This document shows, one piece after another, positions 1 to 64,000 of a DNA stretch of 64,000 nucleotides. The translations under genes were made by a program, and so were the position numbers. Under the pieces are notes generated by a model, which did not search any database, had not been told where the DNA came from, and was given only the letters and a program-made list of their open reading frames with translations. This stretch comes from an uncultured virus (IMG/VR IMGVR_UViG_3300044634_004095) (Duplodnaviria > Heunggongvirae > Uroviricota > Caudoviricetes). Every line of letters starts with the position of its first letter. Within the stretch, counting starts at the first letter, position 1. Location of the stretch: IMG/VR virus record IMGVR_UViG_3300044634_004095; one strand, written 5' to 3'.

Positions 1-2
1 GA

Positions 3-455
3 TTTATATCGCACAGGGGTAACCTGACTGGAATTAACAGAGAATTAGAAAATTCACCAGAATATGTGGTTGATGCAATTAAAAAAGGTTTTGATGTTGA
101 AATAGACCTCAGGACGCACTTGGGCAAAATGTACCTTGGGCACGATGAGCCGCAGTATAAAATAGAAGATAAATGGCTGCAAATGTATTCGAGCAGCTTA
201 TGGATCCATTGTAAAGATTTTGAATCATTAGACCACTCTATGAATATGGGTTATCATTGCTTCTTTCATAACATTGACGCATACACGATAACGAGTCGCA
301 GTTTTGTTTGGGCTTACCCTGGCAGTCAAATTGCTTCAAGGCTTTGTATATCTGTTCTTCCTGAAAGGGCAGAAGGCTTGATCGGCCTAAAAGCACACGA
401 CTATTACGGCGTATGTTCTGATTTTGTACAGGAACTGGAAGCTGCTTATGAGTGA
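3..455 (+). CDS. glycerophosphodiester phosphodiesterase-like (GDPD-fold) protein, 5' end at or beyond window edge
   Basis: Frame open from base 3: FISHRGN...ENS...GFDVEIDLR...LGHD...LWIHCK, the GDPD-like motif order. Confidence 0.7.
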   Translation, partial: FISHRGNLTGINRELENSPEYVVDAIKKGFDVEIDLRTHLGKMYLGHDEPQYKIEDKWLQMYSSSLWIHCKDFESLDHSMNMGYHCFFHNIDAYTITSRSFVWAYPGSQIASRLCISVLPERAEGLIGLKAHDYYGVCSDFVQELEAAYE

Positions 456-1062
456 ATTATCACTGCATGAGATTGGGTTAAAAAATTCTACGGACAAGTC
501 CACCTATCACGAGTATATGGATTTTTATCAAAGATATTTAGATAGAAATAAAATATTAAAATTTTTAGAAATAGGCGTCCAGGGTGGTTCCTCAATCAAG
601 ACATGGCGCGAATGGTTGAGGAGCGAATGCGTTATTGAAGGCTGGGACATAGAGCAATGCGAACCAATTAAAAATTGCGAATTAAAAATTGTTGACCAGG
701 CTAATCGCCAAATGGTAATTGATTCCATTACTGGAGAATACGATGTGATTCTTGACGATGGAGCTCATACGCCAAAATCAATGGAAACATCTTTTTCCGT
801 TCTGTTTCCATATTGCAAAATTTACATAATTGAGGACCTGCATGCTTGGTGGCTTGGATACAGGGAAGGTGAGGAAAAGTCGACTTTTGAACTACTTAAA
901 CAAATTGAAGACGACGGGTGGCTTTCTACCTATGCCACAAATGAAGAATCAGAATACATCTCAAGAAATGCTCAATTATTAGAAGTGTATCATCGTGGTG
1001 AATTAAGCAACCCACTCTCTATGTCAGCAGTAATTCTAAATAAAAGGAAATCAAATGATTAA
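448..1062 (+). CDS. class I SAM-dependent methyltransferase
   Basis: FLEIGVQGGSS, GWDI, DVILDDGAH, YIIEDL motifs; ATG 448 overlaps upstream stop region. Confidence 0.8.
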   Translation: MSELSLHEIGLKNSTDKSTYHEYMDFYQRYLDRNKILKFLEIGVQGGSSIKTWREWLRSECVIEGWDIEQCEPIKNCELKIVDQANRQMVIDSITGEYDVILDDGAHTPKSMETSFSVLFPYCKIYIIEDLHAWWLGYREGEEKSTFELLKQIEDDGWLSTYATNEESEYISRNAQLLEVYHRGELSNPLSMSAVILNKRKSND

Positions 1063-1852
1063 ACCAATTGACTATGAAAAACATTTTGTTATTGGGACTC
1101 CATTGGTCGGTTGGAAGTGTGATGCAAAGGAACACTTATCTTGGATTAATAACCGAATCGAAATAATTAATAAGTTTCCTAATGTAAAATGGTTTTCTGC
1201 TTTCGAACTTGACCACAGGGGAATTGAACCATTCGTTGACGTAATTGAAGCACTGAGAGAAGTCAATGGTGATTACTGGACTTACTCAATTAACGATATG
1301 CAGCCAAAAGTCAATTCTGGGAATAGGTGGATAAGGATTGAAACTGGAAGGAATCTCATAAGAGAATTCGCTCAAAGACATAGGGTTACATCTGGACATC
1401 ATTGGGGAGAAGATTGCACTGAAGAAAACATTGGAGTAATAAACTACCAAGCCGTTCTTTATGTTGATTCCGACATCGTTTTGACTGCTGAAATTATTGA
1501 AAAAATGCTTGAAGTGGACAGACCTTTAGTTGGTGCAAATGTTGGAGCTTATGGACTATCGGGCAAAGTAATAAGTAGCAACCCTCCTATACAAGAACAC
1601 TGGACGACTGCTGGTTGTTTACTCGTTAACTCTCCAGCCTTTTATGACTTGCCGTGGTTTCATAATTCTTGGTTGAATCTAAGTGATGACCCATCTTTTC
1701 AGTCAGTAGCTGAAAGACTTCTCAGAAGAGAGGGAGTAAATAATATGGAAGATACGTATGGAATGACTTGGGTAAGGAAAGACGTAAACGTAATTCACGC
1801 CGGAAGACTTAGTCCTGTTGAAGAAAGAAACATTCAAGACAGACAAATTTAA
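1055..1852 (+). CDS. glycosyltransferase (GT-A fold)
   Basis: GRNL, LYVDSD (DxD), AGCLLV, SDD motifs. Confidence 0.7.
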   Translation: MIKPIDYEKHFVIGTPLVGWKCDAKEHLSWINNRIEIINKFPNVKWFSAFELDHRGIEPFVDVIEALREVNGDYWTYSINDMQPKVNSGNRWIRIETGRNLIREFAQRHRVTSGHHWGEDCTEENIGVINYQAVLYVDSDIVLTAEIIEKMLEVDRPLVGANVGAYGLSGKVISSNPPIQEHWTTAGCLLVNSPAFYDLPWFHNSWLNLSDDPSFQSVAERLLRREGVNNMEDTYGMTWVRKDVNVIHAGRLSPVEERNIQDRQI

Positions 1853-1905
1853 TTCAATAATATAAATTATTTTGCTGTAAAATTGTCTCTGTCGGAGGAC
1901 AGAGA

Positions 1906-3891
1906 TTGAAAATTGGTGGGAAAGAAATAAAATTGCGCCCTGGCGCGTGGATACTTCTGCCTGCACTTATCCTTGCTTGGATTAATCCACATGATGTTAG
2001 GGCAGATGTTCAACCAGGACTTGCAGTAACCATTTACGACAACTTCGGATATAACGGGTCTCCGCCTCTTCCGTCCGTATCCGGGAGACCAGTTCAATGT
2101 ACTACTTCGTACTTAGATATCAACCAAGACTTTGGCAATAGCATTTGTGGACTTTATGACGACTACATAGTCAAATACGAAGGATACATTACTTCTCCCA
2201 CAACGGAAACAATTACTTTTTACCCGAGCGCTGATGATGGAACAAAACTTTACATTGATAATGTTCTAGTTGACAATAACTGGGTTGACAAGGGCGGCGG
2301 AGGAAATCCAAGCACGCCTATTGACTTTACTGCTGGAGTACCAAAATCAATAACTTTGTGGTTCTATGAAAACGGCGGCGGCAACTGGGTAGAGCTTGCA
2401 TGGAACCAAGGTGGAGGTTACTCGATTGTTCCAGCAGAAGCATTCACTCAGAATAACGAATCACAGTATACGACAACAACTACTTTGGCTCCATACTTCA
2501 ACTCGCCTCAAAATCTAACAGCCACGTCAAATCAAGATGGAAGCGTAGACCTTGACTGGGACGCGCCAGAGGCTAGCAATTTAGATATCTATGCTTATGG
2601 CGTTACCTTCTACGACCTTGATGAGATTGGTGGAACAACATCAAGTGGCTGGGGAGTTTGGACTAACCAAGGAACTACCTATTCGCTTGCTGAATATATG
2701 TTCTCTGGAACTACTGGGTTTGGACCGGTTCGTTTTGGTATTAAAGCAGGAAATGAAAGTTGTTTTTCTGCTGAAGGAGTAGGTCCATGTGTCTATGGAC
2801 CAGAAGTAAATGTTGATGTAATTGTTATTGACCCAACTCCGCCAACAACTACAACAACCGAACCGGAAAGCACAACAACAGAACTAGAAACCACTACAAG
2901 TGAAAATACAACTACAACTACTGAAGTAATTCAAGAACCAGAAATAACTACAACAATTCCTTTACCGAACACTGGAACTACAAGCAGTACAGTAGGAGAA
3001 ACAACCACAACGATGGAGACGGTTCCAGAGACTATCCCCATAACTGAGGAGGAAAATGTCGGACCAGGAGATTTCACAGAATCTACAGTTCAAGACTCGC
3101 TACCTGAACCAGAAACAGTCCCCCAAGATGAAACGCCGACACAAGAAACTACGCCAGAACTTTCGCTAGATACAAGCGAAGAGATTGACCAAATAAACAC
3201 AGCCGCACTAAGCAGTGAAGAACTCGGTGCAGCAATATCAGACATACTAGACAAACCACTGACTGATGAACAGTTTACTGCTGTTCTTGAAACAATATTT
3301 AATGAGTCACTCAGCGATGAGCAATTTGACGCAGCAATCAGCTCGGTTCTTGATTCTGACTTATCTGCTGAGCAATTTACGGAAGTTATTGGAATCCTCG
3401 AAGGAGACTCCGTAACGGAAGAGCAGGTTTCGTCTGCAGTTGACAGCATCATTGAAAACGGGATTACAGAAGACCAAGCAACAGAACTGGCCACAAGCGA
3501 AAAAGTACTTGAAAGCATTTCTGCTGATGCGGCTGCTGAGATATTCAACGAAATACCAGTAGATGAACTATCAGACGAGCAGGGTCAGCAAATTGTTGAA
3601 GCAGTGCAAAACGCCCCAACAGAAATCAAAGAAGCTTTTGAAGAGGAGATAAACGTCTTTGATGGCGCCTTTGACACCTATGTGCCAACAGACTCAAGCA
3701 TAAGTGTTGGCGAACGTAGAACTGTAGTTGCTGTAACTGTTGTATCATCTGTAATAGCAGTTTCTGCTGCGGCAGCTCCGTCATCTGGTCCGAGCTCCCC
3801 TGGCAGTGGTGGTTCTTCTGGAGGTGGCGGTGGCGCTCCATCTGGGGGAAGCAGCGATGGTGGGAAGCCTAGAAGGCGTCGTGGAGGATGA
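1906..3891 (+). CDS. secreted/membrane-anchored protein: PA14 + FN3-like domains, Thr-rich and acidic repeats, C-terminal TM
   Basis: Signal-like N-terminus; ADDGTKLYID and WFYENGGG (PA14); PQNLTAT..LDWDAP (FN3); TTTT linkers; hydrophobic segment then GS-rich and RRRR tail. Confidence 0.75.
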   Translation: MKIGGKEIKLRPGAWILLPALILAWINPHDVRADVQPGLAVTIYDNFGYNGSPPLPSVSGRPVQCTTSYLDINQDFGNSICGLYDDYIVKYEGYITSPTTETITFYPSADDGTKLYIDNVLVDNNWVDKGGGGNPSTPIDFTAGVPKSITLWFYENGGGNWVELAWNQGGGYSIVPAEAFTQNNESQYTTTTTLAPYFNSPQNLTATSNQDGSVDLDWDAPEASNLDIYAYGVTFYDLDEIGGTTSSGWGVWTNQGTTYSLAEYMFSGTTGFGPVRFGIKAGNESCFSAEGVGPCVYGPEVNVDVIVIDPTPPTTTTTEPESTTTELETTTSENTTTTTEVIQEPEITTTIPLPNTGTTSSTVGETTTTMETVPETIPITEEENVGPGDFTESTVQDSLPEPETVPQDETPTQETTPELSLDTSEEIDQINTAALSSEELGAAISDILDKPLTDEQFTAVLETIFNESLSDEQFDAAISSVLDSDLSAEQFTEVIGILEGDSVTEEQVSSAVDSIIENGITEDQATELATSEKVLESISADAAAEIFNEIPVDELSDEQGQQIVEAVQNAPTEIKEAFEEEINVFDGAFDTYVPTDSSISVGERRTVVAVTVVSSVIAVSAAAAPSSGPSSPGSGGSSGGGGGAPSGGSSDGGKPRRRRGG

Positions 3892-3892
3892 G

Positions 3893-4072
3893 ATGAAATT
3901 TCTAAAAAAATTATGGACCATAACTGGTGACTTAATATGGACAATCGTCGGAAGCGTTATTGTGATAATTACGCTTTCCGGTGACACTCAAAAAATCGCT
4001 CTTTACCTAACCCTCACCGGTGGCATGCTTCACTATATATATAAACTTTTAGACGGTTCTAAAGACGATTAA
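3893..4072 (+). CDS. small membrane protein
   Basis: GGAGG SD, two hydrophobic segments. Confidence 0.55.
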   Translation: MKFLKKLWTITGDLIWTIVGSVIVIITLSGDTQKIALYLTLTGGMLHYIYKLLDGSKDD

Positions 4073-4182
4073 TAAATTGTAATTTTTATCAACTCACTCT
4101 TGTTGTACAATATTTAAAGTTGCACAAATAATTGCAGAAAAGAGCGGCAATGCTTCGCAGAGTCCGACAGAAAAGAGTGAAA

Positions 4183-4770
4183 ATGGCCCCCAAGTACCCT
4201 TACAAAAAAATGGTTCTTCCAAAAGAACTGGCTTCAATGAAGGACGAAACTGGGAAGTTAACCCCAGAAATGCTTACAACTTCCGTAAATGGTGCAAAAT
4301 TTTGGCGTTGGGCTGGAATTGCTTTCAACCAAATGTTCAACGATGCTGAAAAAGCTGGCTTTAAACTACAGAATATCGGTGATTACCGTTCATACGAACA
4401 GCAACTCGCCATGTTCAAGGAGCGCTATTCGACCACTGACGGTGGCAGAAAGCCACAAGTAACGAGAACTTGGGATGGAAAGACTTGGTACTTGAAACCA
4501 AAGATGAGCCCATCGTCTAGTCCTGGTCGCTCAAATCATGGCCTTGGTCTAGCGATTGATATCAATGTAACAAAAGCTGAAGTACTTAACTGGCTTTGCG
4601 AGAATGCTCCAAAGTATGGTTTTTATCTCCAAAGTGATGACCCAAAGTCTCCAGAATTTGAAAACTGGCATTGGCAGTACGTTTGTGGCGATGCAACTCC
4701 AGAAGCAGTAAAAACTCGCTTCGAGGCTAACGAAGCTAAAAAAGCCGCAAAAGCCGCAAAAGGAAAATAA
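4183..4770 (+). CDS. M15 family (VanY-like) peptidase, probable endolysin
   Basis: YRSYEQQ, SNHGLGLAID (SxHxxGxAxD), ENWH motifs. Confidence 0.85.
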   Translation: MAPKYPYKKMVLPKELASMKDETGKLTPEMLTTSVNGAKFWRWAGIAFNQMFNDAEKAGFKLQNIGDYRSYEQQLAMFKERYSTTDGGRKPQVTRTWDGKTWYLKPKMSPSSSPGRSNHGLGLAIDINVTKAEVLNWLCENAPKYGFYLQSDDPKSPEFENWHWQYVCGDATPEAVKTRFEANEAKKAAKAAKGK

Positions 4771-4774
4771 TCCG

Positions 4775-5023
4775 ATGGAGGCAATAATTGTTGCTTTGAT
4801 TGGCATATTTGGTGGCGTTGCTATCGCGTTGATTGAAAAAGATAGACGCTCCAGCAAAGGTAGATGGGAAGAGAACAAGGCCGACCACAACTTTGTTGTT
4901 GACAAGATTGAGAACCTAGGTAAAACGCTTGGGATATCTATTGACAGAGTGGAAAAAGGCGTTGAACGTACGGAAGCAAAAGTTGATGAACATATTCGAG
5001 ACCACGCAAAAGGTGATGTCTAA
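4775..5023 (+). CDS. holin-like/lysis-associated membrane protein
   Basis: N-terminal TM plus coiled coil ending EHIRDH, directly after the endolysin. Confidence 0.5.
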   Translation: MEAIIVALIGIFGGVAIALIEKDRRSSKGRWEENKADHNFVVDKIENLGKTLGISIDRVEKGVERTEAKVDEHIRDHAKGDV

Positions 5024-5253
5024 TGGCAAATAAACCAGCAAAAAGAAACATAACCAATACCAACGCCCCAGTTAAAAAGAAAAACGAAGGCGAAATTGTT
5101 ATGTACGTGAGTATGAATAAAGCAACAATGAGTCGCTGCCTGCTTTGTGGCAAAAAAACAAGTAAGGGTATTCTTCGACAATACAAAGACGAACTTTACT
5201 GCTCAAAATCTTGCGTGACGTGGGTTATTGAAAAAGATGAAATAAATGAATAA
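5023..5253 (+). CDS. small zinc-finger protein
   Basis: CLLC...YCSKSC. Confidence 0.5.
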   Translation: MANKPAKRNITNTNAPVKKKNEGEIVMYVSMNKATMSRCLLCGKKTSKGILRQYKDELYCSKSCVTWVIEKDEINE

Positions 5254-6703
5254 AAAAACAAAAAATAATATATTTAAATATTTTTTAATATCATTTATAT
5301 TATTAGGATTATTTTTAGTTTCAAAATCTTCTATACCAAAAAGCCTCTCTATAACCAGTGTTGCTAATGCTTCTGGAACTGGTGGTCCAATAGTTCTTGA
5401 CGGAATGGATCCCGTCTGCCACTCCGGGGGAGAAGGAACTTGGGGGTATATTGCACAAGTTCTGAAGAAAACACACGAAGGCGCAACAAACCAGAACAGC
5501 GGCGCGATTGCTGTTCTGGGAGCAAACGGAACAAGCAACTCATGTGGTGGCAACTGGAATACTCTTTTAACCACAAAGTATCTCGGCCAGTTCATCACTG
5601 CTCCAACTGTAAATTTTTACAACTCTGCATCGGATGTGGCCACATTCTTCTCTACTATAAATACGCTAAAGCCTGCTGTTATATGGATTCCAGACAACTG
5701 GGGTAGACCAGCGGCGGTCGAGTCGGTGTTCACATCAAATGCTGAGGTTATCGCTGACTTCGTAAACTCAGGTGGTGGATTATTCGCGAACATGGGAACG
5801 TATGGTTGGTTGACCGCATTACTTCCAAGTGCCGCTTATAACAACGGTGGATGTAATGGTGGTCCAGACGCGACCGCTGACGGCATTGCTGACTTTGGGC
5901 TCACAAATGAAAAAGTAGCTGCCTGTTGGCATGGTTATTTTACTGGAAACGTTGGAACACTTAAAACGCTTGTTGACTATCCATACCCATCTGCTTCATC
6001 AACAAGAAAAGCAGTTTCAATAGGCGGTGGCTCGGTTTCGCTTCCAAGCTCGTTCACTCTAGCTATTAGTCCCACAAGTCCAAATGCTGGTGAAGATCTA
6101 ACCATAACCGCTACGGCTCAGACAATATCTGGCGTACCTCAAGCTGGAGTAACGGTAACAATAACCGTTAGCAGTGGTCCTGACGCTGGAAGCACTCTGA
6201 CCGCTACGACTAATTCTTCTGGAGTAGCAACAATAACCGTAAGAACAAACTCTCAGGGAACTGCTGTCTATACGGCTACAGCAACAGTCAATGGTGTGGC
6301 TAAAACTGTTTCGGCAACTGTTAGCTGGAATCCTCCAGTAACTACTGTTCCACCCATAGTGACTACAACATCAACCAGTAGTACAACGACCTCCGTACTG
6401 CAACAAACAACAACACTGCCAGAAGTTGTTCAAACAACGACAACGGCATATTTAATTTTGCCATTGCCACAAGAAGTGACGACCACCACAGAATTATCTC
6501 CAGTACCAGACCTCGGGATATCTTCATCCCCAAAGACTACCGTTCATGACCACTCAAAGCACTCGCACGGGATTCTTCCAGAGACCGGGAGCAGCTCGTC
6601 GAACGGAATAAAACTTGCTCTCTTTATCGTCTTGCTTGGCTGGATAATCATGTCAATTCGTGGAATTTTCTCGGATTCCAAAAAAAGCAGAAAAGGAGCA
6701 TGA
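5246..6703 (+). CDS. LPXTG-anchored surface protein with Ig-like (Big_1-type) domain
   Basis: Signal peptide; TATTNSSGVATITV Ig-like segment; Thr-rich stalk; LPETG followed by TM and KKSRK tail. Confidence 0.75.
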   Translation: MNKKTKNNIFKYFLISFILLGLFLVSKSSIPKSLSITSVANASGTGGPIVLDGMDPVCHSGGEGTWGYIAQVLKKTHEGATNQNSGAIAVLGANGTSNSCGGNWNTLLTTKYLGQFITAPTVNFYNSASDVATFFSTINTLKPAVIWIPDNWGRPAAVESVFTSNAEVIADFVNSGGGLFANMGTYGWLTALLPSAAYNNGGCNGGPDATADGIADFGLTNEKVAACWHGYFTGNVGTLKTLVDYPYPSASSTRKAVSIGGGSVSLPSSFTLAISPTSPNAGEDLTITATAQTISGVPQAGVTVTITVSSGPDAGSTLTATTNSSGVATITVRTNSQGTAVYTATATVNGVAKTVSATVSWNPPVTTVPPIVTTTSTSSTTTSVLQQTTTLPEVVQTTTTAYLILPLPQEVTTTTELSPVPDLGISSSPKTTVHDHSKHSHGILPETGSSSSNGIKLALFIVLLGWIIMSIRGIFSDSKKSRKGA

Positions 6704-6704
6704 T

Positions 6705-7043
6705 ATGGCTATGAAAAAAGAATTATGCACCAACATATTGATGCGCATCCTTGCAACCTTTGCAGCCTCTGGTCTTGGCGTGATCGGAGCCGGAGCTGTA
6801 GCTGGAGTTCCCCTGTGGAAGGCTGTATTTATGGCTGGTATTGCTGGTGTAGCCAGTGTAGTTGAAGGACTATCACGGGCATTCCTTGATGACGGAAAGC
6901 TAACTATTAGTGAAATAAATAACGTTTTTAAGAAATACGAGCGCGGTGATGTATCAGATCAAGGGTCTGACCAGGGAAAAAGAACAAAAGAAATAATGGA
7001 CAGACGCAAAGAAAGCAAATCTGGAACTACTACTATCCCATGA
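6705..7043 (+). CDS. holin-like membrane protein
   Basis: Two Gly/Ala-rich TM helices, charged C-terminus, AAGGAG SD. Confidence 0.55.
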   Translation: MAMKKELCTNILMRILATFAASGLGVIGAGAVAGVPLWKAVFMAGIAGVASVVEGLSRAFLDDGKLTISEINNVFKKYERGDVSDQGSDQGKRTKEIMDRRKESKSGTTTIP

Positions 7044-7135
7044 TCCAGAAAAATTATGCTATTTTAAACTTGAGCGAGATAAGCAAAAACGTATTTAAAA
7101 ATTAAAATTTATCTAAAGTTGGCCGGACTTAACAA

Positions 7136-7474
7136 ATGAATCAAAGACAAGAGATTGAGCAAATCTGGCACAACGATCACCATGTGTTGAGCCTGCGCAT
7201 CAACAGAGCAGACCTTGAAATTATGGATATCGTTTGTCCCGCCTCGGAGCCAAGCGCTGATTGCTTAAACTCGCACGGCGAATGTCTTGTCCAGTGGTTC
7301 ATATCGCGCTATGGCATGGATTGCAACGGCGGCGTGTGTATGGCAAGCCAAAATATGGAAATATGTTGGACAATTATCGGGGAAAAAGAAAATCCAGAAT
7401 CTTCTCAGTTATGGTTCATGCCATTAAGTGATGAGGTTTTTCAGGCTTGGCTTACGTCCAATTCGGAGCATTAA
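7136..7474 (+). CDS. hypothetical protein
   Basis: 112-aa ORF, Cys-containing. Confidence 0.55.
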   Translation: MNQRQEIEQIWHNDHHVLSLRINRADLEIMDIVCPASEPSADCLNSHGECLVQWFISRYGMDCNGGVCMASQNMEICWTIIGEKENPESSQLWFMPLSDEVFQAWLTSNSEH

Positions 7475-7777
7475 AAGCTGATCAGACATTTCCTCAGCCT
7501 TTAGACTTTTCCTGATGTGTTTGCTGCGCCTTGCTGTCTCGAATATAGCAAATTCTCCGTCTTCCGTTATCTGCCATTGATCTTTGTTTACTCTTTTCAA
7601 AAATCCAGATTTACTTAAAAAATCAAGGCTTCTGGCCATATCGGCGTAGCTTCTTCCATCCCACGTCCCGGTAAGGCAATTTTTTAAATTATCTTTCGAA
7701 AATGGTCTTTGTATCATCTTGGCGTAACACAAAGTTGTGTATCTTCTAGAATTGTATTTAAGTTTGTTTTGCGTCAT
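7424..7777 (-). CDS. winged-helix-like protein
   Basis: RSLDFLSKSGFLKRVNKDQWQITEDG wing pattern. Confidence 0.5.
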   Translation of the reverse strand: MTQNKLKYNSRRYTTLCYAKMIQRPFSKDNLKNCLTGTWDGRSYADMARSLDFLSKSGFLKRVNKDQWQITEDGEFAIFETARRSKHIRKSLKAEEMSDQLLMLRIGRKPSLKNLIT

Positions 7778-7792
7778 TAATCCCGCATGATA

Positions 7793-8236
7793 TTACCAAG
7801 GATCGCGTTCCGCAACTTCACTATTGAGATTTTGGGTTTCACTAATTGTTTTAATTATCTCTGTAATGTGCTGCATGTCAGGTTGATCAATAACGGCTTT
7901 TAAATTTACTTTGTATAAATTATGCCGGTTTATTTTTGTTTTTGAAACAAGGTCAGCAGCAATAAGACTCTTCACTGTTTTGTCAATCATTGTCTCACTT
8001 AGGTCAAGATAAACAGAAATCGCCCTTATCGTCATCGTAGGATCTTCTATGAGGGCGATCAACACTCTCCCTGTTGTTGACAGGAGCGAAATGGCGTCTT
8101 CACGGTGATACCGTAAAACTTTTTTCCTGTCGAGGGTCCTGAGTATTTTCTCTACTGCGAGGTCACTGGAGCCGTCGTTAATCGCGATAGCTTCCGAGAT
8201 TGCTTTTTTAATGTCTTCTGATTTTTGATTTTTCAT
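7793..8236 (-). CDS. MarR-like winged helix-turn-helix protein
   Basis: PTMTIRAISVYLDLSETMIDKTVKSLIAADLV HTH pattern. Confidence 0.7.
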   Translation of the reverse strand: MKNQKSEDIKKAISEAIAINDGSSDLAVEKILRTLDRKKVLRYHREDAISLLSTTGRVLIALIEDPTMTIRAISVYLDLSETMIDKTVKSLIAADLVSKTKINRHNLYKVNLKAVIDQPDMQHITEIIKTISETQNLNSEVAERDPW

Positions 8237-8359
8237 AGGATAACAACATGACTGTCATTTAATGGTGTACTATCTGTGATGTCACTGCGACTCTTACTGA
8301 GATAACTCTTGGTTTGGTTGTGGTGCTTCACATATCAAACAATAGCAGGTTGGTGGTAA

Positions 8360-8647
8360 ATGCTCAAGGATGCTCTGTTAAACCTTATGAAAAATAATGA
8401 TGGGGACAAGTGTAAGCTTGGCAAACTCATTGGAGAATTAGATAAAGAAACAGCTGAAATGCTGTCCAACGCTCTGCGAAGTAACGTCGCTACGACTGTG
8501 CTCTGCAGAACTCTCAACAACGAAGGAATCAAGATTAGTAGAGAGTTTCTCGGCACACAGAGAAAGCAATGCTTCTTGTCCCCGGGCAGTTCACCTAAAT
8601 GCTGTCTAAATAAAACGGATGCCAATCAGGAGAACAACAATGAGTAA
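8360..8647 (+). CDS. hypothetical protein
   Basis: 95-aa ORF coupled to the phosphoesterase gene. Confidence 0.55.
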   Translation: MLKDALLNLMKNNDGDKCKLGKLIGELDKETAEMLSNALRSNVATTVLCRTLNNEGIKISREFLGTQRKQCFLSPGSSPKCCLNKTDANQENNNE

Positions 8648-9839
8648 GTCCCTTAAAAATAGCCTAGAGGCAATTACCGATCAGTCCAATAAGGAGACTC
8701 ACACAAAAAAGGTAATGGGAGACATTGCCGAGATGTTGTCCCGAAAGGGTATTGACCCATCGGAAGTCGGGGCAATAAATAGAATTTCTCTTTATCAAAC
8801 TGTCACGAAAAATGATCTAGGGGAAACAGAAGTTCACGATCTTCAGGCTATTCAATTTAGCCCATCTTGGGAAAGTGGGCCACAGTGGCCGATGGTGACC
8901 CAGGGTCCGGCCATAAAAATTGACAATCCAAAGATAAAAGCCGAAGAACCAAAAGGGTGGCATACGGCCGTAGTGGTTCCTGATATCCAAATTGGTTATT
9001 ACAGGAAATCTCTTGACGATTACGACCTTGAGCCCATACATGACGAAAATGCTATCGCTGTTGCTTTAGGAGTCATCAAGGATATGAACCCACAGCAGGT
9101 TGTTCTCGTGGGGGACAACCTGGACTTCGCTGAATTCGGTAAGTATTTAACAGCGGCCCCATTCAAGCAGCTAGTACAAGCAGCAATCGATCGAGCAACG
9201 ATACTTTGTTCTCAATTGAGAAAAGCCGCACCAAATGCAGAAATAGTGTGGATTGCAGGAAACCATGAAGCGCGATTAGCTAGATACATCCAGGCAAACG
9301 CTGAGGCTGCCTTTGGAATAACCAGAGGAAAGACAGACGGATATCGCGATGGCTGGCCAGTCATGTCCGTTCCATATCTATGCCGAATGGACGAATTCAA
9401 CATAAAGTACCTTCCAGGGTATCCAGAGTCTGCTCATTACATTAACTCCAACCTTATGGTCGTACACGGAGATCGCGTCGTTTCAAATAACTCAACAACA
9501 AAGAAGTATCTTGATAACGAAAGAATTTCCGTGATCTACGGGCACATTCACCGCAATGAGTACGCATATAGAACAAGGCGCACAGACAAGGGCCCACGGA
9601 CGATCATGGCTGCAAGCCCTGGTTGCCTATGCAGAGTCGATGGGGCGGTTCCTTCAGTAAAGTCCGGCATGGATGAGTTCGGTAGACCGATCCTTCAAGG
9701 GGCAGAAAACTGGCAACAAGGACTTGGAGTAGTTACATATCAGCCGGTCGGGGTTGGAGAAGAATGGTTCAACTACGAGCCCATGTGGATATACCAGGGT
9801 CGAGGAATCTTCAGAGGGAAAGAATATACAGCAGTATGA
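8640..9839 (+). CDS. calcineurin-like metallophosphoesterase
   Basis: PDIQ, GDNLD, GNHE, HGD, GHIHR motifs. Confidence 0.85.
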   Translation: MSKSLKNSLEAITDQSNKETHTKKVMGDIAEMLSRKGIDPSEVGAINRISLYQTVTKNDLGETEVHDLQAIQFSPSWESGPQWPMVTQGPAIKIDNPKIKAEEPKGWHTAVVVPDIQIGYYRKSLDDYDLEPIHDENAIAVALGVIKDMNPQQVVLVGDNLDFAEFGKYLTAAPFKQLVQAAIDRATILCSQLRKAAPNAEIVWIAGNHEARLARYIQANAEAAFGITRGKTDGYRDGWPVMSVPYLCRMDEFNIKYLPGYPESAHYINSNLMVVHGDRVVSNNSTTKKYLDNERISVIYGHIHRNEYAYRTRRTDKGPRTIMAASPGCLCRVDGAVPSVKSGMDEFGRPILQGAENWQQGLGVVTYQPVGVGEEWFNYEPMWIYQGRGIFRGKEYTAV

Positions 9840-10066
9840 CAGAAGACGATGACTCTGTAGCAGGAATAATTGCCGACCTAGAGAAAATGCAAGAAGCTGG
9901 ACTAGTTGAAGTAAAGAGCATCACCGAAGAAGGTGAGTGGCTTTATGGGCTTACGGACCTCGGTAGGGCTATTGTCAAGGACGTAGGGATAGATCCAGAT
10001 AAGCTCGAAGGTCTTAGGAAGGTTCTTGCATTGATGATGGGTGAAGAAAAAAGAGATAACTCCTAA
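9836..10066 (+). CDS. hypothetical protein (wHTH-like)
   Basis: ATGA overlap; EAGLVE...YGLTDLGR. Confidence 0.5.
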   Translation: MTEDDDSVAGIIADLEKMQEAGLVEVKSITEEGEWLYGLTDLGRAIVKDVGIDPDKLEGLRKVLALMMGEEKRDNS

Positions 10067-10091
10067 AGATATACAGTTTGGAAGAAACAAT

Positions 10092-10730
10092 ATGACAACT
10101 ATCATTGGCATTCAAGGAGATGGTTTTTGTCTTATTTCTGCAGACTCTCGTATATCAGAGGTAGAGGGGGACAAAGGTCTTGTATCTCAGTTCTTCAGTT
10201 TGAAAGAGTCAAACAGCAAATTGGCTCTGAACGGGCGCTACATAGTTGGGGCCGCAGGAGATTTGAGGGCGATAAACATCCTTCATCACGCATTCCAGCC
10301 TCCGGCAGCACCTCCGGCCATCAGAGGGAAGAAGCTCGATCACTTTGTTACGGTTAAATTTATCCCAGCTTTAAGGGAATGCTTCGAAGAGCAGGGCTAC
10401 GCCACCCCCGACAAAGACGAAAAGAAGCATATGGCAGAGCATGCATCTACTGTGATAATGGCCGTCAACGGAATCATATATGTAATCGATAGTGACTACT
10501 CCTGGATATCTGATACTAACGGCTTGTTTGCCATAGGAAGTGGTTCTCAGTTCGCTCTGGGGGCAATGCACGCATTAATGCCAAAGGGGAAGGTAACTCT
10601 AGCTACCGCCAGGAAAGTTGCATTGAAAGCAATAGCTACAGCAGCTAGGTTCGATCCTTACACTGGTGCTCCGTACCAAACTATCGTGCAAGAAGTCGAT
10701 AAACCAATAGTGCCCAAAAACAATAAATAA
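10092..10730 (+). CDS. Ntn-hydrolase peptidase (HslV/proteasome beta-like)
   Basis: MTTIIGI start, ADSR, GAAGD, GSGSQFALGAM, D.YTG motifs. Confidence 0.8.
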   Translation: MTTIIGIQGDGFCLISADSRISEVEGDKGLVSQFFSLKESNSKLALNGRYIVGAAGDLRAINILHHAFQPPAAPPAIRGKKLDHFVTVKFIPALRECFEEQGYATPDKDEKKHMAEHASTVIMAVNGIIYVIDSDYSWISDTNGLFAIGSGSQFALGAMHALMPKGKVTLATARKVALKAIATAARFDPYTGAPYQTIVQEVDKPIVPKNNK

Positions 10731-10983
10731 AAGACGTTTTTGACTATTTATGGTTTGTTTTTCACAGTTTTGCACCAAACCATAATTTGATTTGGTGTTT
10801 GCTGCCAAAAAACAGATCAATGACAACTTTTTTCAGCAGAAAATATTACAATATCCTGTTGATTTTAGGCATGATATACATGACCAAAAACTCTGTGTAC
10901 ATAATCTTTCTGCATCAATCGCCAAACGAAGCCAAGACAGAGGGTGCGCGCAGAACGTCATATCTCTGATAAATTTATCCAGT

Positions 10984-11676
10984 ATGGATCACTTAGTAAT
11001 AGACAACGCTTTATCCCAGACGATGTGTGAAGAAATACTCAACTCCTCAGGTTTCTTTCCTGTGAGCATGGGAGACGACGCCCGAATAGCGCAGGAAATA
11101 AACTCTTATCACTACGCCGACGACGAACAACAATGCACATTCGCCCCTTTTATGTTCTGGGACGGATGGGGTAAATCTCCAGCAGATACTCCAAAGAAGC
11201 GAGCAATCAAGGAGATATGGGAACATCGGCTCCCTTTCCCATTAGAAGAGCTCTGTGGAATTGAATACTGGACAAGAAGCTTCACTCCAGGCCAATGGCT
11301 GGCTCCTCATGTTGACGAGGACACTTTCCTATACGAACGCACGAAAAAATTTTCCGGCCCACTTATCGGTTCTGTCTACTACGGACCACAGCCAAGCGAG
11401 ATAGAAGAGGGCGAATTTGTTATTTACCCTATTGTTATCGAGGACGGCTCAGAGCACTCACTAGAAGAAAGCACCCTCGGCGTGCGCGTTTCTTCTGTTA
11501 CGGAAAAAGAGATCATCCAATATCAGCCAAATAGACTAGTGATAATGGACACCGGACATCAAGTTCACGGAACTGTTCCAGCGAAAAGGGGCATTCGCTA
11601 TGTAATGGTAACAAACGTATGGCATGTGACAAATCCCCCTACAGCCTTAGAACTAAATACCTTCTATTACGAATAG
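10984..11676 (+). CDS. 2OG-Fe(II) oxygenase superfamily protein
   Basis: HVD...NRLV...H...R...NVW pattern. Confidence 0.75.
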   Translation: MDHLVIDNALSQTMCEEILNSSGFFPVSMGDDARIAQEINSYHYADDEQQCTFAPFMFWDGWGKSPADTPKKRAIKEIWEHRLPFPLEELCGIEYWTRSFTPGQWLAPHVDEDTFLYERTKKFSGPLIGSVYYGPQPSEIEEGEFVIYPIVIEDGSEHSLEESTLGVRVSSVTEKEIIQYQPNRLVIMDTGHQVHGTVPAKRGIRYVMVTNVWHVTNPPTALELNTFYYE

Positions 11677-11770
11677 ATCCATATAAATACTAGACAGGCA
11701 CGTCCCTATGTTTATGTAGTAGTAATAAGAGAAGAACATATAAATAGTGTGCTTTTCTTAGGACGTGTTG

Positions 11771-12121
11771 ATGGAAAACAAAGATATAAACAGGGAACAA
11801 AAATTACCCAATAATAGTTCTCCACCTTTGTCTGGCCTTGCTATACCTAAAAAAGATTGGTTTGGTCGTGCTGCGTGCAAAGGAAAAACGGAACTAATGT
11901 TCCCCAAGAAACATAAGGACATAACATATATTGCTCAAGCACGAGCTATATGTAAAACATGCCCTGTTAGAGAACAATGCTTAGAGTACGCACTGGAGTT
12001 CCCAGCAGCAGATATGCATGGGGTATGGGCAGGACTGACTAGCAGGCAACTGGCAGCAGAACAGAGAAGGCGAAAGATTAAGCCGACTCGACCAACGCTC
12101 GCACAGATGTGGCAAAACTGA
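11771..12121 (+). CDS. whiB: WhiB family transcription factor
   Basis: W...AAC...ARAICKTCPVREQCLEYAL...GVWAG, four Cys. Confidence 0.92.
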   Translation: MENKDINREQKLPNNSSPPLSGLAIPKKDWFGRAACKGKTELMFPKKHKDITYIAQARAICKTCPVREQCLEYALEFPAADMHGVWAGLTSRQLAAEQRRRKIKPTRPTLAQMWQN

Positions 12122-12253
12122 CAAAGAAGGTCGAACATTAGGCAAAAGGCTATTTGCTATCAAGGCCACCCTATGAGGCACATTCTTTAAAAAACCGGAA
12201 ATGCTTGCGCCGATCCGGGTTTATCATTTTTTTCGCATTTTTGTTGTTGACAA

Positions 12254-12598
12254 TTACATAATACGCAAATTACAAGTCGTACAAAATTGCATATCATTTA
12301 ATTGGGTAATTATTTTTGCACAATTTTTATTACCACACGGTTCTAAGAGTGTTTCTCCGCGCACATATGCAAGAATTGTTTCTTCTATTGTGGGAATTGA
12401 GAACTGCGCAGGGCCTGGACTGGGGATATTCTTTTCATTTCTAATGAAATCCCACACTGCGTACAGAACAGCGTCATTGACAGCTATGTCTTTTTTGCGC
12501 GCATAGTCGATAATCTCGTTCTTTTGCCTACCCTTCATACGGATGTTGAGGGTTACATAGGAATCTAGATGTTTTGTCTTAGATGCTTTACGACCCAT
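12254..12598 (-). CDS. ribbon-helix-helix plus zinc-ribbon protein
   Basis: VTLNIRM...NEIIDYA; PCG..C...FCTTC. Confidence 0.55.
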   Translation of the reverse strand: MGRKASKTKHLDSYVTLNIRMKGRQKNEIIDYARKKDIAVNDAVLYAVWDFIRNEKNIPSPGPAQFSIPTIEETILAYVRGETLLEPCGNKNCAKIITQLNDMQFCTTCNLRIM

Positions 12599-12755
12599 CG
12601 CGCTCTACCAAGGCCTGTATGTAGGCGGTGAGCGTCAGGTCAACTGCTTCTGCTTGGAATATAAGCTTCTCTTTGAATTCCCTTGTTACGCGCAGCGTCA
12701 ATGTGACTACTGGCTTAGTGGGGACGACTACTGGTCTTCCTGGGTTCCGCTTCAT
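12588..12755 (-). CDS. 55-aa ribbon-helix-helix protein (not in ORF track)
   Basis: MKRNPGRPVVVPTKPVVTLTLRVTREFKEKLIFQAEAVDLTLTAYIQALVERDGS; TAATGT -10 just upstream. Confidence 0.6.
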   Translation of the reverse strand: MKRNPGRPVVVPTKPVVTLTLRVTREFKEKLIFQAEAVDLTLTAYIQALVERDGS

Positions 12756-12905
12756 GCATAGAACATTAGCCCAGTATCAGTGCGTTGACTGCAAGTGCTA
12801 TGGCAGATATTAGGCACATTATAATTACCAAAGGATATTTGCTAAACGAAATTACCCCTATGCAAGCACTAGACATTAATAGGCATATTATTTTTAGGGT
12901 ATTAT

Positions 12906-13388
12906 TCATGGGCAATCTTTGTTGTCTGGTATCTGGTAGTGAGTGGCACTGAGCTCTTGCACTACATGATCGTACACCCTGATGAACATATCTCTGTCTC
13001 CATTGGTATGCAGGCCATACGCGCCAGGTCCTAGGTTCTTTAGGGTGATGGATAGGGCCTCTGAGATCTTCAGCGTTGGAAACTGTCCGGAGTTGATCTC
13101 GTGGGATATGGTAAGTAATTTACCCCAAGCAACATAGGGGTCATCGAATTGGGTCATTCCAATACGGCTATTTATTGCGGAACGACGTACGTCTCCTGGT
13201 TTTGGCAAGAATACTGTTTTGACGGCTAGGTCGAGAATTGCGCGCTTAGCTTCTTGGTACTCGACGTCATGGAGTACGTCGTACCATGCTCTATATACGG
13301 CCTTCTCCCGTAACTCCTCTTGAGGGAGTGCCGCGTTGAATGTGGCGTATGCCTGGTCAACGATGTCGGCCAGCTCCAGCTTATTCAT
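12906..13388 (-). CDS. replicative helicase loader/inhibitor (SPP1 G39P-like)
   Basis: AWYDVLHDVEYQEAKRAI...FLPKPGDVR pattern; coupled to initiator-like gene. Confidence 0.65.
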   Translation of the reverse strand: MNKLELADIVDQAYATFNAALPQEELREKAVYRAWYDVLHDVEYQEAKRAILDLAVKTVFLPKPGDVRRSAINSRIGMTQFDDPYVAWGKLLTISHEINSGQFPTLKISEALSITLKNLGPGAYGLHTNGDRDMFIRVYDHVVQELSATHYQIPDNKDCP

Positions 13389-13752
13389 TTACCCAACTAT
13401 CCCTAGCTGACTTCTTTGTGTTGGCTTCGTTGTACTCGATAAACATCTCCACATGCTTGGAGTCCTGGAAGATAAGAGAGATGTCGTTGTAGAACTTCTT
13501 GCTGGGGTTCTTGCCCATGTGCCAATCGGAAGCTAGACACCCCTCTATGGCCTCTCTGCAGGCCTCTACGCCGTAATTGGCAATAGCCCACCCAATTCTG
13601 TTCTCGCGCTTTGCGTCCATGATGGGGCGCGTCTTATTCATGCGCAGTTTCCAGTATTCGAATATCTCTATTTTAATATCTGCCGTAACAGAAGAACTTG
13701 CGTCTAGCTGCTCCTTGGTGTGCGAGCTCACTGATCCCTTTTTTCTACCCAT
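13381..13752 (-). CDS. phage replication initiator C-terminal-like protein
   Basis: IFEYWK...EAIEGC..SDWHMGKN...DISLIF pattern; leaderless start. Confidence 0.55.
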   Translation of the reverse strand: MGRKKGSVSSHTKEQLDASSSVTADIKIEIFEYWKLRMNKTRPIMDAKRENRIGWAIANYGVEACREAIEGCLASDWHMGKNPSKKFYNDISLIFQDSKHVEMFIEYNEANTKKSARDSWVNE

Positions 13753-13758
13753 TGGAAC

Positions 13759-13788
13759 ACTTTACTGCAAGTCTTCCACCACCGTCAA
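13759..13788 (-). promoter_or_regulatory. SigA-type promoter built on box C, leaderless
   Basis: TTGACG-18-TAAAGT, ATG 6 nt downstream of the -10. Confidence 0.6.
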
Positions 13789-14141
13789 TAGTTAGCCGTG
13801 AGAAATGGGCAAAAAATAAAAAACGAAAATATTAAAATGTCACTTACGAGAACGATAATTAGTAATTGATAATAATAAAGTTATCGATTAACAACTTATA
13901 TTACGTAGAAAGATACGTAACTAGAAAGATCTAAATAACATAAAGTTTGAGGGGGGTCTGGGGGGAACTTTAAATTAATTCCCAGAATCCAGAACGTCGC
14001 AAACTAGACCAACGATTTTCTCGAGGTCTTCAATAAATTCTATTCCAACTTTTTGACGTCAATGCTGGTTGGTACTTTCGTACCTTTCCCGTTCACGGGC
14101 TATTGGTTTGAAAACATAGCAGAGTCTTCCACCACCGTCAA
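13770..14141. other. candidate replication origin: AT-rich non-coding segment between two 19-bp direct repeats
   Basis: AGTCTTCCACCACCGTCAA at 13770-13788 and 14123-14141; AT-rich core with TAGAAAGAT x2; adjacent to initiator/loader genes. Confidence 0.35.
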
Positions 14142-14249
14142 ACAGTTCCATGAAATTTTTTTCGGCCGGTGGGGGTGGGGTTGTTTGCTGTCCATGTGGA
14201 AGACGTGAATTTAATCTTGCGCGCAGCTAAAATCGTGTGGTAAAGTAGC

Positions 14250-14345
14250 GGGGCTCACTTAGTAATTTCCCCTTTCATTACTAAGTGAGCAGGCTCCAGG
14301 GTTGAGCTCTTCGCAATTAAACTTGCGCTGAGCTCCCTTGGGGCC
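14250..14345 (+). ncRNA. putative two-hairpin sRNA with anti-SD loop
   Basis: Promoter TTGCGC-18-TAAAGT (14217-14246); perfect 14-bp stem 14253-14290 with loop TTCCCCTTTC; second long stem 14292-14345. Confidence 0.5.
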
Positions 14346-14346
14346 A

Positions 14347-14715
14347 TTACTTCCAGAACTTCAAGTAGATTTCGTCTACTTCGCTGGCCTTGTTCCTCTT
14401 GTTTTTCTTGTCTGTCTTTTTTGCCCGGTCTTCCAGGTAGCCGGACAGATGGCTGTATTCGAGATTTACATTTTTGGCCGGATGGCTATCGATCGATTTT
14501 TGCTGATTTTTTAAATTTTCTTGATTCAATAAATCACTTAGATCTTTGTCCATCCCAGAGGGGTCCTCCATGTATGACCAGGATTCGATAACTTCTTTTT
14601 TGAATTCAGCTTTGTCTTTAGCGGCTGCGTAGCGCGACTTAATTGAATAAAACAATCTTTCACTGCAGATGCCAAGCGCGACGCCGACTACTGAAAAAAG
14701 TATAAGCTCTGCCAC
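14347..14715 (-). CDS. hypothetical membrane-anchored protein
   Basis: N-terminal TM, operon-like spacing. Confidence 0.55.
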   Translation of the reverse strand: MAELILFSVVGVALGICSERLFYSIKSRYAAAKDKAEFKKEVIESWSYMEDPSGMDKDLSDLLNQENLKNQQKSIDSHPAKNVNLEYSHLSGYLEDRAKKTDKKNKRNKASEVDEIYLKFWK

Positions 14716-14717
14716 TT

Positions 14718-15011
14718 TTACTTCCCTTTCTTCTCGCCTGTGATCATTGATGTCGCGCGGGAGCCAATAACGTTTGCTAATGATGCAGTTAAAAGAACAA
14801 AAGCTGTTCCTTTAATCGAATCCCAATATTCAATATCGAACGATCGCATACGTCCGGTAAACTGGTTTTCTGAATAAAGAGCAAAAATATCAACTGCAGC
14901 CCAGAATATGGATCCGAACAAAAATGACATAACCGCCAATAGGGCAGCGGCCTTGGTGGATATTTTGATTAATCCTAAAGCTCCAGCTTCTGATAAGTCT
15001 AATTTTTTCAT
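14718..15011 (-). CDS. hypothetical membrane protein
   Basis: Two TM segments. Confidence 0.55.
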   Translation of the reverse strand: MKKLDLSEAGALGLIKISTKAAALLAVMSFLFGSIFWAAVDIFALYSENQFTGRMRSFDIEYWDSIKGTAFVLLTASLANVIGSRATSMITGEKKGK

Positions 15012-15721
15012 TATTTGATTCCTTTTCTAAAGTCCGAACTAAGTTTAAGCATGAACCAGTCTCGTTCCCACATCATGCCTATTGCACAGTATCCTATAAT
15101 GTCCATGTAAGTATCAGCGATCGGTTCATTTCTGGCCTCGCCGGAAGAGTTAATCGAGAGATTCTTCAAGCGCGCTATTTTGTCATGAACCCTGACTAGT
15201 AGACCCTGTCTTCCGAATCGAGCAATGTTGTCGTGCCCATAGTCGTGCTGTTTTTCGGCGAGAGTCTGGGCAATTGATGCGCAGGACATGAAGACGCCTA
15301 CGGCATGATCGGTTGAATTTTTTGTTTTTTTGTTGCCTGCAGCGGGAGCTTCTGGTTCCGCCGGAGGAAGTGAGTTAAAAATTCCACGATTTATACCAGC
15401 CGCAGCAGCAATCGATCCTAAAATTTTCCATTCTTCAACCCAATAAGCGTTATCTGAATCGAACCAGTTAAAAGAATTAATCATTCCTTCGAATTGATTA
15501 TCGATCAATTTAATACATTCTGTAATTATGTTTAAACTATCTGGAGCTGCCTGGCCAGAGAATGGAACTGGAAACAGATTTTTACTGTTTTTTTCAAATT
15601 GATCCAGGTGCCCGGCAATTTGGTTGCATTTTCCGAATATTTCCCACACGCACGCGTTAGCTGCATCTTCCCAGAATAAATGAGTGCCTGGATCTTGGTC
15701 TTCTACCACCGTCAATGACAT
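15011..15721 (-). CDS. DUF1599/nucleotide-modification-associated (MazG-like) domain protein
   Basis: EKQHDYG...RVHDKIARLKNL...EPIADTYMDIIGY. Confidence 0.7.
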   Translation of the reverse strand: MSLTVVEDQDPGTHLFWEDAANACVWEIFGKCNQIAGHLDQFEKNSKNLFPVPFSGQAAPDSLNIITECIKLIDNQFEGMINSFNWFDSDNAYWVEEWKILGSIAAAAGINRGIFNSLPPAEPEAPAAGNKKTKNSTDHAVGVFMSCASIAQTLAEKQHDYGHDNIARFGRQGLLVRVHDKIARLKNLSINSSGEARNEPIADTYMDIIGYCAIGMMWERDWFMLKLSSDFRKGIK

Positions 15722-16195
15722 CTATAGGTCTCCATCTAATAGTTTTTCCCACGTCTCTGGTGGGTTCACCCTTATCTCAAATCTAACCAGATCTGCTAGC
15801 TCGTCAAGCATTTTGATCCACCTATCTTCTGCCGGGTCGTCGCTGTCGTCGCTGTCGAGCTTGTCCAGCATTGCCATGATCTTGTCTTTTGAAAAACATG
15901 CAATTATTGATTTATCATTAGCTCCTCTGGCCAGGACCGGGCCGTCTGAGCCCAGAGCTTCGAAAGGCACGTGGATGGCCGTAACAACAATGTCATCTTC
16001 CGTGAAGATAAATACGGTATTTTGAGCAGGGCCGGAGCTGTCTAGCATTTCTTGAGCAACCAGTGCTGCGATATCTTCGTTTATCTTGGCCCCAAGTAAA
16101 GATTCTTTTAGATTTTTAAATATTTTATCTTTGTTTTGATTTTCGTCATCGAAGCCTAGCTCTATCCATTTTTTCTTAGAATCCCAGTTGATCAT
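15722..16195 (-). CDS. hypothetical protein
   Basis: AGGAG SD before ATG 16195. Confidence 0.55.
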   Translation of the reverse strand: MINWDSKKKWIELGFDDENQNKDKIFKNLKESLLGAKINEDIAALVAQEMLDSSGPAQNTVFIFTEDDIVVTAIHVPFEALGSDGPVLARGANDKSIIACFSKDKIMAMLDKLDSDDSDDPAEDRWIKMLDELADLVRFEIRVNPPETWEKLLDGDL

Positions 16196-16526
16196 TGTCG
16201 ATCTCCTTTTCGTTGGCGGTAATGGTTTTTTGTTCAATTTCTACTGCAGCGTCGTAGATGACCTCCCAGTAGATGTCCCACAATCTTGGGTCTTCCATGC
16301 AATAGGAGGAGATTAGGTGGAGGATGTCTTCTGAACATGTCTGGATAAATTTACGAGAATTAGTAGAATTAACAGCGTCGAGCTCTTCGAGTGTTGTGGA
16401 CTCATGAGATTCTCTAAGAATAGAAATAGGGTCAAAAGGCAAAGAATACATAATTAAATTTATGCGCGCCTGTGACTTCGGGTCGATGTAGTCGCCCAGC
16501 ATCCATGGTTCTTCGTTGATGTCCAT
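16176..16526 (-). CDS. hypothetical protein
   Basis: GAAAGG SD before ATG 16526. Confidence 0.55.
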   Translation of the reverse strand: MDINEEPWMLGDYIDPKSQARINLIMYSLPFDPISILRESHESTTLEELDAVNSTNSRKFIQTCSEDILHLISSYCMEDPRLWDIYWEVIYDAAVEIEQKTITANEKEIDNDQLGF

Positions 16527-16528
16527 GA

Positions 16529-16693
16529 TTACCTTTCGTATTTTTTTGTTTCGTAACAATCGAGACAGAGGGGATCGCTCCAACGTTGGTCCCCATAGAT
16601 ATCTGCCTTATCGAAGCTGGCTTCACATTCGAAGCAGATAATGGTTCCATCATCTTCTGGCGTCCATGATTCTATCGGTAGCTGTTTGATCAT
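16529..16693 (-). CDS. small zinc-finger protein
   Basis: CFEC...CLDC; AGGAG SD. Confidence 0.55.
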   Translation of the reverse strand: MIKQLPIESWTPEDDGTIICFECEASFDKADIYGDQRWSDPLCLDCYETKKYER

Positions 16694-16718
16694 GTTTCTC
16701 CTTTGATCTGGTCTACAC

Positions 16719-16747
16719 ACTCTATCCACCACCGTTGATTATGTCAA
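16719..16747 (-). promoter_or_regulatory. SigA-type promoter
   Basis: TTGACA-17-TAGAGT with a box C variant in the spacer. Confidence 0.7.
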
Positions 16748-16848
16748 CTGCATTTAAAATTATTCTATGTAAAAGATAATGTAATTTTTTCAAAATATGA
16801 ACCAGACATACAAGCGCGACGAACATATGTTCGATTAACATTTACAGC

Positions 16849-17241
16849 ATGGACAACAACACAAAATTTAATACTTATCTAGGGGCACTTGGCGAATACA
16901 TTTCGCGAGAAGGAAATTCAAAAGTTCCAGCAATTCATATTGAAAAATATAAAGAAAATGAAATATCTCTTGGTGCATGGGTTGGATATATTCGACAGAG
17001 ATATCGTAAAAATCTTCTTCCTCTGGATCGAGTAAAAAAAATGGAAGAAATTAATCATTGGCAGTGGGGCCCTTTCCAGCCAGGACCAGCTACAGACGAT
17101 GAAAGAAATATTCAGATTTATTCAATGAGATCTAGCGGAGCTTCACTTCGAGAGATCGCAGATGAGTTTGATCTTTCGCGTCAGCGTGTTCATCAGATAA
17201 TCAAACGTTCTCAAGCAGGCTCTTCCACCACCGTCAATTAG
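16849..17241 (+). CDS. helicase-associated (HA) domain plus sigma70 region 4-like HTH protein
   Basis: REGNSKVP...LGAWVGYIRQRYRKNLL..DRVKKME...W (HA); SLREIADEFDLSRQRVHQII (HTH). Confidence 0.75.
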   Translation: MDNNTKFNTYLGALGEYISREGNSKVPAIHIEKYKENEISLGAWVGYIRQRYRKNLLPLDRVKKMEEINHWQWGPFQPGPATDDERNIQIYSMRSSGASLREIADEFDLSRQRVHQIIKRSQAGSSTTVN

Positions 17242-17293
17242 TTCCCACGAGAAACAGTTTGTTGTTATTGAATTAATAAGGCAGGGCGACGCG

Positions 17294-17608
17294 ATGGTAA
17301 CAAGTAGAAAATTTCCGAACGAATGGTCATCAAAAGACAACTTCGGCAGCTCCAGGAAAGAGCCCCGGGCTGTTAAACCCAGCGGGGCTCCAAACAGCAT
17401 GGCGGCAGGAATCATCGGGTTCGTTCTACTTGTGGTTGTTGTGAGCTTGCTCGGCTCGGCTCTTGCGCGTGTACTCCACACGGCAGGCGTAGTCCAGTGG
17501 CAGTTGTCGGTGCTGGAAGTCTTTGCCATATCTTCTATTTCTGTGACGCTTCGCGCTATTGATAGAGCAGTTTTCGGAGCGATAGATCGGTTCGGTGGCA
17601 ACAAGTAG
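17294..17608 (+). CDS. hypothetical membrane protein
   Basis: Two hydrophobic segments. Confidence 0.5.
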   Translation: MVTSRKFPNEWSSKDNFGSSRKEPRAVKPSGAPNSMAAGIIGFVLLVVVVSLLGSALARVLHTAGVVQWQLSVLEVFAISSISVTLRAIDRAVFGAIDRFGGNK

Positions 17609-17670
17609 CGCACGAGCAACCAGCGCAACAAAAAATGCAAAACTGGCGAGAAGCAAGAATGTCAGTAAGT

Positions 17671-17898
17671 TCATTGCATTACCTTTTCATTAAGAGCGAT
17701 TATCTGCTTTAACACTTCACGAATATCGGGAATCTCGTAACTGTTGAGAGTGTCTAGATCTCTCTGTGCCTGTGCTGGCGTGTATGAGTCGTTAATTAGA
17801 TCATCGCATACGCTTTTGGCGAAGTGAGTCATAGAGAGACAAACGAGAAATAATTTGTCAGCAAGTTCAGTACCAAGTGTTATTTCATTGCTGGGCAT
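17671..17898 (-). CDS. hypothetical protein
   Basis: GAAAGG SD, 75 aa. Confidence 0.55.
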   Translation of the reverse strand: MPSNEITLGTELADKLFLVCLSMTHFAKSVCDDLINDSYTPAQAQRDLDTLNSYEIPDIREVLKQIIALNEKVMQ

Positions 17899-18089
17899 AG
17901 TGAGCCTTTCTAGTAATTTACATTATCCTGAGTATTGTTTTTAAGCAAAAGATTCACCTATTACATTATCCTTGAGTAAACGATTCTGCTACCTGTAGAG
18001 CAAAACTTTATTTATGAACACTAACAGTGTTAGGGGAAGTCACATTACTAAAGGATAATGTAACTCCCCCTACCAACTGCTGGAGAGGT

Positions 18090-19625
18090 TTACGGCATAG
18101 GTAAATTACCCATGTGCGCTTTCCATGTTTGCTTAAACTGATAAGGATAAACAGTTTGGGCTTTGCCACCATTCGCCAACTTTGACAACTGGATTAACGC
18201 TTCCTCAATGTGAGGCACGATAATATAGTTATGCTTATTGGCGTATGTTAGACACTGCATGGAAAGTAGTTCATGGAAGCCATCGTTTTTTCCGCAAACT
18301 CCACCATCCGTGATCCACACCAACGGAGAAGTTTTGTGTTTTTGATTTTCTACTCCCCAAACTATTGCTGGGTAGTCAACTCCATTGCCATAGCCATAGT
18401 CAATGCCTGATAGTGATTCCACCATTTTGCCTTTGTCAGCAACAACCCATAAGTTAGAACCCTTGTCATTGTTCCTGTCGCTGTAAATAGCAACAGTACA
18501 GCCAGGTGCGTAACTGATAATTTTTTCTATCTGTTCTTCAGTGAATGACATGGAGCCACTTCCATCAATGATTACCATGCCACCGCTGCCCTTTATCTTT
18601 TTGTCAAAAACCCTCATTGCTGGGTCTGTGAGTAGTCGGTGCATACGACGGGGGCGACGACCCATATTTGTAGCAATGCGCTTTTTACCGATAGTGCCTT
18701 TCAGCATTTTTGGTAATGGCACACGCTCTACTCGTAACTCTGCCCACGATGGGACTCCACCAGCACTAACTGGAGAAATGTTACCGAGAGGGTTTCCGTC
18801 TTTCTTGGCTTCCGTGTAGTCACCCTTATTCCCAATGCCTGACTTCTTCTCTACATCATCCTTTGGTAACGAGCCACTGCTAGGAACACCCTTTGGGGCT
18901 GGTGGTGGTGGGGGTGGTGGTGGGAAAGAAGCAATCCTGTCAACCCATTCCGCAATTCGTTCGGTCTGAGCAAAACCAACAGGCTCTAATCCACCATGTT
19001 CACGAGTATCGCCAAGACTCGTGTATTTGCTGGATTTTTTCATTTCCTTTAATGCTTTCTTGCTTATCGCCAGTAGAGAATCTCCCCAATGACGATTATG
19101 CCTGCGAACACCATTAAGGAAAGGCTTTAGCCCATTCGTGTTAGTCGCTGCGATAGTCATGGCAACTGCTCCTGCCCAATCTCCCGTCTTGGAAAGACGT
19201 TCTCCTGTTGCTAGTTCAGAGCCATTGATTAGTGATTCCTTGACTGGAATGCCGACAGATTCACATAGGAAGTTCACACGAAGTTCCTCAACAACTCTCA
19301 TGGCCTGCTCTGAAGCAATGCCACGAGAAATGAAGTTACTAAACTGCTCAGGGGTCGGTGAGATTTTGCTGTGCATTAGTTCGTGAGCCCGAACAGCACG
19401 ACTGTAGTCGTCATCAGCAAATGGAGCGTACATAACTCTGTTGCCAATATCTGTTCTTGGTTCTCCCGAAATAGCACGACAATCCTCAACTTGCCAAACT
19501 TCGTGAGCAATATCTTTTCTGCCAATTATCGTAGGTTCGGCTTTCGCCGTTCCCACACTCACGGAATCGCTGGAGTGTGGGAACGGTTTGCCACCGCTAC
19601 TTTTTGTTGAGTTAAGGGTTGTCAT
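18090..19625 (-). CDS. VWA-domain protein with N-terminal HExxH metallopeptidase-like region (CobT/MoxR partner)
   Basis: AHELMH; IIDGSGSM (MIDAS DxSxS); WITDG; poly-Pro linker. Confidence 0.8.
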   Translation of the reverse strand: MTTLNSTKSSGGKPFPHSSDSVSVGTAKAEPTIIGRKDIAHEVWQVEDCRAISGEPRTDIGNRVMYAPFADDDYSRAVRAHELMHSKISPTPEQFSNFISRGIASEQAMRVVEELRVNFLCESVGIPVKESLINGSELATGERLSKTGDWAGAVAMTIAATNTNGLKPFLNGVRRHNRHWGDSLLAISKKALKEMKKSSKYTSLGDTREHGGLEPVGFAQTERIAEWVDRIASFPPPPPPPPAPKGVPSSGSLPKDDVEKKSGIGNKGDYTEAKKDGNPLGNISPVSAGGVPSWAELRVERVPLPKMLKGTIGKKRIATNMGRRPRRMHRLLTDPAMRVFDKKIKGSGGMVIIDGSGSMSFTEEQIEKIISYAPGCTVAIYSDRNNDKGSNLWVVADKGKMVESLSGIDYGYGNGVDYPAIVWGVENQKHKTSPLVWITDGGVCGKNDGFHELLSMQCLTYANKHNYIIVPHIEEALIQLSKLANGGKAQTVYPYQFKQTWKAHMGNLPMP

Positions 19626-20350
19626 CAGGAAACTCCGTCCACTGAAAATGCGTCAAGGATTTGCTTTGCACGACGACCGAATGTGAGTTCACACGCACGT
19701 TCCATGCCGACAGATTTGCGCAATTTGTCGAGAGCAAGAAATGCTCGCAAAGAGATTCTGTCGTCGCCAGCGTCAGCCATGCGAACTGCGTATTTACGCA
19801 AGTCAGACGAAAGACGAAGTAGAGCAGTTGGGTGCGGAGCGTCAATACGGATACGAATTGGGAAACGGTCTGCCAACGCTGTTGGGAGTTCTCCCATATT
19901 CTCAATGTTCGTTGTCATGATCGCTGAGAATCCTTCAGACGGTTTGAGTACATCGCCAGTTTCGGGATGCTCAAATGATGCTGATTCAGGTGAGTCAAGC
20001 ATGGCGAGAAGCGTTGCGAAAACGTCGCCACCTGCCTTGTCAATTTCGTCAACGATCAAGCGACCGCCATTAACGCCGTTGCCTTTCCATGCTTTGAGAG
20101 CAGAACCATCAAGCCACTGGAAGCCACCATGCTTAGAAGGCATGAATCCACCAGTAACGTCCATGTTCGTCATGTCCTCTGTGCAAACAAGACGAAATGC
20201 TCCTGCTTCTACATTGCCCATGCTCATTCCTGCATAAGTCTTTCCGATACCGCTTGGTCCGAAAAGAATTATTCTGTCAATTCCTGCCTCTAGGCATTCG
20301 TTAAATGCTTTCCAGCATTCGGGTAGTGTGTTGTCTGTGGTTGTAACCAT
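19625..20350 (-). CDS. MoxR-type AAA+ ATPase (CobS/CbbQ/NirQ-like)
   Basis: GPSGIGKT Walker A, LIVDEID Walker B, ALADRF. Confidence 0.85.
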   Translation of the reverse strand: MVTTTDNTLPECWKAFNECLEAGIDRIILFGPSGIGKTYAGMSMGNVEAGAFRLVCTEDMTNMDVTGGFMPSKHGGFQWLDGSALKAWKGNGVNGGRLIVDEIDKAGGDVFATLLAMLDSPESASFEHPETGDVLKPSEGFSAIMTTNIENMGELPTALADRFPIRIRIDAPHPTALLRLSSDLRKYAVRMADAGDDRISLRAFLALDKLRKSVGMERACELTFGRRAKQILDAFSVDGVS

Positions 20351-20749
20351 TGTCTAGTCTCCTCTAGTAGTTGGGATGGATTACTTAGTCAGATTAACAT
20401 GGCAGGGACAGACTGTTAATTAAATTGAGTGTGAGTGAAAGCAGTTCTTACATCATCCTTTAGTAACGGCGACCCTTTCCCCCACCGTCAATCTCTACCC
20501 GTGAGGAACAGTGAGAGAGAACCACATAATTTTTTTGCAAATTATTTTTCTTACATTATCCCAGCATGCCCCCGACAGAGACGAATTGATGTTGCTTGCG
20601 TGTGCGGGTTGGAGCCCCGGGCTCTGCACGCGTAGCGGGGCTTACACTGAGCTCGATTTATGGATGTTGCATTATCCTTTAGTAAGCGAATTTACATTAT
20701 CCTTTAGTAACAAGACGGCCGTTGTAAAGGATAATGTAGAGCCGAATCA

Positions 20750-21229
20750 TCACTCACGCTCTGGTGGGCAAGTTGCTTCGTAGAGACCATTCTTTATCTT
20801 CTTATAGTGGAGAGACTCCTTGATGTACCCTAAGGTTGTCTGATACGAGAACCCAGCGACCTCAACAAGTTGGTCTATGGAGAACTGCTCTCCTACATGG
20901 TCTTGTGCAAACTGCTCAAAAGCTGACCACTTGTCTCGTCGCTTCTCGGGCTTCTCGCTCTCATCACTGACAGAATGTCCAGTGAATCCATCTACTATAT
21001 ATTTTGCGATGTCGTCGGGAACGCCGTAGGTGCGTAGGAAATGCAATGGGTGACGGGTGCTTCCTTCACGCTGCCAAATGAGCAATACGTCCATTCCACG
21101 AACGGTCTCGGTGGCACGAGTGCTTTCATCTTTCGGAACTGAAAATGCATCTTTATATTTTTTTACAAGTTTTTGCCATAAGCCTTTATGGACTTCCAAT
21201 ACGAGTTCGGGGGTGATGGTCGTTTGCAT
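20750..21229 (-). CDS. hypothetical protein, possible C-terminal wHTH
   Basis: 159-aa ORF; start lies within a box A copy. Confidence 0.6.
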   Translation of the reverse strand: MQTTITPELVLEVHKGLWQKLVKKYKDAFSVPKDESTRATETVRGMDVLLIWQREGSTRHPLHFLRTYGVPDDIAKYIVDGFTGHSVSDESEKPEKRRDKWSAFEQFAQDHVGEQFSIDQLVEVAGFSYQTTLGYIKESLHYKKIKNGLYEATCPPERE

Positions 21230-21408
21230 TATCCTTTAGTGTCACTTTCCGTTTGGCTTGCTGTCGTTAGTAGTATTCGTAAGTCTAATAATATGTCCAT
21301 TATTACCGTTGCTGATACTGTCTCGCGGTTCGCACATTCCGCGAGAGCAGTATCAACTATGGCACATGAACGCTCAATCCATCGTGGGATATCACGCTCA
21401 GTCATTGC

Positions 21409-22128
21409 TTATTCGCCGTTTTTTTCTTTTTTGCGCTTTGGTGCATCACGTAATTTGCTTGTGTATCCACGAGCGACGGTGGCAAAACGAGTGAACATGA
21501 CAAATGAAATTATGGTTTGGGCAAGTTTTCCCATTTCAATTTCCTCTAATTCTTTTGCTCCGTAATTCTCAAATCCCAGCAACTCACTCATTGTGGAAAT
21601 TCCCTCGTCAAATACAGGAACACCAAAATCGTCATACTTGTATGGAGCGATTACCGTGTAGAGATTACGACATTCCCAATCAACGGCAGTGACCATTAGT
21701 GTCTCTCTCACTTCACTAAATGGGTTTTCCCGAAAATCTTTTTCAAGACCGCCCCCCTGTATCTGTCCAGCAACGATTGAATTCTCGGCAGGGCTAGTAT
21801 AACCCTCTGCAATAATTGCAATAAATGAAAATTCCTTAGCAGGCAAATGCTTTACTATGTCTCCAATGCAATCGTAAATGTCATCACGATGAATAAGCGG
21901 GAGTACAGCAACCTTGTAGGGCTTGCTTGTGTCGTTCTCGTGCTGAAATTCCATAGCCTCGTCAAAGGCTTCATCGCTTTCCTCTGTGCTAACAAAACCA
22001 ATCATCATGACAGACGGGTTGTCCTGCATTGCTTCTTCTTTGCACATTTCTGTTTTTGCGAAGATAGACCTATGCATGAATTCTTCGCACATAGTCTGCA
22101 TATCTAGTACCGTTGGTTGAATGTCCAT
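21409..22128 (-). CDS. hypothetical protein
   Basis: AAGGAG SD, 239 aa. Confidence 0.65.
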   Translation of the reverse strand: MDIQPTVLDMQTMCEEFMHRSIFAKTEMCKEEAMQDNPSVMMIGFVSTEESDEAFDEAMEFQHENDTSKPYKVAVLPLIHRDDIYDCIGDIVKHLPAKEFSFIAIIAEGYTSPAENSIVAGQIQGGGLEKDFRENPFSEVRETLMVTAVDWECRNLYTVIAPYKYDDFGVPVFDEGISTMSELLGFENYGAKELEEIEMGKLAQTIISFVMFTRFATVARGYTSKLRDAPKRKKEKNGE

Positions 22129-22170
22129 TTTATTCTCCTTGTTTAGTAGGTTGTATTAAGTCTCTTATTT

Positions 22171-22302
22171 CTATTCTTCTTCGTAATCTTCGTAATCGGC
22201 ATAATCTGGATTCTGACTGTATAATTTTTCTGCCCAATAAGCGTCGTCAGCACGTTCTTCTGCTGGGTGACCGCAACATGGTCTATCTTCGCAACTGCAC
22301 AT
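22171..22302 (-). CDS. 43-aa Cys-motif acidic microprotein (not in ORF track)
   Basis: MCSCEDRPCCGHPAEERADDAYWAEKLYSQNPDYADYEDYEEE; GAAAGGAG SD and promoter at 22333-22361. Confidence 0.6.
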   Translation of the reverse strand: MCSCEDRPCCGHPAEERADDAYWAEKLYSQNPDYADYEDYEEE

Positions 22303-22386
22303 TTGATTCTCCTTTCGTAGTGGGTTGTTTTTAGTGTATCAGCAATGGTACAGATAAGCGACTTTACATTATCCTTTAGTAACCGA

Positions 22387-22614
22387 TTAATTTGCCAGCA
22401 TGACATTGGGCTCCAAATTGAGAGCGTGACAGAGTGAAATAAAACTTTCCAAACTTGGCGAGTAATGTTCGTTCTCTATTCTGTTAATTGTTTTCCTATC
22501 AAGACCTGCTAGTTCGGCAAGTTCGCCCTGAGATAATCCCCGAAGTGATCGCTCTTCTTTTAGTCTTGCTGGAAAAATCTTTTCTACTATTGTTTTGGTA
22601 TTGCGTGTAGTCAT
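22387..22614 (-). CDS. XRE-family helix-turn-helix regulator
   Basis: RLKEERSLRGLSQGELAELAGLDRKTINRIEN; promoter TTGTGA-17-TACAGT at 22649-22677. Confidence 0.9.
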   Translation of the reverse strand: MTTRNTKTIVEKIFPARLKEERSLRGLSQGELAELAGLDRKTINRIENEHYSPSLESFISLCHALNLEPNVMLAN

Positions 22615-22866
22615 AATTGTTTTCCTTTCTTTGAGTACCGCAGGTGGAACTGTACCTACACAGGTTCTCAATCACAACCCTTTCCGCCACCGTCAAAAGC
22701 CAATAGGGGAATAGCGAGTGTAAAACTTGGCGCATTATCCCAACACGCCCCCGCAGCGACATTACCTAAATACGCCCCCATTCGACAAAAGCGCGGCGAG
22801 CAGGTTGAAGCCCCGCGGCCCTCCCTGCCGTAGCGGGGCTTATTCCGGCAAAAGTTACATTATCCT

Positions 22867-23190
22867 TTAGATAGGAATTGCATGAGCTAGACGAGCGTCT
22901 ACGATCTCGACACCATCTACGGGAGCAGACCACATGCGATGGACTATTGTCCAAAAACTTGGAACGGTGTAGGCAATCTCATCTCGTGACACTCCGTGCG
23001 AATCAAAACCCTCTTCCGTGCCAAACCGCGAAATAGAGACATATTCGGTGGCGGTTACATTATCCTTCAGTAACAGGCAGTGAGCCCCAACGAGTATTTC
23101 CCGACGAGCGATGCCGCTAATGAAGGAAAAGAATAAGATGATAGTGCTCCAAATCAGAGCAAATGGATTCGTGTTGTCTTTCTCGTTCAT
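22867..23190 (-). CDS. hypothetical protein carrying an in-frame box A copy (LKDNV)
   Basis: Operonic spacing with upstream gene; N-terminal TM. Confidence 0.5.
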   Translation of the reverse strand: MNEKDNTNPFALIWSTIILFFSFISGIARREILVGAHCLLLKDNVTATEYVSISRFGTEEGFDSHGVSRDEIAYTVPSFWTIVHRMWSAPVDGVEIVDARLAHAIPI

Positions 23191-23191
23191 G

Positions 23192-23644
23192 TCACCTAAC
23201 CCTTCTTACTTCTGGTTCGTCTTGAACCTTGATCCAATTTGGCTCTGGCTCATTCCACGTGAAGAAGTTGATGATGTCGTTATAGACGTGAAGGACCATT
23301 AGTCCACCCTTGCTGATGATGTAGACGTAATCGCACCACGAATCTTGATAATTTGCAGGCGTATACCATTCATTAGGGTTGCCTTGTTCCTCGTTGCCAG
23401 CAATACCATAGCCTTCTACAACTTCCCAGCGAGATTCCTCTGGCTCCTCGTTTGGCTGCCACGGCTTGAGAGTAGACCAGTAGAAGTGGTCGTCTACGAG
23501 AGTTTTCACTGCTTTATCGTAGCCGTCACGTTGTACAATTTCCCAAATGCTCTTGCCTTGATGTGCTGGATACCCATCCCAATGGGCATAGCGCCCCTTC
23601 CACGAGTCTCCATCTTGCTTTGCAATGATGCTTCTAGTCCCCAT
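23192..23644 (-). CDS. hypothetical phage protein
   Basis: MGTRSII...YAHWDGYP; GGAG SD. Confidence 0.7.
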   Translation of the reverse strand: MGTRSIIAKQDGDSWKGRYAHWDGYPAHQGKSIWEIVQRDGYDKAVKTLVDDHFYWSTLKPWQPNEEPEESRWEVVEGYGIAGNEEQGNPNEWYTPANYQDSWCDYVYIISKGGLMVLHVYNDIINFFTWNEPEPNWIKVQDEPEVRRVR

Positions 23645-23829
23645 TACACTCCCTCGCTTTCAGATACATCCCAGGGAATATCCCAGTTGTGACTTCCGTC
23701 TAGGTCTTTGGACTTCAGTTCGTCGTCTGTGAGTTTGTAGTAAGCCTCTAGTGCGGACTCTTTGTCTTCTGCCTCAACTTCATAAGAGTGTGAGATGTCT
23801 TCACTAACTGAAACAATAAACTTTTTCAT
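23644..23829 (-). CDS. hypothetical protein
   Basis: Follows promoter at 23862; acidic EVEAEDKESA. Confidence 0.6.
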   Translation of the reverse strand: MKKFIVSVSEDISHSYEVEAEDKESALEAYYKLTDDELKSKDLDGSHNWDIPWDVSESEGV

Positions 23830-24177
23830 TTTTTCTCTTTTCTTTTCTAGTAGGTAATTAAAATATACCAGTGCTGTTACACATAAGCAACTCTTCCGCC
23901 ACCGTCAATTGTTACCGAGCTCAAAAAAGTAAAATATTTTGCAAATAATTAAATAACATTATCTCAATACGACCCCGCATGTATCTGCCCCCGAGCAATG
24001 AGGTGGCCGCCGACCTAAGCCCCGGCGTCGACCCGACTTCGGCGGGGCTCATACCGCCAATCGCTTACATTATCCTTTAGTGATGAGTGCGTTACATTAT
24101 CCTTCAGCAACGAGCGCATGAGAACCTATACCAAAGGATAATGTAGAGGGTTACATTATCCTTTGGTAATCGGCGGG

Positions 24178-24663
24178 CTAGTCGTCGGTAGGTTCACCGC
24201 TGGGGATCTCTCCAGTGGTTAGCCATGAGTACATTTCATCACTGGACAGTGAGACAACGGTAGGGCTAGAGTTCAGCGCCTTCTCTGCTTCCTCTTTGAT
24301 AATCTCTGTCATGATCTCGGACAGTGCGAGGTGGGCAGAGATAGAAGCAAACTCAGGTGCTAGATATTTTTCGGGAACGTCGTAACTCTCTCCGTCGTAG
24401 TAGCCCTTAGCATTGAGTCCACCGACGAGAACAACATCACCAACCAGTGGGCGACTAAACATAATGGAAGCCATTACGTTTGCTGGAAGCCCGATGAGCA
24501 AGCCTTCATCGTGAACGTAGCCGACCAAATCATCAACGTCTTTATGAGTCACTGTGTCAATGTAGCCACCTACAGCGTCACGTATAGTCGGGTATTCATT
24601 ATCTTTCTCTAGTTCTAACGGCAAGACCTCGCCTGTCGTTTTAAGTAGTAATGCCTTTACCAT
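24178..24663 (-). CDS. DUF3846-like protein
   Basis: IRDAVGGYID...VHDEGLLIGLPAN...LVGDVVLVG. Confidence 0.7.
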   Translation of the reverse strand: MVKALLLKTTGEVLPLELEKDNEYPTIRDAVGGYIDTVTHKDVDDLVGYVHDEGLLIGLPANVMASIMFSRPLVGDVVLVGGLNAKGYYDGESYDVPEKYLAPEFASISAHLALSEIMTEIIKEEAEKALNSSPTVVSLSSDEMYSWLTTGEIPSGEPTDD

Positions 24664-24757
24664 TTCTGACCCCTTTCGGTCTCTGTTTAACTTATTTACA
24701 TTATCCTTTAGTAATTGGTGGGATCGCCATAACGACGACCCCACCAACTAGGCGAGA

Positions 24758-25366
24758 TTATTTCATCACTTCAGCGAGGTGGGTCTCTATGAAGTCGGTT
24801 GTCCACTCGCCCCAATGCTCGTCTCGGCTTCCGTATATTCCTGCGTCAATACTGCGAGCAACATCGGTTCTAATCTCAAAGACGGTAGGCACGTTTCGCA
24901 AAACCGTTGCAACGTCTTTGACGGTCAGTGCGTTGGCTTTCTGATACAAGACCACGCAAGCGTCGTAGAGGTGATCGGGTGGGATCATTGGGAACGCTAT
25001 TGACGCTGCCCTAATGCTCAGGTACTCGTTGCGAACTACTTGGACACGTAGGTCGGGTAACCCAAATCCATATTGACGGGTCATTTCCATTCCAGCGTCA
25101 ATGACTACGAAATCGTAATCGCCAATGCTTAACATACCGTTTAATTCATTAGGCGTTACGCCCTTGACGGTGATGCCGTAATGTCCTTCATTCTCTCGGA
25201 ACGTATTTACGGTTAGACCGAGCAACGCTGTGCAATCGTCGTTCTTTGATGGGTCAAGTAAGAGAACTCGCTCAGGAGATTTCTTACCCAATGCCAATGC
25301 AATGGAACAGGCGACGGTCGTTGTCCCGACTCCACCCTTTTGCGCTGTTACTTCTATGACCTTCAT
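24758..25366 (-). CDS. ParA/MinD/CpaE-like P-loop protein
   Basis: QKGGVGTTT deviant Walker A, RVLLLD, YDFVVIDAG. Confidence 0.75.
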   Translation of the reverse strand: MKVIEVTAQKGGVGTTTVACSIALALGKKSPERVLLLDPSKNDDCTALLGLTVNTFRENEGHYGITVKGVTPNELNGMLSIGDYDFVVIDAGMEMTRQYGFGLPDLRVQVVRNEYLSIRAASIAFPMIPPDHLYDACVVLYQKANALTVKDVATVLRNVPTVFEIRTDVARSIDAGIYGSRDEHWGEWTTDFIETHLAEVMK

Positions 25367-25488
25367 TTCTATACCCCTTTACGGTAATGGCGGATTTGCC
25401 ATATCATTACTGTACCACGCTAGGGACAGACTAGCGTTTTACATTATCCTTTAGTAGTGGGGGCAGGTTTTAACCCACCCCCAACTAA

Positions 25489-25911
25489 CTAGGAAGCCTT
25501 TACTTTTTTGGCTGGCTTTACGTCGGCTGGCTTCATTGCGCCTTTGGCAGGCTTGACAAGAACACGCACCGTGTCTGTCGTTTCCACGACGGTTTTGATT
25601 ACCTTCGCTGGGATCTCGCCCTTTGCGATTGCGCTGTCCCATGCTTTGGTGTCAATCGCTGGCTTCGTCACACGACGGAAAAGAGCAGGAGAAACTGCCT
25701 CTTTGAGTTTATCAAGCGACCACGAGCGTCGTGGTGATGGCGACACAGAGACAGTGAGTTCTGCGAATGTGTGGCTGTCAATGCCCGACACTGCGTAAGT
25801 CTCTAACAACAACTCACGAGCCTCGTCGTATGCGATTTCTGCTTGTTCTTTAGCGGTAACAGCCTTTAGGAAGGCTTCGGTTGCTTGGCTAACTTCTGAA
25901 TGTGTAGTCAT
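25489..25911 (-). CDS. hypothetical protein
   Basis: Own promoter at 25953; basic tail. Confidence 0.65.
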   Translation of the reverse strand: MTTHSEVSQATEAFLKAVTAKEQAEIAYDEARELLLETYAVSGIDSHTFAELTVSVSPSPRRSWSLDKLKEAVSPALFRRVTKPAIDTKAWDSAIAKGEIPAKVIKTVVETTDTVRVLVKPAKGAMKPADVKPAKKVKAS

Positions 25912-26245
25912 TTCTAGTACCTCTGTTCTTGTTGGTTATGGGTTACCCCATAACCTTACAAGACGGGGAACAGATTTGCAATACTCTTGACAATCTTTTT
26001 TGCATTATCTCAATCCGCCCCTGATAGCCCTTTCCGCCACCGTCAATTACTACAAGGTTCAGCAAAAATGTTCAGCAAATGTTTAATTGTTTGGAAATCG
26101 TGAAATCTGCATTATCCCAACACGCCCCCGACCATGAGAGCCTGCGTGGCGGTGTGAGCCCCGGCCTCGACCCGTGTTCGGCGGGGCTCTTATCAGATTA
26201 GTGTCATCTAATCGCTAATCTGTACCTTGTTGGGTATTGTTGTGC

Positions 26246-26485
26246 ATGGCAAAAAAACAGAACCCATATCCACACTATGAAGTATGCGAAATAGAAATAG
26301 TTTCACCTGACTTCGCTCGTGTCGGCTGGTCAATCAAGCACATGGAGACTGGCGAGTTAGTCACCGTTCTCGACCATGCAGACCCACATTTCCCGTGGTT
26401 CGCTAGTTCTAGGAATTGCGCTATCGCCTATGTGCGGTTTCTGAATTGCATTGTGCATGATGAACCCGTGTGCCATTGCGATTAA
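26246..26485 (+). CDS. hypothetical protein, leaderless
   Basis: ATG 5 nt after -10 TATTGT. Confidence 0.6.
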   Translation: MAKKQNPYPHYEVCEIEIVSPDFARVGWSIKHMETGELVTVLDHADPHFPWFASSRNCAIAYVRFLNCIVHDEPVCHCD

Positions 26486-26506
26486 TCGCACTATCCTGGA
26501 TAGTCG

Positions 26507-26555
26507 GTGGCTTGCTCTCGTCGGGAGAGCAAGCCACTTTACATTATCCTTTAGT
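26507..26555 (+). terminator. GC hairpin fused to box A
   Basis: GTGGCTTGCTCTC/GAGAGCAAGCCAC stem then TTTACATTATCC; near copy at about 35662. Confidence 0.6.
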
Positions 26556-26801
26556 GAGAACGAGCGAGCCACTTACATTATCCTTTAGTAAGAATGATGT
26601 AGATTATGGGCTATGGTATTCACTGAGAAATTGAATAAAGTACTTGACCTCATTTCCGCAGCAGATAGTTTGCTAGACGAAGCCCGTAATGCTATTGCCG
26701 TTGTTCGGCGTGGCAGGCTTTTTTTGGTTTCCAAAAACTAAAGGATAATGCAAAATGGGGGGGCAGGCTTTCGCCCACCCCCCCACTAGGAACTCAATCG
26801 T

Positions 26802-27209
26802 TTACAGGTACTGAGCCACACCCTTGTAGGTGCTTGTGCCGACGAACTCGTCGTCTGTCATTTTGAGAATGGAAATCGCATTTTTGATTTCCTCAATCTG
26901 GTTAGCGTGGTAGTGACCAATGTGTTCTGGTGACTCTGGCAGTTTTACGCTTGGCGAGAGGTTGAAGGTAAGGGTTACTTCTCTCATTTCGTCTCTCCAC
27001 GAGTCCTGCACTCGTGATGACTTAAAGGTAAGTTTGCTCGTGCCGACAAGTTTAACAAGAGACTTCTCAAAGGCTTCGTGTTCCTTTTCGTAGGCTTCTC
27101 TTGCTTTCTTGTAGTCTGCTACTTCCTTCTCTCGCTTCGCAAGAGCAACCTCTAGTGCTTTGATGAGTTTGGCTGTACTTACTTTTACGTTCATTGACTT
27201 GGTTGTCAT
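26802..27209 (-). CDS. hypothetical coiled-coil protein
   Basis: AAGGAG SD, promoter at 27250. Confidence 0.7.
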   Translation of the reverse strand: MTTKSMNVKVSTAKLIKALEVALAKREKEVADYKKAREAYEKEHEAFEKSLVKLVGTSKLTFKSSRVQDSWRDEMREVTLTFNLSPSVKLPESPEHIGHYHANQIEEIKNAISILKMTDDEFVGTSTYKGVAQYL

Positions 27210-27492
27210 TTTTTCTCCTTGTTACTTCTAGTAGGTGGGTAACAAGATAAGTGTACTGCACAGGGTACAGATACTCAATACTTTACATTATGCCAACACG
27301 CCCCCGACTGGAGAGGTTGAGCGACGACGGACAGAGCCCCGGCATCTCGCCGACTTTTGCGGGGCTTCGATGGGCAGTCGTTTACATTATCCTTTAGTAA
27401 AAAATGGGGGGGGACTCTCAGTACTGGTGGGTACTGAGAGTCCCTAACTAAAGGATAATGCAGAGGGTTACATTATCCTTTAGTAACAACCG

Positions 27493-27957
27493 CTAACTAA
27501 ATAGCGACTGAACTGCATCGGCTAGGGGACCACGACCTGAGTCGTCACCGCCCATAACCTCAACCTCGTTTAAGTCCTGAAATCGGACAACGCTAGTTAC
27601 TGAGTCGGCAGATGCACAGACAAGTAGGCGAACACGACGACGTGCTTCATGCTTGCTGGGTGCTGGCAAATCTTCATCGTTGCCGTCGTAATTATCGGGC
27701 AATGGTGAAGCCCAACCAGTAGTTACCAATACGATACAGTCATACCATTTCGCTGCGAACCTCGCCCCATCGCTGGAGAGAAGATCGTAGATGTCCTCTG
27801 CTTCGGTCACTTGGTCAAATAGATGAACCTCATCGCCGTCTGTCTCTACACCAAAAAGCAACGGCTTCGCTAACTCAAAAGCCTTATCTTCATTCTCACG
27901 AATGAGCAAATCGTGTATCTGTTGCTCAATGTTTTTGGAGATGTCTAGTGGTTTCAT
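27493..27957 (-). CDS. hypothetical protein
   Basis: GAAAGGG SD, promoter at 27993. Confidence 0.7.
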   Translation of the reverse strand: MKPLDISKNIEQQIHDLLIRENEDKAFELAKPLLFGVETDGDEVHLFDQVTEAEDIYDLLSSDGARFAAKWYDCIVLVTTGWASPLPDNYDGNDEDLPAPSKHEARRRVRLLVCASADSVTSVVRFQDLNEVEVMGGDDSGRGPLADAVQSLFS

Positions 27958-28284
27958 ATTTCCCTTTCATATGTGTCGTTGGTGACATTCTTACTGTACC
28001 TCATAGGGGACAGATTAGCAATTTGCATTATCCTTTAGTAGTGGGGCTATCCGCCACCGTCAAAGATTAGGGGACAACGTGACTCCGCTCAAAGTCACAG
28101 CCCTCTAGATGGTGAGAAACTTCTTTAATCGGATGACATTATCGCAACGCGCCCCCGACGATGAGTTGGCTGGAGTCTGGCTTGGGGCGACGGACAGAGC
28201 CCCGCTGCTCACCGCTTCAGCCGGGGCTTCGTCCCGATAAAGGTCATTTAATCGCCAACCTGTCCCCGTAGTGGTACGTTGTGA

Positions 28285-28545
28285 ATGTCGGCAGCGGGTC
28301 GGCACATACGGAGAGGGTACGAAGTGGAAAAATTGTCTTGCTTAGATTTTGGCAGTGGTGAGTGCGTAGGCGATGTGGAACTATCCCTCGCACAGCCTGT
28401 GCGCTATCGCACGAACGGGGAATTCATCATGTTCCCTCGTTGCGAAAAGCACTGGGACGAATACGCAGATAGGGCTCAGGCTCGCCAGGAGCGCCAGTGG
28501 GCGGCAGAACGGGCAGAGCGTGACGAATGGGCGAACTTTGAGTGA
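28285..28545 (+). CDS. hypothetical Cys-containing protein
   Basis: Promoter at 28252; start may be ATG 28285 or a later GTG. Confidence 0.55.
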   Translation: MSAAGRHIRRGYEVEKLSCLDFGSGECVGDVELSLAQPVRYRTNGEFIMFPRCEKHWDEYADRAQARQERQWAAERAERDEWANFE

Positions 28546-28724
28546 GTCGCGCCAAACTTTGCGAACGTGCCGAGAACGTCTCTCGGCACGTTCGCTCTAT
28601 TAGTTTGATCAAAGCCCCGGCCGAGGGCGAGCTCAGCGGGGCTCCAACCGCATTCGCGTCATCTAATCGCTAATCTGTCCCTGTCGTGGTATGTTGTGAA
28701 TGTAGTCAAGCGAAAGGAAAAGTA

Positions 28725-28994
28725 ATGCAACAATCACATTCAAGAGTCACAGAGTTAGAGCTGGGGGCTCCCGTCGTAGTGGGGCATAGGCTCCTACTCT
28801 GGAAGCGTTCATTCTTCTACGCAAACCGTGTATCATACATTGTGTTCTGCAAAGCAGACCCCGATGAGGTTCACGGCTACGCTGTATGGCGAGTAGAGAA
28901 AAACGCTCACGGCGAATACTACGCCGAGACAGGCTACTACTTCGCCGAGTCCGATCTAGTCGAAGCCATACAGGCATACGACGCTAGAGATTAA
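28725..28994 (+). CDS. hypothetical protein (similar to 34047-34361)
   Basis: GAAAGG SD, promoter at 28667. Confidence 0.6.
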   Translation: MQQSHSRVTELELGAPVVVGHRLLLWKRSFFYANRVSYIVFCKADPDEVHGYAVWRVEKNAHGEYYAETGYYFAESDLVEAIQAYDARD

Positions 28995-29139
28995 CGAGTT
29001 ACATTATCCTTTAGTGTTAGCGGGGGGTTCGCCCCCCGCTTTACATTATCCTTTAGTGTTAAACCTCTTTCTAAAGGATAATGCAGGCGGTTACATTATC
29101 CTTTAGTAAGAAAAGCACTTTAGTCGTCGCCGTGTTTCG

Positions 29140-29643
29140 TTAAACTCGCTTTGCACATACTGGACCGATACCACGAGCGACACTTTTTGCATCGGTTAGG
29201 TCTGCTCCACAGACACAGCACATAGACATTTCTACGCCTAAGGCGGTGGCTCGCTCAACGGTCATTCTGTCGCTTGCGCTTAATCTCTGAATACTTCCAC
29301 GCTCGTACTCAAAGCGCTCACTTTTTGTTGATGCTGTCGGGATAAAACGCATAGCGTACAAGTTGCCCGTTTCACGGCTCTGCTTGACCCTGTAAATACC
29401 TTCGGGGGTCTCGTACATTCCCGTAACGGTCACGGGGTCGCTTGGTGCTGACACTCTTACTTGGTCATTTGCCATAGAGCGTTCTACTGCTTCTATTTGG
29501 CGAATTGTTAATGAACCATAACGCTCAAACTTAGAGAGTAGGTCTGCATAGAACGAACTACGCCCTGAGTTGATAACGCAAAACTTTACTACTTTGAGAG
29601 TGCGTTCGTCGGGATTGTTATTCTCAATTTCTTTGATGTCCAT
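29140..29643 (-). CDS. DUF6011-like zinc-binding protein
   Basis: CCVCGADLTDAKSVARGIGPVCA. Confidence 0.75.
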   Translation of the reverse strand: MDIKEIENNNPDERTLKVVKFCVINSGRSSFYADLLSKFERYGSLTIRQIEAVERSMANDQVRVSAPSDPVTVTGMYETPEGIYRVKQSRETGNLYAMRFIPTASTKSERFEYERGSIQRLSASDRMTVERATALGVEMSMCCVCGADLTDAKSVARGIGPVCAKRV

Positions 29644-30262
29644 TGTTGCCCCTTTCATGGGTGTAGTGGTTATTCATATTGTACCTTATCGGGTACAGAC
29701 TAGGGTCGTTTTACATTATCCTTTAGTGTTCGGGGTCGTCTGTCTGATGTTCGGGATCGTCTGTCCCTGCTTCGTAGGCGTGCGAGAGCCAGCAAAATGA
29801 TGCACAGACAGGGCATACGACTACCTGCGGATAGTTCACGAGAACTCCATGCTCGTCTAAAACCTGAGAGCGTGTGAGTGGGTGTAGGGAACGGCAGTGT
29901 GAAAAATAGTAAGTCTTCATATTACTTACGAGAAACCTTCGGTAAAAAGATGTCAAGGAAAAATGATTAAAACATTTCCTCAAGAACGTGACATCACGAA
30001 AGTTCCTTCCGCCACCGTCAATAATTTTGAGTCGTTCGGGGAACGCAGTAAATTTGCATTATCGCAACGCGCCCCCGACAGTGATCCAGATTTTGCAAAA
30101 AACAGGAGCACGGACAAAGCCCCGCGTGAGACCGTTCCTGCCGGGGCTCTTTCGGATCATCCTCGAAAGCTGACTTTACGCGGCAATTCCGGGTTAGCGT
30201 CATTTAATCGCCAATCTGTACCTAGCGAGGTATGCTGCAAGCAACCCAACGAAAGGAAAGTA

Positions 30263-30607
30263 ATGAGAAAAATCAACTATGACACGATCACCGTTTTCGA
30301 CGATTGCGCCGAAGCCGATGAGTGGGAAAAAGAAAACGACAGAGAATGGATCCCTGTCGGCTGCATTGACACCGAGATTCCCTACCGCTGGGAAGGCTCA
30401 CAAGCGAAGATAGAACTGCATGCTGACCTGAATCAGTACTGGTGCGATGGCACCGTTCCTGGGTCTACTCGTGACTGTCTCATCAAGGATTGGAAAGTGG
30501 TTGTTTGGAAAGACAAGAACAACGACAACGACTACGAACTCCACTACGCAGAAAACGAACAAGACGGCAATGAAATCCTAGAGAGTCTCGCTGTTACATT
30601 ATCCTAG
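30263..30607 (+). CDS. hypothetical protein
   Basis: GAAAGGAAAG SD, promoter at 30208; upstream extension in the ORF track is repeat DNA. Confidence 0.65.
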   Translation: MRKINYDTITVFDDCAEADEWEKENDREWIPVGCIDTEIPYRWEGSQAKIELHADLNQYWCDGTVPGSTRDCLIKDWKVVVWKDKNNDNDYELHYAENEQDGNEILESLAVTLS

Positions 30608-30970
30608 AGTATGTATTGAGGCTCGCTCCCGTGTGGGGGCGAGCCACTTACATTATCCTTTAGTGTTAGCGGCGAGCCTGACCCCGGGGGCTTTCCGCCA
30701 CCGTCAAATAGTACAAGCAGGTATGACATCATTCTGAGCTCATGGCTGAAAGATGCACATTATCTGAACACGCCCCCGATGACGCAAATAAAAAGTTTGA
30801 CGCGAGAAGCCAGACAAAGCCCCGCGGCTCACCGCCTTCAGCGGGGCTTCGATGCTCGAGACTTTACATTATCCTTCAGTGAAAGAAGCTCGGGAATCCC
30901 AGCGCGGGGGCGCGCTGGGATTCCCCTAACCAAAGGATAATGTGGGGAGTACATTATCCTTTGGTGTTAA

Positions 30971-31399
30971 TCATTCAATCGGGAACGACTGAGCCTTTTT
31001 GATTAGCACGAGTAGTAGCGATTCTCTAGTGGGGACTAGATCCCTAATGAGTTCTAACGTTTCCGTGTGAAACTGATTGAATGACTTTTCACTGAAACGC
31101 GCAACGCCTACTTGGTTGTGAAACCTTGTAGACGGGAACTGCTGCACGTTGAATGGTTCCCAAATAGTGACGGTGAAACCGGCTGCGGGCTGCCACCAAA
31201 GCAAGCGCATAGTGGCGGTGTACTGTTTGCGCTTTGGGTCGTGGGTGAACTCTAGTTCTACTTGCTCGCCTGCCATTGAATTAGTGCCGCTGTATCGCTG
31301 ATCTAGTACTGGCGATCGCCACACGTATTTAATGCTACGGTCACCAATGATCGGTTGTGGGAACTTCAGGGTAATTTCTGGGTTTTGGGTTGTAGTCAT
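30971..31399 (-). CDS. hypothetical protein, leaderless
   Basis: ATG 6 nt after -10 TACTCT. Confidence 0.65.
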   Translation of the reverse strand: MTTTQNPEITLKFPQPIIGDRSIKYVWRSPVLDQRYSGTNSMAGEQVELEFTHDPKRKQYTATMRLLWWQPAAGFTVTIWEPFNVQQFPSTRFHNQVGVARFSEKSFNQFHTETLELIRDLVPTRESLLLVLIKKAQSFPIE

Positions 31400-31641
31400 A
31401 CCCAAAGAGTACTAGCAAGGGTACAGATTAGTGAATGTTTGACATTATCTCAGCACGCCCCCGACAGGTGAATGAGCAAGAGCAGGTTCAAGCCCCGCGG
31501 CCAGACGCTTGTAGCGGGGCTTCGATGTGAAACATTGTCAGTCTCGGTCGGGGGCGCATTTGGATAATGTTGCTTTAATTAACAATTTGATACTGACTAA
31601 CTATAATGACAACGTAAGCAACTACTAGAAGGAGTACTACT

Positions 31642-31938
31642 GTGAACGATATTTATTGCCCAGTATGTGGCGAACCGTGGGACAACGACACGCTACATGA
31701 ATACGCCGAGGAATATGAAACAACCTATAGAGCGACCTACAAATTATTTTTTTCCGATGGTTGCGCTGTGGCGTTCAAAGAATGGGACATAGCGTGTGAA
31801 CGCCCTGAGGGTGGTTCATCACGAGCCTTGTTTTCGTCATTGTTGGCAGAGATGCTAGGCGATGACGTGGACGGAATAATTAGCGAAATGCAGGACGCTG
31901 AGTTGCTTGGCTTACTGAACGACAATAGTAAAGGATAA
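31642..31938 (+). CDS. hypothetical zinc-binding protein
   Basis: CPVCGEPWD; AAGGAG SD; promoter TTAACA-17-TATAAT. Confidence 0.65.
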   Translation: MNDIYCPVCGEPWDNDTLHEYAEEYETTYRATYKLFFSDGCAVAFKEWDIACERPEGGSSRALFSSLLAEMLGDDVDGIISEMQDAELLGLLNDNSKG

Positions 31939-31943
31939 TGTAA

Positions 31944-32255
31944 ATGCTAACAATAAACGAAAATAACCTATTATTGAACGGCGATATTGTTGCCACGCTA
32001 CCAAACACAAGCGCACGGCAAGTGCTATTACGCGCATTGCTTGAAAGCCTATCTAATCGCGATGGCGTATTTCTTGCGCTATCTCACTTAGGGGAAGCGC
32101 GTACTGCTGATATCGCTCATCTTGTTGGCATAGATAGGTCAAATGCTGGCAGGGTTCTAGACAGCCTATTGTTAGAGGGAATGGTAAAGGTAGTAAACGA
32201 TTGCAATAAGGCTGGAACGGTAGGGCGACCATCTAGGGTTTGGGCGACCGTTTAA
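31944..32255 (+). CDS. winged-helix DNA-binding protein
   Basis: ARTADIAHLVGIDRSNAGRVLDSLLLEGMV...GRPSRVW. Confidence 0.7.
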   Translation: MLTINENNLLLNGDIVATLPNTSARQVLLRALLESLSNRDGVFLALSHLGEARTADIAHLVGIDRSNAGRVLDSLLLEGMVKVVNDCNKAGTVGRPSRVWATV

Positions 32256-32337
32256 CATTATCCTTTAGTGTGTGCGCGTCTATATTGGCGCGCACACACT
32301 TGAACACTAAAGGATAATGTAAAGAGTACGAAAACTA

Positions 32338-32808
32338 TTATTCGCTCATCGGGTTTGGGGCAATTTCTCCGAATACAGCCTCGTACATTTCTCGCCCTGC
32401 TTTCCACTCGTCCCACGACCCGTCAGATGAGACACGGATACACGACCCGTAAATAACCTTTGCTCTTATTAGTGAGGCGGTTACTACTGCGTCGTATGGC
32501 TTGTAAGCCGTTTTGCAAAATGAGAAATGGTCGGGCTCATCTTTGCGCCACTCGGGTTGAGTCGGGATAGCGTCCCACCAAAACGACTCGTGCCCATTGT
32601 CGCCGTTTTCATCGCTCACGCCATTAAATGCGAAATAACCCTCAGTACACACGGGCTGAGTGTTGGGTGCACCAAACGCGTCACCTAGTGCAATTCCGTT
32701 TTCTTGTGCATAATCGCAAATTGCTTTTACGTCTAGTCCCAATTTGCCAAACATATAAGCCGACCCTGCGTTATTCATTGGTCGCGAAACATAGTGCGTA
32801 TAGCCCAT
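32338..32808 (-). CDS. hypothetical phage protein
   Basis: MGYTHY...FCKTAYKPYDAVV...SSDG; AAGGAG SD. Confidence 0.7.
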   Translation of the reverse strand: MGYTHYVSRPMNNAGSAYMFGKLGLDVKAICDYAQENGIALGDAFGAPNTQPVCTEGYFAFNGVSDENGDNGHESFWWDAIPTQPEWRKDEPDHFSFCKTAYKPYDAVVTASLIRAKVIYGSCIRVSSDGSWDEWKAGREMYEAVFGEIAPNPMSE

Positions 32809-32895
32809 TTCTTTTCTCCTTGTCTAGTAGTTATTATTAGATTACTTTACGATATTCAGACTAGCGATTAAATTACATTATCCTTTAGTGATAGT

Positions 32896-33168
32896 TCACA
32901 AGTCAGGGTTGAACCAACCCCAAGAACCATCAACGTTAATTACTACGTCCTCGGGCGCTAGGCAGTTGATTAGCGGAACAGCAGTACTATTCCAACTCCA
33001 TGTAAAGTTTGGCTTTAGCGAAATATCGCAAATGGGTTTAGTTTCTCTATTGTCGCTTGTGATTAGTAACGTGGCAAGAACGACGACAACGGAAGTCGCC
33101 AATCCCCATACTATTATTCTTACGAAAGTGCGTAGCGTGTAGTAAGCAGATGACTTTTCATTGTTCAT
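32896..33168 (-). CDS. hypothetical membrane protein
   Basis: One TM; promoter at 33198. Confidence 0.6.
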   Translation of the reverse strand: MNNEKSSAYYTLRTFVRIIVWGLATSVVVVLATLLITSDNRETKPICDISLKPNFTWSWNSTAVPLINCLAPEDVVINVDGSWGWFNPDL

Positions 33169-33416
33169 ACTTTCCCCTTTTTCTAGTAGTTGTTATTAGA
33201 CTACTTGACGCTATTCAGACTAGCGATTAAATGACATTATCTCAACACGCCCCCGACAAGAACAAGCGTGAGAGGTTTCAGCTTAAGCCCCGCAGGCCAG
33301 CCTGTCCCCCGGGGCTCCTACCGGATTCAGCCACAAGCGCATGACTCGAAATTGGCAAGCGCCGTTACTAAAGGATGATGCCGGATTACATCATCCTTTA
33401 GTAACGATTGCTCCTA

Positions 33417-33836
33417 CTAGAGTCCCCGTTCCCTGCGCTGTTGTTCTGTCACAGGGCGCAACGTTGTCTCGCTGCCGGTTGGGGCATCGTGGTGAGATAG
33501 TGAGTATTCAACTCGGTCGGAATAAACCTCATAGTGCATGCGCCATTCACTTCTGACTGTCATGGCTATAAGCATTTCTTCAACTTTGTCTACCTTGAAA
33601 TGTCCGGATATATCGCCGTTCCAAAGTCGCAAATTCTCAACGGACCACCAATCAGTTTCGTTGCTGTGGCGTAGTTCCATTGTTGCCTCTCCGAACTCGG
33701 CTACTGAGTCGCTCCAGCAATAACCAAAACACTCGGATGCTTCTTTATAGTCTCCGGTGTTTTCGTCATAGGCGGTGCAAGTGCATAGGTTGGTTATTTC
33801 TCCGGCTGTGATGAGTGTTTTTTTGGTTGTTGTCAT
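33417..33836 (-). CDS. hypothetical protein, leaderless
   Basis: ATG 6 nt after -10 TAAATT; HHDAPTG. Confidence 0.65.
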   Translation of the reverse strand: MTTTKKTLITAGEITNLCTCTAYDENTGDYKEASECFGYCWSDSVAEFGEATMELRHSNETDWWSVENLRLWNGDISGHFKVDKVEEMLIAMTVRSEWRMHYEVYSDRVEYSLSHHDAPTGSETTLRPVTEQQRRERGL

Positions 33837-34046
33837 GTCTTCAATTTACCATTGAGGGTACAAACTAGCGTTTTTGCATTATCCTTTAGTAATGTTCTTT
33901 TCTCCAAATTTGCAAAACTTCTTTTTTCGTGTAATACAAGTAAAAGTGATAAGGGTAGTCATGAGTCCCATCACAGGGCAAGCGATAAAACCCCGTTTTT
34001 GTTTTTTCTATACTTTTTAGTGTTGGTGTAATTTTTGGCATTGCGC

Positions 34047-34361
34047 TCACCAACCTCCCCGAGCCTCATAGTCTCCAACTGAACGCTCAATTTCATTTGA
34101 CAGAAAATAGTGTCCTGCCTCTGCAAGAAAACCCTCAGGGCGAGCGGAAATAATCCACGTCACGTACTTGTGATATGACCCCCTATTGTTGGACTCACAG
34201 AGTGCAATCCAACTAGAGTAAGTATCCCCAATAACTCTCTCCGTGAGACGCTTGCAACGCAATACGGTGTGATCGGAAATGGACATACCTTTTGCAAGTA
34301 AGTTGAATTCTGCTTGTGTCTGCCCGTTGTGATCGTTAATTGTTTCTAATTCTGTTTGCAT
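34047..34361 (-). CDS. hypothetical protein (similar to 28725-28994)
   Basis: AGGAG SD, promoter at 34398. Confidence 0.65.
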   Translation of the reverse strand: MQTELETINDHNGQTQAEFNLLAKGMSISDHTVLRCKRLTERVIGDTYSSWIALCESNNRGSYHKYVTWIISARPEGFLAEAGHYFLSNEIERSVGDYEARGGW

Positions 34362-34562
34362 TTTTTCTCCTAGCAATTGGTAGTAGGTGTTGTTAGTAAC
34401 GTACCTTGCAGGTAACAGGCTAACTATAAATAAACATTATCGCAACACGCCCCCGATATGATCAGTCTGCGAGCCGGAGGGGAGAAGCCCCGCGTGGGGC
34501 GTGCGAAGCCGGGGCTTTAATGCTCGACAACAGCATTATCCTTGAGTGTCGGCGAGCGGCGC

Positions 34563-34895
34563 TTACCCGTGCCAGTTTTCAGACCGCTCTATGAAGTTGC
34601 GCAAACTTTCCTCGTCGGTCATTTTTTCTTTCTCGCCTTCTTCGATAATCCAACCGAAAACGTCCTGACGTATGGCGCATCGTTCTTCTACTGCTTTCAC
34701 AGCTTGAGCGGGCGTGAGTGCCTTTTCGCCAAAACCACGCAACCCGGCGTCCCATTCCCAACCGAACGACTCAACAAGATCGGCATCGTCGTAGCACTCG
34801 TAGAGCTCTGACTCAAAAAGGTTCTGGGGGTCGCTGTAGAGCGGCATTGCTTTAATTGCGGCGACTATTTCGTCGTGTTGTGGGTGAGTTTTCAT
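34563..34895 (-). CDS. hypothetical protein
   Basis: AAGGAG SD. Confidence 0.65.
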   Translation of the reverse strand: MKTHPQHDEIVAAIKAMPLYSDPQNLFESELYECYDDADLVESFGWEWDAGLRGFGEKALTPAQAVKAVEERCAIRQDVFGWIIEEGEKEKMTDEESLRNFIERSENWHG

Positions 34896-34921
34896 TTCTT
34901 TCTCCTTTTGTTTGGGTTTGT

Positions 34922-35218
34922 TTAATAATTCATTTTGTCAAAAGCGGCGGCGGCGCCTTTAGCCATTGCGTCTTGACGAAAGGCATAGGTCGTGTCAAAC
35001 GCAACCCGCAGAACATTCCGGTGAAGTACTGAGATCTCCTCTTTTTCCAGAACGTCGTAATTTGCATTGTCGCCATACTCGCACTCAAGCACGACTGCCA
35101 CGCTGTGCTTTGTGAGCACGCTTTTAACCTTGACGAACTTAATTTCGCCATTCACTTTTGCGGCGAAAACTACTTTTTTGTTTTTGTCAATAGCGGCGCC
35201 GATGTCCCATACCTTCAT
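34922..35218 (-). CDS. hypothetical protein
   Basis: AAGGAG SD, promoter at 35260. Confidence 0.65.
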   Translation of the reverse strand: MKVWDIGAAIDKNKKVVFAAKVNGEIKFVKVKSVLTKHSVAVVLECEYGDNANYDVLEKEEISVLHRNVLRVAFDTTYAFRQDAMAKGAAAAFDKMNY

Positions 35219-35446
35219 GTTCTTGTCTCCTTGTGTGTGTTGTTCCTGCCGATGACTTAAAAATACCAGCAGGGGTACAGATTAGCGAAAAAGCTACCCT
35301 AATCAGGTTGAGGCGAGGCGAACAAGCCCCGGCTTCGTCCGCGCTCAGCGGGGCTCGCATGGGGTTGGTGTTCTTTTATCGCTAATCTGTACCTGTCATG
35401 ACAGAATAGGAACACGGGGGAAACGCCCTCGGGATTAGGGGAGATT

Positions 35447-35638
35447 ATGCCACTCTGGAAACAAAGAACAGAAGTAGACAAGGGCTACAAAGACATCGTG
35501 CTGAGGGAATTGGGAATAGAACAAGACCCCAAAGACTGGGAGCGCTCAAATTGGGTGATCTTTTTGTTGTGCGCTGGTTTTGACATAGAAACGATTACAA
35601 GGTTTCTAGCAGACGACGGTCGCTTCGTTTACGACTAA
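35447..35638 (+). CDS. hypothetical protein
   Basis: GGAG SD, promoter at 35379. Confidence 0.55.
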   Translation: MPLWKQRTEVDKGYKDIVLRELGIEQDPKDWERSNWVIFLLCAGFDIETITRFLADDGRFVYD

Positions 35639-35762
35639 AAAGATTATCCTAGATAGTTCGGGTGGCTTGCTCTCGTAGGGAGAGCAAGCCACTTTACATT
35701 ATCCTTTAGTAATGGGTCGGGGTTTTCTCCCGACCCATTACGGTCTATTGTCGTAACGACCC

Positions 35763-35984
35763 CTAGTCGTACCACCTAGATGCTGGCAACTCGCACAGTA
35801 GGCAGATCGCGTTTCTTAGTTTTGCGAGAACTCGTGGGCTATGTCTTATTTTTGCAATGTCTGCACTAACTCCGTAAACTTCGCGGAGTTGGTGAACGGT
35901 GAAATCGTTACAGCAATACGAACAGATAAACCCTTCGCTGTCTTTGTCGTAAGCGACCGTCTCTAGATCTTTGTATTCATACAC
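35763..35984 (-). CDS. small zinc-finger protein
   Basis: CSYCC...CLLC; GAGG SD. Confidence 0.5.
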   Translation of the reverse strand: MYEYKDLETVAYDKDSEGFICSYCCNDFTVHQLREVYGVSADIAKIRHSPRVLAKLRNAICLLCELPASRWYD

Positions 35985-36126
35985 AGTTAGTGTTTCCTCT
36001 CTTTATCCTTTAGAGGTTGCTTACCTCTGCTGATCGGACATTCAATAGAAAGAAAAACATCATCGCAATGTTCCCCCGAGTGCGTGATGCATCCACTTCA
36101 CGACAAAGCCCCGCTGTAAACCGGCC

Positions 36127-36609
36127 CTAACGGGTCTCCATGCTTGGGAGAGTCTTCATCGAGCGCAGCTGATGCTTACCTAAGCGCCAAGACTCACGCC
36201 AGCCATTTGGATTGAAAAGGTTCTCGTCTTTTTTGACTTCGTACCCGTAGGCCCATCCGACAAAAAAGAAAACGTTCCCCATGAGTTGTGCAAATATATA
36301 TCGCCTCTGAATGGGGTCGTTGTCTCGGATGATAAGGCCACCACGTGGGTGACTAGTTGCTCGAATCTCATTTTCTCCGTCATCGGGAATTTGGTGAAAC
36401 TCATTTATGGGGTTGTGCCACAGTTTTTCATTGATGCGCGCCCAGGCTAGTTCTGCTCCAGCCCCAACTCTTTCCTGTTGGATTCTCTCGTCCATCGAGC
36501 GATCATATGTTGATGCATGGTTCAGTCCCTGTTTGCCAGACTCGGTTATGCGTAGCCTGACGGCTTTATCAACTTCTGCCCAGTCACTGTCTGTCATTGC
36601 GTATCTCAT
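36127..36609 (-). CDS. hypothetical protein, possible PD-(D/E)xK nuclease fold
   Basis: GAGAELAWAR...PDD...EIRAT. Confidence 0.5.
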   Translation of the reverse strand: MRYAMTDSDWAEVDKAVRLRITESGKQGLNHASTYDRSMDERIQQERVGAGAELAWARINEKLWHNPINEFHQIPDDGENEIRATSHPRGGLIIRDNDPIQRRYIFAQLMGNVFFFVGWAYGYEVKKDENLFNPNGWRESWRLGKHQLRSMKTLPSMETR

Positions 36610-36703
36610 CCCGTAAAGATATAGCCATTGCTCAGGTATTACAACCATTGAGGCTGTTCGTTTGAGGACTTTGTATTTAGCAGCTTCTATGCAGATACGC
36701 AAA

Positions 36704-36733
36704 AGCCCCCATGAGACTTTTCTCATAGGGGCT
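36704..36733 (-). terminator. hairpin terminator
   Basis: AGCCCC-ATGAGA/TCTCAT-GGGGCT stem with A-run on the + strand, downstream of the 36786 gene. Confidence 0.5.
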
Positions 36734-36785
36734 CTTGTATCTGCGATTGAACGTAGAACGTATCTATCGCAAAAACGTTTAATCC

Positions 36786-37646
36786 TTAAGCTCTTGCTCC
36801 TGGCTTGTTGGCGAGGAATTCAACCAAGCTCCTAATCCCTTGGTTGGGCAACCCACTGCATGTTACGTAGATATTGAACGTACCATTTGGCTGCTTTTCT
36901 TGTTCGATCACCAACTGAGAAAGATCAAATCCGTAGTTCTGCCATTTCCAGCGGAATGTTTGCCAATAGCTCGACTTTGAAGTTCCTTCAGTTGCAAGCA
37001 TTCTCGTATTGGGGCGTGAAACAACTTCAAGAAACTTTAGCTCTTGAGCGTTTATTGCGTATTTGCCCGCATGTGAAAGAGACGATTGCGACACGCTAAC
37101 TTTTTTACTGTTAGAGAATACGGGAGACCCGGAACGTACTGCATCCTCGATCTTTTTCAGCTTTTGCTGCAAAGCAGCGTATCGCGAATGACCCTGTGGG
37201 GACATTTTCCCACTATCCGTGTATCGAACATAATGAGAGATCATTCCGTTCTCATTGCGAGTGCGAAGCTCGAAACACGATCCGAACCCACCAAGGCCAA
37301 CATTTGCTCGACGTGATTTAGATTTTGCAGCGATATGCCACTCTTCAGGAGAGGCCATGAGTGTGAGCATCAACATTTCTGTATTTGTTAATTTTGGAAC
37401 CCGTACCACAGCAGCGGCGCTGGAGTTGACACCAGTCAAGGATGGAGGAAGGTCCATCTTAATTGGAGCAGAGAGTCCCATGTTCTTAATAATTTTCGCC
37501 ATTGACGTAAGTGTTGAAGGGTCAACAGGGGTGTCCGTAGGGTACATCGCTTTCTCGTTGATTGCTTCAACCAGCAATTTCTCAATCTTGGAAGTTGATA
37601 AGGTTTTTCCTTTGACAACTTCATTTGACGTTTTTGTATCGACCAT
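36786..37646 (-). CDS. hypothetical protein
   Basis: GGAGG SD, long ORF. Confidence 0.65.
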   Translation of the reverse strand: MVDTKTSNEVVKGKTLSTSKIEKLLVEAINEKAMYPTDTPVDPSTLTSMAKIIKNMGLSAPIKMDLPPSLTGVNSSAAAVVRVPKLTNTEMLMLTLMASPEEWHIAAKSKSRRANVGLGGFGSCFELRTRNENGMISHYVRYTDSGKMSPQGHSRYAALQQKLKKIEDAVRSGSPVFSNSKKVSVSQSSLSHAGKYAINAQELKFLEVVSRPNTRMLATEGTSKSSYWQTFRWKWQNYGFDLSQLVIEQEKQPNGTFNIYVTCSGLPNQGIRSLVEFLANKPGARA

Positions 37647-37829
37647 ATGGTCCTCCATTCGGTTTTTTGTATCCCGCTTTTGCGGTAGTTGGAAAGTTAA
37701 CACTTGTGATAACTAATGACAACCTGAATTCAAAACTTTTTATTAAAGGTTGATTGACCGTGTTGAGGATCGATTATATCCTTGTGCGGCAATAGCTATT
37801 ACCCAAACCAAATCCCCGATAGGAACCAT

Positions 37830-38189
37830 GTGGCCTCGAAAAAGACAACCCCTTCAGTAAAAAAGTCAACGACTTCAAAGAATGACGCAACGAGGAATTC
37901 AAAAGCAACACCAAATAAAACAACTGCAAAAAAAATAAACAAAACTATTGTTAAGAAAGCTGCTGCCAAGAAGGCTGCTCCAAAGAAAGCTGCTCCCAAG
38001 AAGAACCCATCCGTGAATTCGAAAGAACAGTCAAGCAGCGGTCTTGCCAATGGAACAAAAAAGGTTACGCCATTTCAAATGGCTAGTACTAAAACTACGA
38101 CAACACCGGTAATGCAACTTATTGCAAATGTTACAAAGACTGCAACTTCTATCTCTGTACATAGAGATATTCGCTCAGACAAGAGATAA
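37830..38189 (+). CDS. lysine/alanine-rich histone-like protein
   Basis: KKAAAKKAAPKKAAPKK repeats. Confidence 0.6.
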   Translation: MASKKTTPSVKKSTTSKNDATRNSKATPNKTTAKKINKTIVKKAAAKKAAPKKAAPKKNPSVNSKEQSSSGLANGTKKVTPFQMASTKTTTTPVMQLIANVTKTATSISVHRDIRSDKR

Positions 38190-38198
38190 GGTAAGGGC

Positions 38199-38456
38199 AT
38201 GATTACTAAAAACTTCACCGCAGCTGAAATTGAATTCAATGACTGGATCCGTATTGGTCTAGAGAAAGGCTGGTGCGGGCCCCCCGTTTGCTACACCCAC
38301 GACGCCTTGCCTACTTCGCAAGAGGAAGATGACGCGTGGAGCGAGGGAGACGACCCATGCATGCATATTATCCGTCTTTACGAAAACGAAGAGCACATGG
38401 AGCAAGTTAAGGAAAATCATTCGCCGAGCGTATGGCGCGATCGTTTCAAGGGATAG
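38199..38456 (+). CDS. hypothetical protein
   Basis: GWCGPPVCYTHD...DPCMH. Confidence 0.65.
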   Translation: MITKNFTAAEIEFNDWIRIGLEKGWCGPPVCYTHDALPTSQEEDDAWSEGDDPCMHIIRLYENEEHMEQVKENHSPSVWRDRFKG

Positions 38457-38459
38457 TTA

Positions 38460-38717
38460 GTGCCGCATTACACCGTTACCTGGACTCACAGTATTGAGTG
38501 CGAGAGTACCGAGCAAGCTGTGCACGCAGCGTTTAGAGAAATGCTGAAAGCAGGAGTGGGGAACGGCTTGAATAATAGTTTGATTGTTTCTGATGATCAA
38601 ACTGGCAACTCAGTTGAAATGACTATTCTTGATGGTGTTGTTAAAGTAGAGCCGATGTTGGTAGCGCAACTTCTTGGGTTCAGGCACATCATCTGGGCGG
38701 GTCAAGCAAGAAAGTAA
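38460..38717 (+). CDS. hypothetical protein
   Basis: Operonic spacing. Confidence 0.5.
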   Translation: MPHYTVTWTHSIECESTEQAVHAAFREMLKAGVGNGLNNSLIVSDDQTGNSVEMTILDGVVKVEPMLVAQLLGFRHIIWAGQARK

Positions 38718-38963
38718 CTACTTTTTCCTTGCTATCCATCTGTAGGGGGCAAGTACAACGCGTCCAATTTTCCATGTTCGCGACGCCTTGACTGCTTGCA
38801 ACTCTAGCCTTACTGCCCGCAGCTCTCGTTCGGCTTTTTCTTTTCTGTAGTTTGCTTCGTCGCGTTCTGCCCGCATCCCGATGAATTGATCAGCGCGACG
38901 CATTGCCTGAAGTTCTTCCTCGATTGCTGCTTCTGTTTTTTTTGGTGCGTTTTTTTTGCTCAT
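38718..38963 (-). CDS. coiled-coil protein
   Basis: ...SRTWKIGRVVLAP tail. Confidence 0.55.
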   Translation of the reverse strand: MSKKNAPKKTEAAIEEELQAMRRADQFIGMRAERDEANYRKEKAERELRAVRLELQAVKASRTWKIGRVVLAPYRWIARKK

Positions 38964-39301
38964 TGCCAAAATATAGTACATGGCAAAGGTTAAAGCAATG
39001 AGCTTAGATTTAGGGGTTGTCTATTCCCACATCTCGTAGTTGCTGATGTCAAATTCACGAAATCTTAAAGCTGCCAAGGTGACCGCGAAAGCAGCAAGTG
39101 GAGCGATGACAACGAACAATAAAACCTTTTTCATCTTTTACCACTGCAGCATTTTATGATCGCATGGCGCGCTGGGCGGATTGTTTTCAACTCTGATGCA
39201 GGGATGAGGCGTTTGACAACTTCCTCTTGCTCTGGAGTCTCTGGGGCTTGGTTCTCTTCGGTGTCTTCCATCTAACAATTGTGACATAAAGATCGTTAAT
39301 T

Positions 39302-39511
39302 TCAGAACAGCGGAGGCTGGTTCAGGTCTTCCCCGTTCAAGCCTTTACAGACGTCATGTCGGTAACGAAATTGCTCCTGCTCAATGGACGCCACGGTCTT
39401 ACCCTTCCCTCTAAGCCAAACAAGGGTCAATCGGCTGACCGTTGAATCAGAAGGCCGCACGGACAGGCCGCAAACATCACAGGAATACATAGGGGTAATT
39501 TCATTCATCAA
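39302..39511 (-). CDS. small zinc-binding protein
   Basis: CDVC...HDVC; GGAG SD. Confidence 0.5.
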   Translation of the reverse strand: MMNEITPMYSCDVCGLSVRPSDSTVSRLTLVWLRGKGKTVASIEQEQFRYRHDVCKGLNGEDLNQPPLF

Positions 39512-39785
39512 ACATCTCCTTGGAGCTATCTATCAATCGCCCGTAGGGCAATGTAGATGATACTCAGAACTATCACGATTATGTAGGTCATAATGAAATT
39601 ATCCTTTTCTTGTCACGTAGACAAGAATACGTCACTGGACCGACTAATCAGGGGTCTCCGAAGAGAAGTATTGATTCTGCGAAACTGCTAGGATTGGGTT
39701 CGAGGTCAGTTGGGCTGAAGTTTTTACTCTTTCAGCAGTTACTCATATTCTGTTGTTCGCTTTAAATAAAAGGTGGATATTTAAA

Positions 39786-41708
39786 ATGAAGTTATATTTT
39801 GAGAAGAATGAAGTCGTTTTTGATTTTCCATTTGAAAGATCCCAAGTCGACGAGCTCAAGTCCATTCCTGGAGCCAAATGGGACAAGGGGAACAAGGTCT
39901 GGCGACTGCCCGTAACGTCAATTCAAGCCGGGCGCGATTTTGCAATTAAGCATGGGTTCGACGTAACAATTGATGTTCTCAAGTTTGACGCTCCAAAGTT
40001 AGGGAAGACGTCTTCGGCTCGGGTAGTAATAGAAGACGACACAATCTTTATGTACTTCTCGTACGAGCGCGTGATAATAAAAGCTGTCAAACAAATACCC
40101 GCTGTCTCATGGGACTCCAAACGACACGGGTGGCAAGCTCCCCTGTCTTCTGCATCTAATGTGATTGAGTGGGCCGAAGCTTTCAATGTACCCATTGACG
40201 ACAAAGTCATCGCAGTCAGTGACGAGATACGTCAAAAAATGAATCAGTTAATCGAGGCCTCCAGATCAACGGACGCACTGATTGAGGTCGAAGCAATAAA
40301 CGGGGAAATGCTCCCGTACCAAAGGGCTGGGGTTATGTATGCATCAAACGCCCGCCGCACATTCATCGCCGACGAAATGGGGTTGGGAAAATCTCTGCAG
40401 GCAATTGCAACCATTGAGTACGTTCAAGATAGTTACCCAGTCGTTGTCGTGTGTCCCCCGAGCCTTGTTCTCAACTGGCAAGCAGAGTACACAAAATGGC
40501 TTCCCAATAGAAAAGTCTCAGTAGTTACTAACCGTAAAGATTTTCCAGAGTCTGGCTCATACGACGTAGTCGTGGTTGGTTACAGCAATATCCAGACATG
40601 GGAAAAGAAACTATCGAATCATCGCTCGTATGTCTTTGACGAATCCCACTACTGCAAGACACCCACGGCAGCCCGCACCAGGTCGGCAGTAAAGATTGCA
40701 AAGTCGGCACCCAAGGAAGGTCTAGTTCTTTGCTTGACCGGCACGCCGGTAACGAATCGCCCCAATGAGTATGCTTCCCAGTTGGAGATTCTCGGAAGAC
40801 TGAAAGAGTTCGGTGGGCTTTGGGGATTCTATCGTCGATACTGCGGCGCATTTCAAGACCAGTTCGGGCAATGGAACATAAGTGGGCACTCGCACCTTGA
40901 TGAGTTGAACGAAAGACTACGCTCAGCCTGTTACATCAGACGAACCAAAGATCAAGTGCTTACCGAACTCCCGCCCGTGATACATAGCAGGATAGTTGTC
41001 GCAGGAACATCAGCAGGCATGAAGGAGTACGCAAAGGCAGAGAAAGATATTCTGTTTTATATCGCTGAAAGAGCGCGAGAGCTTGCCATTAAAGAGGGAA
41101 AAGACTCTAGCTACAAGGCTGCGATGGCTGCGATGATTCGAGCGGAAGCAAATGAGCATTTAGTTCGACTTTCGGTTCTACGTCGTCTCGCAGCAAAGGC
41201 GAAGATGGAAGAAGTACTGGAGTGGGTGGCAACCCGTGTAGAAAATGGCAAGAAAGTCGTAGTCGCAGCGCACCACAGAGAGATAGTTGATGAAGTTGCT
41301 CGCCGTTACGGAGGAATAAAGATTCAAGGCGGGATGGCGGTAGAGGACGTTGAAGAAAACAAGAGAAAGTTTCAGGAACTCCCCGTAGAGGAAGTTCCAG
41401 TCATAGTGCTTTCCATGCAGGCTGCTAAGACTGGTCATACACTCACAGCGTCAGAAGAATGCTTATTCGTTGAACTCCCGTGGACGCCCGCTGACGTAGA
41501 TCAAACTTTCAGTAGATTGCACAGGTTAGGGCAAAAAGGCAGTGTCACTGCTACCTACATGCTTGCTGCTGGGACTATCGATGAGGACATCTATGAGCTC
41601 ATTGAACGTAAACGCACAATCGTTGATGCCGCAGTTGATGGCATAGAAGCCATAGACAACGAAGGCGCTGTTCAGCTTATTATGAACCTTCTCAGCAGAG
41701 CTAGCTGA
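39786..41708 (+). CDS. SNF2-family helicase, HARP/SMARCAL1-like
   Basis: Two N-terminal HARP-like repeats (IPGAKWD..W; IPAVSWD..W); ADEMGLGKS, DESH, LTGTP, SRLHRLGQ. Confidence 0.9.
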   Translation: MKLYFEKNEVVFDFPFERSQVDELKSIPGAKWDKGNKVWRLPVTSIQAGRDFAIKHGFDVTIDVLKFDAPKLGKTSSARVVIEDDTIFMYFSYERVIIKAVKQIPAVSWDSKRHGWQAPLSSASNVIEWAEAFNVPIDDKVIAVSDEIRQKMNQLIEASRSTDALIEVEAINGEMLPYQRAGVMYASNARRTFIADEMGLGKSLQAIATIEYVQDSYPVVVVCPPSLVLNWQAEYTKWLPNRKVSVVTNRKDFPESGSYDVVVVGYSNIQTWEKKLSNHRSYVFDESHYCKTPTAARTRSAVKIAKSAPKEGLVLCLTGTPVTNRPNEYASQLEILGRLKEFGGLWGFYRRYCGAFQDQFGQWNISGHSHLDELNERLRSACYIRRTKDQVLTELPPVIHSRIVVAGTSAGMKEYAKAEKDILFYIAERARELAIKEGKDSSYKAAMAAMIRAEANEHLVRLSVLRRLAAKAKMEEVLEWVATRVENGKKVVVAAHHREIVDEVARRYGGIKIQGGMAVEDVEENKRKFQELPVEEVPVIVLSMQAAKTGHTLTASEECLFVELPWTPADVDQTFSRLHRLGQKGSVTATYMLAAGTIDEDIYELIERKRTIVDAAVDGIEAIDNEGAVQLIMNLLSRAS

Positions 41709-42162
41709 CTTCCGGAATTTGAGACTCCGTACCGTTTTCAGTACCATTCCTGATTATCTCCTCAGCGATCAATCGTGCGTACTTGCGGCGTAGTCGCCAA
41801 ATCTTCTTGTTTAACTCGATCATCTCATCGCTTACGCGTGCCTTGATGATTGCTTTATCATCGAAAACCCCGTGTGTGTTAAACATTGCGTCCTGTATGT
41901 CTGCGTCTTCTATGATTATGTCCGATATCCAGCCCGCACGCTTGTCTATCGCGAGCATTAAGTCGCAAAGTCCCTCAATGCCAAATTCAGCATGGACTTT
42001 ATTCACGGCAAGTGAGCAAAAGTTCGTCCGGTAGAGCAACTGTGCTCGTTGGGATTGAGACATGAACTCGGACAGCCATACAGCGAGTTCTTCTCTCGAT
42101 GGGGTTGCATCCTCGTGCATGAACTCTTCTGAAAACTCGTCTTCGTTATCGGGTTGGTTCAT
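41701..42162 (-). CDS. hypothetical protein
   Basis: 153-aa ORF, GAGG SD. Confidence 0.6.
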   Translation of the reverse strand: MNQPDNEDEFSEEFMHEDATPSREELAVWLSEFMSQSQRAQLLYRTNFCSLAVNKVHAEFGIEGLCDLMLAIDKRAGWISDIIIEDADIQDAMFNTHGVFDDKAIIKARVSDEMIELNKKIWRLRRKYARLIAEEIIRNGTENGTESQIPEVS

Positions 42163-42215
42163 GTGCCCTCGATTTGCTAGTTGCTAATCAAAATAAATAA
42201 TAACAGTAGTTGGAT

Positions 42216-43241
42216 CTAAGCCCGTGACAACAGATAATCCTGCGCACGCAGCTTCGAACGGGTCACCCATGAATTCGAGTCCATAGACGCAATCGCACGT
42301 TCCTTCACTGTCGCATCACGATAATGATCTAGGTATTCTCCGATGGCATTTACCGTTGACCAAGCGTTGAACCCGTAGTTCTTGGCGTTGTTCTCGTTCA
42401 TGTACACAGCTTTGACAAGCGCAATGATGTTGTCTCTGTTCTTCTGCTGCCTATCCGTCTGCTTGATAGATAAAGGAAACACTTGATTGAGAACATCGTC
42501 CATGATTTTCGATGAAGGAGGAACGCTTATGGATAGAAGCTTGTTGGCTGTAGCAGTAAACTCCGTAGCCCATGTGCGTGAAATGCGCAAAACGTCATTC
42601 GCCTGCTCCATAGCCCGTTCTGCATTTCGTGTATGCCGCGCTGTGAACACGCGGTTAGCGGCAGAAACTCCAAGGACTACCGTGTTCTTACATACCGCCC
42701 GTATGCTCGTGTTGGCGAAGGTGATAGCGATCTTCCCGTCGTGCCCGTTACGGACGAGCAGGTATCTCGCAATCTCGTCGTTTACGCCCATAGGGTCAAT
42801 GACCAGCGGTCCTAGGTCGATGGATGAAAAGAACTCACGTCCTCCGTTGAGCACTCCACACGTGTCTACTACAGCATCGCCCGATGAGGCTCCGACGATA
42901 GCAAGTGCGTAGTCAAGGCATTCACGGTTCTGCTGGACAACGTATCGAGTCCCCACGGTAGCCAATCCATTGAACGTTCCGTCCGGATTGACTCGTACGG
43001 TCGCTCTGCTGTCTGGAATCATTACGTATTGACCGTCTGGGTTCCTGATCGGCTGTCCTTGATCGTCACACACCGCAACGCGAGTGGTGACAACGTCGAA
43101 ATCTGCCTGAGCTGCTGCGAGCATTGCTTCCGCTGTCTGCAAGCCCTCCATCGGCACCCCTAGGCGATGCCAAGGGATTTCCCTGTTGGAATAAGCCATT
43201 CTGGCTTGACCGTCTGATGCGAATTCTAACTGATGAGCCAT
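42216..43241 (-). CDS. DUF932 family phage/plasmid protein
   Basis: MAH...PWHRLG...YVVQQN...NGHDG...RAVCKNT...RHT. Confidence 0.85.
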   Translation of the reverse strand: MAHQLEFASDGQARMAYSNREIPWHRLGVPMEGLQTAEAMLAAAQADFDVVTTRVAVCDDQGQPIRNPDGQYVMIPDSRATVRVNPDGTFNGLATVGTRYVVQQNRECLDYALAIVGASSGDAVVDTCGVLNGGREFFSSIDLGPLVIDPMGVNDEIARYLLVRNGHDGKIAITFANTSIRAVCKNTVVLGVSAANRVFTARHTRNAERAMEQANDVLRISRTWATEFTATANKLLSISVPPSSKIMDDVLNQVFPLSIKQTDRQQKNRDNIIALVKAVYMNENNAKNYGFNAWSTVNAIGEYLDHYRDATVKERAIASMDSNSWVTRSKLRAQDYLLSRA

Positions 43242-43436
43242 TGCCTGTGTGTCTTCCTATGTAGTTAGATAAATCTATCTGAAGGAAGTGTACAAGGTGC
43301 CTAGCGTCGGAGAACGAAACAAACATGATGAAAGAGGCGATTACTATGCAGCAACCCGTAGACGTTGCGGCACAACGATATAAAGCCTCGGGTCTAGAAA
43401 GACAAAGACCTCGAATTTAGAAAAACGGCTCTACGT

Positions 43437-43736
43437 TTATTCCTTGACAGAGACGAGCCTCAGGCGAGGCGTTTGACCACTAGGGGTATTTCGTGGCTTC
43501 TTTACGTAAGTTGGGTGATCATGACGTGACTTTATTCGCGCCTCACAACGAGCGTTATACCACGCAACACAGAAGAGGGTGGCGAATACAGTTGCGGCGA
43601 GCGTCATGACGATCCCTACGTACAAGAGCGGTAGCGATTGGCTGTCAAAGGCGACCTTGATGTACAGCGACGACACAGGGGGTAGTAGCAGCACTAGTGC
43701 AGCACGTATCTTGCCAAATTTGATGTATGAGTTCAT
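43437..43736 (-). CDS. hypothetical membrane protein
   Basis: Two TM segments. Confidence 0.5.
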   Translation of the reverse strand: MNSYIKFGKIRAALVLLLPPVSSLYIKVAFDSQSLPLLYVGIVMTLAATVFATLFCVAWYNARCEARIKSRHDHPTYVKKPRNTPSGQTPRLRLVSVKE

Positions 43737-43866
43737 TATCTCTTCTTTCAGTAGGTTCCAGTATGTGGGCACATGATGTGCTCTTGTGCACAATACCCGT
43801 GGCACTTGGCAAAAGTCAAGCATTATTGAACAAGACACAAGAAAGAATCTAAGATATTGTCACGTT

Positions 43867-44142
43867 ATGGGAATAATCTACAAACAAGCAGCCGCAACAG
43901 ACGATAATACGAAAGCAGACATTAGTTCGCTTGGGCAGTATGCGAAGTGGTTTGTGCTACACAATCTTAGCTTTTCTCTCAGGAACGATGGCGGGACCTG
44001 GGTGTGCGAGGCGCTAGGTAGGCATGGGGATTTGCCATTCTCTGCACGAAGCAACAGGTGCGGATCTTCAGAGCAAGCAGTCTATGAGTGCTTCGTTTCT
44101 GCACGTAATACCTTACGTGGAGAGCCTTACATAATGGGTTGA
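43867..44142 (+). CDS. hypothetical protein
   Basis: ATG just after TATTGT -10. Confidence 0.4.
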   Translation: MGIIYKQAAATDDNTKADISSLGQYAKWFVLHNLSFSLRNDGGTWVCEALGRHGDLPFSARSNRCGSSEQAVYECFVSARNTLRGEPYIMG

Positions 44143-44456
44143 TCTGATCCATGTTCGCAGTGAGCAAACTCACAGCACGGCACGTCACCAACGTATGAAT
44201 GGTGTCCTTGACCAAAGTGCTCAGCAAGCATGGGGAAAGTGCGAAAGAACGTAACGATGCAGTCGTGGCACATGATCCATTCGGCGCTGATCCGCTTCTC
44301 GAACAGTATGTCGAGTTGATCGCTGAATCCTCCATAGTAGCCAAAGGACTCAAAGGGGAGTATCCAACCGTGGTCGGGGTAAATGCGCTGGGCAGTGCAT
44401 GGATGTGATTGACCACAAGCAGAGCATCTAGCGTATCTGTCTTGGTTGATTGCCAT
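44127..44456 (-). CDS. Cys/His-rich zinc-binding protein
   Basis: CSAC...GYYGGFSD...MCHDC...CC. Confidence 0.6.
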   Translation of the reverse strand: MAINQDRYARCSACGQSHPCTAQRIYPDHGWILPFESFGYYGGFSDQLDILFEKRISAEWIMCHDCIVTFFRTFPMLAEHFGQGHHSYVGDVPCCEFAHCEHGSDQPIM

Positions 44457-44551
44457 GCCTGTAGTCTCTCATCAATACCCGTGGCGCCTGCGCAACTTGG
44501 GAGGGGAAATGCGAAGGGCGTATCACAGGTGATACAGGGGTAGGCAGGGGG

Positions 44552-44899
44552 CTAGAGCCTGACGCCTGCTGACGTGGATCGGATGAACGATGAATATGCA
44601 TACCGCCTACGTCGCCTACGTTCTTCGTCTGTCACGTTCGCAAAGACATAGCCAAGCATTGACTCAGCCTCTAGCATCAGTTCGTCGAGGCTGAACTCAG
44701 CACCCGTGGCGGTCTGCGGCGTTACGTTGTGCCGCTTGCAGGCGGCGATCACAAGATGCGAGAACAGTGCTGATATGTGCTGATACTCCATCGCCTCCTC
44801 TGGAACGAGGCGACGCTTCTGCGTGGTGCGTATACGTATGGACTTACGTATCAGTCGCGTGCATACATAGAAACCTCTGAAGCGGTTGAGGTTGCTCAT
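44552..44899 (-). CDS. hypothetical protein
   Basis: Start uncertain. Confidence 0.4.
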   Translation of the reverse strand: MSNLNRFRGFYVCTRLIRKSIRIRTTQKRRLVPEEAMEYQHISALFSHLVIAACKRHNVTPQTATGAEFSLDELMLEAESMLGYVFANVTDEERRRRRRYAYSSFIRSTSAGVRL

Positions 44900-44986
44900 A
44901 TATTCTTGCCTGCCTTTGCCTTGTGTCGTTTGTCTGTGTATACATAGTACGCACAGTGCGATTGCCCCTGCACTCACTGTGTCCGT

Positions 44987-45016
44987 ACCCGCACCCGCAC
45001 CCGCACCCGCACCCGC
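44987..45016. repeat. (ACCCGC)5 tandem repeat
   Basis: Five perfect hexamers. Confidence 0.9.
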
Positions 45017-45627
45017 GAGGGGTGAACGCTCCTGCTGTGGGCGATACTCTGTTGAGATGAGCAAGAACGGCTCCAACCAATGCAGGTCTTCGCCTGAGCA
45101 GGTCGTAGGGCGATTCTAGGGGCGTATGGCGGAAGCCTTGCTCGCTCTCAAGAGGGGCGTGACGTGTGTAATCAAATGACTACGCACTAACTCAATCAGG
45201 CTGGTCAGGCATCGGCTCGGACTCTCGTCCTGAGCCTACGGCTTTTGCCTTTTGGCACTGCGTGACTTTCGCCGTGAAATCCTAGACTTTCACTCACTGC
45301 CCCACAGAGGGTGCCCCCCTCTGTATCTGCCGTAGTTTGTGGGTTTACGTGCAGGTCCCTGCATGGGGAGAGCCCCGCACGCTTTCTTGCGAACGCTCCA
45401 GCGCCGGGGGGTCAATGCAGCAGAAAATTGAGGTCGATTCATTTGTATAAATTTATCCAAACATGTTCTGATTTGCAACCCACATGACGTGTTATTGTTC
45501 GTTTCTCAGCTATTTATTTCCTCCTAGTGGGTAGCTGACGCATGCATGCAAGGATAAGGCCCTGTAGTTGCTCTGGGGGCAGAGAACTATGGGGTCTTTC
45601 CTTTTGTTTTTGTGGTATAAATAATCT

Positions 45628-46023
45628 ATGACTGATCCACAAATTGACAACGAATATGGGGATTACCCTATCTTTATCTCATCTCTTAACAGCCTATGGG
45701 CGCATAATACCGACCCAGATCTGAAGTATGGCGATTTTTATCTTGCTGAATTAGAAAGACAACATCCGGAAGCGGCGCAGCTAGTTAAAGACTCTCCATT
45801 TGAAGTAGTTGGAAAAAATAGCTTTCCCAAAAACGTTCATGATCTTGTTGGAGGTTATTTTGGACGCAAATATTATTTCGAAAGCGGAGAGTTTGCCACT
45901 CACGGATTGAAAACATCATGGCGGAAAAATCCTTATCAAGGGCTACCTAGCGAAAAAATAAGGATGGGCCCTTCAGAGTATGATCCAGATCCATCTACTT
46001 TCAAAAATAGGAATACAAATTAA
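45628..46023 (+). CDS. hypothetical protein, leaderless
   Basis: TGGTATAAAT just upstream. Confidence 0.6.
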   Translation: MTDPQIDNEYGDYPIFISSLNSLWAHNTDPDLKYGDFYLAELERQHPEAAQLVKDSPFEVVGKNSFPKNVHDLVGGYFGRKYYFESGEFATHGLKTSWRKNPYQGLPSEKIRMGPSEYDPDPSTFKNRNTN

Positions 46024-46025
46024 AG

Positions 46026-46352
46026 ATGCCTTTATTCAAAGATTGGGAGTATGCCAATTACGAGGATTTTATTGCCGATGTAAGAAAAGCATATGAAGAA
46101 GAAAAAACAAAGCCAATATTTGGTGATCTATGGCTAGAGATGATGATTAAACACTGCCCATCGGTCGGAGAACGCATGAGAGGGACTGAATTAGACCCTT
46201 CAGGCATGGATGAAATTCCTGTTTACATTACTAGAGCAGCAAATACATATTTTAATATGTTCTATGGTCCAGGCTGGTACAACCAGGGAGATCCAAATAT
46301 ATATCCCGGTAGTGGATATCAGTATTTCCTAGATGAATTGAACTCTGACTAA
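46026..46352 (+). CDS. hypothetical protein (resembles 45628-46023)
   Basis: FGDLWLEMMIKHCP versus YGDFYLAELERQHP. Confidence 0.6.
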   Translation: MPLFKDWEYANYEDFIADVRKAYEEEKTKPIFGDLWLEMMIKHCPSVGERMRGTELDPSGMDEIPVYITRAANTYFNMFYGPGWYNQGDPNIYPGSGYQYFLDELNSD

Positions 46353-46523
46353 AATCAATGCAGGTATCCGTAACAGGACTTATTATATTGCAGCCGTTTT
46401 GCCTTCAGTAATATATACATGAACTAGCTCTTGTTCGGATAAATTTATCTAAACCAAAAGAGTGAGTGAAAAAAAAATTGCGGAGGTTTTTAACTCTCCT
46501 TACAGGATACGGGCGGGCGGGCC

Positions 46524-46757
46524 CTACATATCTGCTTTGATATCGGGGTCGTACTTCCATGTGAAGATATACTCATTACTTTCCTGGACCGGCCATGGCA
46601 GGCTTTTGCGGGCGTGGAAGTTGATTCCTCGATCAATGAAGTTTGTAAAAGTGTACTTTTTTACATCCTCTGGCCAATCTCCGAAAAAAGTGACGGCGAT
46701 TGTCCTTGTGTCTGGAGAGACATAAATTTCATAGTATCTGTCTGGTGTTATCATCAT
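46524..46757 (-). CDS. hypothetical protein
   Basis: AGGAG SD. Confidence 0.55.
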   Translation of the reverse strand: MMITPDRYYEIYVSPDTRTIAVTFFGDWPEDVKKYTFTNFIDRGINFHARKSLPWPVQESNEYIFTWKYDPDIKADM

Positions 46758-46996
46758 TTCTCCTGTTTAGTAGGTTTCGGTATCTGGGGCTAAAGGGTGA
46801 GGGAACTTCTTAGTAAGACCGTAAAGCAATTCGCCTTCCTCGGTCACTCCCTTAACTTCTATCAGACCTGCAAGAATGAGTGCTTCGAGGTCCCTGCTGA
46901 GGTCGGCTTTGGTGTATTCGTCGTTATGTTCCATGGACTAATCATAAGCGGAAAGAAAACGATTGTCAACAGTTTATGTTCTTTTATTTAGATTTA

Positions 46997-48457
46997 TTAA
47001 GATCCAATGATTAGGGGAATGTTCGGATTGTTTGTTTTCCAGCATTCTGCATCTTCCATGTCATTCAAAAGAGGTTGATTTTTTATATTTAAACTAGTGT
47101 TTATGAGCACGGGAATTCCGGTTAAATTTTTCCACTTAGTCAAAACGGCGTGAAGGCCGGGATGTTGATCCTTGGATACCGTTTGAACTCTGCTTGTGCC
47201 GTCTACGTGCACTGCACCGGGTATTAAATTTGGTTTCTTGGCGCGTACGGCAAGCTGCATATATGGACTCATGGCGGGAAGATCAAACCATTCATTTGCG
47301 TCTTCTTCGAGGACCACTGGAGCGAATGGCCTAAATTTCTCCCTCATTTTTATCAAATTAACATTGTCGCGTGACGCTACGGAACGAGGGTCCGCAAGGA
47401 GGCTCCTATTTCCTAGCGCCCTGGGTCCAAATTCGGCTCTGCCGTTCATTACTCCTACGACGCCAGTGTTAATTAACTCTTTTATTACTTTTTCTACAGG
47501 GTAATGCCCCCCAATATTTTTACCTAAATACGGACCGCGCCATTCCACATGTTTTGCGTAGACTGAAAGCGCAGCTCCCAGACTTGAACCTGAATCTCCA
47601 GGGTTGGGCATTATCCATACCTTTTCAAATATGTTGTAGAGAATCGGATTTGCTGCACAATTTAATGCACAGCCGCCCATGTAAACAAGATTTTTAGATT
47701 TGGTTAACCTCTGAGCAAAATTCATAATTTCACCGAGACGTTTCTCGAATACAGCCTGAGCTGCTGCGGCGATATCAAAAATATCGTTTTCGTCTCGTAT
47801 TGATCGTTCGGATAAAAGCTTTTTATGAAAACTCATTGTCTGAACATTGTGGGCCGGAAAAAATGCATCAAGGTTACCCTCGTATTTTGTTTTGTCCCCA
47901 TAGGCGGCCATTGCCATGAGAATGTATTCGTCGCGCCCTGGTTCTAGTCCAACGTAGTCGGTTATGAAACTATAAAAAAGACCAAATGATGTCGGGTATC
48001 TGAGACTCCAGATTTTTTTTATTTTGCCGTTTTGGCACGACCATATGCTGGCAGTCTCGAATTCCCCAATCGCATCGATCACAACCGTGACGGCTTCATT
48101 AAAAGGCGAAGTAAGGAACCCAGCGCTTGCGTGGCTCCTGTGGTGACTTACCTGAATCTCTTTTATGCCTTGAAGTTCTTTGCCAAAAATTTTGTTTTTA
48201 TATAGATTCGCAGCGTACTTTCCATTTTTTCCACCATGAAGAAACATGCGTAGTCTTTTTTTATTACGCTTCTCAAAGTAAGCAATTTTATCAGGAACTC
48301 CAAATTCCAAAGCTTCATCCAATATTTGTTTATTCAAAGAAAAATCATTTTTAATTTTACTGTAACGCTCGGCGTGCGCTGCAAATAGAATTTTGCCATT
48401 TTTTATCACGGACACAGATGCATCATGCGATGAGTCGTTGATTCCGAGAATATGCAT
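46997..48457 (-). CDS. carbamoyltransferase (NodU/CmcH/TobZ family)
   Basis: ILGIN..HDAS, HHRSHA, DAIGE, GGCALNC, EFGPRALGNRS, FRPFAP, HVDGTSRVQTV, NTSLN. Confidence 0.93.
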   Translation of the reverse strand: MHILGINDSSHDASVSVIKNGKILFAAHAERYSKIKNDFSLNKQILDEALEFGVPDKIAYFEKRNKKRLRMFLHGGKNGKYAANLYKNKIFGKELQGIKEIQVSHHRSHASAGFLTSPFNEAVTVVIDAIGEFETASIWSCQNGKIKKIWSLRYPTSFGLFYSFITDYVGLEPGRDEYILMAMAAYGDKTKYEGNLDAFFPAHNVQTMSFHKKLLSERSIRDENDIFDIAAAAQAVFEKRLGEIMNFAQRLTKSKNLVYMGGCALNCAANPILYNIFEKVWIMPNPGDSGSSLGAALSVYAKHVEWRGPYLGKNIGGHYPVEKVIKELINTGVVGVMNGRAEFGPRALGNRSLLADPRSVASRDNVNLIKMREKFRPFAPVVLEEDANEWFDLPAMSPYMQLAVRAKKPNLIPGAVHVDGTSRVQTVSKDQHPGLHAVLTKWKNLTGIPVLINTSLNIKNQPLLNDMEDAECWKTNNPNIPLIIGS

Positions 48458-48459
48458 AG

Positions 48460-49515
48460 CTACTGAAGAAAGCCGCTTAAATCATCATTTGTTATTTTCT
48501 GTTGTGTGAAGTGTTCAGCGAAATGGATGTGGTCATGTACTCCAGAGTGCCTTCCGTCTGACCCATACACCCAATAGTGCTCCTGCATCTCCGTCTGTGG
48601 TTCATGCTCACACTCGTTGCAGTCCGTTAGTCCAAGCACCTCCCATAACCTTGGTCCGGGATGGGGGGCAAAGCCTCTTGCCGCTTGCTCTGCTTCTATC
48701 TGCCGCCAGTAGGGGAGTTTTGGGCTGATACTTTTATTAATTTCAGGCATGTTCTTTACTGGAATATAAGAATCATATTTTACGTAGTTATTCAGAACTT
48801 TTTGTTCTTTTTGCGGCCATGTTGCAAATTTAAAATTAATATTTGCAGCTGCGCATAATGATTCAAAAATATCAATTATCAAGAATGAATAAAAAACTAT
48901 CAACTCTGGAGGAATTTGATAGTTCCTGTTGTCGCCAGCGTGAATCTCAAATTCCTTGGATGATCTCTCCCCCGGGTTTGCCTGATTTCTGGTCTCTATG
49001 TAGGCTCCAACATTCTGATCCCAATCGATGTGCCTCATATCGATCAATCCATCAACCTCATTTAGGCGATGTGGCAACCACGCTCTGTCCAAGTTTGGGA
49101 TTAAGTAATATATAGTATTTGGTGCGCCGAATGAACGTATTACGTCAGCGGCAAATCCAGATTGAAAAGCAACCCCACTTCCTGGATACCCACAATTATT
49201 TACTTTCAGTTTTGTTTTTTGCTCAATGATTTTTGACCAATTCAACATTGACGGGAGAGCGCCACCTTCAGTGAAAGAACAGCCCATTGTTAGTATTTCT
49301 GGGTTCTCGTAGAATCGAGACTTTTCTCCCATGGTCTTGTGTATAAAATTTCCGTTTTCGTCACGTTCTGAACTGCTTTTAATAAATGTTTTTGCATTTT
49401 CAAGAGTGTGCCTGTTGTACGCATCTCCATAAAAAACACCATTTCTTCCGTTTGCCGGTAGTTTGGAAGAAAGCAAACGCCTTGATTCGACGCTCAATGA
49501 TGGGTAATGCTGCAT
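48460..49515 (-). CDS. SGNH/GDSL-like hydrolase-fold protein
   Basis: GCSFTEG, N.G.PGSG, DGRHSG. Confidence 0.6.
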   Translation of the reverse strand: MQHYPSLSVESRRLLSSKLPANGRNGVFYGDAYNRHTLENAKTFIKSSSERDENGNFIHKTMGEKSRFYENPEILTMGCSFTEGGALPSMLNWSKIIEQKTKLKVNNCGYPGSGVAFQSGFAADVIRSFGAPNTIYYLIPNLDRAWLPHRLNEVDGLIDMRHIDWDQNVGAYIETRNQANPGERSSKEFEIHAGDNRNYQIPPELIVFYSFLIIDIFESLCAAANINFKFATWPQKEQKVLNNYVKYDSYIPVKNMPEINKSISPKLPYWRQIEAEQAARGFAPHPGPRLWEVLGLTDCNECEHEPQTEMQEHYWVYGSDGRHSGVHDHIHFAEHFTQQKITNDDLSGFLQ

Positions 49516-49720
49516 CTCTATAGCTCCAATACTCAGTAAATAAAATGGTCCGGGTCGTCTGTGTGATTTTTTTTCAAAGAAAATTTTAATTTAAATATTC
49601 TTACCCAAAAAATTAGTCTTCTTTGAATACGTTTTATCCTGTAATTAATTCTATTAATTTTAATTTTCAAATTTTTATTCCATTCATAAGTTTCTTGCCG
49701 AACTTTGCAAACGATGCAAT

Positions 49721-49945
49721 TTAATCATCAAGGCGATGCTTGGTTTCTCGAGCTTCAATCCATACCCGTGCTCCACACGAATCAGGCGTATCTGACTGGA
49801 CAACTGTTGCAGCAACAACCCCGCACCCGCAAGGGCATATAATATCAATTGTTCTGTGATGAGTAGACCCTTTATAGGTGCGATCGATTATGGCATCTTG
49901 TTGCTTTTTGATGTTTTGTTGATGGACATGAATGATGTGTTTCAT
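49721..49945 (-). CDS. hypothetical phage protein
   Basis: IHVHQQ...SCGARVWIE; ATGA overlap. Confidence 0.6.
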   Translation of the reverse strand: MKHIIHVHQQNIKKQQDAIIDRTYKGSTHHRTIDIICPCGCGVVAATVVQSDTPDSCGARVWIEARETKHRLDD

Positions 49946-50586
49946 TTTCCGTCAGTTTTGTTCACATCGTAATGATATCTGCCGTCATCGGAGGTGAGCC
50001 ATTTACTACCGTCCTCCACCCCCCAGATATCATCGCTCACTAAACGCTCAATGAGGTTTTGTCCTTTTTTTGTTGTGTGTGAAGGATCCCAGAGACGTAT
50101 GCGGTTATTCGGTTGTATAGCAAAGTTCCCATCTTCTCTTTCGATGACATGACCACATTTGTGATTTGCTGCATTGATTGAGTAATTTGAATCAGTTACG
50201 TTCATTTCTGGATGATGCCAATCAAGGGTAAACATGTACTTGCCGTCCACGTTCTCTTTGTGGCGGTCAACATAAGACATAGACCTTCCGCGCATATGTT
50301 CAAAAGTCGTGACCGATATATAAGGAGAAAAACAATTCCACATTACTAAATCGTAGATTTCTACTTCAGGGCTATCTTCACGCATACAAAAAGCATTTAT
50401 TGGAGCTCTCCACCAAACTCCACCGTCCTCCATGAGAAAATGAAAAACAGGAGCCCTATCTGTAATGGAAGCTACGCCGAATATAACTACGGGAAATTTT
50501 AGGTGATGACTATCGACCTGATTCCGTAAGAAATTTCCTCTTACTAAACAGTGAACAGGCGGAGTGTTTGCATTTAATTCTGGCAT
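49942..50586 (-). CDS. hypothetical phage protein
   Basis: LNANTPP...MWNCFS...HKCGH...GNFAIQPNNRI. Confidence 0.7.
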   Translation of the reverse strand: MPELNANTPPVHCLVRGNFLRNQVDSHHLKFPVVIFGVASITDRAPVFHFLMEDGGVWWRAPINAFCMREDSPEVEIYDLVMWNCFSPYISVTTFEHMRGRSMSYVDRHKENVDGKYMFTLDWHHPEMNVTDSNYSINAANHKCGHVIEREDGNFAIQPNNRIRLWDPSHTTKKGQNLIERLVSDDIWGVEDGSKWLTSDDGRYHYDVNKTDGK

Positions 50587-50634
50587 GCTAAAAACTTAGC
50601 ATATGCAAACTTGACATGCACAATAGAATTATTA

Positions 50635-50958
50635 CTAAGAAATTTTTGATACGTATTTAGACATTGCATCCGATGCCCGTTCAAGTATGTCATCAAGCAT
50701 CTCCGGGTCCATAGGGAGAGACATCATTGTTGGGTCTAATCTTAACCATTCGCAGTTTAGTACTTCCCGAAGGGCGCGATGGAGTCCATCAGCTACCACG
50801 GTCCACTCGTCGATTTCTCTGCGCATATCGCGCATGGACTGTCGTATAGCAACAAGGTCAGCTCTTTGGGTTGGCGTAAGTGGCGCTGAAATCTGAACGG
50901 ATTCAGCGGATGTTGATATTTTTTTAGTAGTTAGATTCATGCTCTTTGTGTTATCCAT
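50635..50958 (-). CDS. hypothetical protein
   Basis: 107-aa helical ORF. Confidence 0.5.
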   Translation of the reverse strand: MDNTKSMNLTTKKISTSAESVQISAPLTPTQRADLVAIRQSMRDMRREIDEWTVVADGLHRALREVLNCEWLRLDPTMMSLPMDPEMLDDILERASDAMSKYVSKIS

Positions 50959-51008
50959 ATCTTCATCTTATCCGTTTGTGGCTTTTTACGCCATCAGTTT
51001 ACAATTTT

Positions 51009-51377
51009 TTACCAAACCTCAAAACCGCCACAGCTTTCTAAAAAAAACAAAAAAGATGAAGAAATTATTGATTGATAACCTGCCGGACTAAGTCTAAAGT
51101 TCTCATCAATTGAATATGGCCTAAAATCTTTATATTTATCAAAAGATTCTTCAATGCTTAAAAAATTTGCTTTCTCTCTCAACGTATCGCTTATTCGTGC
51201 GCAGTCCTGCGCAGATAATGAGAACCCATCGGAGAACATCATCTTTCGTGCTTCACTCTTGTCTATGGCCAGAAGATGATGCATGATTATTAAGTAATCA
51301 TGCCAAATCCACGTATTTAGGCGAAATGCTTTGCCATAAGAATTCAAAGGAGAAATTCCAATTAGATCATACGCCAT
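51009..51377 (-). CDS. hypothetical protein
   Basis: MAYDL...FLESCGGFEVW. Confidence 0.6.
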   Translation of the reverse strand: MAYDLIGISPLNSYGKAFRLNTWIWHDYLIIMHHLLAIDKSEARKMMFSDGFSLSAQDCARISDTLREKANFLSIEESFDKYKDFRPYSIDENFRLSPAGYQSIISSSFLFFLESCGGFEVW

Positions 51378-52326
51378 TTTGTGTACTCTCTTCCGAGTGA
51401 ATGCGCGGTCCCATGTGGGTGCTGCTTAAGGAAAATTTAACGTCCAACTGCTGATATGTTTTTATGCTTAGTTTAGGGTCTTTGGGATCTGTTCGATGTT
51501 CTGGCAAATCAACGTATCCACATCTGACCATTGATGATTGATCTTCTGGATCCATGAATTTGTCAAAAATATTAGAAATGTAACTTAAATAATTTTTATT
51601 GAGAACATCCGACCAGCGCAAACTCCCGTTAAGTTGAATTAAAGCTTGATCAAAATTCCTAAGAACTAACCCTTCTTCTAGATGTCCGTCGCTTTGGGGG
51701 TCGTGATACATTGGAGAAAGCCTTATTTTTTCTTTTAATTCTGGATCTATCGACTTCCATAGTTTATTAAGTACAGCAGTTATCAGCCATGGTCCACAAT
51801 CCGGCCCAATTGCATGATCTTTCTTTTCGATCAAAAGATGACACATTTCTTCAGCGGCGTCACAAATTGCATTTATGAAAATATTGTTTGGAGTTGAGCC
51901 AATAAAGTCGTTGTTTAACGCCAGGACATGATCTCGCTTCCCGAGCATGGAGACAATCAAATCTGATGGTTCAAAGTATTCTGGCGGTACGCCTACCGCT
52001 ACGAACTGCTTACTCAAATCAACAAATTTAGTAATCGGCATTTTGGCGGCAATGTCGCAGTCTACGTAAATGCCTCCTAGGCTCTGCAGAACGACTATCC
52101 TCCAGATATCGGACTTTCCATTCCCGGTAATGTATGGATACCGAATAATTTTTGAAAATCGTCCATTTTGGAGACTATCTATTTGATCGATTGCCTCTTC
52201 GTTAGAAACGTATCTGTATTCAAAATCTGGATTTATTTCGCGCCACGTACCGGTTGCGGCCTCTATATATGGAGGGAGCTTATCGCCGGGGAATCTGTGC
52301 GTTTGCCAAATTGTTTTGGGAATCAT
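51367..52326 (-). CDS. glycosyltransferase family 32 (DxD, OCH1-like)
   Basis: IPKTIWQT, TWREINPDFEY, SDIWR, GGIYVDCD, GPWLIT. Confidence 0.88.
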   Translation of the reverse strand: MIPKTIWQTHRFPGDKLPPYIEAATGTWREINPDFEYRYVSNEEAIDQIDSLQNGRFSKIIRYPYITGNGKSDIWRIVVLQSLGGIYVDCDIAAKMPITKFVDLSKQFVAVGVPPEYFEPSDLIVSMLGKRDHVLALNNDFIGSTPNNIFINAICDAAEEMCHLLIEKKDHAIGPDCGPWLITAVLNKLWKSIDPELKEKIRLSPMYHDPQSDGHLEEGLVLRNFDQALIQLNGSLRWSDVLNKNYLSYISNIFDKFMDPEDQSSMVRCGYVDLPEHRTDPKDPKLSIKTYQQLDVKFSLSSTHMGPRIHSEESTQNGV

Positions 52327-52390
52327 GCGCTAATGCTAGCACTTTTGGCAACTGCATGGAAGTTCGTAAATTACTACAGAACTTTGCCTC

Positions 52391-52436
52391 CCAAGTACTT
52401 AAGAATGGTGTAACCAAGTACTCAAGAATGGTGTAA
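52391..52436 (+). repeat. 23-bp tandem direct repeat x2, probably part of a promoter
   Basis: CCAAGTACTYAAGAATGGTGTAA twice, one mismatch. Confidence 0.85.
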
Positions 52437-52480
52437 TATTTGTATGTTCTGTTTTTTCTATATCACATAAAGGATTAAAA

Positions 52481-52831
52481 ATGTCAACAGCAGCACTCGC
52501 CCCATCAACCATCACATTGAACATTGCTGGCGGACTTGCCACAACTAGCATCGTAACCATGAGAATGCCTTTTGCTGGCAAAATCACTGGCGCTACCGTC
52601 GCAGTAACCACAGCCCCAGTAGGCTCAGCACTTACCGCAGACCTTAAAGTCGGTTCTGATGTAGCAGCAGCGTTCTCAATTGCAGCCGCAGCAACTTCAG
52701 CCGCAGGAACACTTACTGCAGCCAACTGCGATTTCACAGAAGGCGCCCTTGTCAGCCTTGACGTTTCAGCTGTTGGTTCTAGTACTGCCGGTTCAAACAT
52801 AACTGTCGCATTCACGGTTGTTGAAGGCTAA
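52481..52831 (+). CDS. small Ala/Thr-rich beta protein, probable virion decoration/structural protein
   Basis: AAGGA SD; TTAPVGSALTADL...VSLDVSAVGSSTAGSNITV; own terminator. Confidence 0.6.
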   Translation: MSTAALAPSTITLNIAGGLATTSIVTMRMPFAGKITGATVAVTTAPVGSALTADLKVGSDVAAAFSIAAAATSAAGTLTAANCDFTEGALVSLDVSAVGSSTAGSNITVAFTVVEG

Positions 52832-52852
52832 GTAGTTCAACCTCCTACGATT

Positions 52853-52882
52853 AGGACGCCTCCTTCGGGGGGCGTCTTTTTT
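52853..52882 (+). terminator. Rho-independent terminator
   Basis: GACGCCTCC-TTCG-GGGGGCGTC then T-run. Confidence 0.85.
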
Positions 52883-52966
52883 GTTTCTAGGGTTTTTTGC
52901 TTATCTTGTAAATGTATATTGTGACAATAAGATTTATTAGACCAATCGACCAACCGATGTAGTGCT

Positions 52967-53647
52967 TCATGGAGCGATTCTCCCATTTTTGATCCAAGCC
53001 TCGTGCGTTATTGGCATTTGACTTTCAAATATTCGCTCTACTTCTTTTGCGCATTTACGTATGTCAACTTGCGCTGATTCGGCGGTTCTGAGTGAAAGAA
53101 AGTTCATTAGTGCTCGCGCGTTTACCGTCCAGTAGAACTGCGTGTACATAGAAACTGGGAGAACAGATCTGGCCAGCTCTTTCGCCACGCCCATTTCAAG
53201 TAGCTCCAGATATGAATTATATGCGGATATGTTGTTTTCTTCTATTATTTTTTTAGCCTTTTCTGCATCACTTAAGTCCATTTTTTCAAATGTATAAGAA
53301 CCTGGTTTGCCTGTTTGCTTGCGGACGTCTTCCAGAAGTGGAGAAAAAAACTCGTTTGGGACCTCTGAGTAGCGGGCTGAGAATTCATTAAAAGAACCTA
53401 TCCTGTGGCGGAACCACTCTCTGGCTACGAAAATTGGGCATTTAATGTGGAATCTAAATGAGTTATGCTCAAACGGTGTGCCGTGACGCTCTCTCATTAA
53501 GAAATTTATTAACCCAACGGCTGAAGCATCCATATGCTCAGAACTCTTTGCAAAAGATACCCTTGCTGAATTTACTACCGAAATATCGTCTGCCATGAAG
53601 CCGTCTAGTCGCACGAAGCCGTATGTTTGATTTGATTTATTTTCCAT
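52967..53647 (-). CDS. thyX: FAD-dependent thymidylate synthase
   Basis: HGTPFEH, RHRIGSFNEFSARY (ThyX motif), ELARSVLP, NARALMNFLSLR. Confidence 0.95.
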   Translation of the reverse strand: MENKSNQTYGFVRLDGFMADDISVVNSARVSFAKSSEHMDASAVGLINFLMRERHGTPFEHNSFRFHIKCPIFVAREWFRHRIGSFNEFSARYSEVPNEFFSPLLEDVRKQTGKPGSYTFEKMDLSDAEKAKKIIEENNISAYNSYLELLEMGVAKELARSVLPVSMYTQFYWTVNARALMNFLSLRTAESAQVDIRKCAKEVERIFESQMPITHEAWIKNGRIAP

Positions 53648-53701
53648 AGATCCCCTGATTAAAATACAAAATACAATTTAAAAGTTTGATAAAAAAATTT
53701 A

Positions 53702-53983
53702 CTAATGATGTCTGCTTCGCCACTCTATCAATCTGTCAATCTTTGCCCAAATGGTAGGAAGCTTATTTCTTTGTTTTTTTATTTTTCGAGAAATAGAATA
53801 AAATTTAATTGACTCGTTGTTTATTGAAAATTCAATATCGTCGATTAGGTATTTAATGTAGTTGTACTTGACGAGAATATGTTTTCTGCAAAGCTCATTT
53901 ATCTCGGTGCATTCTTTACAGTCTCTCCGAGGCTTTAAGTCAGTGTCTTGATCATTGGTGAGAGTATTTTTTTTAATTTCCAT
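53702..53983 (-). CDS. hypothetical protein
   Basis: CKEC...LCRKH. Confidence 0.45.
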   Translation of the reverse strand: MEIKKNTLTNDQDTDLKPRRDCKECTEINELCRKHILVKYNYIKYLIDDIEFSINNESIKFYSISRKIKKQRNKLPTIWAKIDRLIEWRSRHH

Positions 53984-54006
53984 TTTTATCGAGACCTTTG
54001 CATTTT

Positions 54007-54708
54007 TTAAATATAGCTAAGATGAGTTAATCTTTCACTTAATATAAGTTTAGTTTGTTCTTCGTTAACTTTTACCCCAAATCCGTGCAGTGAATCAATT
54101 AGGTATTTGGGGTTGCCGCTCCAGATGTCGTGATCGACAACGAGTACCTTGTTGGGGCCGAGCAATTCGGACTCGGCAACATCTAGCAACCAATCGCGAC
54201 ATTGTGCGATTTCATTTATAGAATCGTCACTATATTTCCAAAAAGAAGAACGTGAAACGTCTAGCGGGTTCCTCACATTGAATATGAACTTAGAATCTGG
54301 AAATATTCTTGCCATGAACAGCAGGACTTCTGTGCTGAATTCAGCACCGTCACGCGCAGGGTTAATCATCGTCTCTTTCCACCCAGAGACGATCGTGCCC
54401 TCCCCTGGCTGCAGGATGATGTCGTGGAAGAAATTAACAATGGAGTCTTCCATGTTTGGCAGATTAACTAGATCGATTCCCTGGATAGGGCTCAGATCAC
54501 TGCCTACGGGTACTTCGGGCATTAGCTTTGGCACCTCAGAGATGAGGTTGCTTATGTCGCGAAATATTCTGTAGAAATTGTTTATGATCCCGATTGACTC
54601 GCCCCTGATCGTATGGTCACTAGCCGTATTGACAACTCTCAACAAAGTTGTGGACCCGGTCCTAGGGTAAGTAATTATAAAAAGGTGTCTAACTTTTGAT
54701 TGATTCAT
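54007..54708 (-). CDS. sulfotransferase family protein
   Basis: PRTGSTTL (5'-PSB), GWKE, RNPLDVSRS (3'-PB). Confidence 0.8.
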   Translation of the reverse strand: MNQSKVRHLFIITYPRTGSTTLLRVVNTASDHTIRGESIGIINNFYRIFRDISNLISEVPKLMPEVPVGSDLSPIQGIDLVNLPNMEDSIVNFFHDIILQPGEGTIVSGWKETMINPARDGAEFSTEVLLFMARIFPDSKFIFNVRNPLDVSRSSFWKYSDDSINEIAQCRDWLLDVAESELLGPNKVLVVDHDIWSGNPKYLIDSLHGFGVKVNEEQTKLILSERLTHLSYI

Positions 54709-54710
54709 AT

Positions 54711-55334
54711 CTATCGCTCGTTGTTTATGTTGGTGCCCAAAAATGCCTTATTCAAATACCCAGGCTGCGCAAAAGAGGACCAGTCGGAAACAACGGTCTT
54801 GTCTGGCTCTGCTGGTTTGTAATTTGCGCTAATGCATATTCTGGGGTCATCACTCCAATGGCGATCCGTGTAGTGATCTAGATAGGAATTGAATATGACT
54901 AGCTTCCCTACGCTCGACTTGACCACAATTCTTTTCTGCATAGTGTTGCAGTAAGAAGCGTAAAAGTGAATATTGGCTCCGCCCTCAGGAGCGGATGGGT
55001 AATAAGCGACCGAATAGTACTCCTCTGGGTGAAGCTGGTAATTGTTTTTGTGGTTGTGCTGAGGAACAGATCCACCGGAGCTCATTGAGAGCATCCAGAA
55101 CTGCTTGCAGATCATCTGCTTTTGCGCAACTGTGTTCACTCTAAGTGAAATCTCATTTTCTAATTTAAGTGTTTCTGGCCCAGCTTCCGGAAACCGAACG
55201 TCAGCTAAATTTTGACTGTTTTCAGGGTTTGAGTAAAATTTATTCAGTTCATTCACTAAAGCAAAATTGTCTATAGATGTGATCGTTGATTCAAAAACAC
55301 TTTGCTGAATAAGGGGAATTTCTCTTATATCCAT
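54711..55334 (-). CDS. putative 2OG-Fe(II) oxygenase
   Basis: HNH...YYP...IFNSYLDH...RICISAN. Confidence 0.75.
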   Translation of the reverse strand: MDIREIPLIQQSVFESTITSIDNFALVNELNKFYSNPENSQNLADVRFPEAGPETLKLENEISLRVNTVAQKQMICKQFWMLSMSSGGSVPQHNHKNNYQLHPEEYYSVAYYPSAPEGGANIHFYASYCNTMQKRIVVKSSVGKLVIFNSYLDHYTDRHWSDDPRICISANYKPAEPDKTVVSDWSSFAQPGYLNKAFLGTNINNER

Positions 55335-55343
55335 AGATGGATA

Positions 55344-55976
55344 CTACACCATTCTAGGGTTCTCAATTACCGGCCTGTCCCAGTAGATAGACCAGTCTGC
55401 GTTTGGGGTCTTATTTGGTTCAATGGGGGCGAGGTTCATACTTACAGATATTCTTGGTTCATCTATTCTGTGCCTAGTAGTCATGTGCGTCATGTACGAG
55501 TTAAATATGACCAGCAGCCCAACTGACGGAACAATAGTTAATGTTCTCTGCATAACGCCGCACCATTCAGTTGCAAACATTAATTCAGCAGAGCCCAATG
55601 ATGCTTCTGGGTAGTAAACAATAGAAAAGTACTCTTCTGGGTGTGTGTGAAGATTTGAGTAGTGACTGTGAGAGATCACGCTTTGATTTTTAAGTAAATT
55701 TACAGCCAATATGTCTTCGACTTTATATTCTTTTCCAGTCAGCTCTTTGATCGTTTCCAAAACCCTATTCTCTAGTTTTGTGATTTCTGGAGTAATCGGA
55801 ACGATGATGTCGTCGAAGTGCACAAAGCCATTTTTTGTCCAGCCGATAGTTTTTTGATCCTTTGTTGTGCTAATCCCGTAATTGTTAAGGTCGAAAATAA
55901 TTTGTTCGTTATTGATATCATCCAGGATCGCCGTATGTATGTTTTGAGATATTACTGGAACTGTTTTTATCGTCAC
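55344..55976 (-). CDS. putative 2OG-Fe(II) oxygenase, tandem paralog
   Basis: HSH...HPEEYFSIVYYP...IFNSYMTH...RISVSMN. Confidence 0.75.
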   Translation of the reverse strand: MTIKTVPVISQNIHTAILDDINNEQIIFDLNNYGISTTKDQKTIGWTKNGFVHFDDIIVPITPEITKLENRVLETIKELTGKEYKVEDILAVNLLKNQSVISHSHYSNLHTHPEEYFSIVYYPEASLGSAELMFATEWCGVMQRTLTIVPSVGLLVIFNSYMTHMTTRHRIDEPRISVSMNLAPIEPNKTPNADWSIYWDRPVIENPRMV

Positions 55977-56176
55977 GGTAGGCCTTGAGTTTGCGGAATG
56001 TTTCTAAAATATTTTTCTTCGGGAAATATTTCTTCTACGACTACAGGGATTTCCTTGCATAGTCCACATCTTCCGGAATATGCGTAGGCGTGACTGATGT
56101 GACAAGGCCAATCTCTGCAGCAACGAAGTACTATAACTTCATTAAAAAAGTTTCCAGTAAACTCAGCCATTGGCAT
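55973..56176 (-). CDS. small Cys-rich protein
   Basis: CCRDWPC...CGLC. Confidence 0.45.
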   Translation of the reverse strand: MPMAEFTGNFFNEVIVLRCCRDWPCHISHAYAYSGRCGLCKEIPVVVEEIFPEEKYFRNIPQTQGLP

Positions 56177-56429
56177 TTCTCGTGTTCTTTTTTGTGGTCA
56201 CTATGTGCGCCGCAGCTTCATGTCGATCCGGCATTGCGCGAACCAGTATTGCTAGGTCCACAAGGATGTCCATCAATTCACTGTCCTTGAGTTCTTGCTC
56301 TTCTTCAAACCATGCAAGCAGCTTGCCATTGGCGTACTCGTCCCAGATTATGGCCATTGCTTGAACTGCTGTCGTGCCGAGGTTGTAGTAGTTCTCCCAG
56401 ATCAGATCCCGTACCTCTAGGTTGCTCAT
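56163..56429 (-). CDS. hypothetical protein
   Basis: AAGGGG SD before ATG 56429. Confidence 0.55.
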   Translation of the reverse strand: MSNLEVRDLIWENYYNLGTTAVQAMAIIWDEYANGKLLAWFEEEQELKDSELMDILVDLAILVRAMPDRHEAAAHIVTTKKNTRNANG

Positions 56430-56647
56430 TTCCCCTTCTTCCATATGTGTGCATTTCTTGTGTAAACGAGAATATAGGAAATCGAACCAACTATAAACCC
56501 GTAAGTTTTTGTTTGCAACGCAAAAACAATCCAAAGACACTCCATGACTATGAGCCACAGAAATGCTTCCCAGCGTTTTTTCCCAATAAAGTACATCCCC
56601 AGTACTCCCATCCCGGCCAGCAGCCAAGACCACTGAAGTGGTGTCAT
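56426..56647 (-). CDS. small three-TM membrane protein
   Basis: WSWLLAGMGVLG...LWIVFA...YGFI. Confidence 0.6.
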   Translation of the reverse strand: MTPLQWSWLLAGMGVLGMYFIGKKRWEAFLWLIVMECLWIVFALQTKTYGFIVGSISYILVYTRNAHIWKKGK

Positions 56648-56805
56648 TTTTTCTTTTTCTTTATCTTGTACCCATTGAGTTTAAGTTCTTCTACGATATG
56701 TTCAGCTATCCCTTTGTTCAGGCAGATTCCTTTATGAACAAGGGCCTGTGTAATAACGTCAAGTTTTTTGTTTTCATATATTGGTTGCATTTTGCCTCCT
56801 GGTAG

Positions 56806-56879
<74 letters not shown>

Positions 56880-56883
56880 GTAT

Positions 56884-57036
56884 TTATTTAATTTTGTACT
56901 CTTTGTAAAACAACTCAAGTGCTTGTCTAATAACGGAACTTTTAGCAAGTTTCATGTTTTGGGATGCTAGTTCCATCTTTCGAGCGCTTTCTCCAGAAAG
57001 GTAAACAACCAATCTCTCTGATTCTTTCTTACTCAT
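56884..57036 (-). CDS. 50-aa ribbon-helix-helix (CopG-like) protein (not in ORF track)
   Basis: MSKKESERLVVYLSGESARKMELASQNMKLAKSSVIRQALELFYKEYKIK; GGAGG SD. Confidence 0.6.
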   Translation of the reverse strand: MSKKESERLVVYLSGESARKMELASQNMKLAKSSVIRQALELFYKEYKIK

Positions 57037-57277
57037 CATTTACCTCCTCCGACCCGGTAGAACCCATAAATTTATTAGCAGCTGGAGTTCCAGGAGGGAA
57101 GCGCATCATTGATTTGCTCATGTCGGAGTAGGTAGGCAGGCGTGCTAATTCAAGCTCATGCTCTAGTTCGTGTATCTTCAGTTGAAGAGCAAGCACGTCT
57201 GGATAGTTGTCTATGGAACGTGGACATTCGTTGCACGTGTACTTTCCACCTGTGGTAAATGGTTTCCAATGTTTCAT
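57029..57277 (-). CDS. hypothetical protein
   Basis: ATGA coupling; CNEC. Confidence 0.5.
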   Translation of the reverse strand: MKHWKPFTTGGKYTCNECPRSIDNYPDVLALQLKIHELEHELELARLPTYSDMSKSMMRFPPGTPAANKFMGSTGSEEVNDE

Positions 57278-57449
57278 TTGTCATACTTTTCTATTATGTC
57301 TTGGATAATTGTATTTTCTTCATGCCTAGTCAATGGTATTCGTTCTGCATGATTGTGCAGTAAGCAGCTTTCGGATTCTCGATACCAAGAAATGACATTG
57401 GGGATACTGACGTTAATGTTTTTCTTTTTTGATTTTACATTGCTGGTGT

Positions 57450-57689
57450 TCATCTTTTCCCATTCTTGCTTGTAGGAAGACCATTGACGCATTTGTGGTT
57501 TTTGTACCACATTTCAACATGCCTCCAGTCTGGCCATCTGAAGGATGTTTTATTGCACGATGAGCATTGTCCTTTAAAGTTTCGACCTTCGCTTAAATTT
57601 ATTAAAATTGGTTTATCTACGGTAAAAATTTTAATCTCTGCATTTGTTTGTTTTTGAGAGAATAGTTTAACCATGTCTAGTTCAGGCAT
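57450..57689 (-). CDS. small zinc-finger protein
   Basis: CSSC...HKC; AAAGG SD. Confidence 0.5.
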   Translation of the reverse strand: MPELDMVKLFSQKQTNAEIKIFTVDKPILINLSEGRNFKGQCSSCNKTSFRWPDWRHVEMWYKNHKCVNGLPTSKNGKR

Positions 57690-57803
57690 TCATTCTTTCC
57701 TTTACGAATTGTTCTTATATCCGAACAAGCCTTTGTAGCAATTCATTATTCCGTTAACTTATAACTATTTGTGCGCTTTTTGATGTTCGTTGAACCTTGG
57801 CAG

Positions 57804-57876
57804 TGGGCTAGACGGGAATTGAACCCGCGACCACCATTTTATAAGAATGGGGCTCTTACCACTGAGCTACTAGCCC
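57804..57876 (-). tRNA. tRNA-Ile (anticodon UAU)
   Basis: GGGCTAGTAGCTCAGTGGTAAGAGCCCCATTCTTATAAAATGGTGGTCGCGGGTTCAATTCCCGTCTAGCCCA; stem CCATT/AATGG, loop CTTATAA. Confidence 0.92.
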
Positions 57877-57883
57877 TAATGGA

Positions 57884-58273
57884 CTACAGCTCACGTATTC
57901 GTTGAATAGTAGACATGAGCTCCGACATATCTGCTTCGACATCTACTGGGATAGAGAGAGAGTTGGCGATCTTTATAAACATTTTTCTCTTGTTGAAACC
58001 GCCAGCTGTATCTATCTTGGAGGAAAACTCTCCATCCTTAAAGAGAAGAAGTGCAGGGATTGACCTAATGTCATATCGTTGTGCCAGTTCTGGGCTTTCG
58101 TCAACATTCAATTCGACAAATTTTAAAATACCAGAAAAATCAACGCTCAATTCGTCCAGTAGCGGTTTTATCATTTTACACGGGCCACACCAAGGAGCCC
58201 AAAAATCAACCAAAACTGGAAGTTCGGATGATTTAATGAATTCGTCAAAAATGTCTGTTGTTATGGATTGCAT
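57884..58273 (-). CDS. trxA: thioredoxin
   Basis: LVDFWAPWCGPCK, RSIP. Confidence 0.93.
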   Translation of the reverse strand: MQSITTDIFDEFIKSSELPVLVDFWAPWCGPCKMIKPLLDELSVDFSGILKFVELNVDESPELAQRYDIRSIPALLLFKDGEFSSKIDTAGGFNKRKMFIKIANSLSIPVDVEADMSELMSTIQRIREL

Positions 58274-58373
58274 TTAATCCTCTTTTGTCTGTTTTTTTAT
58301 TTTGATAATATTAGCTTGATCTTAGCAATGGAAATGTTGTATTGCAACAGGATTACTAAATCATCTTCTGTAA

Positions 58374-59177
58374 TTATTTCCCGCCGTATATGGACCAGTT
58401 CCTAAGTCTTCCTGAGCTGTTTTCCATAATCCATTTGGCAACTTTTAGATTGCAGTCAACTTTAAGCAAAGCCTCAAGATCCCGACGAAATGAACCCGTG
58501 TCAACTTTGCAGACTTCACGAACAATTCTAACCCATGACGAGTTTATTTGCACTAATCCGCTGTCCCATGTTCCGTTGTTATTAAGCGTGTAGGTCAGTT
58601 GACCTTTGCTGTTCCAACGAGCATTAACTGCTTTTGGGTTACATTTACTTTCTCTGTAGGCAATGTACGAGAACACCTCCACGGGGAGTCCGTATTCCTC
58701 GAACTTTGCTTCCCATTTTGGGCAGCGTAAAGTCTTATCGCTAGGGAAACGTGGACCCGTTGATGTTTTGTACACAACTGCTGGAACATGCTTGATAGAC
58801 ATGTCACGGGTAGACAAAGCATATATATGAGCATTTCGTGTCTTCGATCCGTAGTACCCGTCTACTTTCACGTTCCAAAGCAGAATCTGAAGGTTTCTTA
58901 CGGATTCGCTACGTTCGCCAAACCTGTACGTCTTCCTAAGCGCTGCCTGTATTTTCGCTTCTCTTGTTTGCGTTTCGAGGCTCGCAGGGGAAGCTGGTTT
59001 AGCTTTAAAGGAAACATCACTGGATGGTGTGAGCGCTGGTACGCTCATCACCGCCTTCCCGCTTTGAGTTGTTGCCGAAACGCTCGGCGTGGCAACTCCA
59101 AGTACTAGTGCGGATAATGCGGTGGCCCATACTGTGGTTTGTTTCAATGTTTTTCCTAACGTCGGCGGATATGACAA
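58374..59177 (-). CDS. secreted lytic transglycosylase (SLT/lysozyme-like) with peptidoglycan-binding segment
   Basis: Signal peptide; VRNLQ..VDGYYGSKT; IAYRESKCNPKAVN...DSGLVQIN...CNLKVA. Confidence 0.75.
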   Translation of the reverse strand: MSYPPTLGKTLKQTTVWATALSALVLGVATPSVSATTQSGKAVMSVPALTPSSDVSFKAKPASPASLETQTREAKIQAALRKTYRFGERSESVRNLQILLWNVKVDGYYGSKTRNAHIYALSTRDMSIKHVPAVVYKTSTGPRFPSDKTLRCPKWEAKFEEYGLPVEVFSYIAYRESKCNPKAVNARWNSKGQLTYTLNNNGTWDSGLVQINSSWVRIVREVCKVDTGSFRRDLEALLKVDCNLKVAKWIMENSSGRLRNWSIYGGK

Positions 59178-59328
59178 TAAGCTTTTAGTAATAAGCTGAT
59201 TTATTTATTGTGAGAACCCCCGCCAAGGGGTTGATCAATTATATCAAATATCAAGCGTTTGGCAACTTGAAGAACTTTTTTTGTGAAAAATCACAACATT
59301 CTCCTTATTTTAAGCCATTTCGTAAAAA

Positions 59329-59589
59329 TTATTTTTCAGGGTCAATCACCATTCCAGTAAAATATTCGGTTGGATCGTAGAGTTTGACAGAGGCCACAAT
59401 TCGCTCAGGAGAGCTTTGCTCGATATCAAATTCTATTCCCATTGTCTCCATCATGTCGTCAACTATATCCTCAACGGCTCTTCTTGCATCGGGATTATCA
59501 TATTCATTGAAAAAGGTAATCGCTTCTGTCATCTTGTCTGACAGTAGTAATCGTAAATCTGCTGATGATGTTTTGTCCATGGTTGACAT
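59329..59589 (-). CDS. hypothetical protein
   Basis: 86-aa acidic ORF. Confidence 0.55.
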   Translation of the reverse strand: MSTMDKTSSADLRLLLSDKMTEAITFFNEYDNPDARRAVEDIVDDMMETMGIEFDIEQSSPERIVASVKLYDPTEYFTGMVIDPEK

Positions 59590-59646
59590 CCTAGTACATC
59601 GTGTGTATGATTACTTCCTACGTAAACATTTAAGGAGATGGAAATA

Positions 59647-60147
59647 ATGAACTTAGCACCAATAACATTAATTGGGAACTTGACTAGTGACCCAGAAATC
59701 ACATTTACAAGCTCTGGGCAGGCACGTCTGGCTTTCTCGGTAGCAGTAAACCACATCTGGTACGACCAAAATCAGGAAAAGCAAGAGAAGCCTAGCTATT
59801 TTAACGTTGTTGCGTGGCGATACCTTGCAGACAACTCTGCTAGAACCTTGGAAAAAGGAATTGGAGTCGTAATTGTCGGCCGTTTGGAACAGCGTTCCTA
59901 TGACGACAAAGAAGGCAATAAGCGCTCAGTTGTTGAGGTTATCGCAGAAGAAATAGGCATCGCAACAAAATCACTAGAGACCGTTACTCGGCGTACGGCA
60001 AAGGCTGGGGAAGGTGGTTCGCCACAAGGTGGTTCACCACGGTCAGCACAGCAGGGATCGGCGCAACGTCGTCAACGTCCAGCGATGTCCGGGGTTGCTT
60101 CTCTCATAAAGACTGAAGAAGAAGTACCGAGCGGTGATCCGTTTTAG
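59647..60147 (+). CDS. ssb: single-stranded DNA-binding protein
   Basis: ITLIGNLTSDPE...VVAWRYLADN...GRLEQRSY...EEIG; C-terminal DPF; AAGGAG SD. Confidence 0.93.
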   Translation: MNLAPITLIGNLTSDPEITFTSSGQARLAFSVAVNHIWYDQNQEKQEKPSYFNVVAWRYLADNSARTLEKGIGVVIVGRLEQRSYDDKEGNKRSVVEVIAEEIGIATKSLETVTRRTAKAGEGGSPQGGSPRSAQQGSAQRRQRPAMSGVASLIKTEEEVPSGDPF

Positions 60148-60170
60148 TAATAAATAAAATTTAAATATTA

Positions 60171-60215
60171 AAACGCTCGTCGTCTGTCCGAATCGTCAGA
60201 TGACGAGCGTTTTTT
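60171..60215 (+). terminator. Rho-independent terminator
   Basis: AAACGCTCGTCGTCTG/CAGATGACGAGCGTTT stem then T-run. Confidence 0.8.
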
Positions 60216-60315
60216 ATTGTGTAAAAATATTTTTGAAAGGTTGTTATTTTAAAATCTGTGTTGGTAATATTCACTTGTACTTACACCTTCAATACTAAAA
60301 TGCTAAGGAGAAAAA

Positions 60316-60591
60316 ATGACAGAGTACAGTAAACTCAAAGAAAAAGGAATGGGCAGGGGAAGGCCGAAACACACCGCAGAACAAAAGGCGGCTGCGGAAA
60401 TAAAAAATCGCGCAAGAACCGAATCTCGCCGTCGTGCCGTTCTGGTGCTAGTGGATAGGCACAGGGAAGAATTTCAAGATATTTCAGATGTTGAATTCTT
60501 GGCTTGCGTTAAAGAAATCGAGGCCGCTATGAACAAAGGGCAGCAAGCGAGCGCTTCGCCAAAAAAGTCCAGCAAGAGTACGCGCAAATAA
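60316..60591 (+). CDS. basic protein with AT-hook-like GRGRP
   Basis: AAGGAG SD. Confidence 0.65.
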   Translation: MTEYSKLKEKGMGRGRPKHTAEQKAAAEIKNRARTESRRRAVLVLVDRHREEFQDISDVEFLACVKEIEAAMNKGQQASASPKKSSKSTRK

Positions 60592-60607
60592 CTAAAACAA
60601 TCTAAAT

Positions 60608-60796
60608 CTATTCATTAATTGGCGGGGTCCCTATTTGGGTCTCGCCAATTTTTGCATCTAGTTGCCCTATGAGTTCATTCATGACAAGTATTGCATCAAG
60701 TTGTTTTTCGAAGTCACGACGTTGCTTTGCATGAATTTTATTAATATCTTCAAGTTGATCTTCCATTGGCTTGCTGTCGTCCATTGGCATAGGCAT
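60608..60796 (-). CDS. hypothetical protein
   Basis: TAATG coupling. Confidence 0.45.
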   Translation of the reverse strand: MPMPMDDSKPMEDQLEDINKIHAKQRRDFEKQLDAILVMNELIGQLDAKIGETQIGTPPINE

Positions 60797-60987
60797 TATA
60801 TTTGGTCCCTTTGTTTAATTATTTTTTTACCGTTTTTTTTATGCGTTTTTGACTTTGATCTTCCGTACTCTATTTCTAGCCAATCATCGAAATCTTCATA
60901 TGCTCCAGGGGAGGTTTTAATGTATCGCTCATACTCTGCAAGAAGTTCGATATATTCTTCGTCTGTTTCGTCGAAATAGCTTCCCAC
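60796..60987 (-). CDS. hypothetical protein
   Basis: GAGG SD. Confidence 0.5.
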   Translation of the reverse strand: MGSYFDETDEEYIELLAEYERYIKTSPGAYEDFDDWLEIEYGRSKSKTHKKNGKKIIKQRDQI

Positions 60988-60989
60988 TT

Positions 60990-61484
60990 TTATTTCCTCA
61001 CACTCCTTGAAGCCGACTCTGCAGCTCTTGTATTCTTTATGAATTGAGCTCCGGATCTACTCCCGAGAAGTTTTTTTCTATTTGTTGCTCGACGCTGAGC
61101 AGGAGTAAGGCGGCTCCAGGCTTTTGCTGGTAAATATCTTCTCGTTCCGCCCTTGCGAATAGCTGGCTTCCCGTCGCTTGTCGTCCATTTTTCTCGAGTC
61201 CATTTTTTCAATGATCGTTGAGTTTTCTTAACTCCACCCCTGTACCCGCCACCAGCTTTTCTGTACTCAATCGCTACAAGTTGAGCTTTTCTGGCTGACC
61301 ACTGCCCAGGCTTCCCACCTTTAGACCCGGCCATAATGCGCTTCTTGATTCTTTCTCGCACTTCTGGTTTCGTATAAGACATTTTTGCAGACTTGACAAT
61401 AAAATCCGGAGCATTATTTATAAAATCCGATGCTGACTGATCTACCCATGCTGGAGCATTCTCTGTCTGTGTTGTTTCACGCAC
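60990..61484 (-). CDS. DUF5872-like basic protein
   Basis: YTKPEVRERIK..IMAGSKGGKPGQWSARKAQL...YRKAGGGY; start GTG 61484 or ATG 61382. Confidence 0.7.
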   Translation of the reverse strand: MRETTQTENAPAWVDQSASDFINNAPDFIVKSAKMSYTKPEVRERIKKRIMAGSKGGKPGQWSARKAQLVAIEYRKAGGGYRGGVKKTQRSLKKWTREKWTTSDGKPAIRKGGTRRYLPAKAWSRLTPAQRRATNRKKLLGSRSGAQFIKNTRAAESASRSVRK

Positions 61485-61485
61485 T

Positions 61486-61734
61486 TTAGTTATCCTTTGA
61501 TTTTTTTTCAAGTCGCTTAACTTCCGTATCCATAATGCTTCTGATGGATATAGGAAGAGCTTTGTACCAAACGTAATTTCGTTGTATCCTTTTAATTGAC
61601 TCAAGCCTGGATTTTCCATTTTTAGGAATATTCATAATTTTTTGCAGAGAGTCCCAAGTCACGTCTCCTGGAATGTCAAGACCCCGATACTTGATCCAGT
61701 CTGAATTTTGTGGATTATTGTCTATGTTTATCAT
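61486..61734 (-). CDS. hypothetical protein
   Basis: IDNNPQNSDWIK. Confidence 0.55.
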   Translation of the reverse strand: MINIDNNPQNSDWIKYRGLDIPGDVTWDSLQKIMNIPKNGKSRLESIKRIQRNYVWYKALPISIRSIMDTEVKRLEKKSKDN

Positions 61735-61756
61735 ATAAATCTACAATCAGTTTACT

Positions 61757-61957
61757 CTAGTTTTTTACCGTGTTTTGCCAATCTGGTTCAATTAAGTCCC
61801 AGTTTGAGCGCATCAGTACATCGTCCATATCTACACTAATTTTTTTTCCATTCCCAAAGATTATGTGCCCAAATCTTTTCTTACCAAAAACTGTATCGAT
61901 TGTTTTATCGTAGTAAAGAGTATCTTTTCCTCTTTTGGCCACTAGGAGATTATTCAT
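61757..61957 (-). CDS. hypothetical protein
   Basis: AAGGA SD. Confidence 0.5.
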   Translation of the reverse strand: MNNLLVAKRGKDTLYYDKTIDTVFGKKRFGHIIFGNGKKISVDMDDVLMRSNWDLIEPDWQNTVKN

Positions 61958-61976
61958 TGTCGTCCTTTATTTGTTT

Positions 61977-64000
61977 TTACTCTAAAAAATTAGATTCGTC
62001 AATGTAGACGACTCCACTATTGTAATCTTGATCACTCAATGATATTTCCTCTTCAAATCTACGAACTGGCACCCCGAGTTTCTCTTGCATTTCAAGCTGT
62101 TGTTCTGCGGAAATCTCATCATCATCGCGCAGTAAGATGTAAGCAATGTCGTCTTTTGTAACCCCGCTTTTACCATTCCCTGGGTGAACTTGGGCCTCTA
62201 TGTAGTCAACTGCTGTTTTAATTTCTCCACCAAATATGTCATCATCTAAGTCTATGTACTGATCAGACATTGCCCTCATTCCAAATCCTGGAGCATTGAA
62301 TGATGACGCAGATGCCATTGTCGAAAGTGAGTCAACCTCAGAAACGGTAGATCTAGAATTTACGCTCGGCTTAAGAACTACAAGGAACTGCCCATACCCT
62401 AAGCCTATGTCCTCCATCTCTTCACCTATTCCTCCGTAGGTTGCGAAACCGTATATCGGACGCAGGCGAGGCTCCATCGATGGATGATAGCCGAACATCG
62501 ATACTTCTTGAGCAGCCCTGTAGCCAGGGTCGTATGCACCATTTGATCTTCCTGCTTCAAATTGAGAAAGTATTCTTCGATCGTCTCCAGTGCCATCAAA
62601 AATTTCTTCTAGCGCGTCCATGTCAAGAGCAATGACCACTCTGTCCTCTTTGAATGGACCTCGGCGCATTGTTCCGAATGTTTTAGGAACAAAATCAGAA
62701 TCTGTTAGCTGGAAGTAATAATCTGTAAGTCTTCTAGTCTGATTTATCATTTTTTCGATTAGTGACGATACTGTAACTCCCAATTCTTTAGCTTCTCTTT
62801 CTGCCCATAGCGTGCGCGTTGCAATAGTTGTTGCACGCTGGAGTAGTCCATTGGCAATGATGTCAGCTTCAAATTCGCGCAAGTCTGAATACTTTCTTTG
62901 CAATATTTCAAGCATTTTAATTTTAGATATCAATAACTGGCGCCTGACTTCACCAGTTATATCTGGAGTCCGAACGGAGGCATAAGGGTGTATTTGATTG
63001 TATTTGAAGTAAAATTTAAAATCTTTATTATTCAACAGTTCATCGATTAGTTCACCCATGGATTCGCCTATCTCCGGGTCTATTGTCTCGTTGAGTAGCC
63101 AAGAAAGTGGTCTTCCTTCGTTTTTTGCCACCTCTAAAGAATTTGTTGGTTTTCTGAAATCAGCATCTACTGATTTCTTACCTTCTTCAAGACCTAATCC
63201 AGCAATCACTCTTGCATTTGTATTCTTTATATGACTGTATATTTCACCAGATTTAAATCGGTTACGCCCAGTGTTTTCTCGTTTCCCACTGCCTGAATAC
63301 TCATCGCTACCGCTAGATAGTCTTGCTTCTGGAAGGTCGTATGTTCCCCAGTCAACGTCTCCTGATATGAATTTTCTTTCAATTTCGGCAAACTTGTCTG
63401 ATAGCGCAGAGGGCCCATTGGGAAGTTCATGTATCTGAGTAACAATTGCTTTTCTTTTTTTGCCGAGGGTTACGATCTCGGACTCATTTAGGCACCCCAT
63501 GCCGGTAAATGGGTTGGCTAGAATTTCCTCTATGGGAATATAGGTGAAATATATGTGTGGAACTTCTTCTTCTACTCCGGCCATGCGTAAATCTGCAAAA
63601 TCAAAAGCCGTATTTCGGTTAGTGGACCAAGATGAAATCGGTCTACTTTCAATCGAAGCCTCGAATAAGAGTGGTTCATTAGTTTCTGGAATTTTCGTTA
63701 TTCTTCTAGAATCGTAACCGGATTGTTCTACTGTCATAAGTGATCCACGATAAGCCGGGACATGTGTGATGCCTTTTGACTTATAGTATTCCTGCGTTGA
63801 CTGATACATCGATGAAATAAACTCTTGCAATACTTGCGCTTGAGAAGGGGTCAACTCTGGCGCAGAATCATATTTTTGTGATCCGTTTGAGATGATGTCT
63901 TCTTCTGCCAAGGTACGAAGAAATCCAGGCTTACTTAACGATAAAGCAGAAGATTGAAAAAGATCGGCCGTGGTTGCTGAAGGCTTTACTTGCCATCCTA
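61977..64000 (-). CDS. C-terminal part of a large multidomain protein with ADP-ribosyltransferase-like and DUF3626-like regions
   Basis: Frame open to window edge; YRG...SSWST...ESE (R-S-E pattern); SQFEAGRSNG...RPIYG...YG..VVLK...RST...YIEAQVH. Confidence 0.6.
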   Translation of the reverse strand, partial: GWQVKPSATTADLFQSSALSLSKPGFLRTLAEEDIISNGSQKYDSAPELTPSQAQVLQEFISSMYQSTQEYYKSKGITHVPAYRGSLMTVEQSGYDSRRITKIPETNEPLLFEASIESRPISSWSTNRNTAFDFADLRMAGVEEEVPHIYFTYIPIEEILANPFTGMGCLNESEIVTLGKKRKAIVTQIHELPNGPSALSDKFAEIERKFISGDVDWGTYDLPEARLSSGSDEYSGSGKRENTGRNRFKSGEIYSHIKNTNARVIAGLGLEEGKKSVDADFRKPTNSLEVAKNEGRPLSWLLNETIDPEIGESMGELIDELLNNKDFKFYFKYNQIHPYASVRTPDITGEVRRQLLISKIKMLEILQRKYSDLREFEADIIANGLLQRATTIATRTLWAEREAKELGVTVSSLIEKMINQTRRLTDYYFQLTDSDFVPKTFGTMRRGPFKEDRVVIALDMDALEEIFDGTGDDRRILSQFEAGRSNGAYDPGYRAAQEVSMFGYHPSMEPRLRPIYGFATYGGIGEEMEDIGLGYGQFLVVLKPSVNSRSTVSEVDSLSTMASASSFNAPGFGMRAMSDQYIDLDDDIFGGEIKTAVDYIEAQVHPGNGKSGVTKDDIAYILLRDDDEISAEQQLEMQEKLGVPVRRFEEEISLSDQDYNSGVVYIDESNFLE

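Follow-up and report, generated by a model that had tools for sequence, protein, structure and literature searches.

What do the short repeated boxes do that bracket genes and short operons over some 18 kb of a lake-water phage? The window analysed here, a stretch of 64,000 nucleotides, comes from a tailed phage of ~150 kb with genes for an HK97-fold capsid, a tail tube and WhiB; since it encodes WhiB-type factors, its host is most likely an actinobacterium. The boxes occupy an accessory-gene field at 17900..36140, at whose left border a WhiB-like gene is found; G006 and G010, both complete relatives, have a homologue at the matching border. Our heuristic gene caller, on which all gene counts and gene-order comparisons given here are based, places about 31 ORFs of at least 50 aa in the field (42 of at least 35 aa), with 24 of the 31, about three quarters, on the minus strand; as most of the genes run this way, the boxes are best read as reverse complements (A′, B′, C′). 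The field is the phage's plastic accessory-gene region, probably of an early or host-takeover kind.

Reading along the minus strand, the stop codon of one gene is followed by a hairpin, box A′ (ACTAAAGGATAATGTAA), the hairpin D, box B′ (CGGGGG-N8-GATAATG), box C′ (TTGACGGTGGYGGA) and a second promoter-like box; beyond this lie a palindromic leader, an SD and the ATG of the next gene (Table 1). Both order and spacing are stereotyped in 11 modules, with an exact D positioned 27–55 nt upstream of 12 of the 13 B′ boxes and A′ often adjoining the GC-rich hairpin that trails the previous gene. The four-box repeat modules described in an initial annotation of this DNA are real, all boxes lying where they had been placed and far above chance; its seven complete C-B-D modules (modules 1–4 and 6–8) and its B-D modules at 27285, 31442, 33234 and 34434 are likewise found as described. 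Three elements had been missed: the leader palindrome, (a)ATCTGTaCC-N5-6-GGTACAg; a conserved pre-SD box, CTACTAGAA; and, for plus-strand genes, a promoter-like element of a third type, GTCATyTAATCGCyAATCTGTaCC. A plus-strand ORF call that is probably over-extended runs with its 5′ part into module 7.

Table 1. Repeat modules and associated features, in window coordinates
Feature	Position	Strand	Parts and context
WhiB-like transcription factor	11771..12121	+	Left border of field
C′ boxes left of field	13775-13788, 14128-14141, 15702-15715, 16725-16738, 17224-17237	-	15702-15715 sits on start of DUF1599-domain gene
130-aa two-domain DNA-binding protein	16849..17241	+	HA domain and sigma-70-region-4-like HTH; within C′ cluster
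Module 1	20448..20739	-	Upstream of AAA_5 ATPase/511-aa operon; antisense A 20723-20739; A′ 20692-20708, 20667-20683, 20448-20464; D 20613-20642; B′ 20554-20574; C′ 20478-20491
Module 2	22683..22871	-	Upstream of XRE-type HTH gene; A′ 22855-22871; D 22809-22840; B′ 22733-22753; C′ 22683-22696
Module 3	23895..24167	-	A-box palindrome 24130-24167; A′ 24092-24108, 24065-24081; D 24018-24049; B′ 23957-23977; C′ 23895-23908
Module 4	26003..26188	-	D 26157-26188; B′ 26110-26130; C′ 26033-26046; second B′-like box 26003-26023; leader 25967-25975
Module 5	27286..27484	-	A-box palindrome 27447-27484; GC hairpin and T-run ~27400-27445; A′ 27382-27398; D 27335-27366; B′ 27286-27306
Module 6	28007..28228	-	D 28198-28228; B′ 28137-28157; C′ 28050-28063; A′ 28023-28039; leader 28007-28015
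Module 7	30008..30148	-	D 30118-30148; B′ 30057-30077; C′ 30008-30021
Module 8	30594..30965	-	A-box palindrome 30929-30965; GC hairpin; A′ 30864-30880, 30648-30664 (hairpin after it), 30594-30610; D 30818-30848; B′ 30758-30778; C′ 30694-30707
Symmetric module	31443..31569	both	Minus B′ 31443-31463; D 31491-31521; plus B′ 31549-31569; divergent promoter-like boxes around D
B-D module	33235..33404	-	B′ 33235-33255; D 33286-33316; A-box palindrome ~33364-33404, variant GATGAT/CATCATC on both arms
B-D module	34435..34516	-	B′ 34435-34455; D 34486-34516
D hairpin without B′	28613..28643		Third promoter-like type and leader follow on plus strand
Other D copies without B′	17361-17389; 35325-35355		

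Counted over the window in the plus-strand forms of the initial annotation, box C (TCCRCCACCGTCAA) gives 14 matches against 0.52 expected (≤2 mismatches; 12 of 14 on the plus strand), B gives 13 against 0.01 (≤3 mismatches; 12 of 13 on plus), A gives 42 against 0.18 (≤3 mismatches; 32 on plus, 10 on minus) and D (AGCCCCG-N14-20-CGGGGCT) 14 exact matches against 0.00. Box A occurs in both orientations, inverted pairs at five places forming palindromes of 14–17 bp just past stop codons. Region specificity was tested by joining the window to an identical IMG/VR record, which gives a composite of 131,483 bp; on it the boxes are confined to 13.7–35.7 kb: A with 42 of 43 matches within 16.7–35.7 kb, B with 13 of 13 within 20.5–34.5 kb and C with 13 of 14 within 13.7–30.7 kb, the last including the copies left of the field. 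The statement that B and D are unseen elsewhere in the window holds for B but not for D, which recurs at 17361. The same confinement is seen in G006 (complete, 156,276 bp), where 90–130 kb holds 9/9 C′, 12/12 D, 93/94 A-type and 23/23 B-type boxes and 17/18 leaders; the genome-scale distribution in both phages agrees with the proposal of a region-specific system governing small accessory genes.

The same cassette architecture is found in related lake phages of 148–158 kb that encode WhiB. Across this family C′, D and the leader are invariant, C′ being kept even between phages with only 40–80% protein identity; its 12-mer is present in 6, 9, 9, 9 and 12 copies in five records, in each clustered and on one strand (a reversed control gave 0), and its 16-mer in more than 191 IMG/VR stretches. 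The cores of A and B, by contrast, are lineage-specific—GGATAATG in the window phage, GTAGATAAcT in R1 and G006, GTGTAGGTAAGT in G010—and alignments of orthologous intergenic sites show them to have changed in parallel.

Judged by their positions, B′ and A′ may represent two promoter classes that lack a −35 and have one core in common, with the palindromic leader (CTGTACC-N-GGTACAG) and a ribosome-binding site coming after them, and D a palindromic hairpin acting as terminator or insulator between units. A same-strand start codon lies within 160 nt downstream of 9 of 13 B′ and 14 of 37 A′ boxes (≤2 mismatches), the conserved leader sitting between box and start. The other 23 of the 37 A′ boxes have no such start within this distance; many run into D, pair up as palindromes or stand in antisense directly behind a stop codon, and for these a simple promoter model fails. 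Scans of the field showed no enrichment of sigma-70-type −35/−10 pairs (19 found, 23.9 expected) or of canonical hairpin-plus-T-run terminators (22 found, 18.9 expected); D itself was not called in the latter, the sole call to overlap a D copy (30126-30109) pairing the 3′ arm with downstream sequence rather than with its own 5′ arm. As the A/B core fits no single consistent TAnnnT register across lineages, the host primary sigma alone may be unable to read it.

The A′ boxes that point into D or lie antisense could instead produce small RNAs: short hairpin RNAs where D follows A′ 14–24 nt on, and gene-silencing antisense RNAs where A′ lies antisense past a stop, a role that antisense B-type boxes would take in G010. 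A sense A′ stands at this near-constant spacing upstream of 5 of the 14 D hairpins, an antisense A′ lies within 70 nt past the stop in 12 of 45 genes, and in G010 a reverse-complement B-type box is found, as read by eye, on the upstream side of 7 of the 12 D copies listed; yet Rfam gave no matches in 12–38 kb, no RNA run was found to contain the sequence, the interiors of D are variable with no consistent upper stem, and the palindromes can equally be read as terminators or protein-binding sites. We regard a small-RNA role as distinctly improbable.

Box C′ (TTGACGGTGGYGGAAG), strand-specific and family-invariant, may act as a −35-plus-spacer element at some sites whilst occupying operator-like positions at others: TAnnnT follows it by 16–19 nt in 17 of 61 distinct instances, as against 1–2 of 61 at control offsets (Fisher p=2.6e-4), and the other 44 of 61 have no −10 hexamer at promoter spacing. 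The boxes might mainly be binding sites for phage-encoded DNA-binding proteins that switch the field on or off, with shuffling a by-product; a reading modelled on the operator/stoperator sites of Cluster A phages, and one that draws chiefly on C′, the leader and the A-box palindromes. C′ is asymmetric, 14–17 bp long, present in 9–12 copies per genome and always oriented with the transcribed strand, and it lies at −35, immediately past A-type boxes or over a start codon. The leader, which sits between promoter and SD, forms a 7+7 palindrome whose sequence itself, beyond its pairing, is kept across lineages. Within the C′ cluster, moreover, lies the gene for the 130-aa HA-HTH protein, highly conserved across the family and with a recognition helix invariant in 36 of 36 aligned homologues, a candidate binder of an invariant box; against this, a fold search with the protein returned no whole-protein match and a local match to the C-terminal HTH only. 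GATAAT-type cores and hairpins are left unexplained by a binding scaffold, and a silencing role of the temperate-phage kind is unlikely, because the search for an integrase came up empty and no repressor of the immunity type was identified. Taken as the main function, we consider such a scaffold rather unlikely; it is compatible with, and not exclusive of, the explanation we favour below, and for C′ and the leader palindrome the multi-site scaffold put forward in the initial annotation may hold.

Two mycobacteriophage systems offer comparisons. Cluster K phages reportedly carry start-associated sequences, a short conserved motif just upstream of many start codons, with which the CTACTAGAA pre-SD box and leader may be compared; the lake-phage elements, however, belong to a multi-part cassette with hairpins and promoter-like boxes, in one region only. 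In Cluster A phages (L5, TipsytheTRex), a published account describes operator/stoperator sites as asymmetric and orientation-dependent (PMC9283540). On that account, C′ is like them in being short, asymmetric, present in many copies, oriented with transcription and placed at promoter (−35) and short intergenic or leader positions, and the probable host phylum is the same; unlike them, the putative C′ sites keep to one ~17-kb region instead of being scattered genome-wide, and stay invariant at the protein divergence noted above, in a phage for which the integrase and repressor of such systems were not identified.

That relatives gain, lose and reorder field genes, with some breakpoints at the boxes, is borne out by comparison. 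Between the window phage and G006, 8 of 10 adjacencies are broken inside 22.7–36 kb versus 12 of 77 elsewhere (reciprocal best hits, p=7e-5); order also differs between R1 and G006. Full D-B-C modules move along with their orthologous gene. Synteny is scrambled against G006, but two complete relatives share almost the same order, with 2 of 36 adjacencies broken, from which we conclude that shuffling is episodic. The relatives G008 and R1 (90.6% nucleotide identity) resolve one event: a 438-nt promoter-ORF-terminator unit, found only in G008, has direct repeats of A box plus leader on either side, R1 15425-15471 aligning twice, such that the junction falls inside ~46 bp of common A-box-plus-leader homology, the footprint expected of homologous recombination. 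Homology between these two also ends at a D hairpin, upstream of which the genes are unrelated; of their approximately four structural differences two are at boxes and two inside operons or at start codons. Among partly fitting contigs from lake metagenomes, a C box edge lies within 6 nt of 7 of the 24 loose ends listed. The 40–60 kb region is as poor in homologues as the field, so that variable gene content is not specific to the latter.

Integrons are arrays of small unrelated genes with hairpin-capable repeats between them, their cassettes promoterless and varying in content and order. Were the field such a site-specific capture array, a dedicated recombinase would be using D or the A-box palindromes as attC-like sites to cut gene cassettes out and put them in, and the likeness extends to small unrelated genes split by hairpin-forming inverted repeats at the 3′ ends of many genes, cassette-wise variation with units that travel with their flanking boxes, and the homology break at D. 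The absence of a recombinase, remarked on in the initial annotation, holds for the window and for complete relatives, however: profiles for Phage_integrase, Resolvase and Y1_Tnp (tyrosine recombinase, serine recombinase and HUH transposase) gave 0 matches in G006 and G005, and Y1_Tnp 0 also in the complete genomes G009 and G010. Each unit has its own promoter-like boxes, the repeats having the orientation and placement expected of promoters, operators and terminators; the resolved junction sits within ordinary homology, not at a crossover point of fixed position; order is nearly kept in two relatives; and no circular or rearranged box–box joints were found in four lake metagenome contig sets, weak evidence in that contigs drop rare variants. 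The integron-like reading first proposed does not stand up to this, and we give it very little credence.

We consider it reasonably probable, instead, that the modules are composite promoter–terminator cassettes doubling as recombination patches. Because the same 15–150-bp cassettes recur dozens of times, they may serve as patches of homology, recombination between which would insert, delete, replace and reorder whole gene-plus-cassette units; the phage's own Erf-like annealing protein (a weak match, E 1e-6), exonuclease and RuvC-like resolvase, all encoded outside the field, may perform it. This principle is not undescribed, as had been supposed: in two reports, promoter-early stem-loop (PeSL) cassettes mediate modular shuffling in the T4-type myoviruses RB49/phi1, T4/PST and KVP40/nt-1, with promoter activity, terminator activity and mini-circles experimentally shown (PMC2839356, PMC4122927). 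As described there, PeSLs are alike in being small cassettes of promoter plus stem-loop that recur between genes which are small and mostly orphans, and that cluster in a plastic genome region, in that close relatives differ by indels and replacements whose junctions fall in cassettes, and in a mechanism of homologous recombination that needs no dedicated recombinase. They differ in that their activities are experimental, those of the lake-phage cassettes predicted, and in that the lake phage is of another group, as its capsid, tail tube, WhiB and probably actinobacterial host indicate. Its promoter-like boxes, moreover, lack a −35 and are not canonical sigma-70 sites, and its cassettes are made up of more elements, with promoter-like boxes of two classes, the invariant C′, D with conserved arms, and leader and A-box palindromes; three of these parts are family-invariant, whilst the promoter cores are lineage-specific and co-vary.

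Read along the minus strand, which carries 24 of the 31 ORFs of ≥50 aa in the cassette field (window 17900..36140; genes called with our own heuristic caller), the plus-strand order C-B-D-A of the initial annotation becomes an ordered series of parts, running from the stop codon of one gene to the ATG of the next (see table; A', B' and C' are the reverse complements of the plus-strand boxes).

Parts of the repeat module, in order from stop codon to start codon
Part	Element	Sequence or spacing	Remark
1	Stop codon of preceding gene		minus-strand reading
2	GC hairpin or two-A-box palindrome		minus-strand reading
3	A'	ACTAAAGGATAATGTAA	minus-strand reading
4	Spacer, A' to D	14-24 nt	
5	D	AAGCCCCG ... 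CGGGGCTT	
6	Spacer, D to B'	27-55 nt	
7	B'	CGGGGG-N8-GATAATG	
8	45-85 nt, then C', then another A' or B'-like box	C' = TTGACGGTGGYGGAAG	seven modules only
9	Leader	(a)ATCTGTaCC-N5-6-GGTACAg	
10	Box between leader and SD	CTACTAGAA	
11	SD and ATG		

The boxes themselves are real, all four lying far above chance expectation in the window: 14 matches to C against 0.52 expected (≤2 mismatches), 13 to B against 0.01 (≤3 mismatches), 14 exact matches to D against 0.00, and 42 to A against 0.18 (≤3 mismatches; 32 on the plus and 10 on the minus strand). The module positions first assigned are likewise correct, and the accompanying interpretation is partly right. The four-part list stands as far as it goes; it had overlooked copies of C extending leftwards to 13775, the occurrence of A on both strands, five inverted pairs of A that form palindromes, the leader palindrome, the box before the SD, and a third promoter-like type for plus-strand genes. 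The suggestion that the motifs are specific to one region holds over 131 kb of the phage: joining the identical IMG/VR record G005 to the window gave a composite of 131,483 bp, in which the boxes are confined to 13.7-35.7 kb. Within the field (17.9-36.1 kb), 34 of 42 ORF calls lack a Pfam match at E≤0.01, and six of the 42 scanned have a family above the curated cut-off.

Box functions were inferred from position, orientation and comparative genomics. Of the 13 B' boxes, 12 are preceded at 27-55 nt by a D hairpin, and A' (37 boxes at ≤2 mismatches) often stands directly against a GC hairpin or contributes an arm to a palindrome. The two boxes share a GATAATG core and differ in their upstream parts; a same-strand start codon follows within 160 nt for 9/13 B' and 14/37 A' boxes. 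We read A' and B' as two putative promoter classes without a -35 element. Two simpler descriptions were discarded: that of D as an extended hairpin, its interiors folding inconsistently, and that of A' as an SD-AUG-UAA start-stop element, because the A boxes of related phages have no ATG. Three copies of A' (window 26530-26589, 30615-30664 and 35650-35710), each following the stop of a plus-strand gene, run directly into a strong hairpin (AGTGGCTTGCTCTCCC...GAGAGCAAGCCAC or a variant), after which comes a second A-like box. Each could be a promoter joined to a bidirectional terminator, or a unit for small RNA. Beside a terminator-like hairpin, a poly-G/C run (window 27400-27410) differs in length among lake metagenomes, by +GG in one run and +GGG in another.

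Scans for canonical signals found no enrichment in the field, either for the sigma-70 consensus (19 found, 23.9 expected) or for terminators (22 found, 18.9 expected); the latter did not call D, the sole overlapping match pairing the 3' arm of D with downstream sequence. Rfam gave 0 matches, and the sequencing runs that carry the field are 20 lake-water metagenomes, with no RNA run among those listed. A simple promoter model also leaves the antisense, palindromic and D-directed A' boxes unexplained. No same-strand start follows within 160 nt of 23/37 A' boxes; five point directly into D; an antisense A' lies ≤70 nt past the stop in 12 of 45 genes; and in the related phage G010, by our reading, 7 of the 12 D copies listed have a reverse-complement B-type box upstream and a sense one downstream. 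The five A-box palindromes (14-17 bp) stand immediately 3' of stop codons, three of them with the same variant on both arms, as would be expected if pairing is under selection or if they arose by inverted duplication. Antisense transcription, a promoter-bound polymerase acting as a roadblock, and sites for a dimeric protein are all possible explanations for such boxes.

The four IMG/VR records sharing A' and B' are fragments of the window phage at 100% identity, and therefore of no use for synteny; a further eight single-copy A' loci among those listed are unrelated low-GC DNA, that is, chance matches. Against 50,697 phage records, neither megablast of the field nor tblastn of the 511-aa protein of the field operon found anything, and the helicase found only distant actinophage matches (≤35% identity). 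A protein-guided search did recover relatives (helicase ~72%, 511-aa protein about 57-58% identity), three of them complete (G006, G009 and G010; 148-158 kb, with terminal repeats). The relatives have the box architecture of the window phage, in the same orientation; in G006 each of the five element types occurs only within 90-130 kb of its 156 kb. PHROGs and Pfam assign to the phage a portal, large terminase, HK97-type capsid protein and tail tube protein; a primase, helicase, ribonucleotide reductase and thymidylate synthase; an Erf-like annealing protein (weak), exonuclease and RuvC-like resolvase; and ParB-like proteins. We infer an actinobacterial host from its two WhiB-like regulators, the lake-water origin of the runs, and the use of WhiB as a marker of freshwater actinophages in the literature (PMC10914622, where whiB phages are also reported to be active in lakes); the WhiB Pfam family is present in 4/4 related records and, of 14 control genomes, in Corynebacterium only.

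Comparison with these relatives divides the boxes into two groups. The relatives match the window phage exactly in the sequence of C' and of the D arms, and the leader palindrome is conserved too. The A-type box depends on lineage, being GAGTAGATAAcT in R1, G008 and G006 and GGTGTAGGTAAGT in G010, where one A-type 11-mer occurs in 67 copies across the field; the B-type core shows the same lineage change. When orthologous intergenic regions are aligned between G006 and G010 (~70-90%), GAGTAGATAA is replaced by GTGTAGGTAA in each aligned copy. Such a parallel shift at dozens of sites would be expected from co-evolution with a trans-acting reader. The host primary sigma factor seems an unlikely candidate, because the A and B cores, as we read them, fit no single TAnnnT register. 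Modules of R1, G008 and G006 (e.g. R1 14505-14560, in window-like orientation) also carry a second small hairpin after D, with compensatory changes between copies of its stem (TTGCCC-GAAA-GGGCAA, TTCCC-AAAAA-GGGAA, TTGCTG-AAA-CAGCAG); it has no clear equivalent in the window phage.

The 16-mer of C' is found in >191 IMG/VR stretches; in five records its 12-mer occurs in 6-12 clustered copies each, 45/45 on the same strand within a record, the reversed control giving 0 matches. In the window, 12 of 14 matches lie on one strand. Across 61 distinct instances from many phages, conservation is limited to the box itself, and TAnnnT follows 16-19 nt after it in 17 (at exactly 17 nt in 14), as against 1-2/61 at control offsets (p=2.6e-4); on this basis about one C' in four probably provides a -35 element and spacer. 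Other copies lie 2-12 nt downstream of an A-type box, and a DUF1599-domain gene has C' over its start codon, with no base of the box varying there, synonymous positions included. A conserved leader peptide (TTG ACG GTG GTG GAA ...) was considered and rejected: third codon positions are invariant, and frames of 8-16 codons terminate, in our reading, as expected by chance. The placement of C' resembles that of operator/stoperator sites as described in PMC9283540, being a short, asymmetric, multi-copy site whose orientation follows transcription; stoperators are genome-wide and bound by an immunity repressor, whereas C' is confined to ~17 kb of a phage in which no integrase was found. Inside the C' cluster lies the gene (16849-17241) for a 130-aa protein combining an HA domain with a sigma-region-4-like HTH (278 homologue clusters at 55-85% identity), whose recognition helix is invariant in 36/36 aligned sequences. 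Its predicted model (pLDDT 85) gave no whole-protein match, and none at E≤0.001, in a PDB fold search. As a guess, it may be the reader of C' or of some other invariant box. The field also encodes an XRE-type protein (22387-22671) and a winged-HTH protein (31944-32255), which are further candidates for binding the boxes.

Taken further, the division suggests a phage-autonomous transcription code, a reading that we put forward tentatively and think rather doubtful as a whole. The A and B boxes would be promoters read through a phage specificity factor, sigma-like or retargeting RNA polymerase and possibly working with the WhiB proteins, whose DNA preference would have drifted by lineage and pulled 40-90 sites with it (GATAA to GGTAA at orthologous positions); C', D and the leader would be read by invariant phage proteins, such as the HA-HTH protein; and the cassettes would form a gene-exchange platform common to a family of abundant lake actinophages. 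Sigma region 2 (Sigma70_r2) gave 0 matches; the search for T7-type RNA polymerase carries no weight, its own control having matched nowhere. When the 4563-aa and 2520-aa proteins (two of three giant ORFs, the other of 3206 aa) were compared with PDB sequences, no RNA polymerase domain emerged, the only matches being a PolC-type exonuclease and, weakly, a hydrolase. Where invariant C', D and leader stand beside lineage-specific promoter-like cores that changed in parallel at orthologous sites, nature has in effect run an experiment on how cis elements evolve together with a trans factor.

The initial annotation had proposed, as one of two alternatives, that genes are shuffled at the boxes, and this is borne out in part. 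By reciprocal best hits the flanks of the window phage and G006 are collinear, and between 22.7 and 36 kb 8/10 adjacencies are broken as against 12/77 elsewhere (p=7e-5); gene order also differs between R1 and G006, whilst full D-B-C modules keep company with their orthologous genes. Homologues in G006 exist for only 18-60% of field genes, the 40-60 kb region being just as variable. Between the closer pair G006 and G010, 2/36 adjacencies are broken in the field and 6/107 outside it; with order so nearly conserved, rearrangement is therefore episodic. Location at the boxes is less clear, coming from the sole close pair available (G008 and R1, 90.6% nucleotide identity), where two of ~4 structural differences fall at boxes. 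The first is a 438-nt unit present in G008 and absent from R1 (promoter box, leader, ~70-codon ORF, A palindrome, D and B box), flanked by A-box-plus-leader direct repeats to both of which the single R1 copy aligns; further right, homology ends at a D hairpin, with unrelated genes upstream. The remaining two are placed within an operon or in the gap from SD to start codon. A 129-nt insertion in G008 (28602-28731; R1 20433-20437) comes precisely after the leader/SD of a conserved gene and before its start codon, and contains a lysine/arginine-rich mini-ORF of ~33 codons.

Contigs from four lake metagenomes show a nearly invariant field. No box-to-box joints were seen in these four runs, though contigs drop rare variants. 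Among the loose ends of partly fitting contigs, at least seven (7 of the 24 listed; there are 27 other ends besides) fall within 6 nt of a C box edge, which suggests that these are points where homology with co-occurring relatives begins or ends. Compared by blastn with 80 loci surrounding C', the window matched only weakly (≤88% identity) beyond ~30-nt C'-centred stretches, and no mosaic joints of the window phage itself were resolved. The only joint within a contig is a 97-nt skip (19918-20016) inside the AAA_5 ATPase gene, in one contig of one lake run; its depth is far above its surroundings, and it may therefore belong to another organism.

That no recombinase is visible, first said of the window, now extends further: Phage_integrase (PF00589) has 0 matches in complete G006 and in G005 (control genomes positive 14/14) and none among window proteins, Resolvase 0 in G006 or G005 (with positive controls), and Y1_Tnp 0 in G005 and three complete genomes. 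General recombination functions are encoded by the phage. The proposed integron-like array can be set aside, as integrons pair an adjacent tyrosine-recombinase integrase with promoterless cassettes bearing an attC hairpin; with no integrase, units that have their own promoter-like A'/B' boxes upstream, hairpins of varying type and a junction in ordinary homology, the field is not an integron.

Nor is the principle undescribed, having been published for T4-type phages. The closest described system is the PeSL of that group (PMC2839356, PMC4122927): cassettes that combine an early promoter with a stem-loop, lie in hyperplastic regions and, through homologous recombination, bring about indels, replacements and mini-circles. 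Two of these features recur here, namely a (putative) promoter consensus joined to a stem-loop and a hyperplastic region rich in small unknown genes. The two systems have the principle in common, but the phage group and probable host are others, the promoter-like boxes are not canonical, and the cassette is more elaborate and splits into family-invariant and lineage-specific parts. The literal motif strings occurred in no phage paper among the literature matches listed (a limited collection, all unrelated). Cassette-mediated modular shuffling, known from T4-type coliphages and vibriophages, would also occur in an unrelated family of uncultivated ~150-kb freshwater phages whose hosts, judged by the WhiB genes, are probably actinobacteria. 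For such phages, with hosts that are hard to grow, the field offers a map of transcription units, candidate promoters, operators and readers, and the boxes provide exact, strand-specific markers of the accessory region in metagenomic contigs.

Several features lie outside the field. The 4563-aa protein is a single minus-strand ORF (L063, composite 61977-75671, of which 61977-64000 lies in the window), matching only a GNAT-type acetyltransferase and a DnaQ/PolC-type exonuclease; the greater part of its length has no assignment. L064 (G005 74635-84258, minus) encodes a 3206-aa polyvalent protein with, in order, prohead serine protease (S78), ArdC-N, MPTase-PolyVal zincin, P-loop and UvrD-helicase domains; it looks like a capsid-delivered multi-enzyme protein. 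Window 46997-59200, together with L060, holds an auxiliary-metabolism cluster: a Nol-like carbamoyltransferase, a ferredoxin-like protein, two 2OG-Fe(II) oxygenases, a ThyX-type thymidylate synthase, a thioredoxin-domain protein, tRNA-Met and tRNA-Ile(TAT). Close to the ParB-like genes there is also a PAPS-reductase (cysH-like) gene.

What the first reader, a model, noticed from the sequence alone, without database searches (positions are those of the whole stretch)
20613..36137. Fourteen AGCCCCG-N17-CGGGGCT dyads with invariant arms and length-conserved variable cores
Seen: core lengths in order are 16, 18, 18, 18, 18, then 17 nine times. Arms are perfect in 13 of 14, while cores differ and are only weakly self-complementary; no U-tract follows consistently. 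Inference: conserved length with free sequence fits a dimeric protein site with widely spaced half-sites, or a recombination/cleavage site, better than a terminator. A conserved RNA stem with a variable loop is the alternative.
Basis: partly seen in the sequence, partly recalled or inferred. Interest (0 to 1): 0.8.

Follow-up and report, generated by a model that had tools for sequence, protein, structure and literature searches.

The report
Paired heptamers marking phage early DNA
The dyads are head-to-head pairs of a 7-letter DNA word, AGCCCCG, that a family of uncultured lake phages packs into the one block of genome stripped of restriction sites (probably the DNA that enters the cell first) and purges from the rest, so it is most likely the docking site of a still unidentified protein that controls early genes, not a terminator or a recombination site.

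Summary
The 14 dyads are real (a 15th at 17361 was missed; 0 in 200 shuffles). The window is part of an uncultured, roughly 150-170 kb WhiB-encoding lake phage. The functional unit is the heptamer AGCCCCG, not the N17 dyad: relatives keep it with spacers of 15-20, 24-30 or 36-48 bp, singly, or in hairpin loops. In 12 genomes or records it is confined to one 25-45 kb early block beside the replication initiator; outside, conserved genes hold 0 against 21.6 expected. That block is also purged of restriction-type palindromes, with a sharp edge that falls on the 17361 site in this clade. 46 of 62 copies of a polar 13-bp box lie 85-135 bp downstream of a heptamer (null 4%), even inside genes. Cores avoid pairing, drift like flanks and never invert; no recombinase was found. 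Best reading: double-stranded DNA docking site for a conserved factor acting on early promoters of first-entering DNA (0.5); DNA entry/protection is the main rival. The reader protein is unidentified. This scan reported the heptamer before on five other genomes and the depleted block on one; the polar-box coupling and edge coincidence were not in the notes I saw.

The parts
17361..17389 (.).
20613..20642 (.). Heptamer pair, core 16; B box and C box (122 nt) follow on minus strand
22809..22840 (.). Heptamer pair, core 18; C box at 113 nt
24018..24049 (.). Heptamer pair, core 18; C box at 110 nt
26157..26188 (.). Heptamer pair, core 18, between divergent gene starts; C box at 111 nt
27335..27366 (.). 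Heptamer pair, core 18; follows a separate hairpin with a T run and precedes B box and promoter; no C box
28198..28228 (.). Heptamer pair, core 17, between divergent gene starts; C box at 135 nt
28613..28643 (.). Heptamer pair, core 17, between a plus-strand gene with its own hairpin and the next plus-strand promoter
30118..30148 (.). Heptamer pair, core 17, between divergent gene starts; C box at 97 nt
30818..30848 (.). Heptamer pair, core 17, between convergent gene ends (no gene start served directly); C box at 111 nt
31491..31521 (.). Heptamer pair, core 17, with an outward-facing B box, promoter and gene on each side
33286..33316 (.). Heptamer pair, core 17
34486..34516 (.). Heptamer pair, core 17
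35325..35355 (.). Heptamer pair, core 17, between divergent gene starts
36107..36137 (.). Last pair, core 17, one arm with a mismatch; restriction-word density rises again at 36 kb
14249..14255 (-). Single heptamer, 620 nt upstream of the initiator C-terminal match (562-625 nt in 6 of 7 genomes); C box 108 nt downstream
45371..45377 (+). Single heptamer, distal end of the domain; none further in the 131 kb held for this phage
13774..30707 (-). Eleven polar C boxes, TGACGGTGG(C/T/G)GGA, all on the minus strand (30693, 30007, 28049, 26032, 23894, 22682, 20477, 17223, 15701, 14127, 13774); 9 of 11 lie 97-135 nt downstream of a heptamer; family-invariant
20554..34455 (.). Thirteen B boxes (G run plus GATAATG), 27-56 nt from a pair and pointing away from it; lineage-specific letters
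17961..35710 (.). Lineage-specific word ACTAAAGGATAATGTAA, 43 matches with up to 2 mismatches (33 minus, 10 plus), at cassette boundaries; relatives use other words
17400..36100 (.). Restriction-word-depleted zone of this window (6-23 per kb over 18-30 kb, 11-30 over 31-35 kb, against 50-60 per kb at 13-17 kb); partial depletion runs on to about 45 kb
12906..13752 (-). Replication initiator (C-terminal type) and helicase-loader-like genes abutting the heptamer domain
   Evidence: phrog_16167, phrog_2289
16849..17241 (+). Candidate reader: HA plus sigma70 region-4 HTH protein, in all 7 genomes, near-invariant recognition helix; LexA-type box at 16820
20750..21229 (-). Candidate reader: family-core protein with a C-terminal winged helix (low-confidence model), in all 7 genomes
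22387..22614 (-). XRE-type HTH; in 6 of 7 genomes, not found in G008, which keeps 60 heptamers, so unlikely to be the sole reader

Best explanation
Each arm is an independent 7-bp docking site (AGCCCCG, extended RRAGCCCCGS) on double-stranded DNA. It marks the phage's early block, which is probably the DNA that enters the cell first and meets host restriction enzymes unprotected. A conserved sequence-specific factor (phage-encoded or carried in the virion, not identified) binds it and works at a distance with proteins on the neighbouring polar C box and on the lineage-specific word to control the host-type promoters of the early cassettes, most likely to switch them on at the start of infection. 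This clade arranges the sites head to head at 15-20 bp so that one pair faces both ways; other clades use wider pairs or single sites. Shown: the word, its confinement, its avoidance elsewhere, the co-extensive palindrome depletion, the spacing rules. Inferred: first entry, protein binding, promoter control and its sign. I put about 0.85 on 'heptamer read by a protein on DNA' and 0.5 on this full statement.
For: Heptamer invariant and confined to one block in 7 genomes analysed (31-60 copies) and in 5 further records (4 matches not listed). Outside: 3 against about 30 expected, all 3 near the block edge; 0 against 21.6 in conserved coding sequence, 14 against 3.5 inside; top-ranked of the 7-mers that have 7 or more copies in every block. 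Both orientations, and between divergent genes. Distances to promoter-proximal words fall in steps of about one helical turn: pair to B core 39-44 nt in 43 of 74 and 52-54 in 9; word to pair 24-25 in 16 of 61 and 34-36 in 10; in G007 heptamer to -10 hexamer 33-35 nt in 7, 43-45 in 5, 63-66 in 2 of 15, and R=0.91 at 10.5 bp for 13 word distances. 46 of 62 in-block C boxes have the nearest upstream heptamer at 85-135 nt (null 4%); 169 of 254 in loci. Restriction-type words (AGCT, TTAA, TATA, ACGT, TCGA, GGCC, GCNGC, GGNCC, CCNGG) are at 0.16-0.40 of outside density, below every non-palindromic control, also in conserved genes against codon shuffles (0.30-0.55 inside, 0.76-0.92 outside). In T5-like phages only sites in first-entering DNA are vulnerable (PMC10644984, passages). 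Host-type regulator sites share these intergenic modules.
Against: No binding or transcript data. Sites also occur inside coding sequence, including heptamer-C pairs with no promoter found next to them, and 30818 lies between convergent gene ends. Phasing is absent in G008 (R=0.25, n=23), absent for heptamer-C distances (R at most 0.1) and only borderline for 38 pooled heptamer-promoter distances (R=0.28 at 10.5 bp, p about 0.056). Promoters were called with my own matrix seeded from these genomes. The 4 kb next to the initiator hold 1-3 heptamers but no palindrome depletion. The genomes are related, so counts are not independent. C boxes are polar to the genome rather than to the local gene, which suits a DNA-transaction role as well.
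Confidence: 0.5

Rival explanations
1. DNA entry or protection code: the heptamer loads a virion-delivered protein on the first-entering segment (to shield, anchor or pull it in), and heptamer plus polar C box near the edge act as pause or injection-stop signals in a two-step entry. Links to promoters are secondary.
For: Heptamer domain and restriction-depleted domain coincide (4-kb bins: median observed/expected 0.27-0.66 with heptamers, 0.84-0.93 without). The sharp edge lies within 150 nt of a heptamer in 19 of 40 loci against 4.7 expected, 18 of 19 in this clade. Sites are gained inside conserved genes at non-orthologous places. The family encodes giant proteins with ArdC-N, MPTase-PolyVal, UvrD and prohead protease domains, a class predicted to be injected with the DNA (PMC5512222, abstract).
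Against: Only 1 of 21 more distant loci has a heptamer at the edge. Heptamers and C boxes continue 4 kb beyond the edge. Helical phasing to promoter words is not needed by this model. Genome ends are unknown.
Confidence: 0.22
2. Replication, packaging or recombination signal: terminase, a nickase or a helicase-nuclease recognises heptamer plus polar box in the origin-proximal domain (Chi-like or pac-like), which would also speed cassette turnover.
For: The domain abuts the initiator in all 7 genomes. C boxes are strictly polar. Chi motifs concentrate between origin and packaging site in lambdoid phages (PMC3784561, passages). Terminase is closest to that of psiM2 (44% identity; headful packaging recalled). 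7 of 59 synteny breaks lie within 20 nt of a C box against 0.7 expected. 23 of 44 unpaired G008 heptamers sit at the centre of 7-17 bp palindromes.
Against: Breaks are not enriched at the heptamer (4 against 2.8). Most of the C-linked breaks inspected are one recurrent gene-insertion point behind a promoter-like C box. The heptamer is not polar. Flanks of a pair are no more palindromic than flanks of different pairs. No rearranged joints across the pairs in contigs of 4 runs (contigs drop rare variants).
Confidence: 0.15
3. Intrinsic terminator or conserved RNA stem with a variable loop.
For: Intergenic position; a 7-9 bp GC stem can form; in G008 many heptamers are part of long hairpins.
Against: Loop of 15-20 nt that pairs less than chance (first inner pair 0.15 against 0.36); no U tract; no compensatory change in the arms; none of the pairs is among 22 terminator-like hits (whose loop limit is 3-8); no Rfam match; pairs between divergent genes; unpaired heptamers in both orientations; avoidance elsewhere on both strands.
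Confidence: 0.05
4. Site-specific recombination site (integron- or invertase-like) or array of acquired spacers.
For: Cassettes change order and orientation between genomes; a central CG; one cassette gain/loss between L066 and L073 has its crossover in or beside an arm (my reading of the alignment ends).
Against: No serine resolvase or tyrosine recombinase over cut-off in 5 records, 4 of them at least 90% complete; variable core length; cores diverge like flanks (0.79 against 0.81) and are inverted in 0 of 95 orthologous pairs; 1 mosaic among 160 flank-sharing pairs; cores match nothing else in the window beyond shuffles. A Rad52-type annealase and PD-(D/E)XK nuclease suffice for shuffling by short homology.
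Confidence: 0.04

Closest known systems
First-step-transfer (pre-early) DNA of T5/BF23 (PMC10644984, passages read)
   Same: A bounded block of small early genes in which restriction sites are selected against while the rest of the genome keeps them.
   Different: Two-step entry and terminal repeats are not shown here; no block-wide, family-invariant heptamer that is purged elsewhere is mentioned in the passages I read; unrelated phage family.
PeSL promoter-early stem-loop cassettes of T4-type phages (PMC2839356 abstract and section 13; PMC4122927 abstract)
   Same: Repeated composite intergenic modules with promoter and stem-loop in a hypervariable region of small genes; cassette gain, loss and shuffling.
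   Different: PeSL stem-loops are working terminators; here the arms are an invariant word that also occurs singly and inside genes, with a loop that avoids pairing, and crossovers are not enriched at it.
Operators/stoperators of Cluster A mycobacteriophages (PMC9283540, abstract)
   Same: Many copies of a short site read by a phage protein to control early genes in an actinobacterial phage.
   Different: Stoperators are asymmetric, oriented with transcription and vary with immunity type; that fits the lineage-specific word here, not the heptamer, which is invariant, non-oriented and domain-confined. No integrase found.
17-bp repeats of Cluster O mycobacteriophages (PMC4351075, passages)
   Same: More than 30 copies of a dyad with invariant 7-bp arms and unknown reader, many intergenic, some in genes.
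   Different: Fixed 3-bp centre, different sequence, spread over the genome; half-sites are not reported alone.
KorB-KorA long-range silencing on plasmid RK2 (PMC11790492, abstract)
   Same: A two-site logic in which a distant site and a promoter-proximal site cooperate over variable distance.
   Different: No ParB-type clamp tied to the heptamer was identified; the family's ParB_N proteins sit beside a PAPS-reductase gene; the 85-135 nt window has no counterpart in the abstract.
Chi concentration in lambdoid phages (PMC3784561, passages)
   Same: A short motif concentrated beside the origin in a variable region and selected against in other contexts.
   Different: Chi is polar and host-defined; the heptamer is not polar (the C box is), and the host's motif use was not tested.

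Membership tests
Intrinsic terminator | Short-loop GC hairpin followed by a U tract | tested here: not met
   Loop 15-20 nt, inner pairing below chance, 1.75 T in 8 nt; not among scan hits
Intrinsic terminator | RNA 3' ends at the stem | not testable with these tools
   No RNA holder listed
Structured ncRNA | Compensatory changes in the stem; strand bias; Rfam match | tested here: not met
   Arms invariant, cores fold worse than shuffles; both orientations; only 2 tRNAs in Rfam scan
Site-specific recombination site (attC, res, hix types) | Cognate tyrosine or serine recombinase in the genome | tested here: not met
   PF00589 0 of 5, PF00239 0 of 5 over cut-off; a host or novel enzyme is not excluded
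Site-specific recombination site (attC, res, hix types) | Fixed geometry and crossovers in the core | tested here: not met
   Spacers 15-94 and single sites; breaks 4 against 2.8; 0 of 95 inverted cores
CRISPR-like or guide array | Acquired spacers matching a target | tested here: not met
   Cores drift in place like flanks; no match in the window above shuffles; host genome not searched
Stoperator (Cluster A type) | Asymmetric site oriented with transcription, lineage-specific | tested here: not met
   Heptamer invariant and in both orientations; the neighbouring word does meet these features
Stoperator (Cluster A type) | Cognate immunity repressor binds and stops transcription | not testable with these tools
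   No binding data
PeSL cassette | Repeated promoter-containing module ahead of small genes in a hypervariable region | tested here: met
PeSL cassette | Stem-loop acts as terminator and modules mediate recombination | tested here: inconclusive
   Pair is not terminator-like; breaks near the lineage word 10 against 5.6, one clear module-to-module event
T5-type first-step-transfer DNA | Bounded early block depleted of restriction sites | tested here: met
T5-type first-step-transfer DNA | Lies at the first-injected genome end; two-step entry with a stop signal | not testable with these tools
   Only assembled contigs available; ends unknown
Chi-type recombination hotspot | Polar motif over-represented in the host genome | tested here: inconclusive
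   Heptamer not polar; host genome not reached (one search gave no actinobacterial hit)
KorB/ParB clamp loading site | Palindromic site bound by a ParB-type CTPase with HTH | not tested
   ParB_N proteins exist only beside a PAPS-reductase gene

The most novel reading that the evidence does not exclude
The family writes an address code on its first-entering DNA: a virion-delivered protein loads at AGCCCCG (purged from the other three quarters of the genome so that the few injected copies are not diverted), and together with the polar box 85-135 bp away it sets where entry pauses, what is protected and which promoters fire first. That would be a sequence-encoded, domain-wide mark for staged genome entry, with no described equivalent that I found.
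Probability: 0.22. Interest if true: 0.85.

Novelty: new variant of a known kind. Interest (0 to 1): 0.64.

Why it matters
Repeated protein sites in phage early regions are known, but a 7-bp word that is invariant across a large family, gained inside genes within one domain, purged outside it, tied to a second polar box at a fixed distance range and co-extensive with restriction-site purging is a different layout: it looks like domain marking, as matS or ram sites do on bacterial chromosomes (recalled), in a phage. It gives a precise, cheap test (one 7-mer, three small candidate proteins, a handful of spacer variants) of how abundant uncultured freshwater actinophages tell early from late DNA, and the sharp edge at about 17.4 kb predicts a genome end or an injection-stop point that virion reads can confirm.

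Tried and rejected
No whole genome is held for the window; I used related virus records instead. No cultured relative: megablast none; protein searches gave only 24-44% identity matches. Host not identified: an SSB search of GTDB returned unrelated taxa; Actinobacteria is inferred from two WhiB genes and LexA-type boxes. No RNA holder listed. Contigs of 4 of 20 holder runs showed no inversion or deletion joints at the pairs (one short repeat-type joint at 17245). Fold-back origin of the pairs: flanks of one pair are not more complementary than flanks of different pairs in 9 genomes or loci. Shielding of TCGA by the heptamer: 55 sites at 9-60 nt against 47 expected; GC-rich words are modestly enriched there, as local composition predicts. 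Alternating orientation: significant in G007 and G010, not in G008 and G009. Reader identification failed: the model of the 20750 protein is weak (mean pLDDT 62) with no PDB match at E 0.001 and no Atlas hit at 0.9. The gene table was hand-made, had two plus-strand starts a few bases off (true starts 26246 and 30263) and stopped before 36107. Literature: 10 searches, including the motif letters, found no description of this word; the COBRA paper on WhiB phages has no occurrence of 'motif'. Subscription papers and supplements were not seen.


Full report
OBSERVATION. 200 dinucleotide shuffles gave no dyad and on average 4.2 half-sites against 31. A look-alike at 36704 has two mismatched arms and a fully paired core and is an ordinary hairpin.

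CONTEXT. The window encodes WhiB, ThyX, SSB, an SNF2 helicase and two tRNAs. It matches lake-metagenome virus records at 99.6-100% and has no cultured relative. Relatives are 145-170 kb; an actinobacterial host is inferred, not shown. The dyads lie between small genes of a variable block whose genes change order and strand between genomes. Three other repeats share the intergenic DNA: a lineage-specific word (43 matches here; other words in relatives), a B box (G run plus the core of that word) pointing away from each pair, and a polar box C, TGACGGTGG(C/T)GGA, that is invariant in the family. Host-type promoters with a -35, 17 bp and TANNNT follow (my calls).

THE UNIT IS THE HEPTAMER. Close relatives G003-G006 carry 10-13 pairs each in one block. 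More distant ones keep the word but not the spacing: G007 has 57 heptamers with spacers 17-72 and 25 unpaired, G008 has 60 with 54 unpaired. Over 197 distinct pairs the spacers are 15-20 (148), 21-23 (0), 24-30 (30), 36-48 (11), longer (8). In G008, 23 of 44 distinct unpaired sites sit in the loop of 7-17 bp palindromes with unrelated stems; over all unpaired sites 27 of 340 against about 1 in controls, so this is almost one lineage's habit.

NOT RNA, NOT A RECOMBINATION SITE. In 126 family cores the first inward pair is complementary in 15% against 36% expected and cores fold worse than their shuffles. One arm continues with C and the other with G in 60 of 116 non-redundant pairs, in either orientation. 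Five of 14 tabulated pairs lie between divergent gene starts, two between convergent ends. Orthologous cores diverge like their flanks, change length by one base in 7 of 95 pairs and are never inverted. No recombinase passes cut-off in 5 records. Synteny breaks are not enriched at the heptamer (4 of 59 within 20 nt, 2.8 expected; lineage word 10 against 5.6; C box 7 against 0.7); most C-linked breaks inspected are one recurrent insertion point behind a promoter-like C box, and one cassette gain/loss does cross over at an arm.

DOMAIN MARKING. In all 7 genomes analysed the word occupies one 29-43 kb block and is absent from the other 100-127 kb; five more records agree (4 matches unlisted; three are incomplete). 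Outside my first borders 3 copies were seen against about 30 expected, all within about 1 kb of those borders; with borders drawn on the outermost sites, and one circularly adjacent G005 site left out, 0 against 30. Because borders were set from the word itself, the coding test is the fairer one: 0 against 21.6 in conserved genes outside, 14 against 3.5 inside. Some coding sites are kept under different amino acids, others arise at different places in the same gene. The block abuts the replication initiator; the first heptamer lies 562-625 nt upstream of the initiator match in 6 of 7 genomes.

THE SAME DOMAIN IS PURGED OF RESTRICTION SITES. An earlier scan note led me to this test. Twelve palindromic 4-mers are at 0.27-0.66 of expectation in 4-kb bins with heptamers and 0.84-0.93 in bins without. 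The depleted words are the classic Type II set (names recalled), including gapped ones, and fall below all non-palindromic controls; CATG, GCGC, GTAC and CTAG are spared. The effect holds in conserved genes. The proximal edge is sharp: about 32-40 per kb falls to 2-6 per kb within 1 kb, and to zero over 3 kb in G003, G004 and G006; the distal edge is gradual. The change-point is within 150 nt of a heptamer in 19 of 40 loci against 4.7 expected: 18 of 19 in this window's clade (here the 17361 pair), but 1 of 21 in more distant loci. By analogy with T5 and BF23, where only sites in first-entering DNA are cut (PMC10644984, passages), I infer that the block enters first. Against a simple identity of the two marks, the 4 kb between initiator and edge hold heptamers without depletion.

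SPACING RULES. Distances from pairs to promoter-proximal words cluster about one helical turn apart in this clade and in G007 (R=0.91, n=13), not in G008 (R=0.25, n=23); pooled distances to the -10 element are borderline. 46 of 62 in-block C boxes have their nearest upstream heptamer 85-135 nt away, none closer, against 4% by chance; 169 of 254 distinct C boxes in loci agree; there is no helical phase and the rule holds when both lie in coding sequence. In the window 9 of 11 C boxes obey it. C boxes occupy only the initiator-proximal 17 kb or so and all point towards the initiator. Some overlap promoter-like elements in different registers, most do not.

MECHANISM. Invariance, independence of orientation, avoidance on both strands and phased spacing say that a protein reads the word on double-stranded DNA (about 0.85). 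Position in promoter-bearing modules, phasing to promoter words and the company of LexA-type, parS-type and DnaA-type boxes (motif identities recalled) make control of early promoters the likeliest job (0.5), probably activation at entry. Coding sites, genome-polar C boxes and the edge coincidence keep an entry or protection role (0.22) and a packaging, replication or recombination role (0.15) alive. Candidates present in all 7 genomes with near-invariant recognition helices are the winged-helix protein at 20750-21229 and the HA/sigma70-r4 protein at 16849-17241; the XRE protein is missing from G008. Giant polyvalent virion proteins (PMC5512222, abstract) are a third source. None is tested.

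COMPARISON AND NOVELTY. It works like a phage operator array inside PeSL-like cassettes on T5-like pre-early DNA, but fails defining features of terminators, stoperators, PeSL stem-loops and recombination sites. Ten library searches found no description. This scan has noted the heptamer on five other genomes and the depleted block on one; those are unchecked AI notes, and I re-derived confinement, avoidance and asymmetry before reading them. Verdict: real, new variant of a known kind, interest 0.64; the entry-code reading would be categorically new (probability 0.22).

Noticed in passing
window 16820-16833, upstream of 16849-17241 (+): Perfect LexA-type box (CGAAC-N4-GTTCG) 15-16 nt before the start of the HA/sigma70-r4 gene, overlapping a leaderless-type promoter, in 16 of 33 homologues (this clade only): a possibly SOS-inducible regulator in a phage without integrase.
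   Followed up: partly
G008 114844, 127911, 128743, 130457: Four parS-type palindromes (three perfect) next to heptamers in the early block; DnaA-box clusters beside pairs in L092 and L097.
   Followed up: no
G003-G008 whole records; window: GATC is entirely absent from six relatives but present at normal frequency in this window's phage.
   Followed up: no
window 17961-35710: Lineage-specific boundary word, 43 matches, often as inverted pairs or beside perfect GC hairpins; relatives carry up to 40-60 copies of other words.
   Followed up: partly
window 13774-30707 (-): Polar C box: family-invariant, all copies on one strand, also at the start codon and end of the gene at 15011-15721 homologues; new genes insert right behind one copy.
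   Followed up: yes
window 26492-26555 and 35645-35710: A 64-66 bp hairpin plus boundary word duplicated at 94% identity 9 kb apart; assemblies break there.
   Followed up: no
window 13800-14000: AT-rich stretch with short palindromes and a conserved GGTT(T)CCCC..CCCC element upstream of the initiator gene in all 7 genomes; candidate replication origin.
   Followed up: no
window 61977-64000 and beyond (G002); G003 79459-130053: Three giant ORFs (2,500-4,600 aa) around capsid and portal genes with ArdC-N, MPTase-PolyVal, UvrD, RNase_T and prohead-protease domains.
   Followed up: partly
G003 140702-143423: Core ParB_N plus PAPS-reductase gene pair, a possible DNA-modification module.
   Followed up: no
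window 36127-37703: Two AT-rich genes without homologues in four relatives and with high restriction-word density at the distal end of the pair array, followed by an ordinary hairpin at 36704: probable recent insertion.
   Followed up: no

Follow-up and report, generated by a model that had tools for sequence, protein, structure and literature searches.

The window, a stretch of 64,000 nt, represents the early-gene region of an uncultivated phage from a lake, with a genome of at least 104 kb; the record G001 (104 kb) runs on past it. The host is probably an actinobacterium, since a WhiB gene is present in the window. The gene cassettes follow the order stop codon, Box A, AGCCCCG..CGGGGCT hairpin, extended -10 promoter, second promoter (P2) and gene, and Box A, a 17-nt repeat, has a second slot immediately 5' of P2. 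The extended -10 sites (n = 13) read GGGGGCG(T/C)GTTGnGATAATG, and GC hairpins are found at the same position at other unit ends of the region as well. The field of boxes encodes an XRE-type HTH protein (22387-22671), a wHTH protein (31944-32255, plus strand) whose ATG follows a Box A at 0 nt, and an HA plus sigma-70 region-4-like protein (16849-17241).

Read as ACTAAAGGATAATGTAA, 32 of the 43 copies of Box A follow the minus (coding) strand and the other 11 the plus strand. A search with a 15-mer at up to 3 mismatches gave 47 matches, compared with a mean of 1.90 and a largest count of 8 in 100 shuffles. All but three of the matches lie within 16.7-35.7 kb; two are far outside (10847 and 51425) and one, at 35999, is just past the last accepted copy. 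In G001, 22 of 25 near-matches fall within the initial 8.7 kb, which match the box field of the window, and Box A is restricted to 19 kb of the genome. The sequence of Box A is specific to this phage. It is absent from three relatives (L186-L188, 57% protein identity) in which the layout of hairpin and promoter is kept. Because these relatives run the same hairpin-promoter cassettes without it, Box A is dispensable for the cassette layout.

Boxes are grouped two to four per spacer, in both direct and inverted order. For seven of the 11 antisense copies, a sense copy lies no more than 36 nt away; among the remaining four, three adjoin plus-strand genes and one pairs with itself. Five of the 11 are beside plus-strand genes, where their orientation may be sense, and in the context of minus-strand genes antisense copies are never alone. 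Unpaired boxes make up 29 of the 43, and these are unaccounted for by a stem-loop at mRNA 3' ends.

The initial annotation had described five head-to-head pairs of Box A, each close behind a minus-strand stop codon. All five are confirmed, the ORFs ending at these stops exist, and two further pairs bring the total to seven (Table 1). The arrangement A(fwd)-GC hairpin-A(rev)-A(fwd) that it had given for 27382-27484 and 30864-30965 is also correct.

Table 1. Box A copies, inverted pairs and neighbouring elements in the window.
Feature	Coordinates	Strand	Relation to genes	Composition	Predicted fold (kcal/mol)
Box A field	16768..35710	both		43 copies of 17-nt TTACATTATCCTTTAGT	
Pair 1	24130..24167	-	10 nt past stop 24178; upstream ORF 24178-24747 (DUF3846)	arms 24130-24146/24151-24167; extra sense boxes 24092-24108 and 24065-24081	minus RNA -27.6, z -8.6
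Pair 2	27447..27484	-	8 nt past stop 27493	arms 27447-27463/27468-27484; consensus core, U-G wobble in minus RNA	minus RNA -24.8, plus RNA -16.8
Elements after pair 2	27382..27444	-		GC hairpin 27411-27444; T-run 27399-27404; third sense box 27382-27398	
Pair 3	29070..29107	-	32 nt past stop 29140; upstream ORF 29140-29658 (DUF6011); convergent junction, plus-strand gene ends at 28994	arms 29070-29086/29091-29107; nearby GC hairpin 29017-29040 between boxes 29041-29057 and 28999-29015	
Pair 4	30929..30965	-	5 nt past stop 30971	arms 30929-30945/30949-30965	-21.7
Elements after pair 4	30864..30925	-		15-bp GC hairpin 30892-30925; third sense box 30864-30880	
Pair 5	33363..33406	-	14 nt past stop 33417	boxes 33367-33383/33386-33402; 18-nt arms, perfect complementarity	-32.1, z -9.2
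Pair 6 (newly found)	20692..20739	-	10 nt past stop 20750	arms 20692-20708/20723-20739; reversed order (antisense then sense), 14-nt spacer; extra sense box 20667-20683	-20.8, z -2.6 (weakest)
Pair 7 (newly found)	32252..32323	-	15 nt past stop 32338; overlaps stop of plus-strand wHTH gene	boxes 32253-32269/32306-32322, antisense then sense; 20-nt arms around GC hairpin 32267-32300; box spacer 36 nt	-37.5, z -7.6
Hairpin with antisense Box A and partial second arm	18030..18095	-	after stop 18090	Box A 18047-18063; 18-bp stem; CCUUUA in loop	-27.7

All seven pairs start 5-32 nt past a minus-strand stop codon. Where the spacer is long (five cases, 248-399 nt), the first element past the stop is always the pair, which lies in the initial 2-7% of the positions open to it. 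Five of the pairs precede the AGCCCCG hairpin and an extended -10 promoter, and the other two lie between convergent genes; therefore all of the pairs mark ends of transcription units. Their stems are AT-rich, and none is followed by a U-tract. As stated in the accessible portion of one study, mycobacterial RNA polymerase requires a U-tract at intrinsic terminators (PMC3993855), which makes it unlikely that the pairs are efficient terminators on their own. A GC hairpin stands directly after two of the pairs. The hairpin and T-run after pair 2 have the sequence expected of a canonical minus-strand terminator, and the pair seems redundant beside it.

Box positions 4-15 are identical between the two arms, and so perfectly paired, in all seven pairs. 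In three of the seven the arms share the same non-consensus base. These matched changes are as initially described: both arms have G at box position 15 in pairs 1 and 4 (CCAAAGG/CCTTTGG, at 24130 and 30929), and both have the GATGAT/CATCAT variant, at box position 7, in pair 5 (GGATGATG/CATCATCC, at 33367). When the 14 arms were shuffled among the pairs, such matching was reached in 0.23% of 100000 shuffles (P 0.0023); when 14 arms were drawn from all 43 boxes, three or more matched non-consensus pairs arose in 0.001% (P 0.00001). Of the 17 base pairs predicted for the five head-to-head pairs, two are altered in both partners and one alternates between U-G and U-A. None of the 13 base pairs in alignment columns 5-17 is broken, and the observed covariation score was reached in 8 of 500 shuffles; the sample behind it is small (5 to 7 sequences, two or three events). 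The pairs at 24130 and 30929 share one variant and may descend from one altered unit, which leaves two or three independent double changes. The first base of the arm is C in five and T in two of the seven antisense arms, and T in six and G in one of the sense arms. Since these first bases differ between the arms, yet the variant is common within the pair, the matching arose after the loop ends had diverged. The initial annotation had held that pairing is selected, as an RNA hairpin, ssDNA fold or cruciform, and this is supported in part: within this genome the arms are indeed not independent, and either pairing or arm identity is maintained.

The minus-strand RNAs of the five head-to-head pairs have predicted folds of -21.7 to -32.1 kcal/mol (z -3.9 to -9.2). 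The minus RNA is predicted to be more stable than the plus RNA in four of the five, and the asymmetry of wobble pairs favours the minus RNA in three and the plus RNA in two. The arms occur in both orders and are separated by 2-36 nt, so a nucleic-acid fold is a better fit than a rigid site for a protein dimer. With somewhat less than even confidence, we favour the reading that a paired Box A is an mRNA 3'-end stem-loop whose pairing is under selection. Box A would be a lineage-specific 17-nt boundary element of early-gene cassettes, filling the slot just past the stop codon, with the AGCCCCG..CGGGGCT hairpin and then the next promoter downstream. Where a second, inverted copy is present, the minus-strand transcript, that is the 3' untranslated end of the upstream gene, would fold into a perfect stem-loop of 14-20 bp. 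This may be a barrier to 3' exonucleases, or an aid to pausing, processing or termination, and would close one cassette ahead of the next promoter. Selection would keep the pairing and so produce matched changes in both arms. We infer each of its three parts: that RNA is the folding molecule, that the site of action is the mRNA 3' end, and that the arms stay matched by selection and not by copying between them.

Is the matching the result of selection on a fold? Or, are the pairs functionless by-products of a Box A that multiplies in spacers, with adjacent inverted arms homogenised by template switching or gene conversion? Template-switch correction of quasi-palindromes is an established mutational route, and this second explanation, which we consider rather unlikely though a real possibility, would fit the clustering of boxes in both orders, direct and inverted, and the persistence of the cassette layout in relatives without Box A. 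It would also fit the nearly identical loops of pairs 1-3 (AACCCTCT or AACCGCCT), which suggest that pair units were copied whole, and the variant common to pairs 1 and 4, with which few events are needed. However, it leaves unexplained why the pair comes first after the stop codon in the 248-399 nt spacers and why antisense copies among minus-strand genes are never solitary. Homogenisation would tend to erase mismatches near the loop, yet these persist in three of the five head-to-head pairs. The pairs are identical across four IMG/VR contigs, and no arm variant was seen in four sequencing runs, which also counts against this explanation. A further reading, which we regard as highly improbable, is that the pairs are gene-cassette recombination sites, either folded like attC or moved by a dedicated enzyme as REP-like units. 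Integron attC sites are imperfect palindromes of 57-141 nt, with bulged bases and RYYYAAC/GTTRRRY cores, on promoterless cassettes beside an integrase. The Box A pairs are likewise palindromes directly past the stop codons of small uncharacterised genes, in a mosaic region, but the proposed likeness to attC fails on every structural feature tested. Neither the size nor the cores agree (GTTRRRY is absent), the stems are perfect and without bulges, with arms of 14-20 nt and short loops, the cassettes have their own promoters, and only 7 of about 30 genes bear a pair. A Pfam scan of 103 window ORFs found no integrase and no transposase of the tyrosine or HUH families. REP elements have a stabilising effect on upstream mRNA and are single or clustered, in both orientations; their units are imperfect palindromes, present in hundreds per chromosome and linked to RAYT transposases. 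The suggested likeness to enterobacterial REP/BIME holds for extragenic position past stop codons and for hairpin form. It does not extend to the unit, as one Box A alone forms no palindrome, and the window ORFs include no RAYT-type gene. Where contigs from public runs break or join at boxes, repeats from elsewhere in the genome explain this, and no shuffling at boxes was seen.

Two other explanations give the box itself a role in transcription. Box A might be a promoter, with GATAAT or TAATGT as its -10, and a pair would then be two promoters face to face. The sense copy would start in the loop, and at 27468 and 30949 would yield a short RNA of about 65 nt that stops at the GC hairpin and bears anti-box sequence at its 5' end; the hairpins after pairs 2 and 4 are placed in the style of sRNA terminators. 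GATAATG is common to Box A and the 13 extended -10 sites, Box A replaces such sites 28-32 nt upstream of the P2 -10, and at 24696 it is the sole promoter-like element before a gene. It nevertheless has neither the extended -10 TG nor a conserved -35, and a scan for consensus promoters was not enriched (19 sites found, 23.9 expected). Several sense copies are directed into the 3' ends of plus-strand genes (26539, 26573, 28999, 29041, 30594, 30648 and 35694), face-to-face promoters 2-4 nt apart would be mutually exclusive, and promoters have no need for matched changes, all of which makes this role quite improbable. Less improbable, but still unlikely, is that Box A is a DNA site for an orientation-specific phage protein, acting as a stoperator-like operator or roadblock. 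The pairs would then be opposed sites that stop transcription arriving from either direction, or a protein-bound cruciform. The box is asymmetric, specific to this phage, and mostly oriented with the minus-strand genes, and the five antisense copies beside plus-strand genes could be sense there. Candidate binders are the XRE-type, wHTH and sigma-70 region-4-like proteins encoded in the field, and in the text available from PMC6550527 such systems are known from actinobacterial hosts, as this one probably is. However, independent sites do not need the same variant in both arms, and arm order and spacer length vary. The field covers a small part of the genome, whereas stoperators are genome-wide in the available part of PMC9283540, and the XRE protein resembles dimeric, palindrome-binding C-proteins, unlike the monomeric stoperator repressor.

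The closest known kinds of element are the SAS/ESAS of actinophages, stoperators and T4-type PeSL cassettes. In the excerpts available (PMC3203893, PMC7302621), SAS and ESAS are described from Cluster K mycobacteriophages and Cluster EF Microbacterium phages. SAS lie 3-8 bp ahead of start codons, and ESAS, which are imperfect inverted repeats of 17 bp with spacers of 4-13 bp and no known function, lie just upstream of SAS. As described there, they are like Box A in being short, asymmetric, phage-group-specific repeats with 10-20 or more spacer copies mostly in one orientation, and in their Shine-Dalgarno-like cores (GGGATAGGAGCCC and GGGAAAGGACCCC; AAAGGA in Box A). Unlike with SAS, just two of the 43 Box A copies abut a start codon (21224 and 31927), and the inverted pairs are made of the box itself, are perfect, and lie past stop codons. 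The stoperators of Cluster A mycobacteriophages are also asymmetric (about 13-17 bp), present in dozens of copies, mostly in one orientation to transcription, and variable in sequence between related phages, according to the portions available (PMC6550527, PMC9283540). They differ in being genome-wide and bound by the immunity repressor, and those portions do not describe them as hairpin-forming pairs with matched changes.

T4-type PeSL (promoter-early stem-loop) elements are, in the sections available, conserved composite motifs of terminator and promoter that separate small early genes within variable regions (PMC2839356, PMC4122927). The order of stop, hairpin and promoter in the window is of the same kind as in those sections, but Box A is an addition to the hairpin-promoter module, which its relatives keep without it. 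Cluster O mycobacteriophages and Cluster EG Microbacterium phages have 17-18 bp inverted repeats, which in the available extracts are similarly dyad-symmetric motifs with many spacer copies and no known role (PMC4351075, PMC7302621). These have 7-bp arms and a 2-3 bp spacer, the size of a protein site, and typically lie 14-22 bp before starts, whereas the Box A pairs have 14-20 bp arms and lie past stop codons. If the 3'-end reading is true, the Box A pairs are structured mRNA ends, akin to the poorly understood repeats known from other actinobacterial phages.

Several types of short repeat, each specific to a phage group, are found in phages of actinobacteria (SAS/ESAS, stoperators, Cluster O and EG dyads), mostly without a known role. 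The 17-nt repeat Box A, TTACATTATCCTTTAGT, is strongly over-represented in the window. Its 15-mer core has 47 matches at up to 3 mismatches, against a mean of 1.90 and a maximum of 8 in dinucleotide shuffles, and at the 17-mer level there are 43 copies, located between 16768 and 35710. On the minus strand 32 of these read ACTAAAGGATAATGTAA; the other 11 have it on the plus strand. The minus-strand reading is called sense here, since almost all genes in the box field are on that strand. In G001, a 104-kb IMG/VR record that overlaps and extends the window, boxes are present only in the first 8.7 kb, matching the box field of the window, so that Box A forms a 19-kb block rather than a genome-wide repeat. 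One box taken alone is not dyad-symmetric, and most copies, 29 of 43, are unpaired.

The phage was found in 20 public lake-water sequencing runs, with no RNA run among those listed. A WhiB-family transcription factor gene (11765-12121, plus strand, Pfam E 2.8e-16) and best matches that are actinophage-like together point to an actinobacterial host. No close DNA relatives were found among isolated phages, and tblastn with three proteins gave actinophage matches below 60% identity or no match. The genome also has cargo at 10041-10730, 46997-48457, 52967-53647, 54711-55976 and 56805-57876, comprising a proteasome-subunit-like protein, a Nol-like carbamoyltransferase, ThyX, two 2OG-Fe(II) oxygenases, tRNA-Met and tRNA-Ile (anticodon tat).

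The initial annotation described five head-to-head pairs of boxes with matched changes in their arms, each next to a stop codon and two of them in the layout A(fwd)-GC hairpin-A(rev)-A(fwd), and in all these respects it was accurate. Two additional pairs have the arms in the reverse order, one at 20692/20723 with a 14-nt spacer and the other at 32253/32306 with a 36-nt spacer that has its own GC hairpin. All seven pairs start 5–32 nt past a minus-strand stop codon. Where the spacer holding the pair is long (n = 5, 248–399 nt), the pair sits in the first 2–7% of the possible positions. The arms are 14–20 nt, are 94–100% complementary and have no bulges. Box positions 4–15 are the same in both arms of every pair, and in three of the seven both arms have a non-consensus base. 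Variation at these positions was available, because 8 of the 29 unpaired boxes deviate from the consensus there. When the 14 arms were shuffled, all seven pairs had identical arms in 0.23% of trials, and drawing arms from all 43 boxes gave three matched non-consensus pairs in 0.001%.

RNAalifold predicted 17 base pairs for the five head-to-head pairs. In two of these base pairs both bases are changed (U-A to C-G twice, A-U to G-C once), a third occurs as either U-G or U-A, and the 13 in alignment columns 5–17 are all intact. The covariation score was reached in 8 of 500 shuffle controls. The first base is C in five and T in two of the seven antisense arms, and T in six and G in one of the sense arms; each pair shares its own variant despite these different starts, so the matching arose after the arm types diverged. 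No variants in the pair arms were seen in four DNA sequencing runs aligned to the window, and the read joints and loose ends that these runs show at boxes, where a PeSL-type cassette would let genes be gained, lost or swapped, are accounted for by repeats from other loci aligned there. At 27405 a public run carries two additional G in a poly-G/C tract beside the terminator hairpin that follows pair 2, which is a length variant of the natural population. The box pairs are genuine and non-random, and belong to a family of phage-specific intergenic repeats.

The surroundings of Box A are also repetitive. The early-gene cassettes run from a stop codon through Box A (single or paired), an AGCCCCG/CGGGGCT hairpin and GGGGGCG(T/C)GTTGnGATAATG to a second promoter box, P2, and the second slot for Box A is 4–8 nt upstream of P2. 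The GC-rich stretch upstream of the extended -10 in GGGGGCG(T/C)GTTGnGATAATG is unusually conserved. P2 (aatcGCTAaTCTGTaCC-n6-gGTAnnnT) has 12 clear copies, every one oriented with the downstream gene, and looks like the real per-gene promoter. The ATGs at 33836 and 31405 are 6 nt past the P2 -10, which suggests leaderless mRNAs. The hairpin followed by GGGGGCGTGTTGnGATAATG is found after five of the seven pairs and at further spacers. Its arms are fixed and its loops vary from 17 to 25 nt; loops of this length and arms so uniform do not suit ordinary terminators. A further motif, TGACGGTGGYGGAAG, has 14 minus-strand matches at up to 3 mismatches at 13773-30706 of the window, versus 2.1 expected by chance. 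In three related IMG/VR phage loci (L186-L188), whose own boxes differ, it likewise directly precedes some of the promoter boxes, and it may be a site for a common factor of these phages.

Repeated features of the box field and promoter boxes of the related loci
Feature	Location	Strand or copies	Remarks
Box A head-to-head pairs 1–5	24130-24167, 27447-27484, 29070-29107, 30929-30965, 33363-33406		
Box A pairs 6 and 7	20692-20739, 32252-32323		arm order antisense then sense
GGGGGCG(T/C)GTTGnGATAATG	20572-34453, e.g. 33253, 31461, 27304	minus, 13 of 13 copies	extended -10 type (TGnGATAAT)
P2	25434, 26215, 28018, 28670, 29703, 30211, 31431, 32864, 33223, 33868, 35285, 35382		
AGCCCCG/CGGGGCT hairpins (examples)	24020-24050, 27340-27372, 30815-30850, 33296-33327		between cassettes; also in L186-L188
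Promoter box TAGGAAACTCCAGCC-n5-GGTATAGAC	L188	34 copies	
Promoter box TTGAGATAGGTTGCAcg-n5-GaTAnnaT	L187	15 copies	
Promoter box AGGTGTAGCATG..TGgTAtAAT	L186	19 copies	

Box A has other uses in the same region. Four plus-strand genes end in a GC hairpin with a T-rich copy 0–2 nt behind it (26539, 29041, 30648 and 35694), and the minus-strand counterpart, at 26737, is 3 nt past the hairpin of one minus-strand gene. At these five hairpins Box A is the U-tract of a canonical terminator. The TAA inside the box is the stop codon of four genes, and two copies are stop/start junctions. At 21224-21240 the variant ATGCAA opens the ATG-TAA of the box into a start that shares bases with the stop upstream (TAATG). 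At 31927-31943 the box contains the stop of a plus-strand gene, and the wHTH gene 31944-32255 starts with its ATG right behind the box. From its cassette slots, U-tract positions and gene-junction uses, Box A is a border element with several purposes, and no one role covers the 43 copies. In this abundant lake phage, the box field also traces the limits of the transcription units.

Three other roles were considered and dropped: iterons, as the copies are scattered across 19 kb; a translated AUG-UAA mini-ORF, as AAAGG is only 3 nt from the AUG compared with 5–9 nt at real starts; and a dimeric operator, as arm order and spacer are not constant. The sequence CTACTA(C/G)-(G)AAAGG precedes the ATG in start regions of the window (e.g. 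33190, 32830, 22345 and 20365) and of L186-L188, and Box A (ACTA-AAGGA-TA-ATG) looks like a compressed version of such a start region.

Is Box A shared with related phages? Homologues of the protein encoded at 26802-27209 are 37% to 100% identical, some of them at 75–90%, and an IMG/VR search with an alignment of selected homologues gave three loci at 57–58% and three at 32–35%. Box A is absent from the three closer loci, L186-L188, and every one of them has a promoter box of its own, gene-oriented on two diverging arms, with leaderless starts in many genes and hairpins as in the window. Since promoter boxes and hairpins are present there and Box A is not, the comparison identifies P2, not Box A, as the window's equivalent of these promoter boxes, and Box A as an addition in the window's lineage. 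The promoter boxes of these loci diverge from a repeat-rich centre of TTATCCACA-like (DnaA box) sequences (L186 ~9200-9420, L187 ~8480-8560, L188 ~9800-9930) that may be a replication origin. The window has no DnaA-box cluster (18 matches versus 16.2 expected).

Of the 34 IMG/VR loci with the Box A 17-mer, those with multiple boxes come from four contigs in which boxes and spacings are the same as in the window, and in four single-box records checked the matches look like chance. Apart from unrelated coding repeats, IMG/VR searches with the class II and P2 motifs led only to this phage, and single-protein locus searches returned identical copies only. The pair pattern matched at least 120 loci in metagenome contigs, and the matches listed are all unrelated AAAAGGAT..ATCCTTTT terminator-like palindromes. 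In GTDB genomes a Box A 16-mer had 120 single matches in unrelated taxa, a number consistent with chance. Rfam gave 4 matches, every one far under the gathering score, and a full-text literature search for the Box A sequence found no paper.

Minus-strand RNA folds of the head-to-head pairs range from -21.7 to -32.1 kcal/mol (z -3.9 to -9.2) and plus-strand folds from -16.8 to -30.1 kcal/mol, the minus strand being more stable in four of five. The wobble argument divides 3 to 2 and so does not decide between the strands. A canonical intrinsic terminator is a GC-rich hairpin followed directly by a U-tract of 7–9 nt. Beside pair 2, hairpin 27411-27444 with its T-run fits this description. The stems of the pairs are AT-rich, none of the seven is followed by a T-run, and the consensus terminator scan lists none of them. 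In addition, intrinsic termination by mycobacterial RNA polymerase is described as needing a U-tract (PMC3993855). The absence of a U-tract after the pairs would favour a role in stabilising, pausing or processing over plain intrinsic termination.

A nucleic-acid fold at the mRNA 3' end would best fit the pairs, given their strict position after stop codons with tolerance of any arm order or spacer, their perfect cores with matched changes, and the antisense copies, 7 of 11 of which have a sense copy within 36 nt and which in minus-gene context occur solely as hairpin partners. If this fold is functional, it shows a way for a phage to assemble 3'-end structures from one reusable module. The reading is held tentatively, because relatives do without Box A, the pairs would be redundant with the GC hairpins nearby and the single copies are unexplained. 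A further reading, which is very unlikely, would make translation-sensing RNA switches of the sense-antisense-sense triplets. These arise where a third sense box follows a head-to-head pair, in four of five cases, allowing alternative helices (I16 and I19). With a ribosome terminating 5–14 nt upstream, the base of the first arm would be occupied, and the freed antisense arm would pair with the downstream sense copy, as modelled in I16, I19 and the enclosing form 32252-32323. In this way the fold at each border, and hence read-through, stability or ribosome access there, would depend on translation of the cassette before it, and refolding would mask or expose the AUG-UAA and the SD-like AAAGGA in Box A.

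The matched arms might instead reflect arm-to-arm homogenisation without function, which is possible if doubtful. One variant is common to pairs 1 and 4 and the loops of pairs 1–3 are nearly alike, so whole pair units seem to have been copied, with what seem to be two or three independent double changes. The opposed boxes could also be face-to-face promoters, possibly yielding a short anti-box RNA, but the chance of this is slight: the consensus promoter and terminator scan gave no enrichment over shuffles. That the pairs are recombination sites is scarcely credible. The initial annotation had noted a likeness to attC sites, which are imperfect palindromes of 57–141 nt with bulged bases and RYYYAAC/GTTRRRY cores, one per promoterless cassette in a single orientation, near an integron integrase (a tyrosine recombinase) and attI. 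The likeness failed in every testable feature, namely integrase, palindrome form, cores and cassettes. The outer flank of the pairs, GTTACTA, misfits GTTRRRY and the arms are unbulged. The window's cassettes have their own promoter-like boxes, and there are only seven pairs for ~30 genes, in two arm orders. No integrase/recombinase family was found among 103 window ORFs compared with Pfam (37 + 66).

The suggested likeness to REP/BIME elements was borne out in part. REP units are imperfect palindromes, extragenic and after stops, with an associated RAYT (HUH Y1) transposase. The box pairs likewise are extragenic, follow stop codons and can fold as hairpins. The unit structure differs, a lone box having no dyad, and the Pfam comparison of the same ORFs found no RAYT family. 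The nearest described elements are the actinophage repeats SAS/ESAS, stoperators and the Cluster O mycobacteriophage dyads (PMC4351075). SAS is described as located at the ribosome binding site, 3–8 bp ahead of the start codon, and ESAS as a 17-bp imperfect inverted repeat with a 4–13 bp spacer just upstream of SAS (PMC3203893, PMC7302621). Only two of the 43 Box A copies (21224 and 31927) abut a start codon. The box pairs resemble ESAS in arm length and spacer, but follow stop codons and have no SAS downstream.

Could Box A be a stoperator-like protein site? Stoperators are described as asymmetric, present in many copies genome-wide, mostly in one orientation to transcription, and bound by the immunity repressor (PMC6550527, PMC9283540). 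Box A is likewise asymmetric and present in many copies, 32 of 43 of them oriented with the minus-strand genes, and the window encodes candidate binders, namely an XRE protein (22387-22671), a wHTH protein (31944-32255) and an HA/sigma-r4-like protein (16849-17241). However, Box A is limited to 16.7-35.7 kb of the window and the first 8.7 kb of G001, and the HTH proteins gave only generic HTH matches in PDB, without likeness to stoperator repressors. This makes protein sites unlikely. Within-genome compensatory changes, strict post-stop position and relatives of the same layout without the box make a clean test of RNA fold versus protein site possible. The T4-type PeSL cassette, reported as a conserved stem-loop and early promoter between small early genes (PMC2839356, PMC4122927), resembles the hairpin-promoter module around Box A, not Box A itself.
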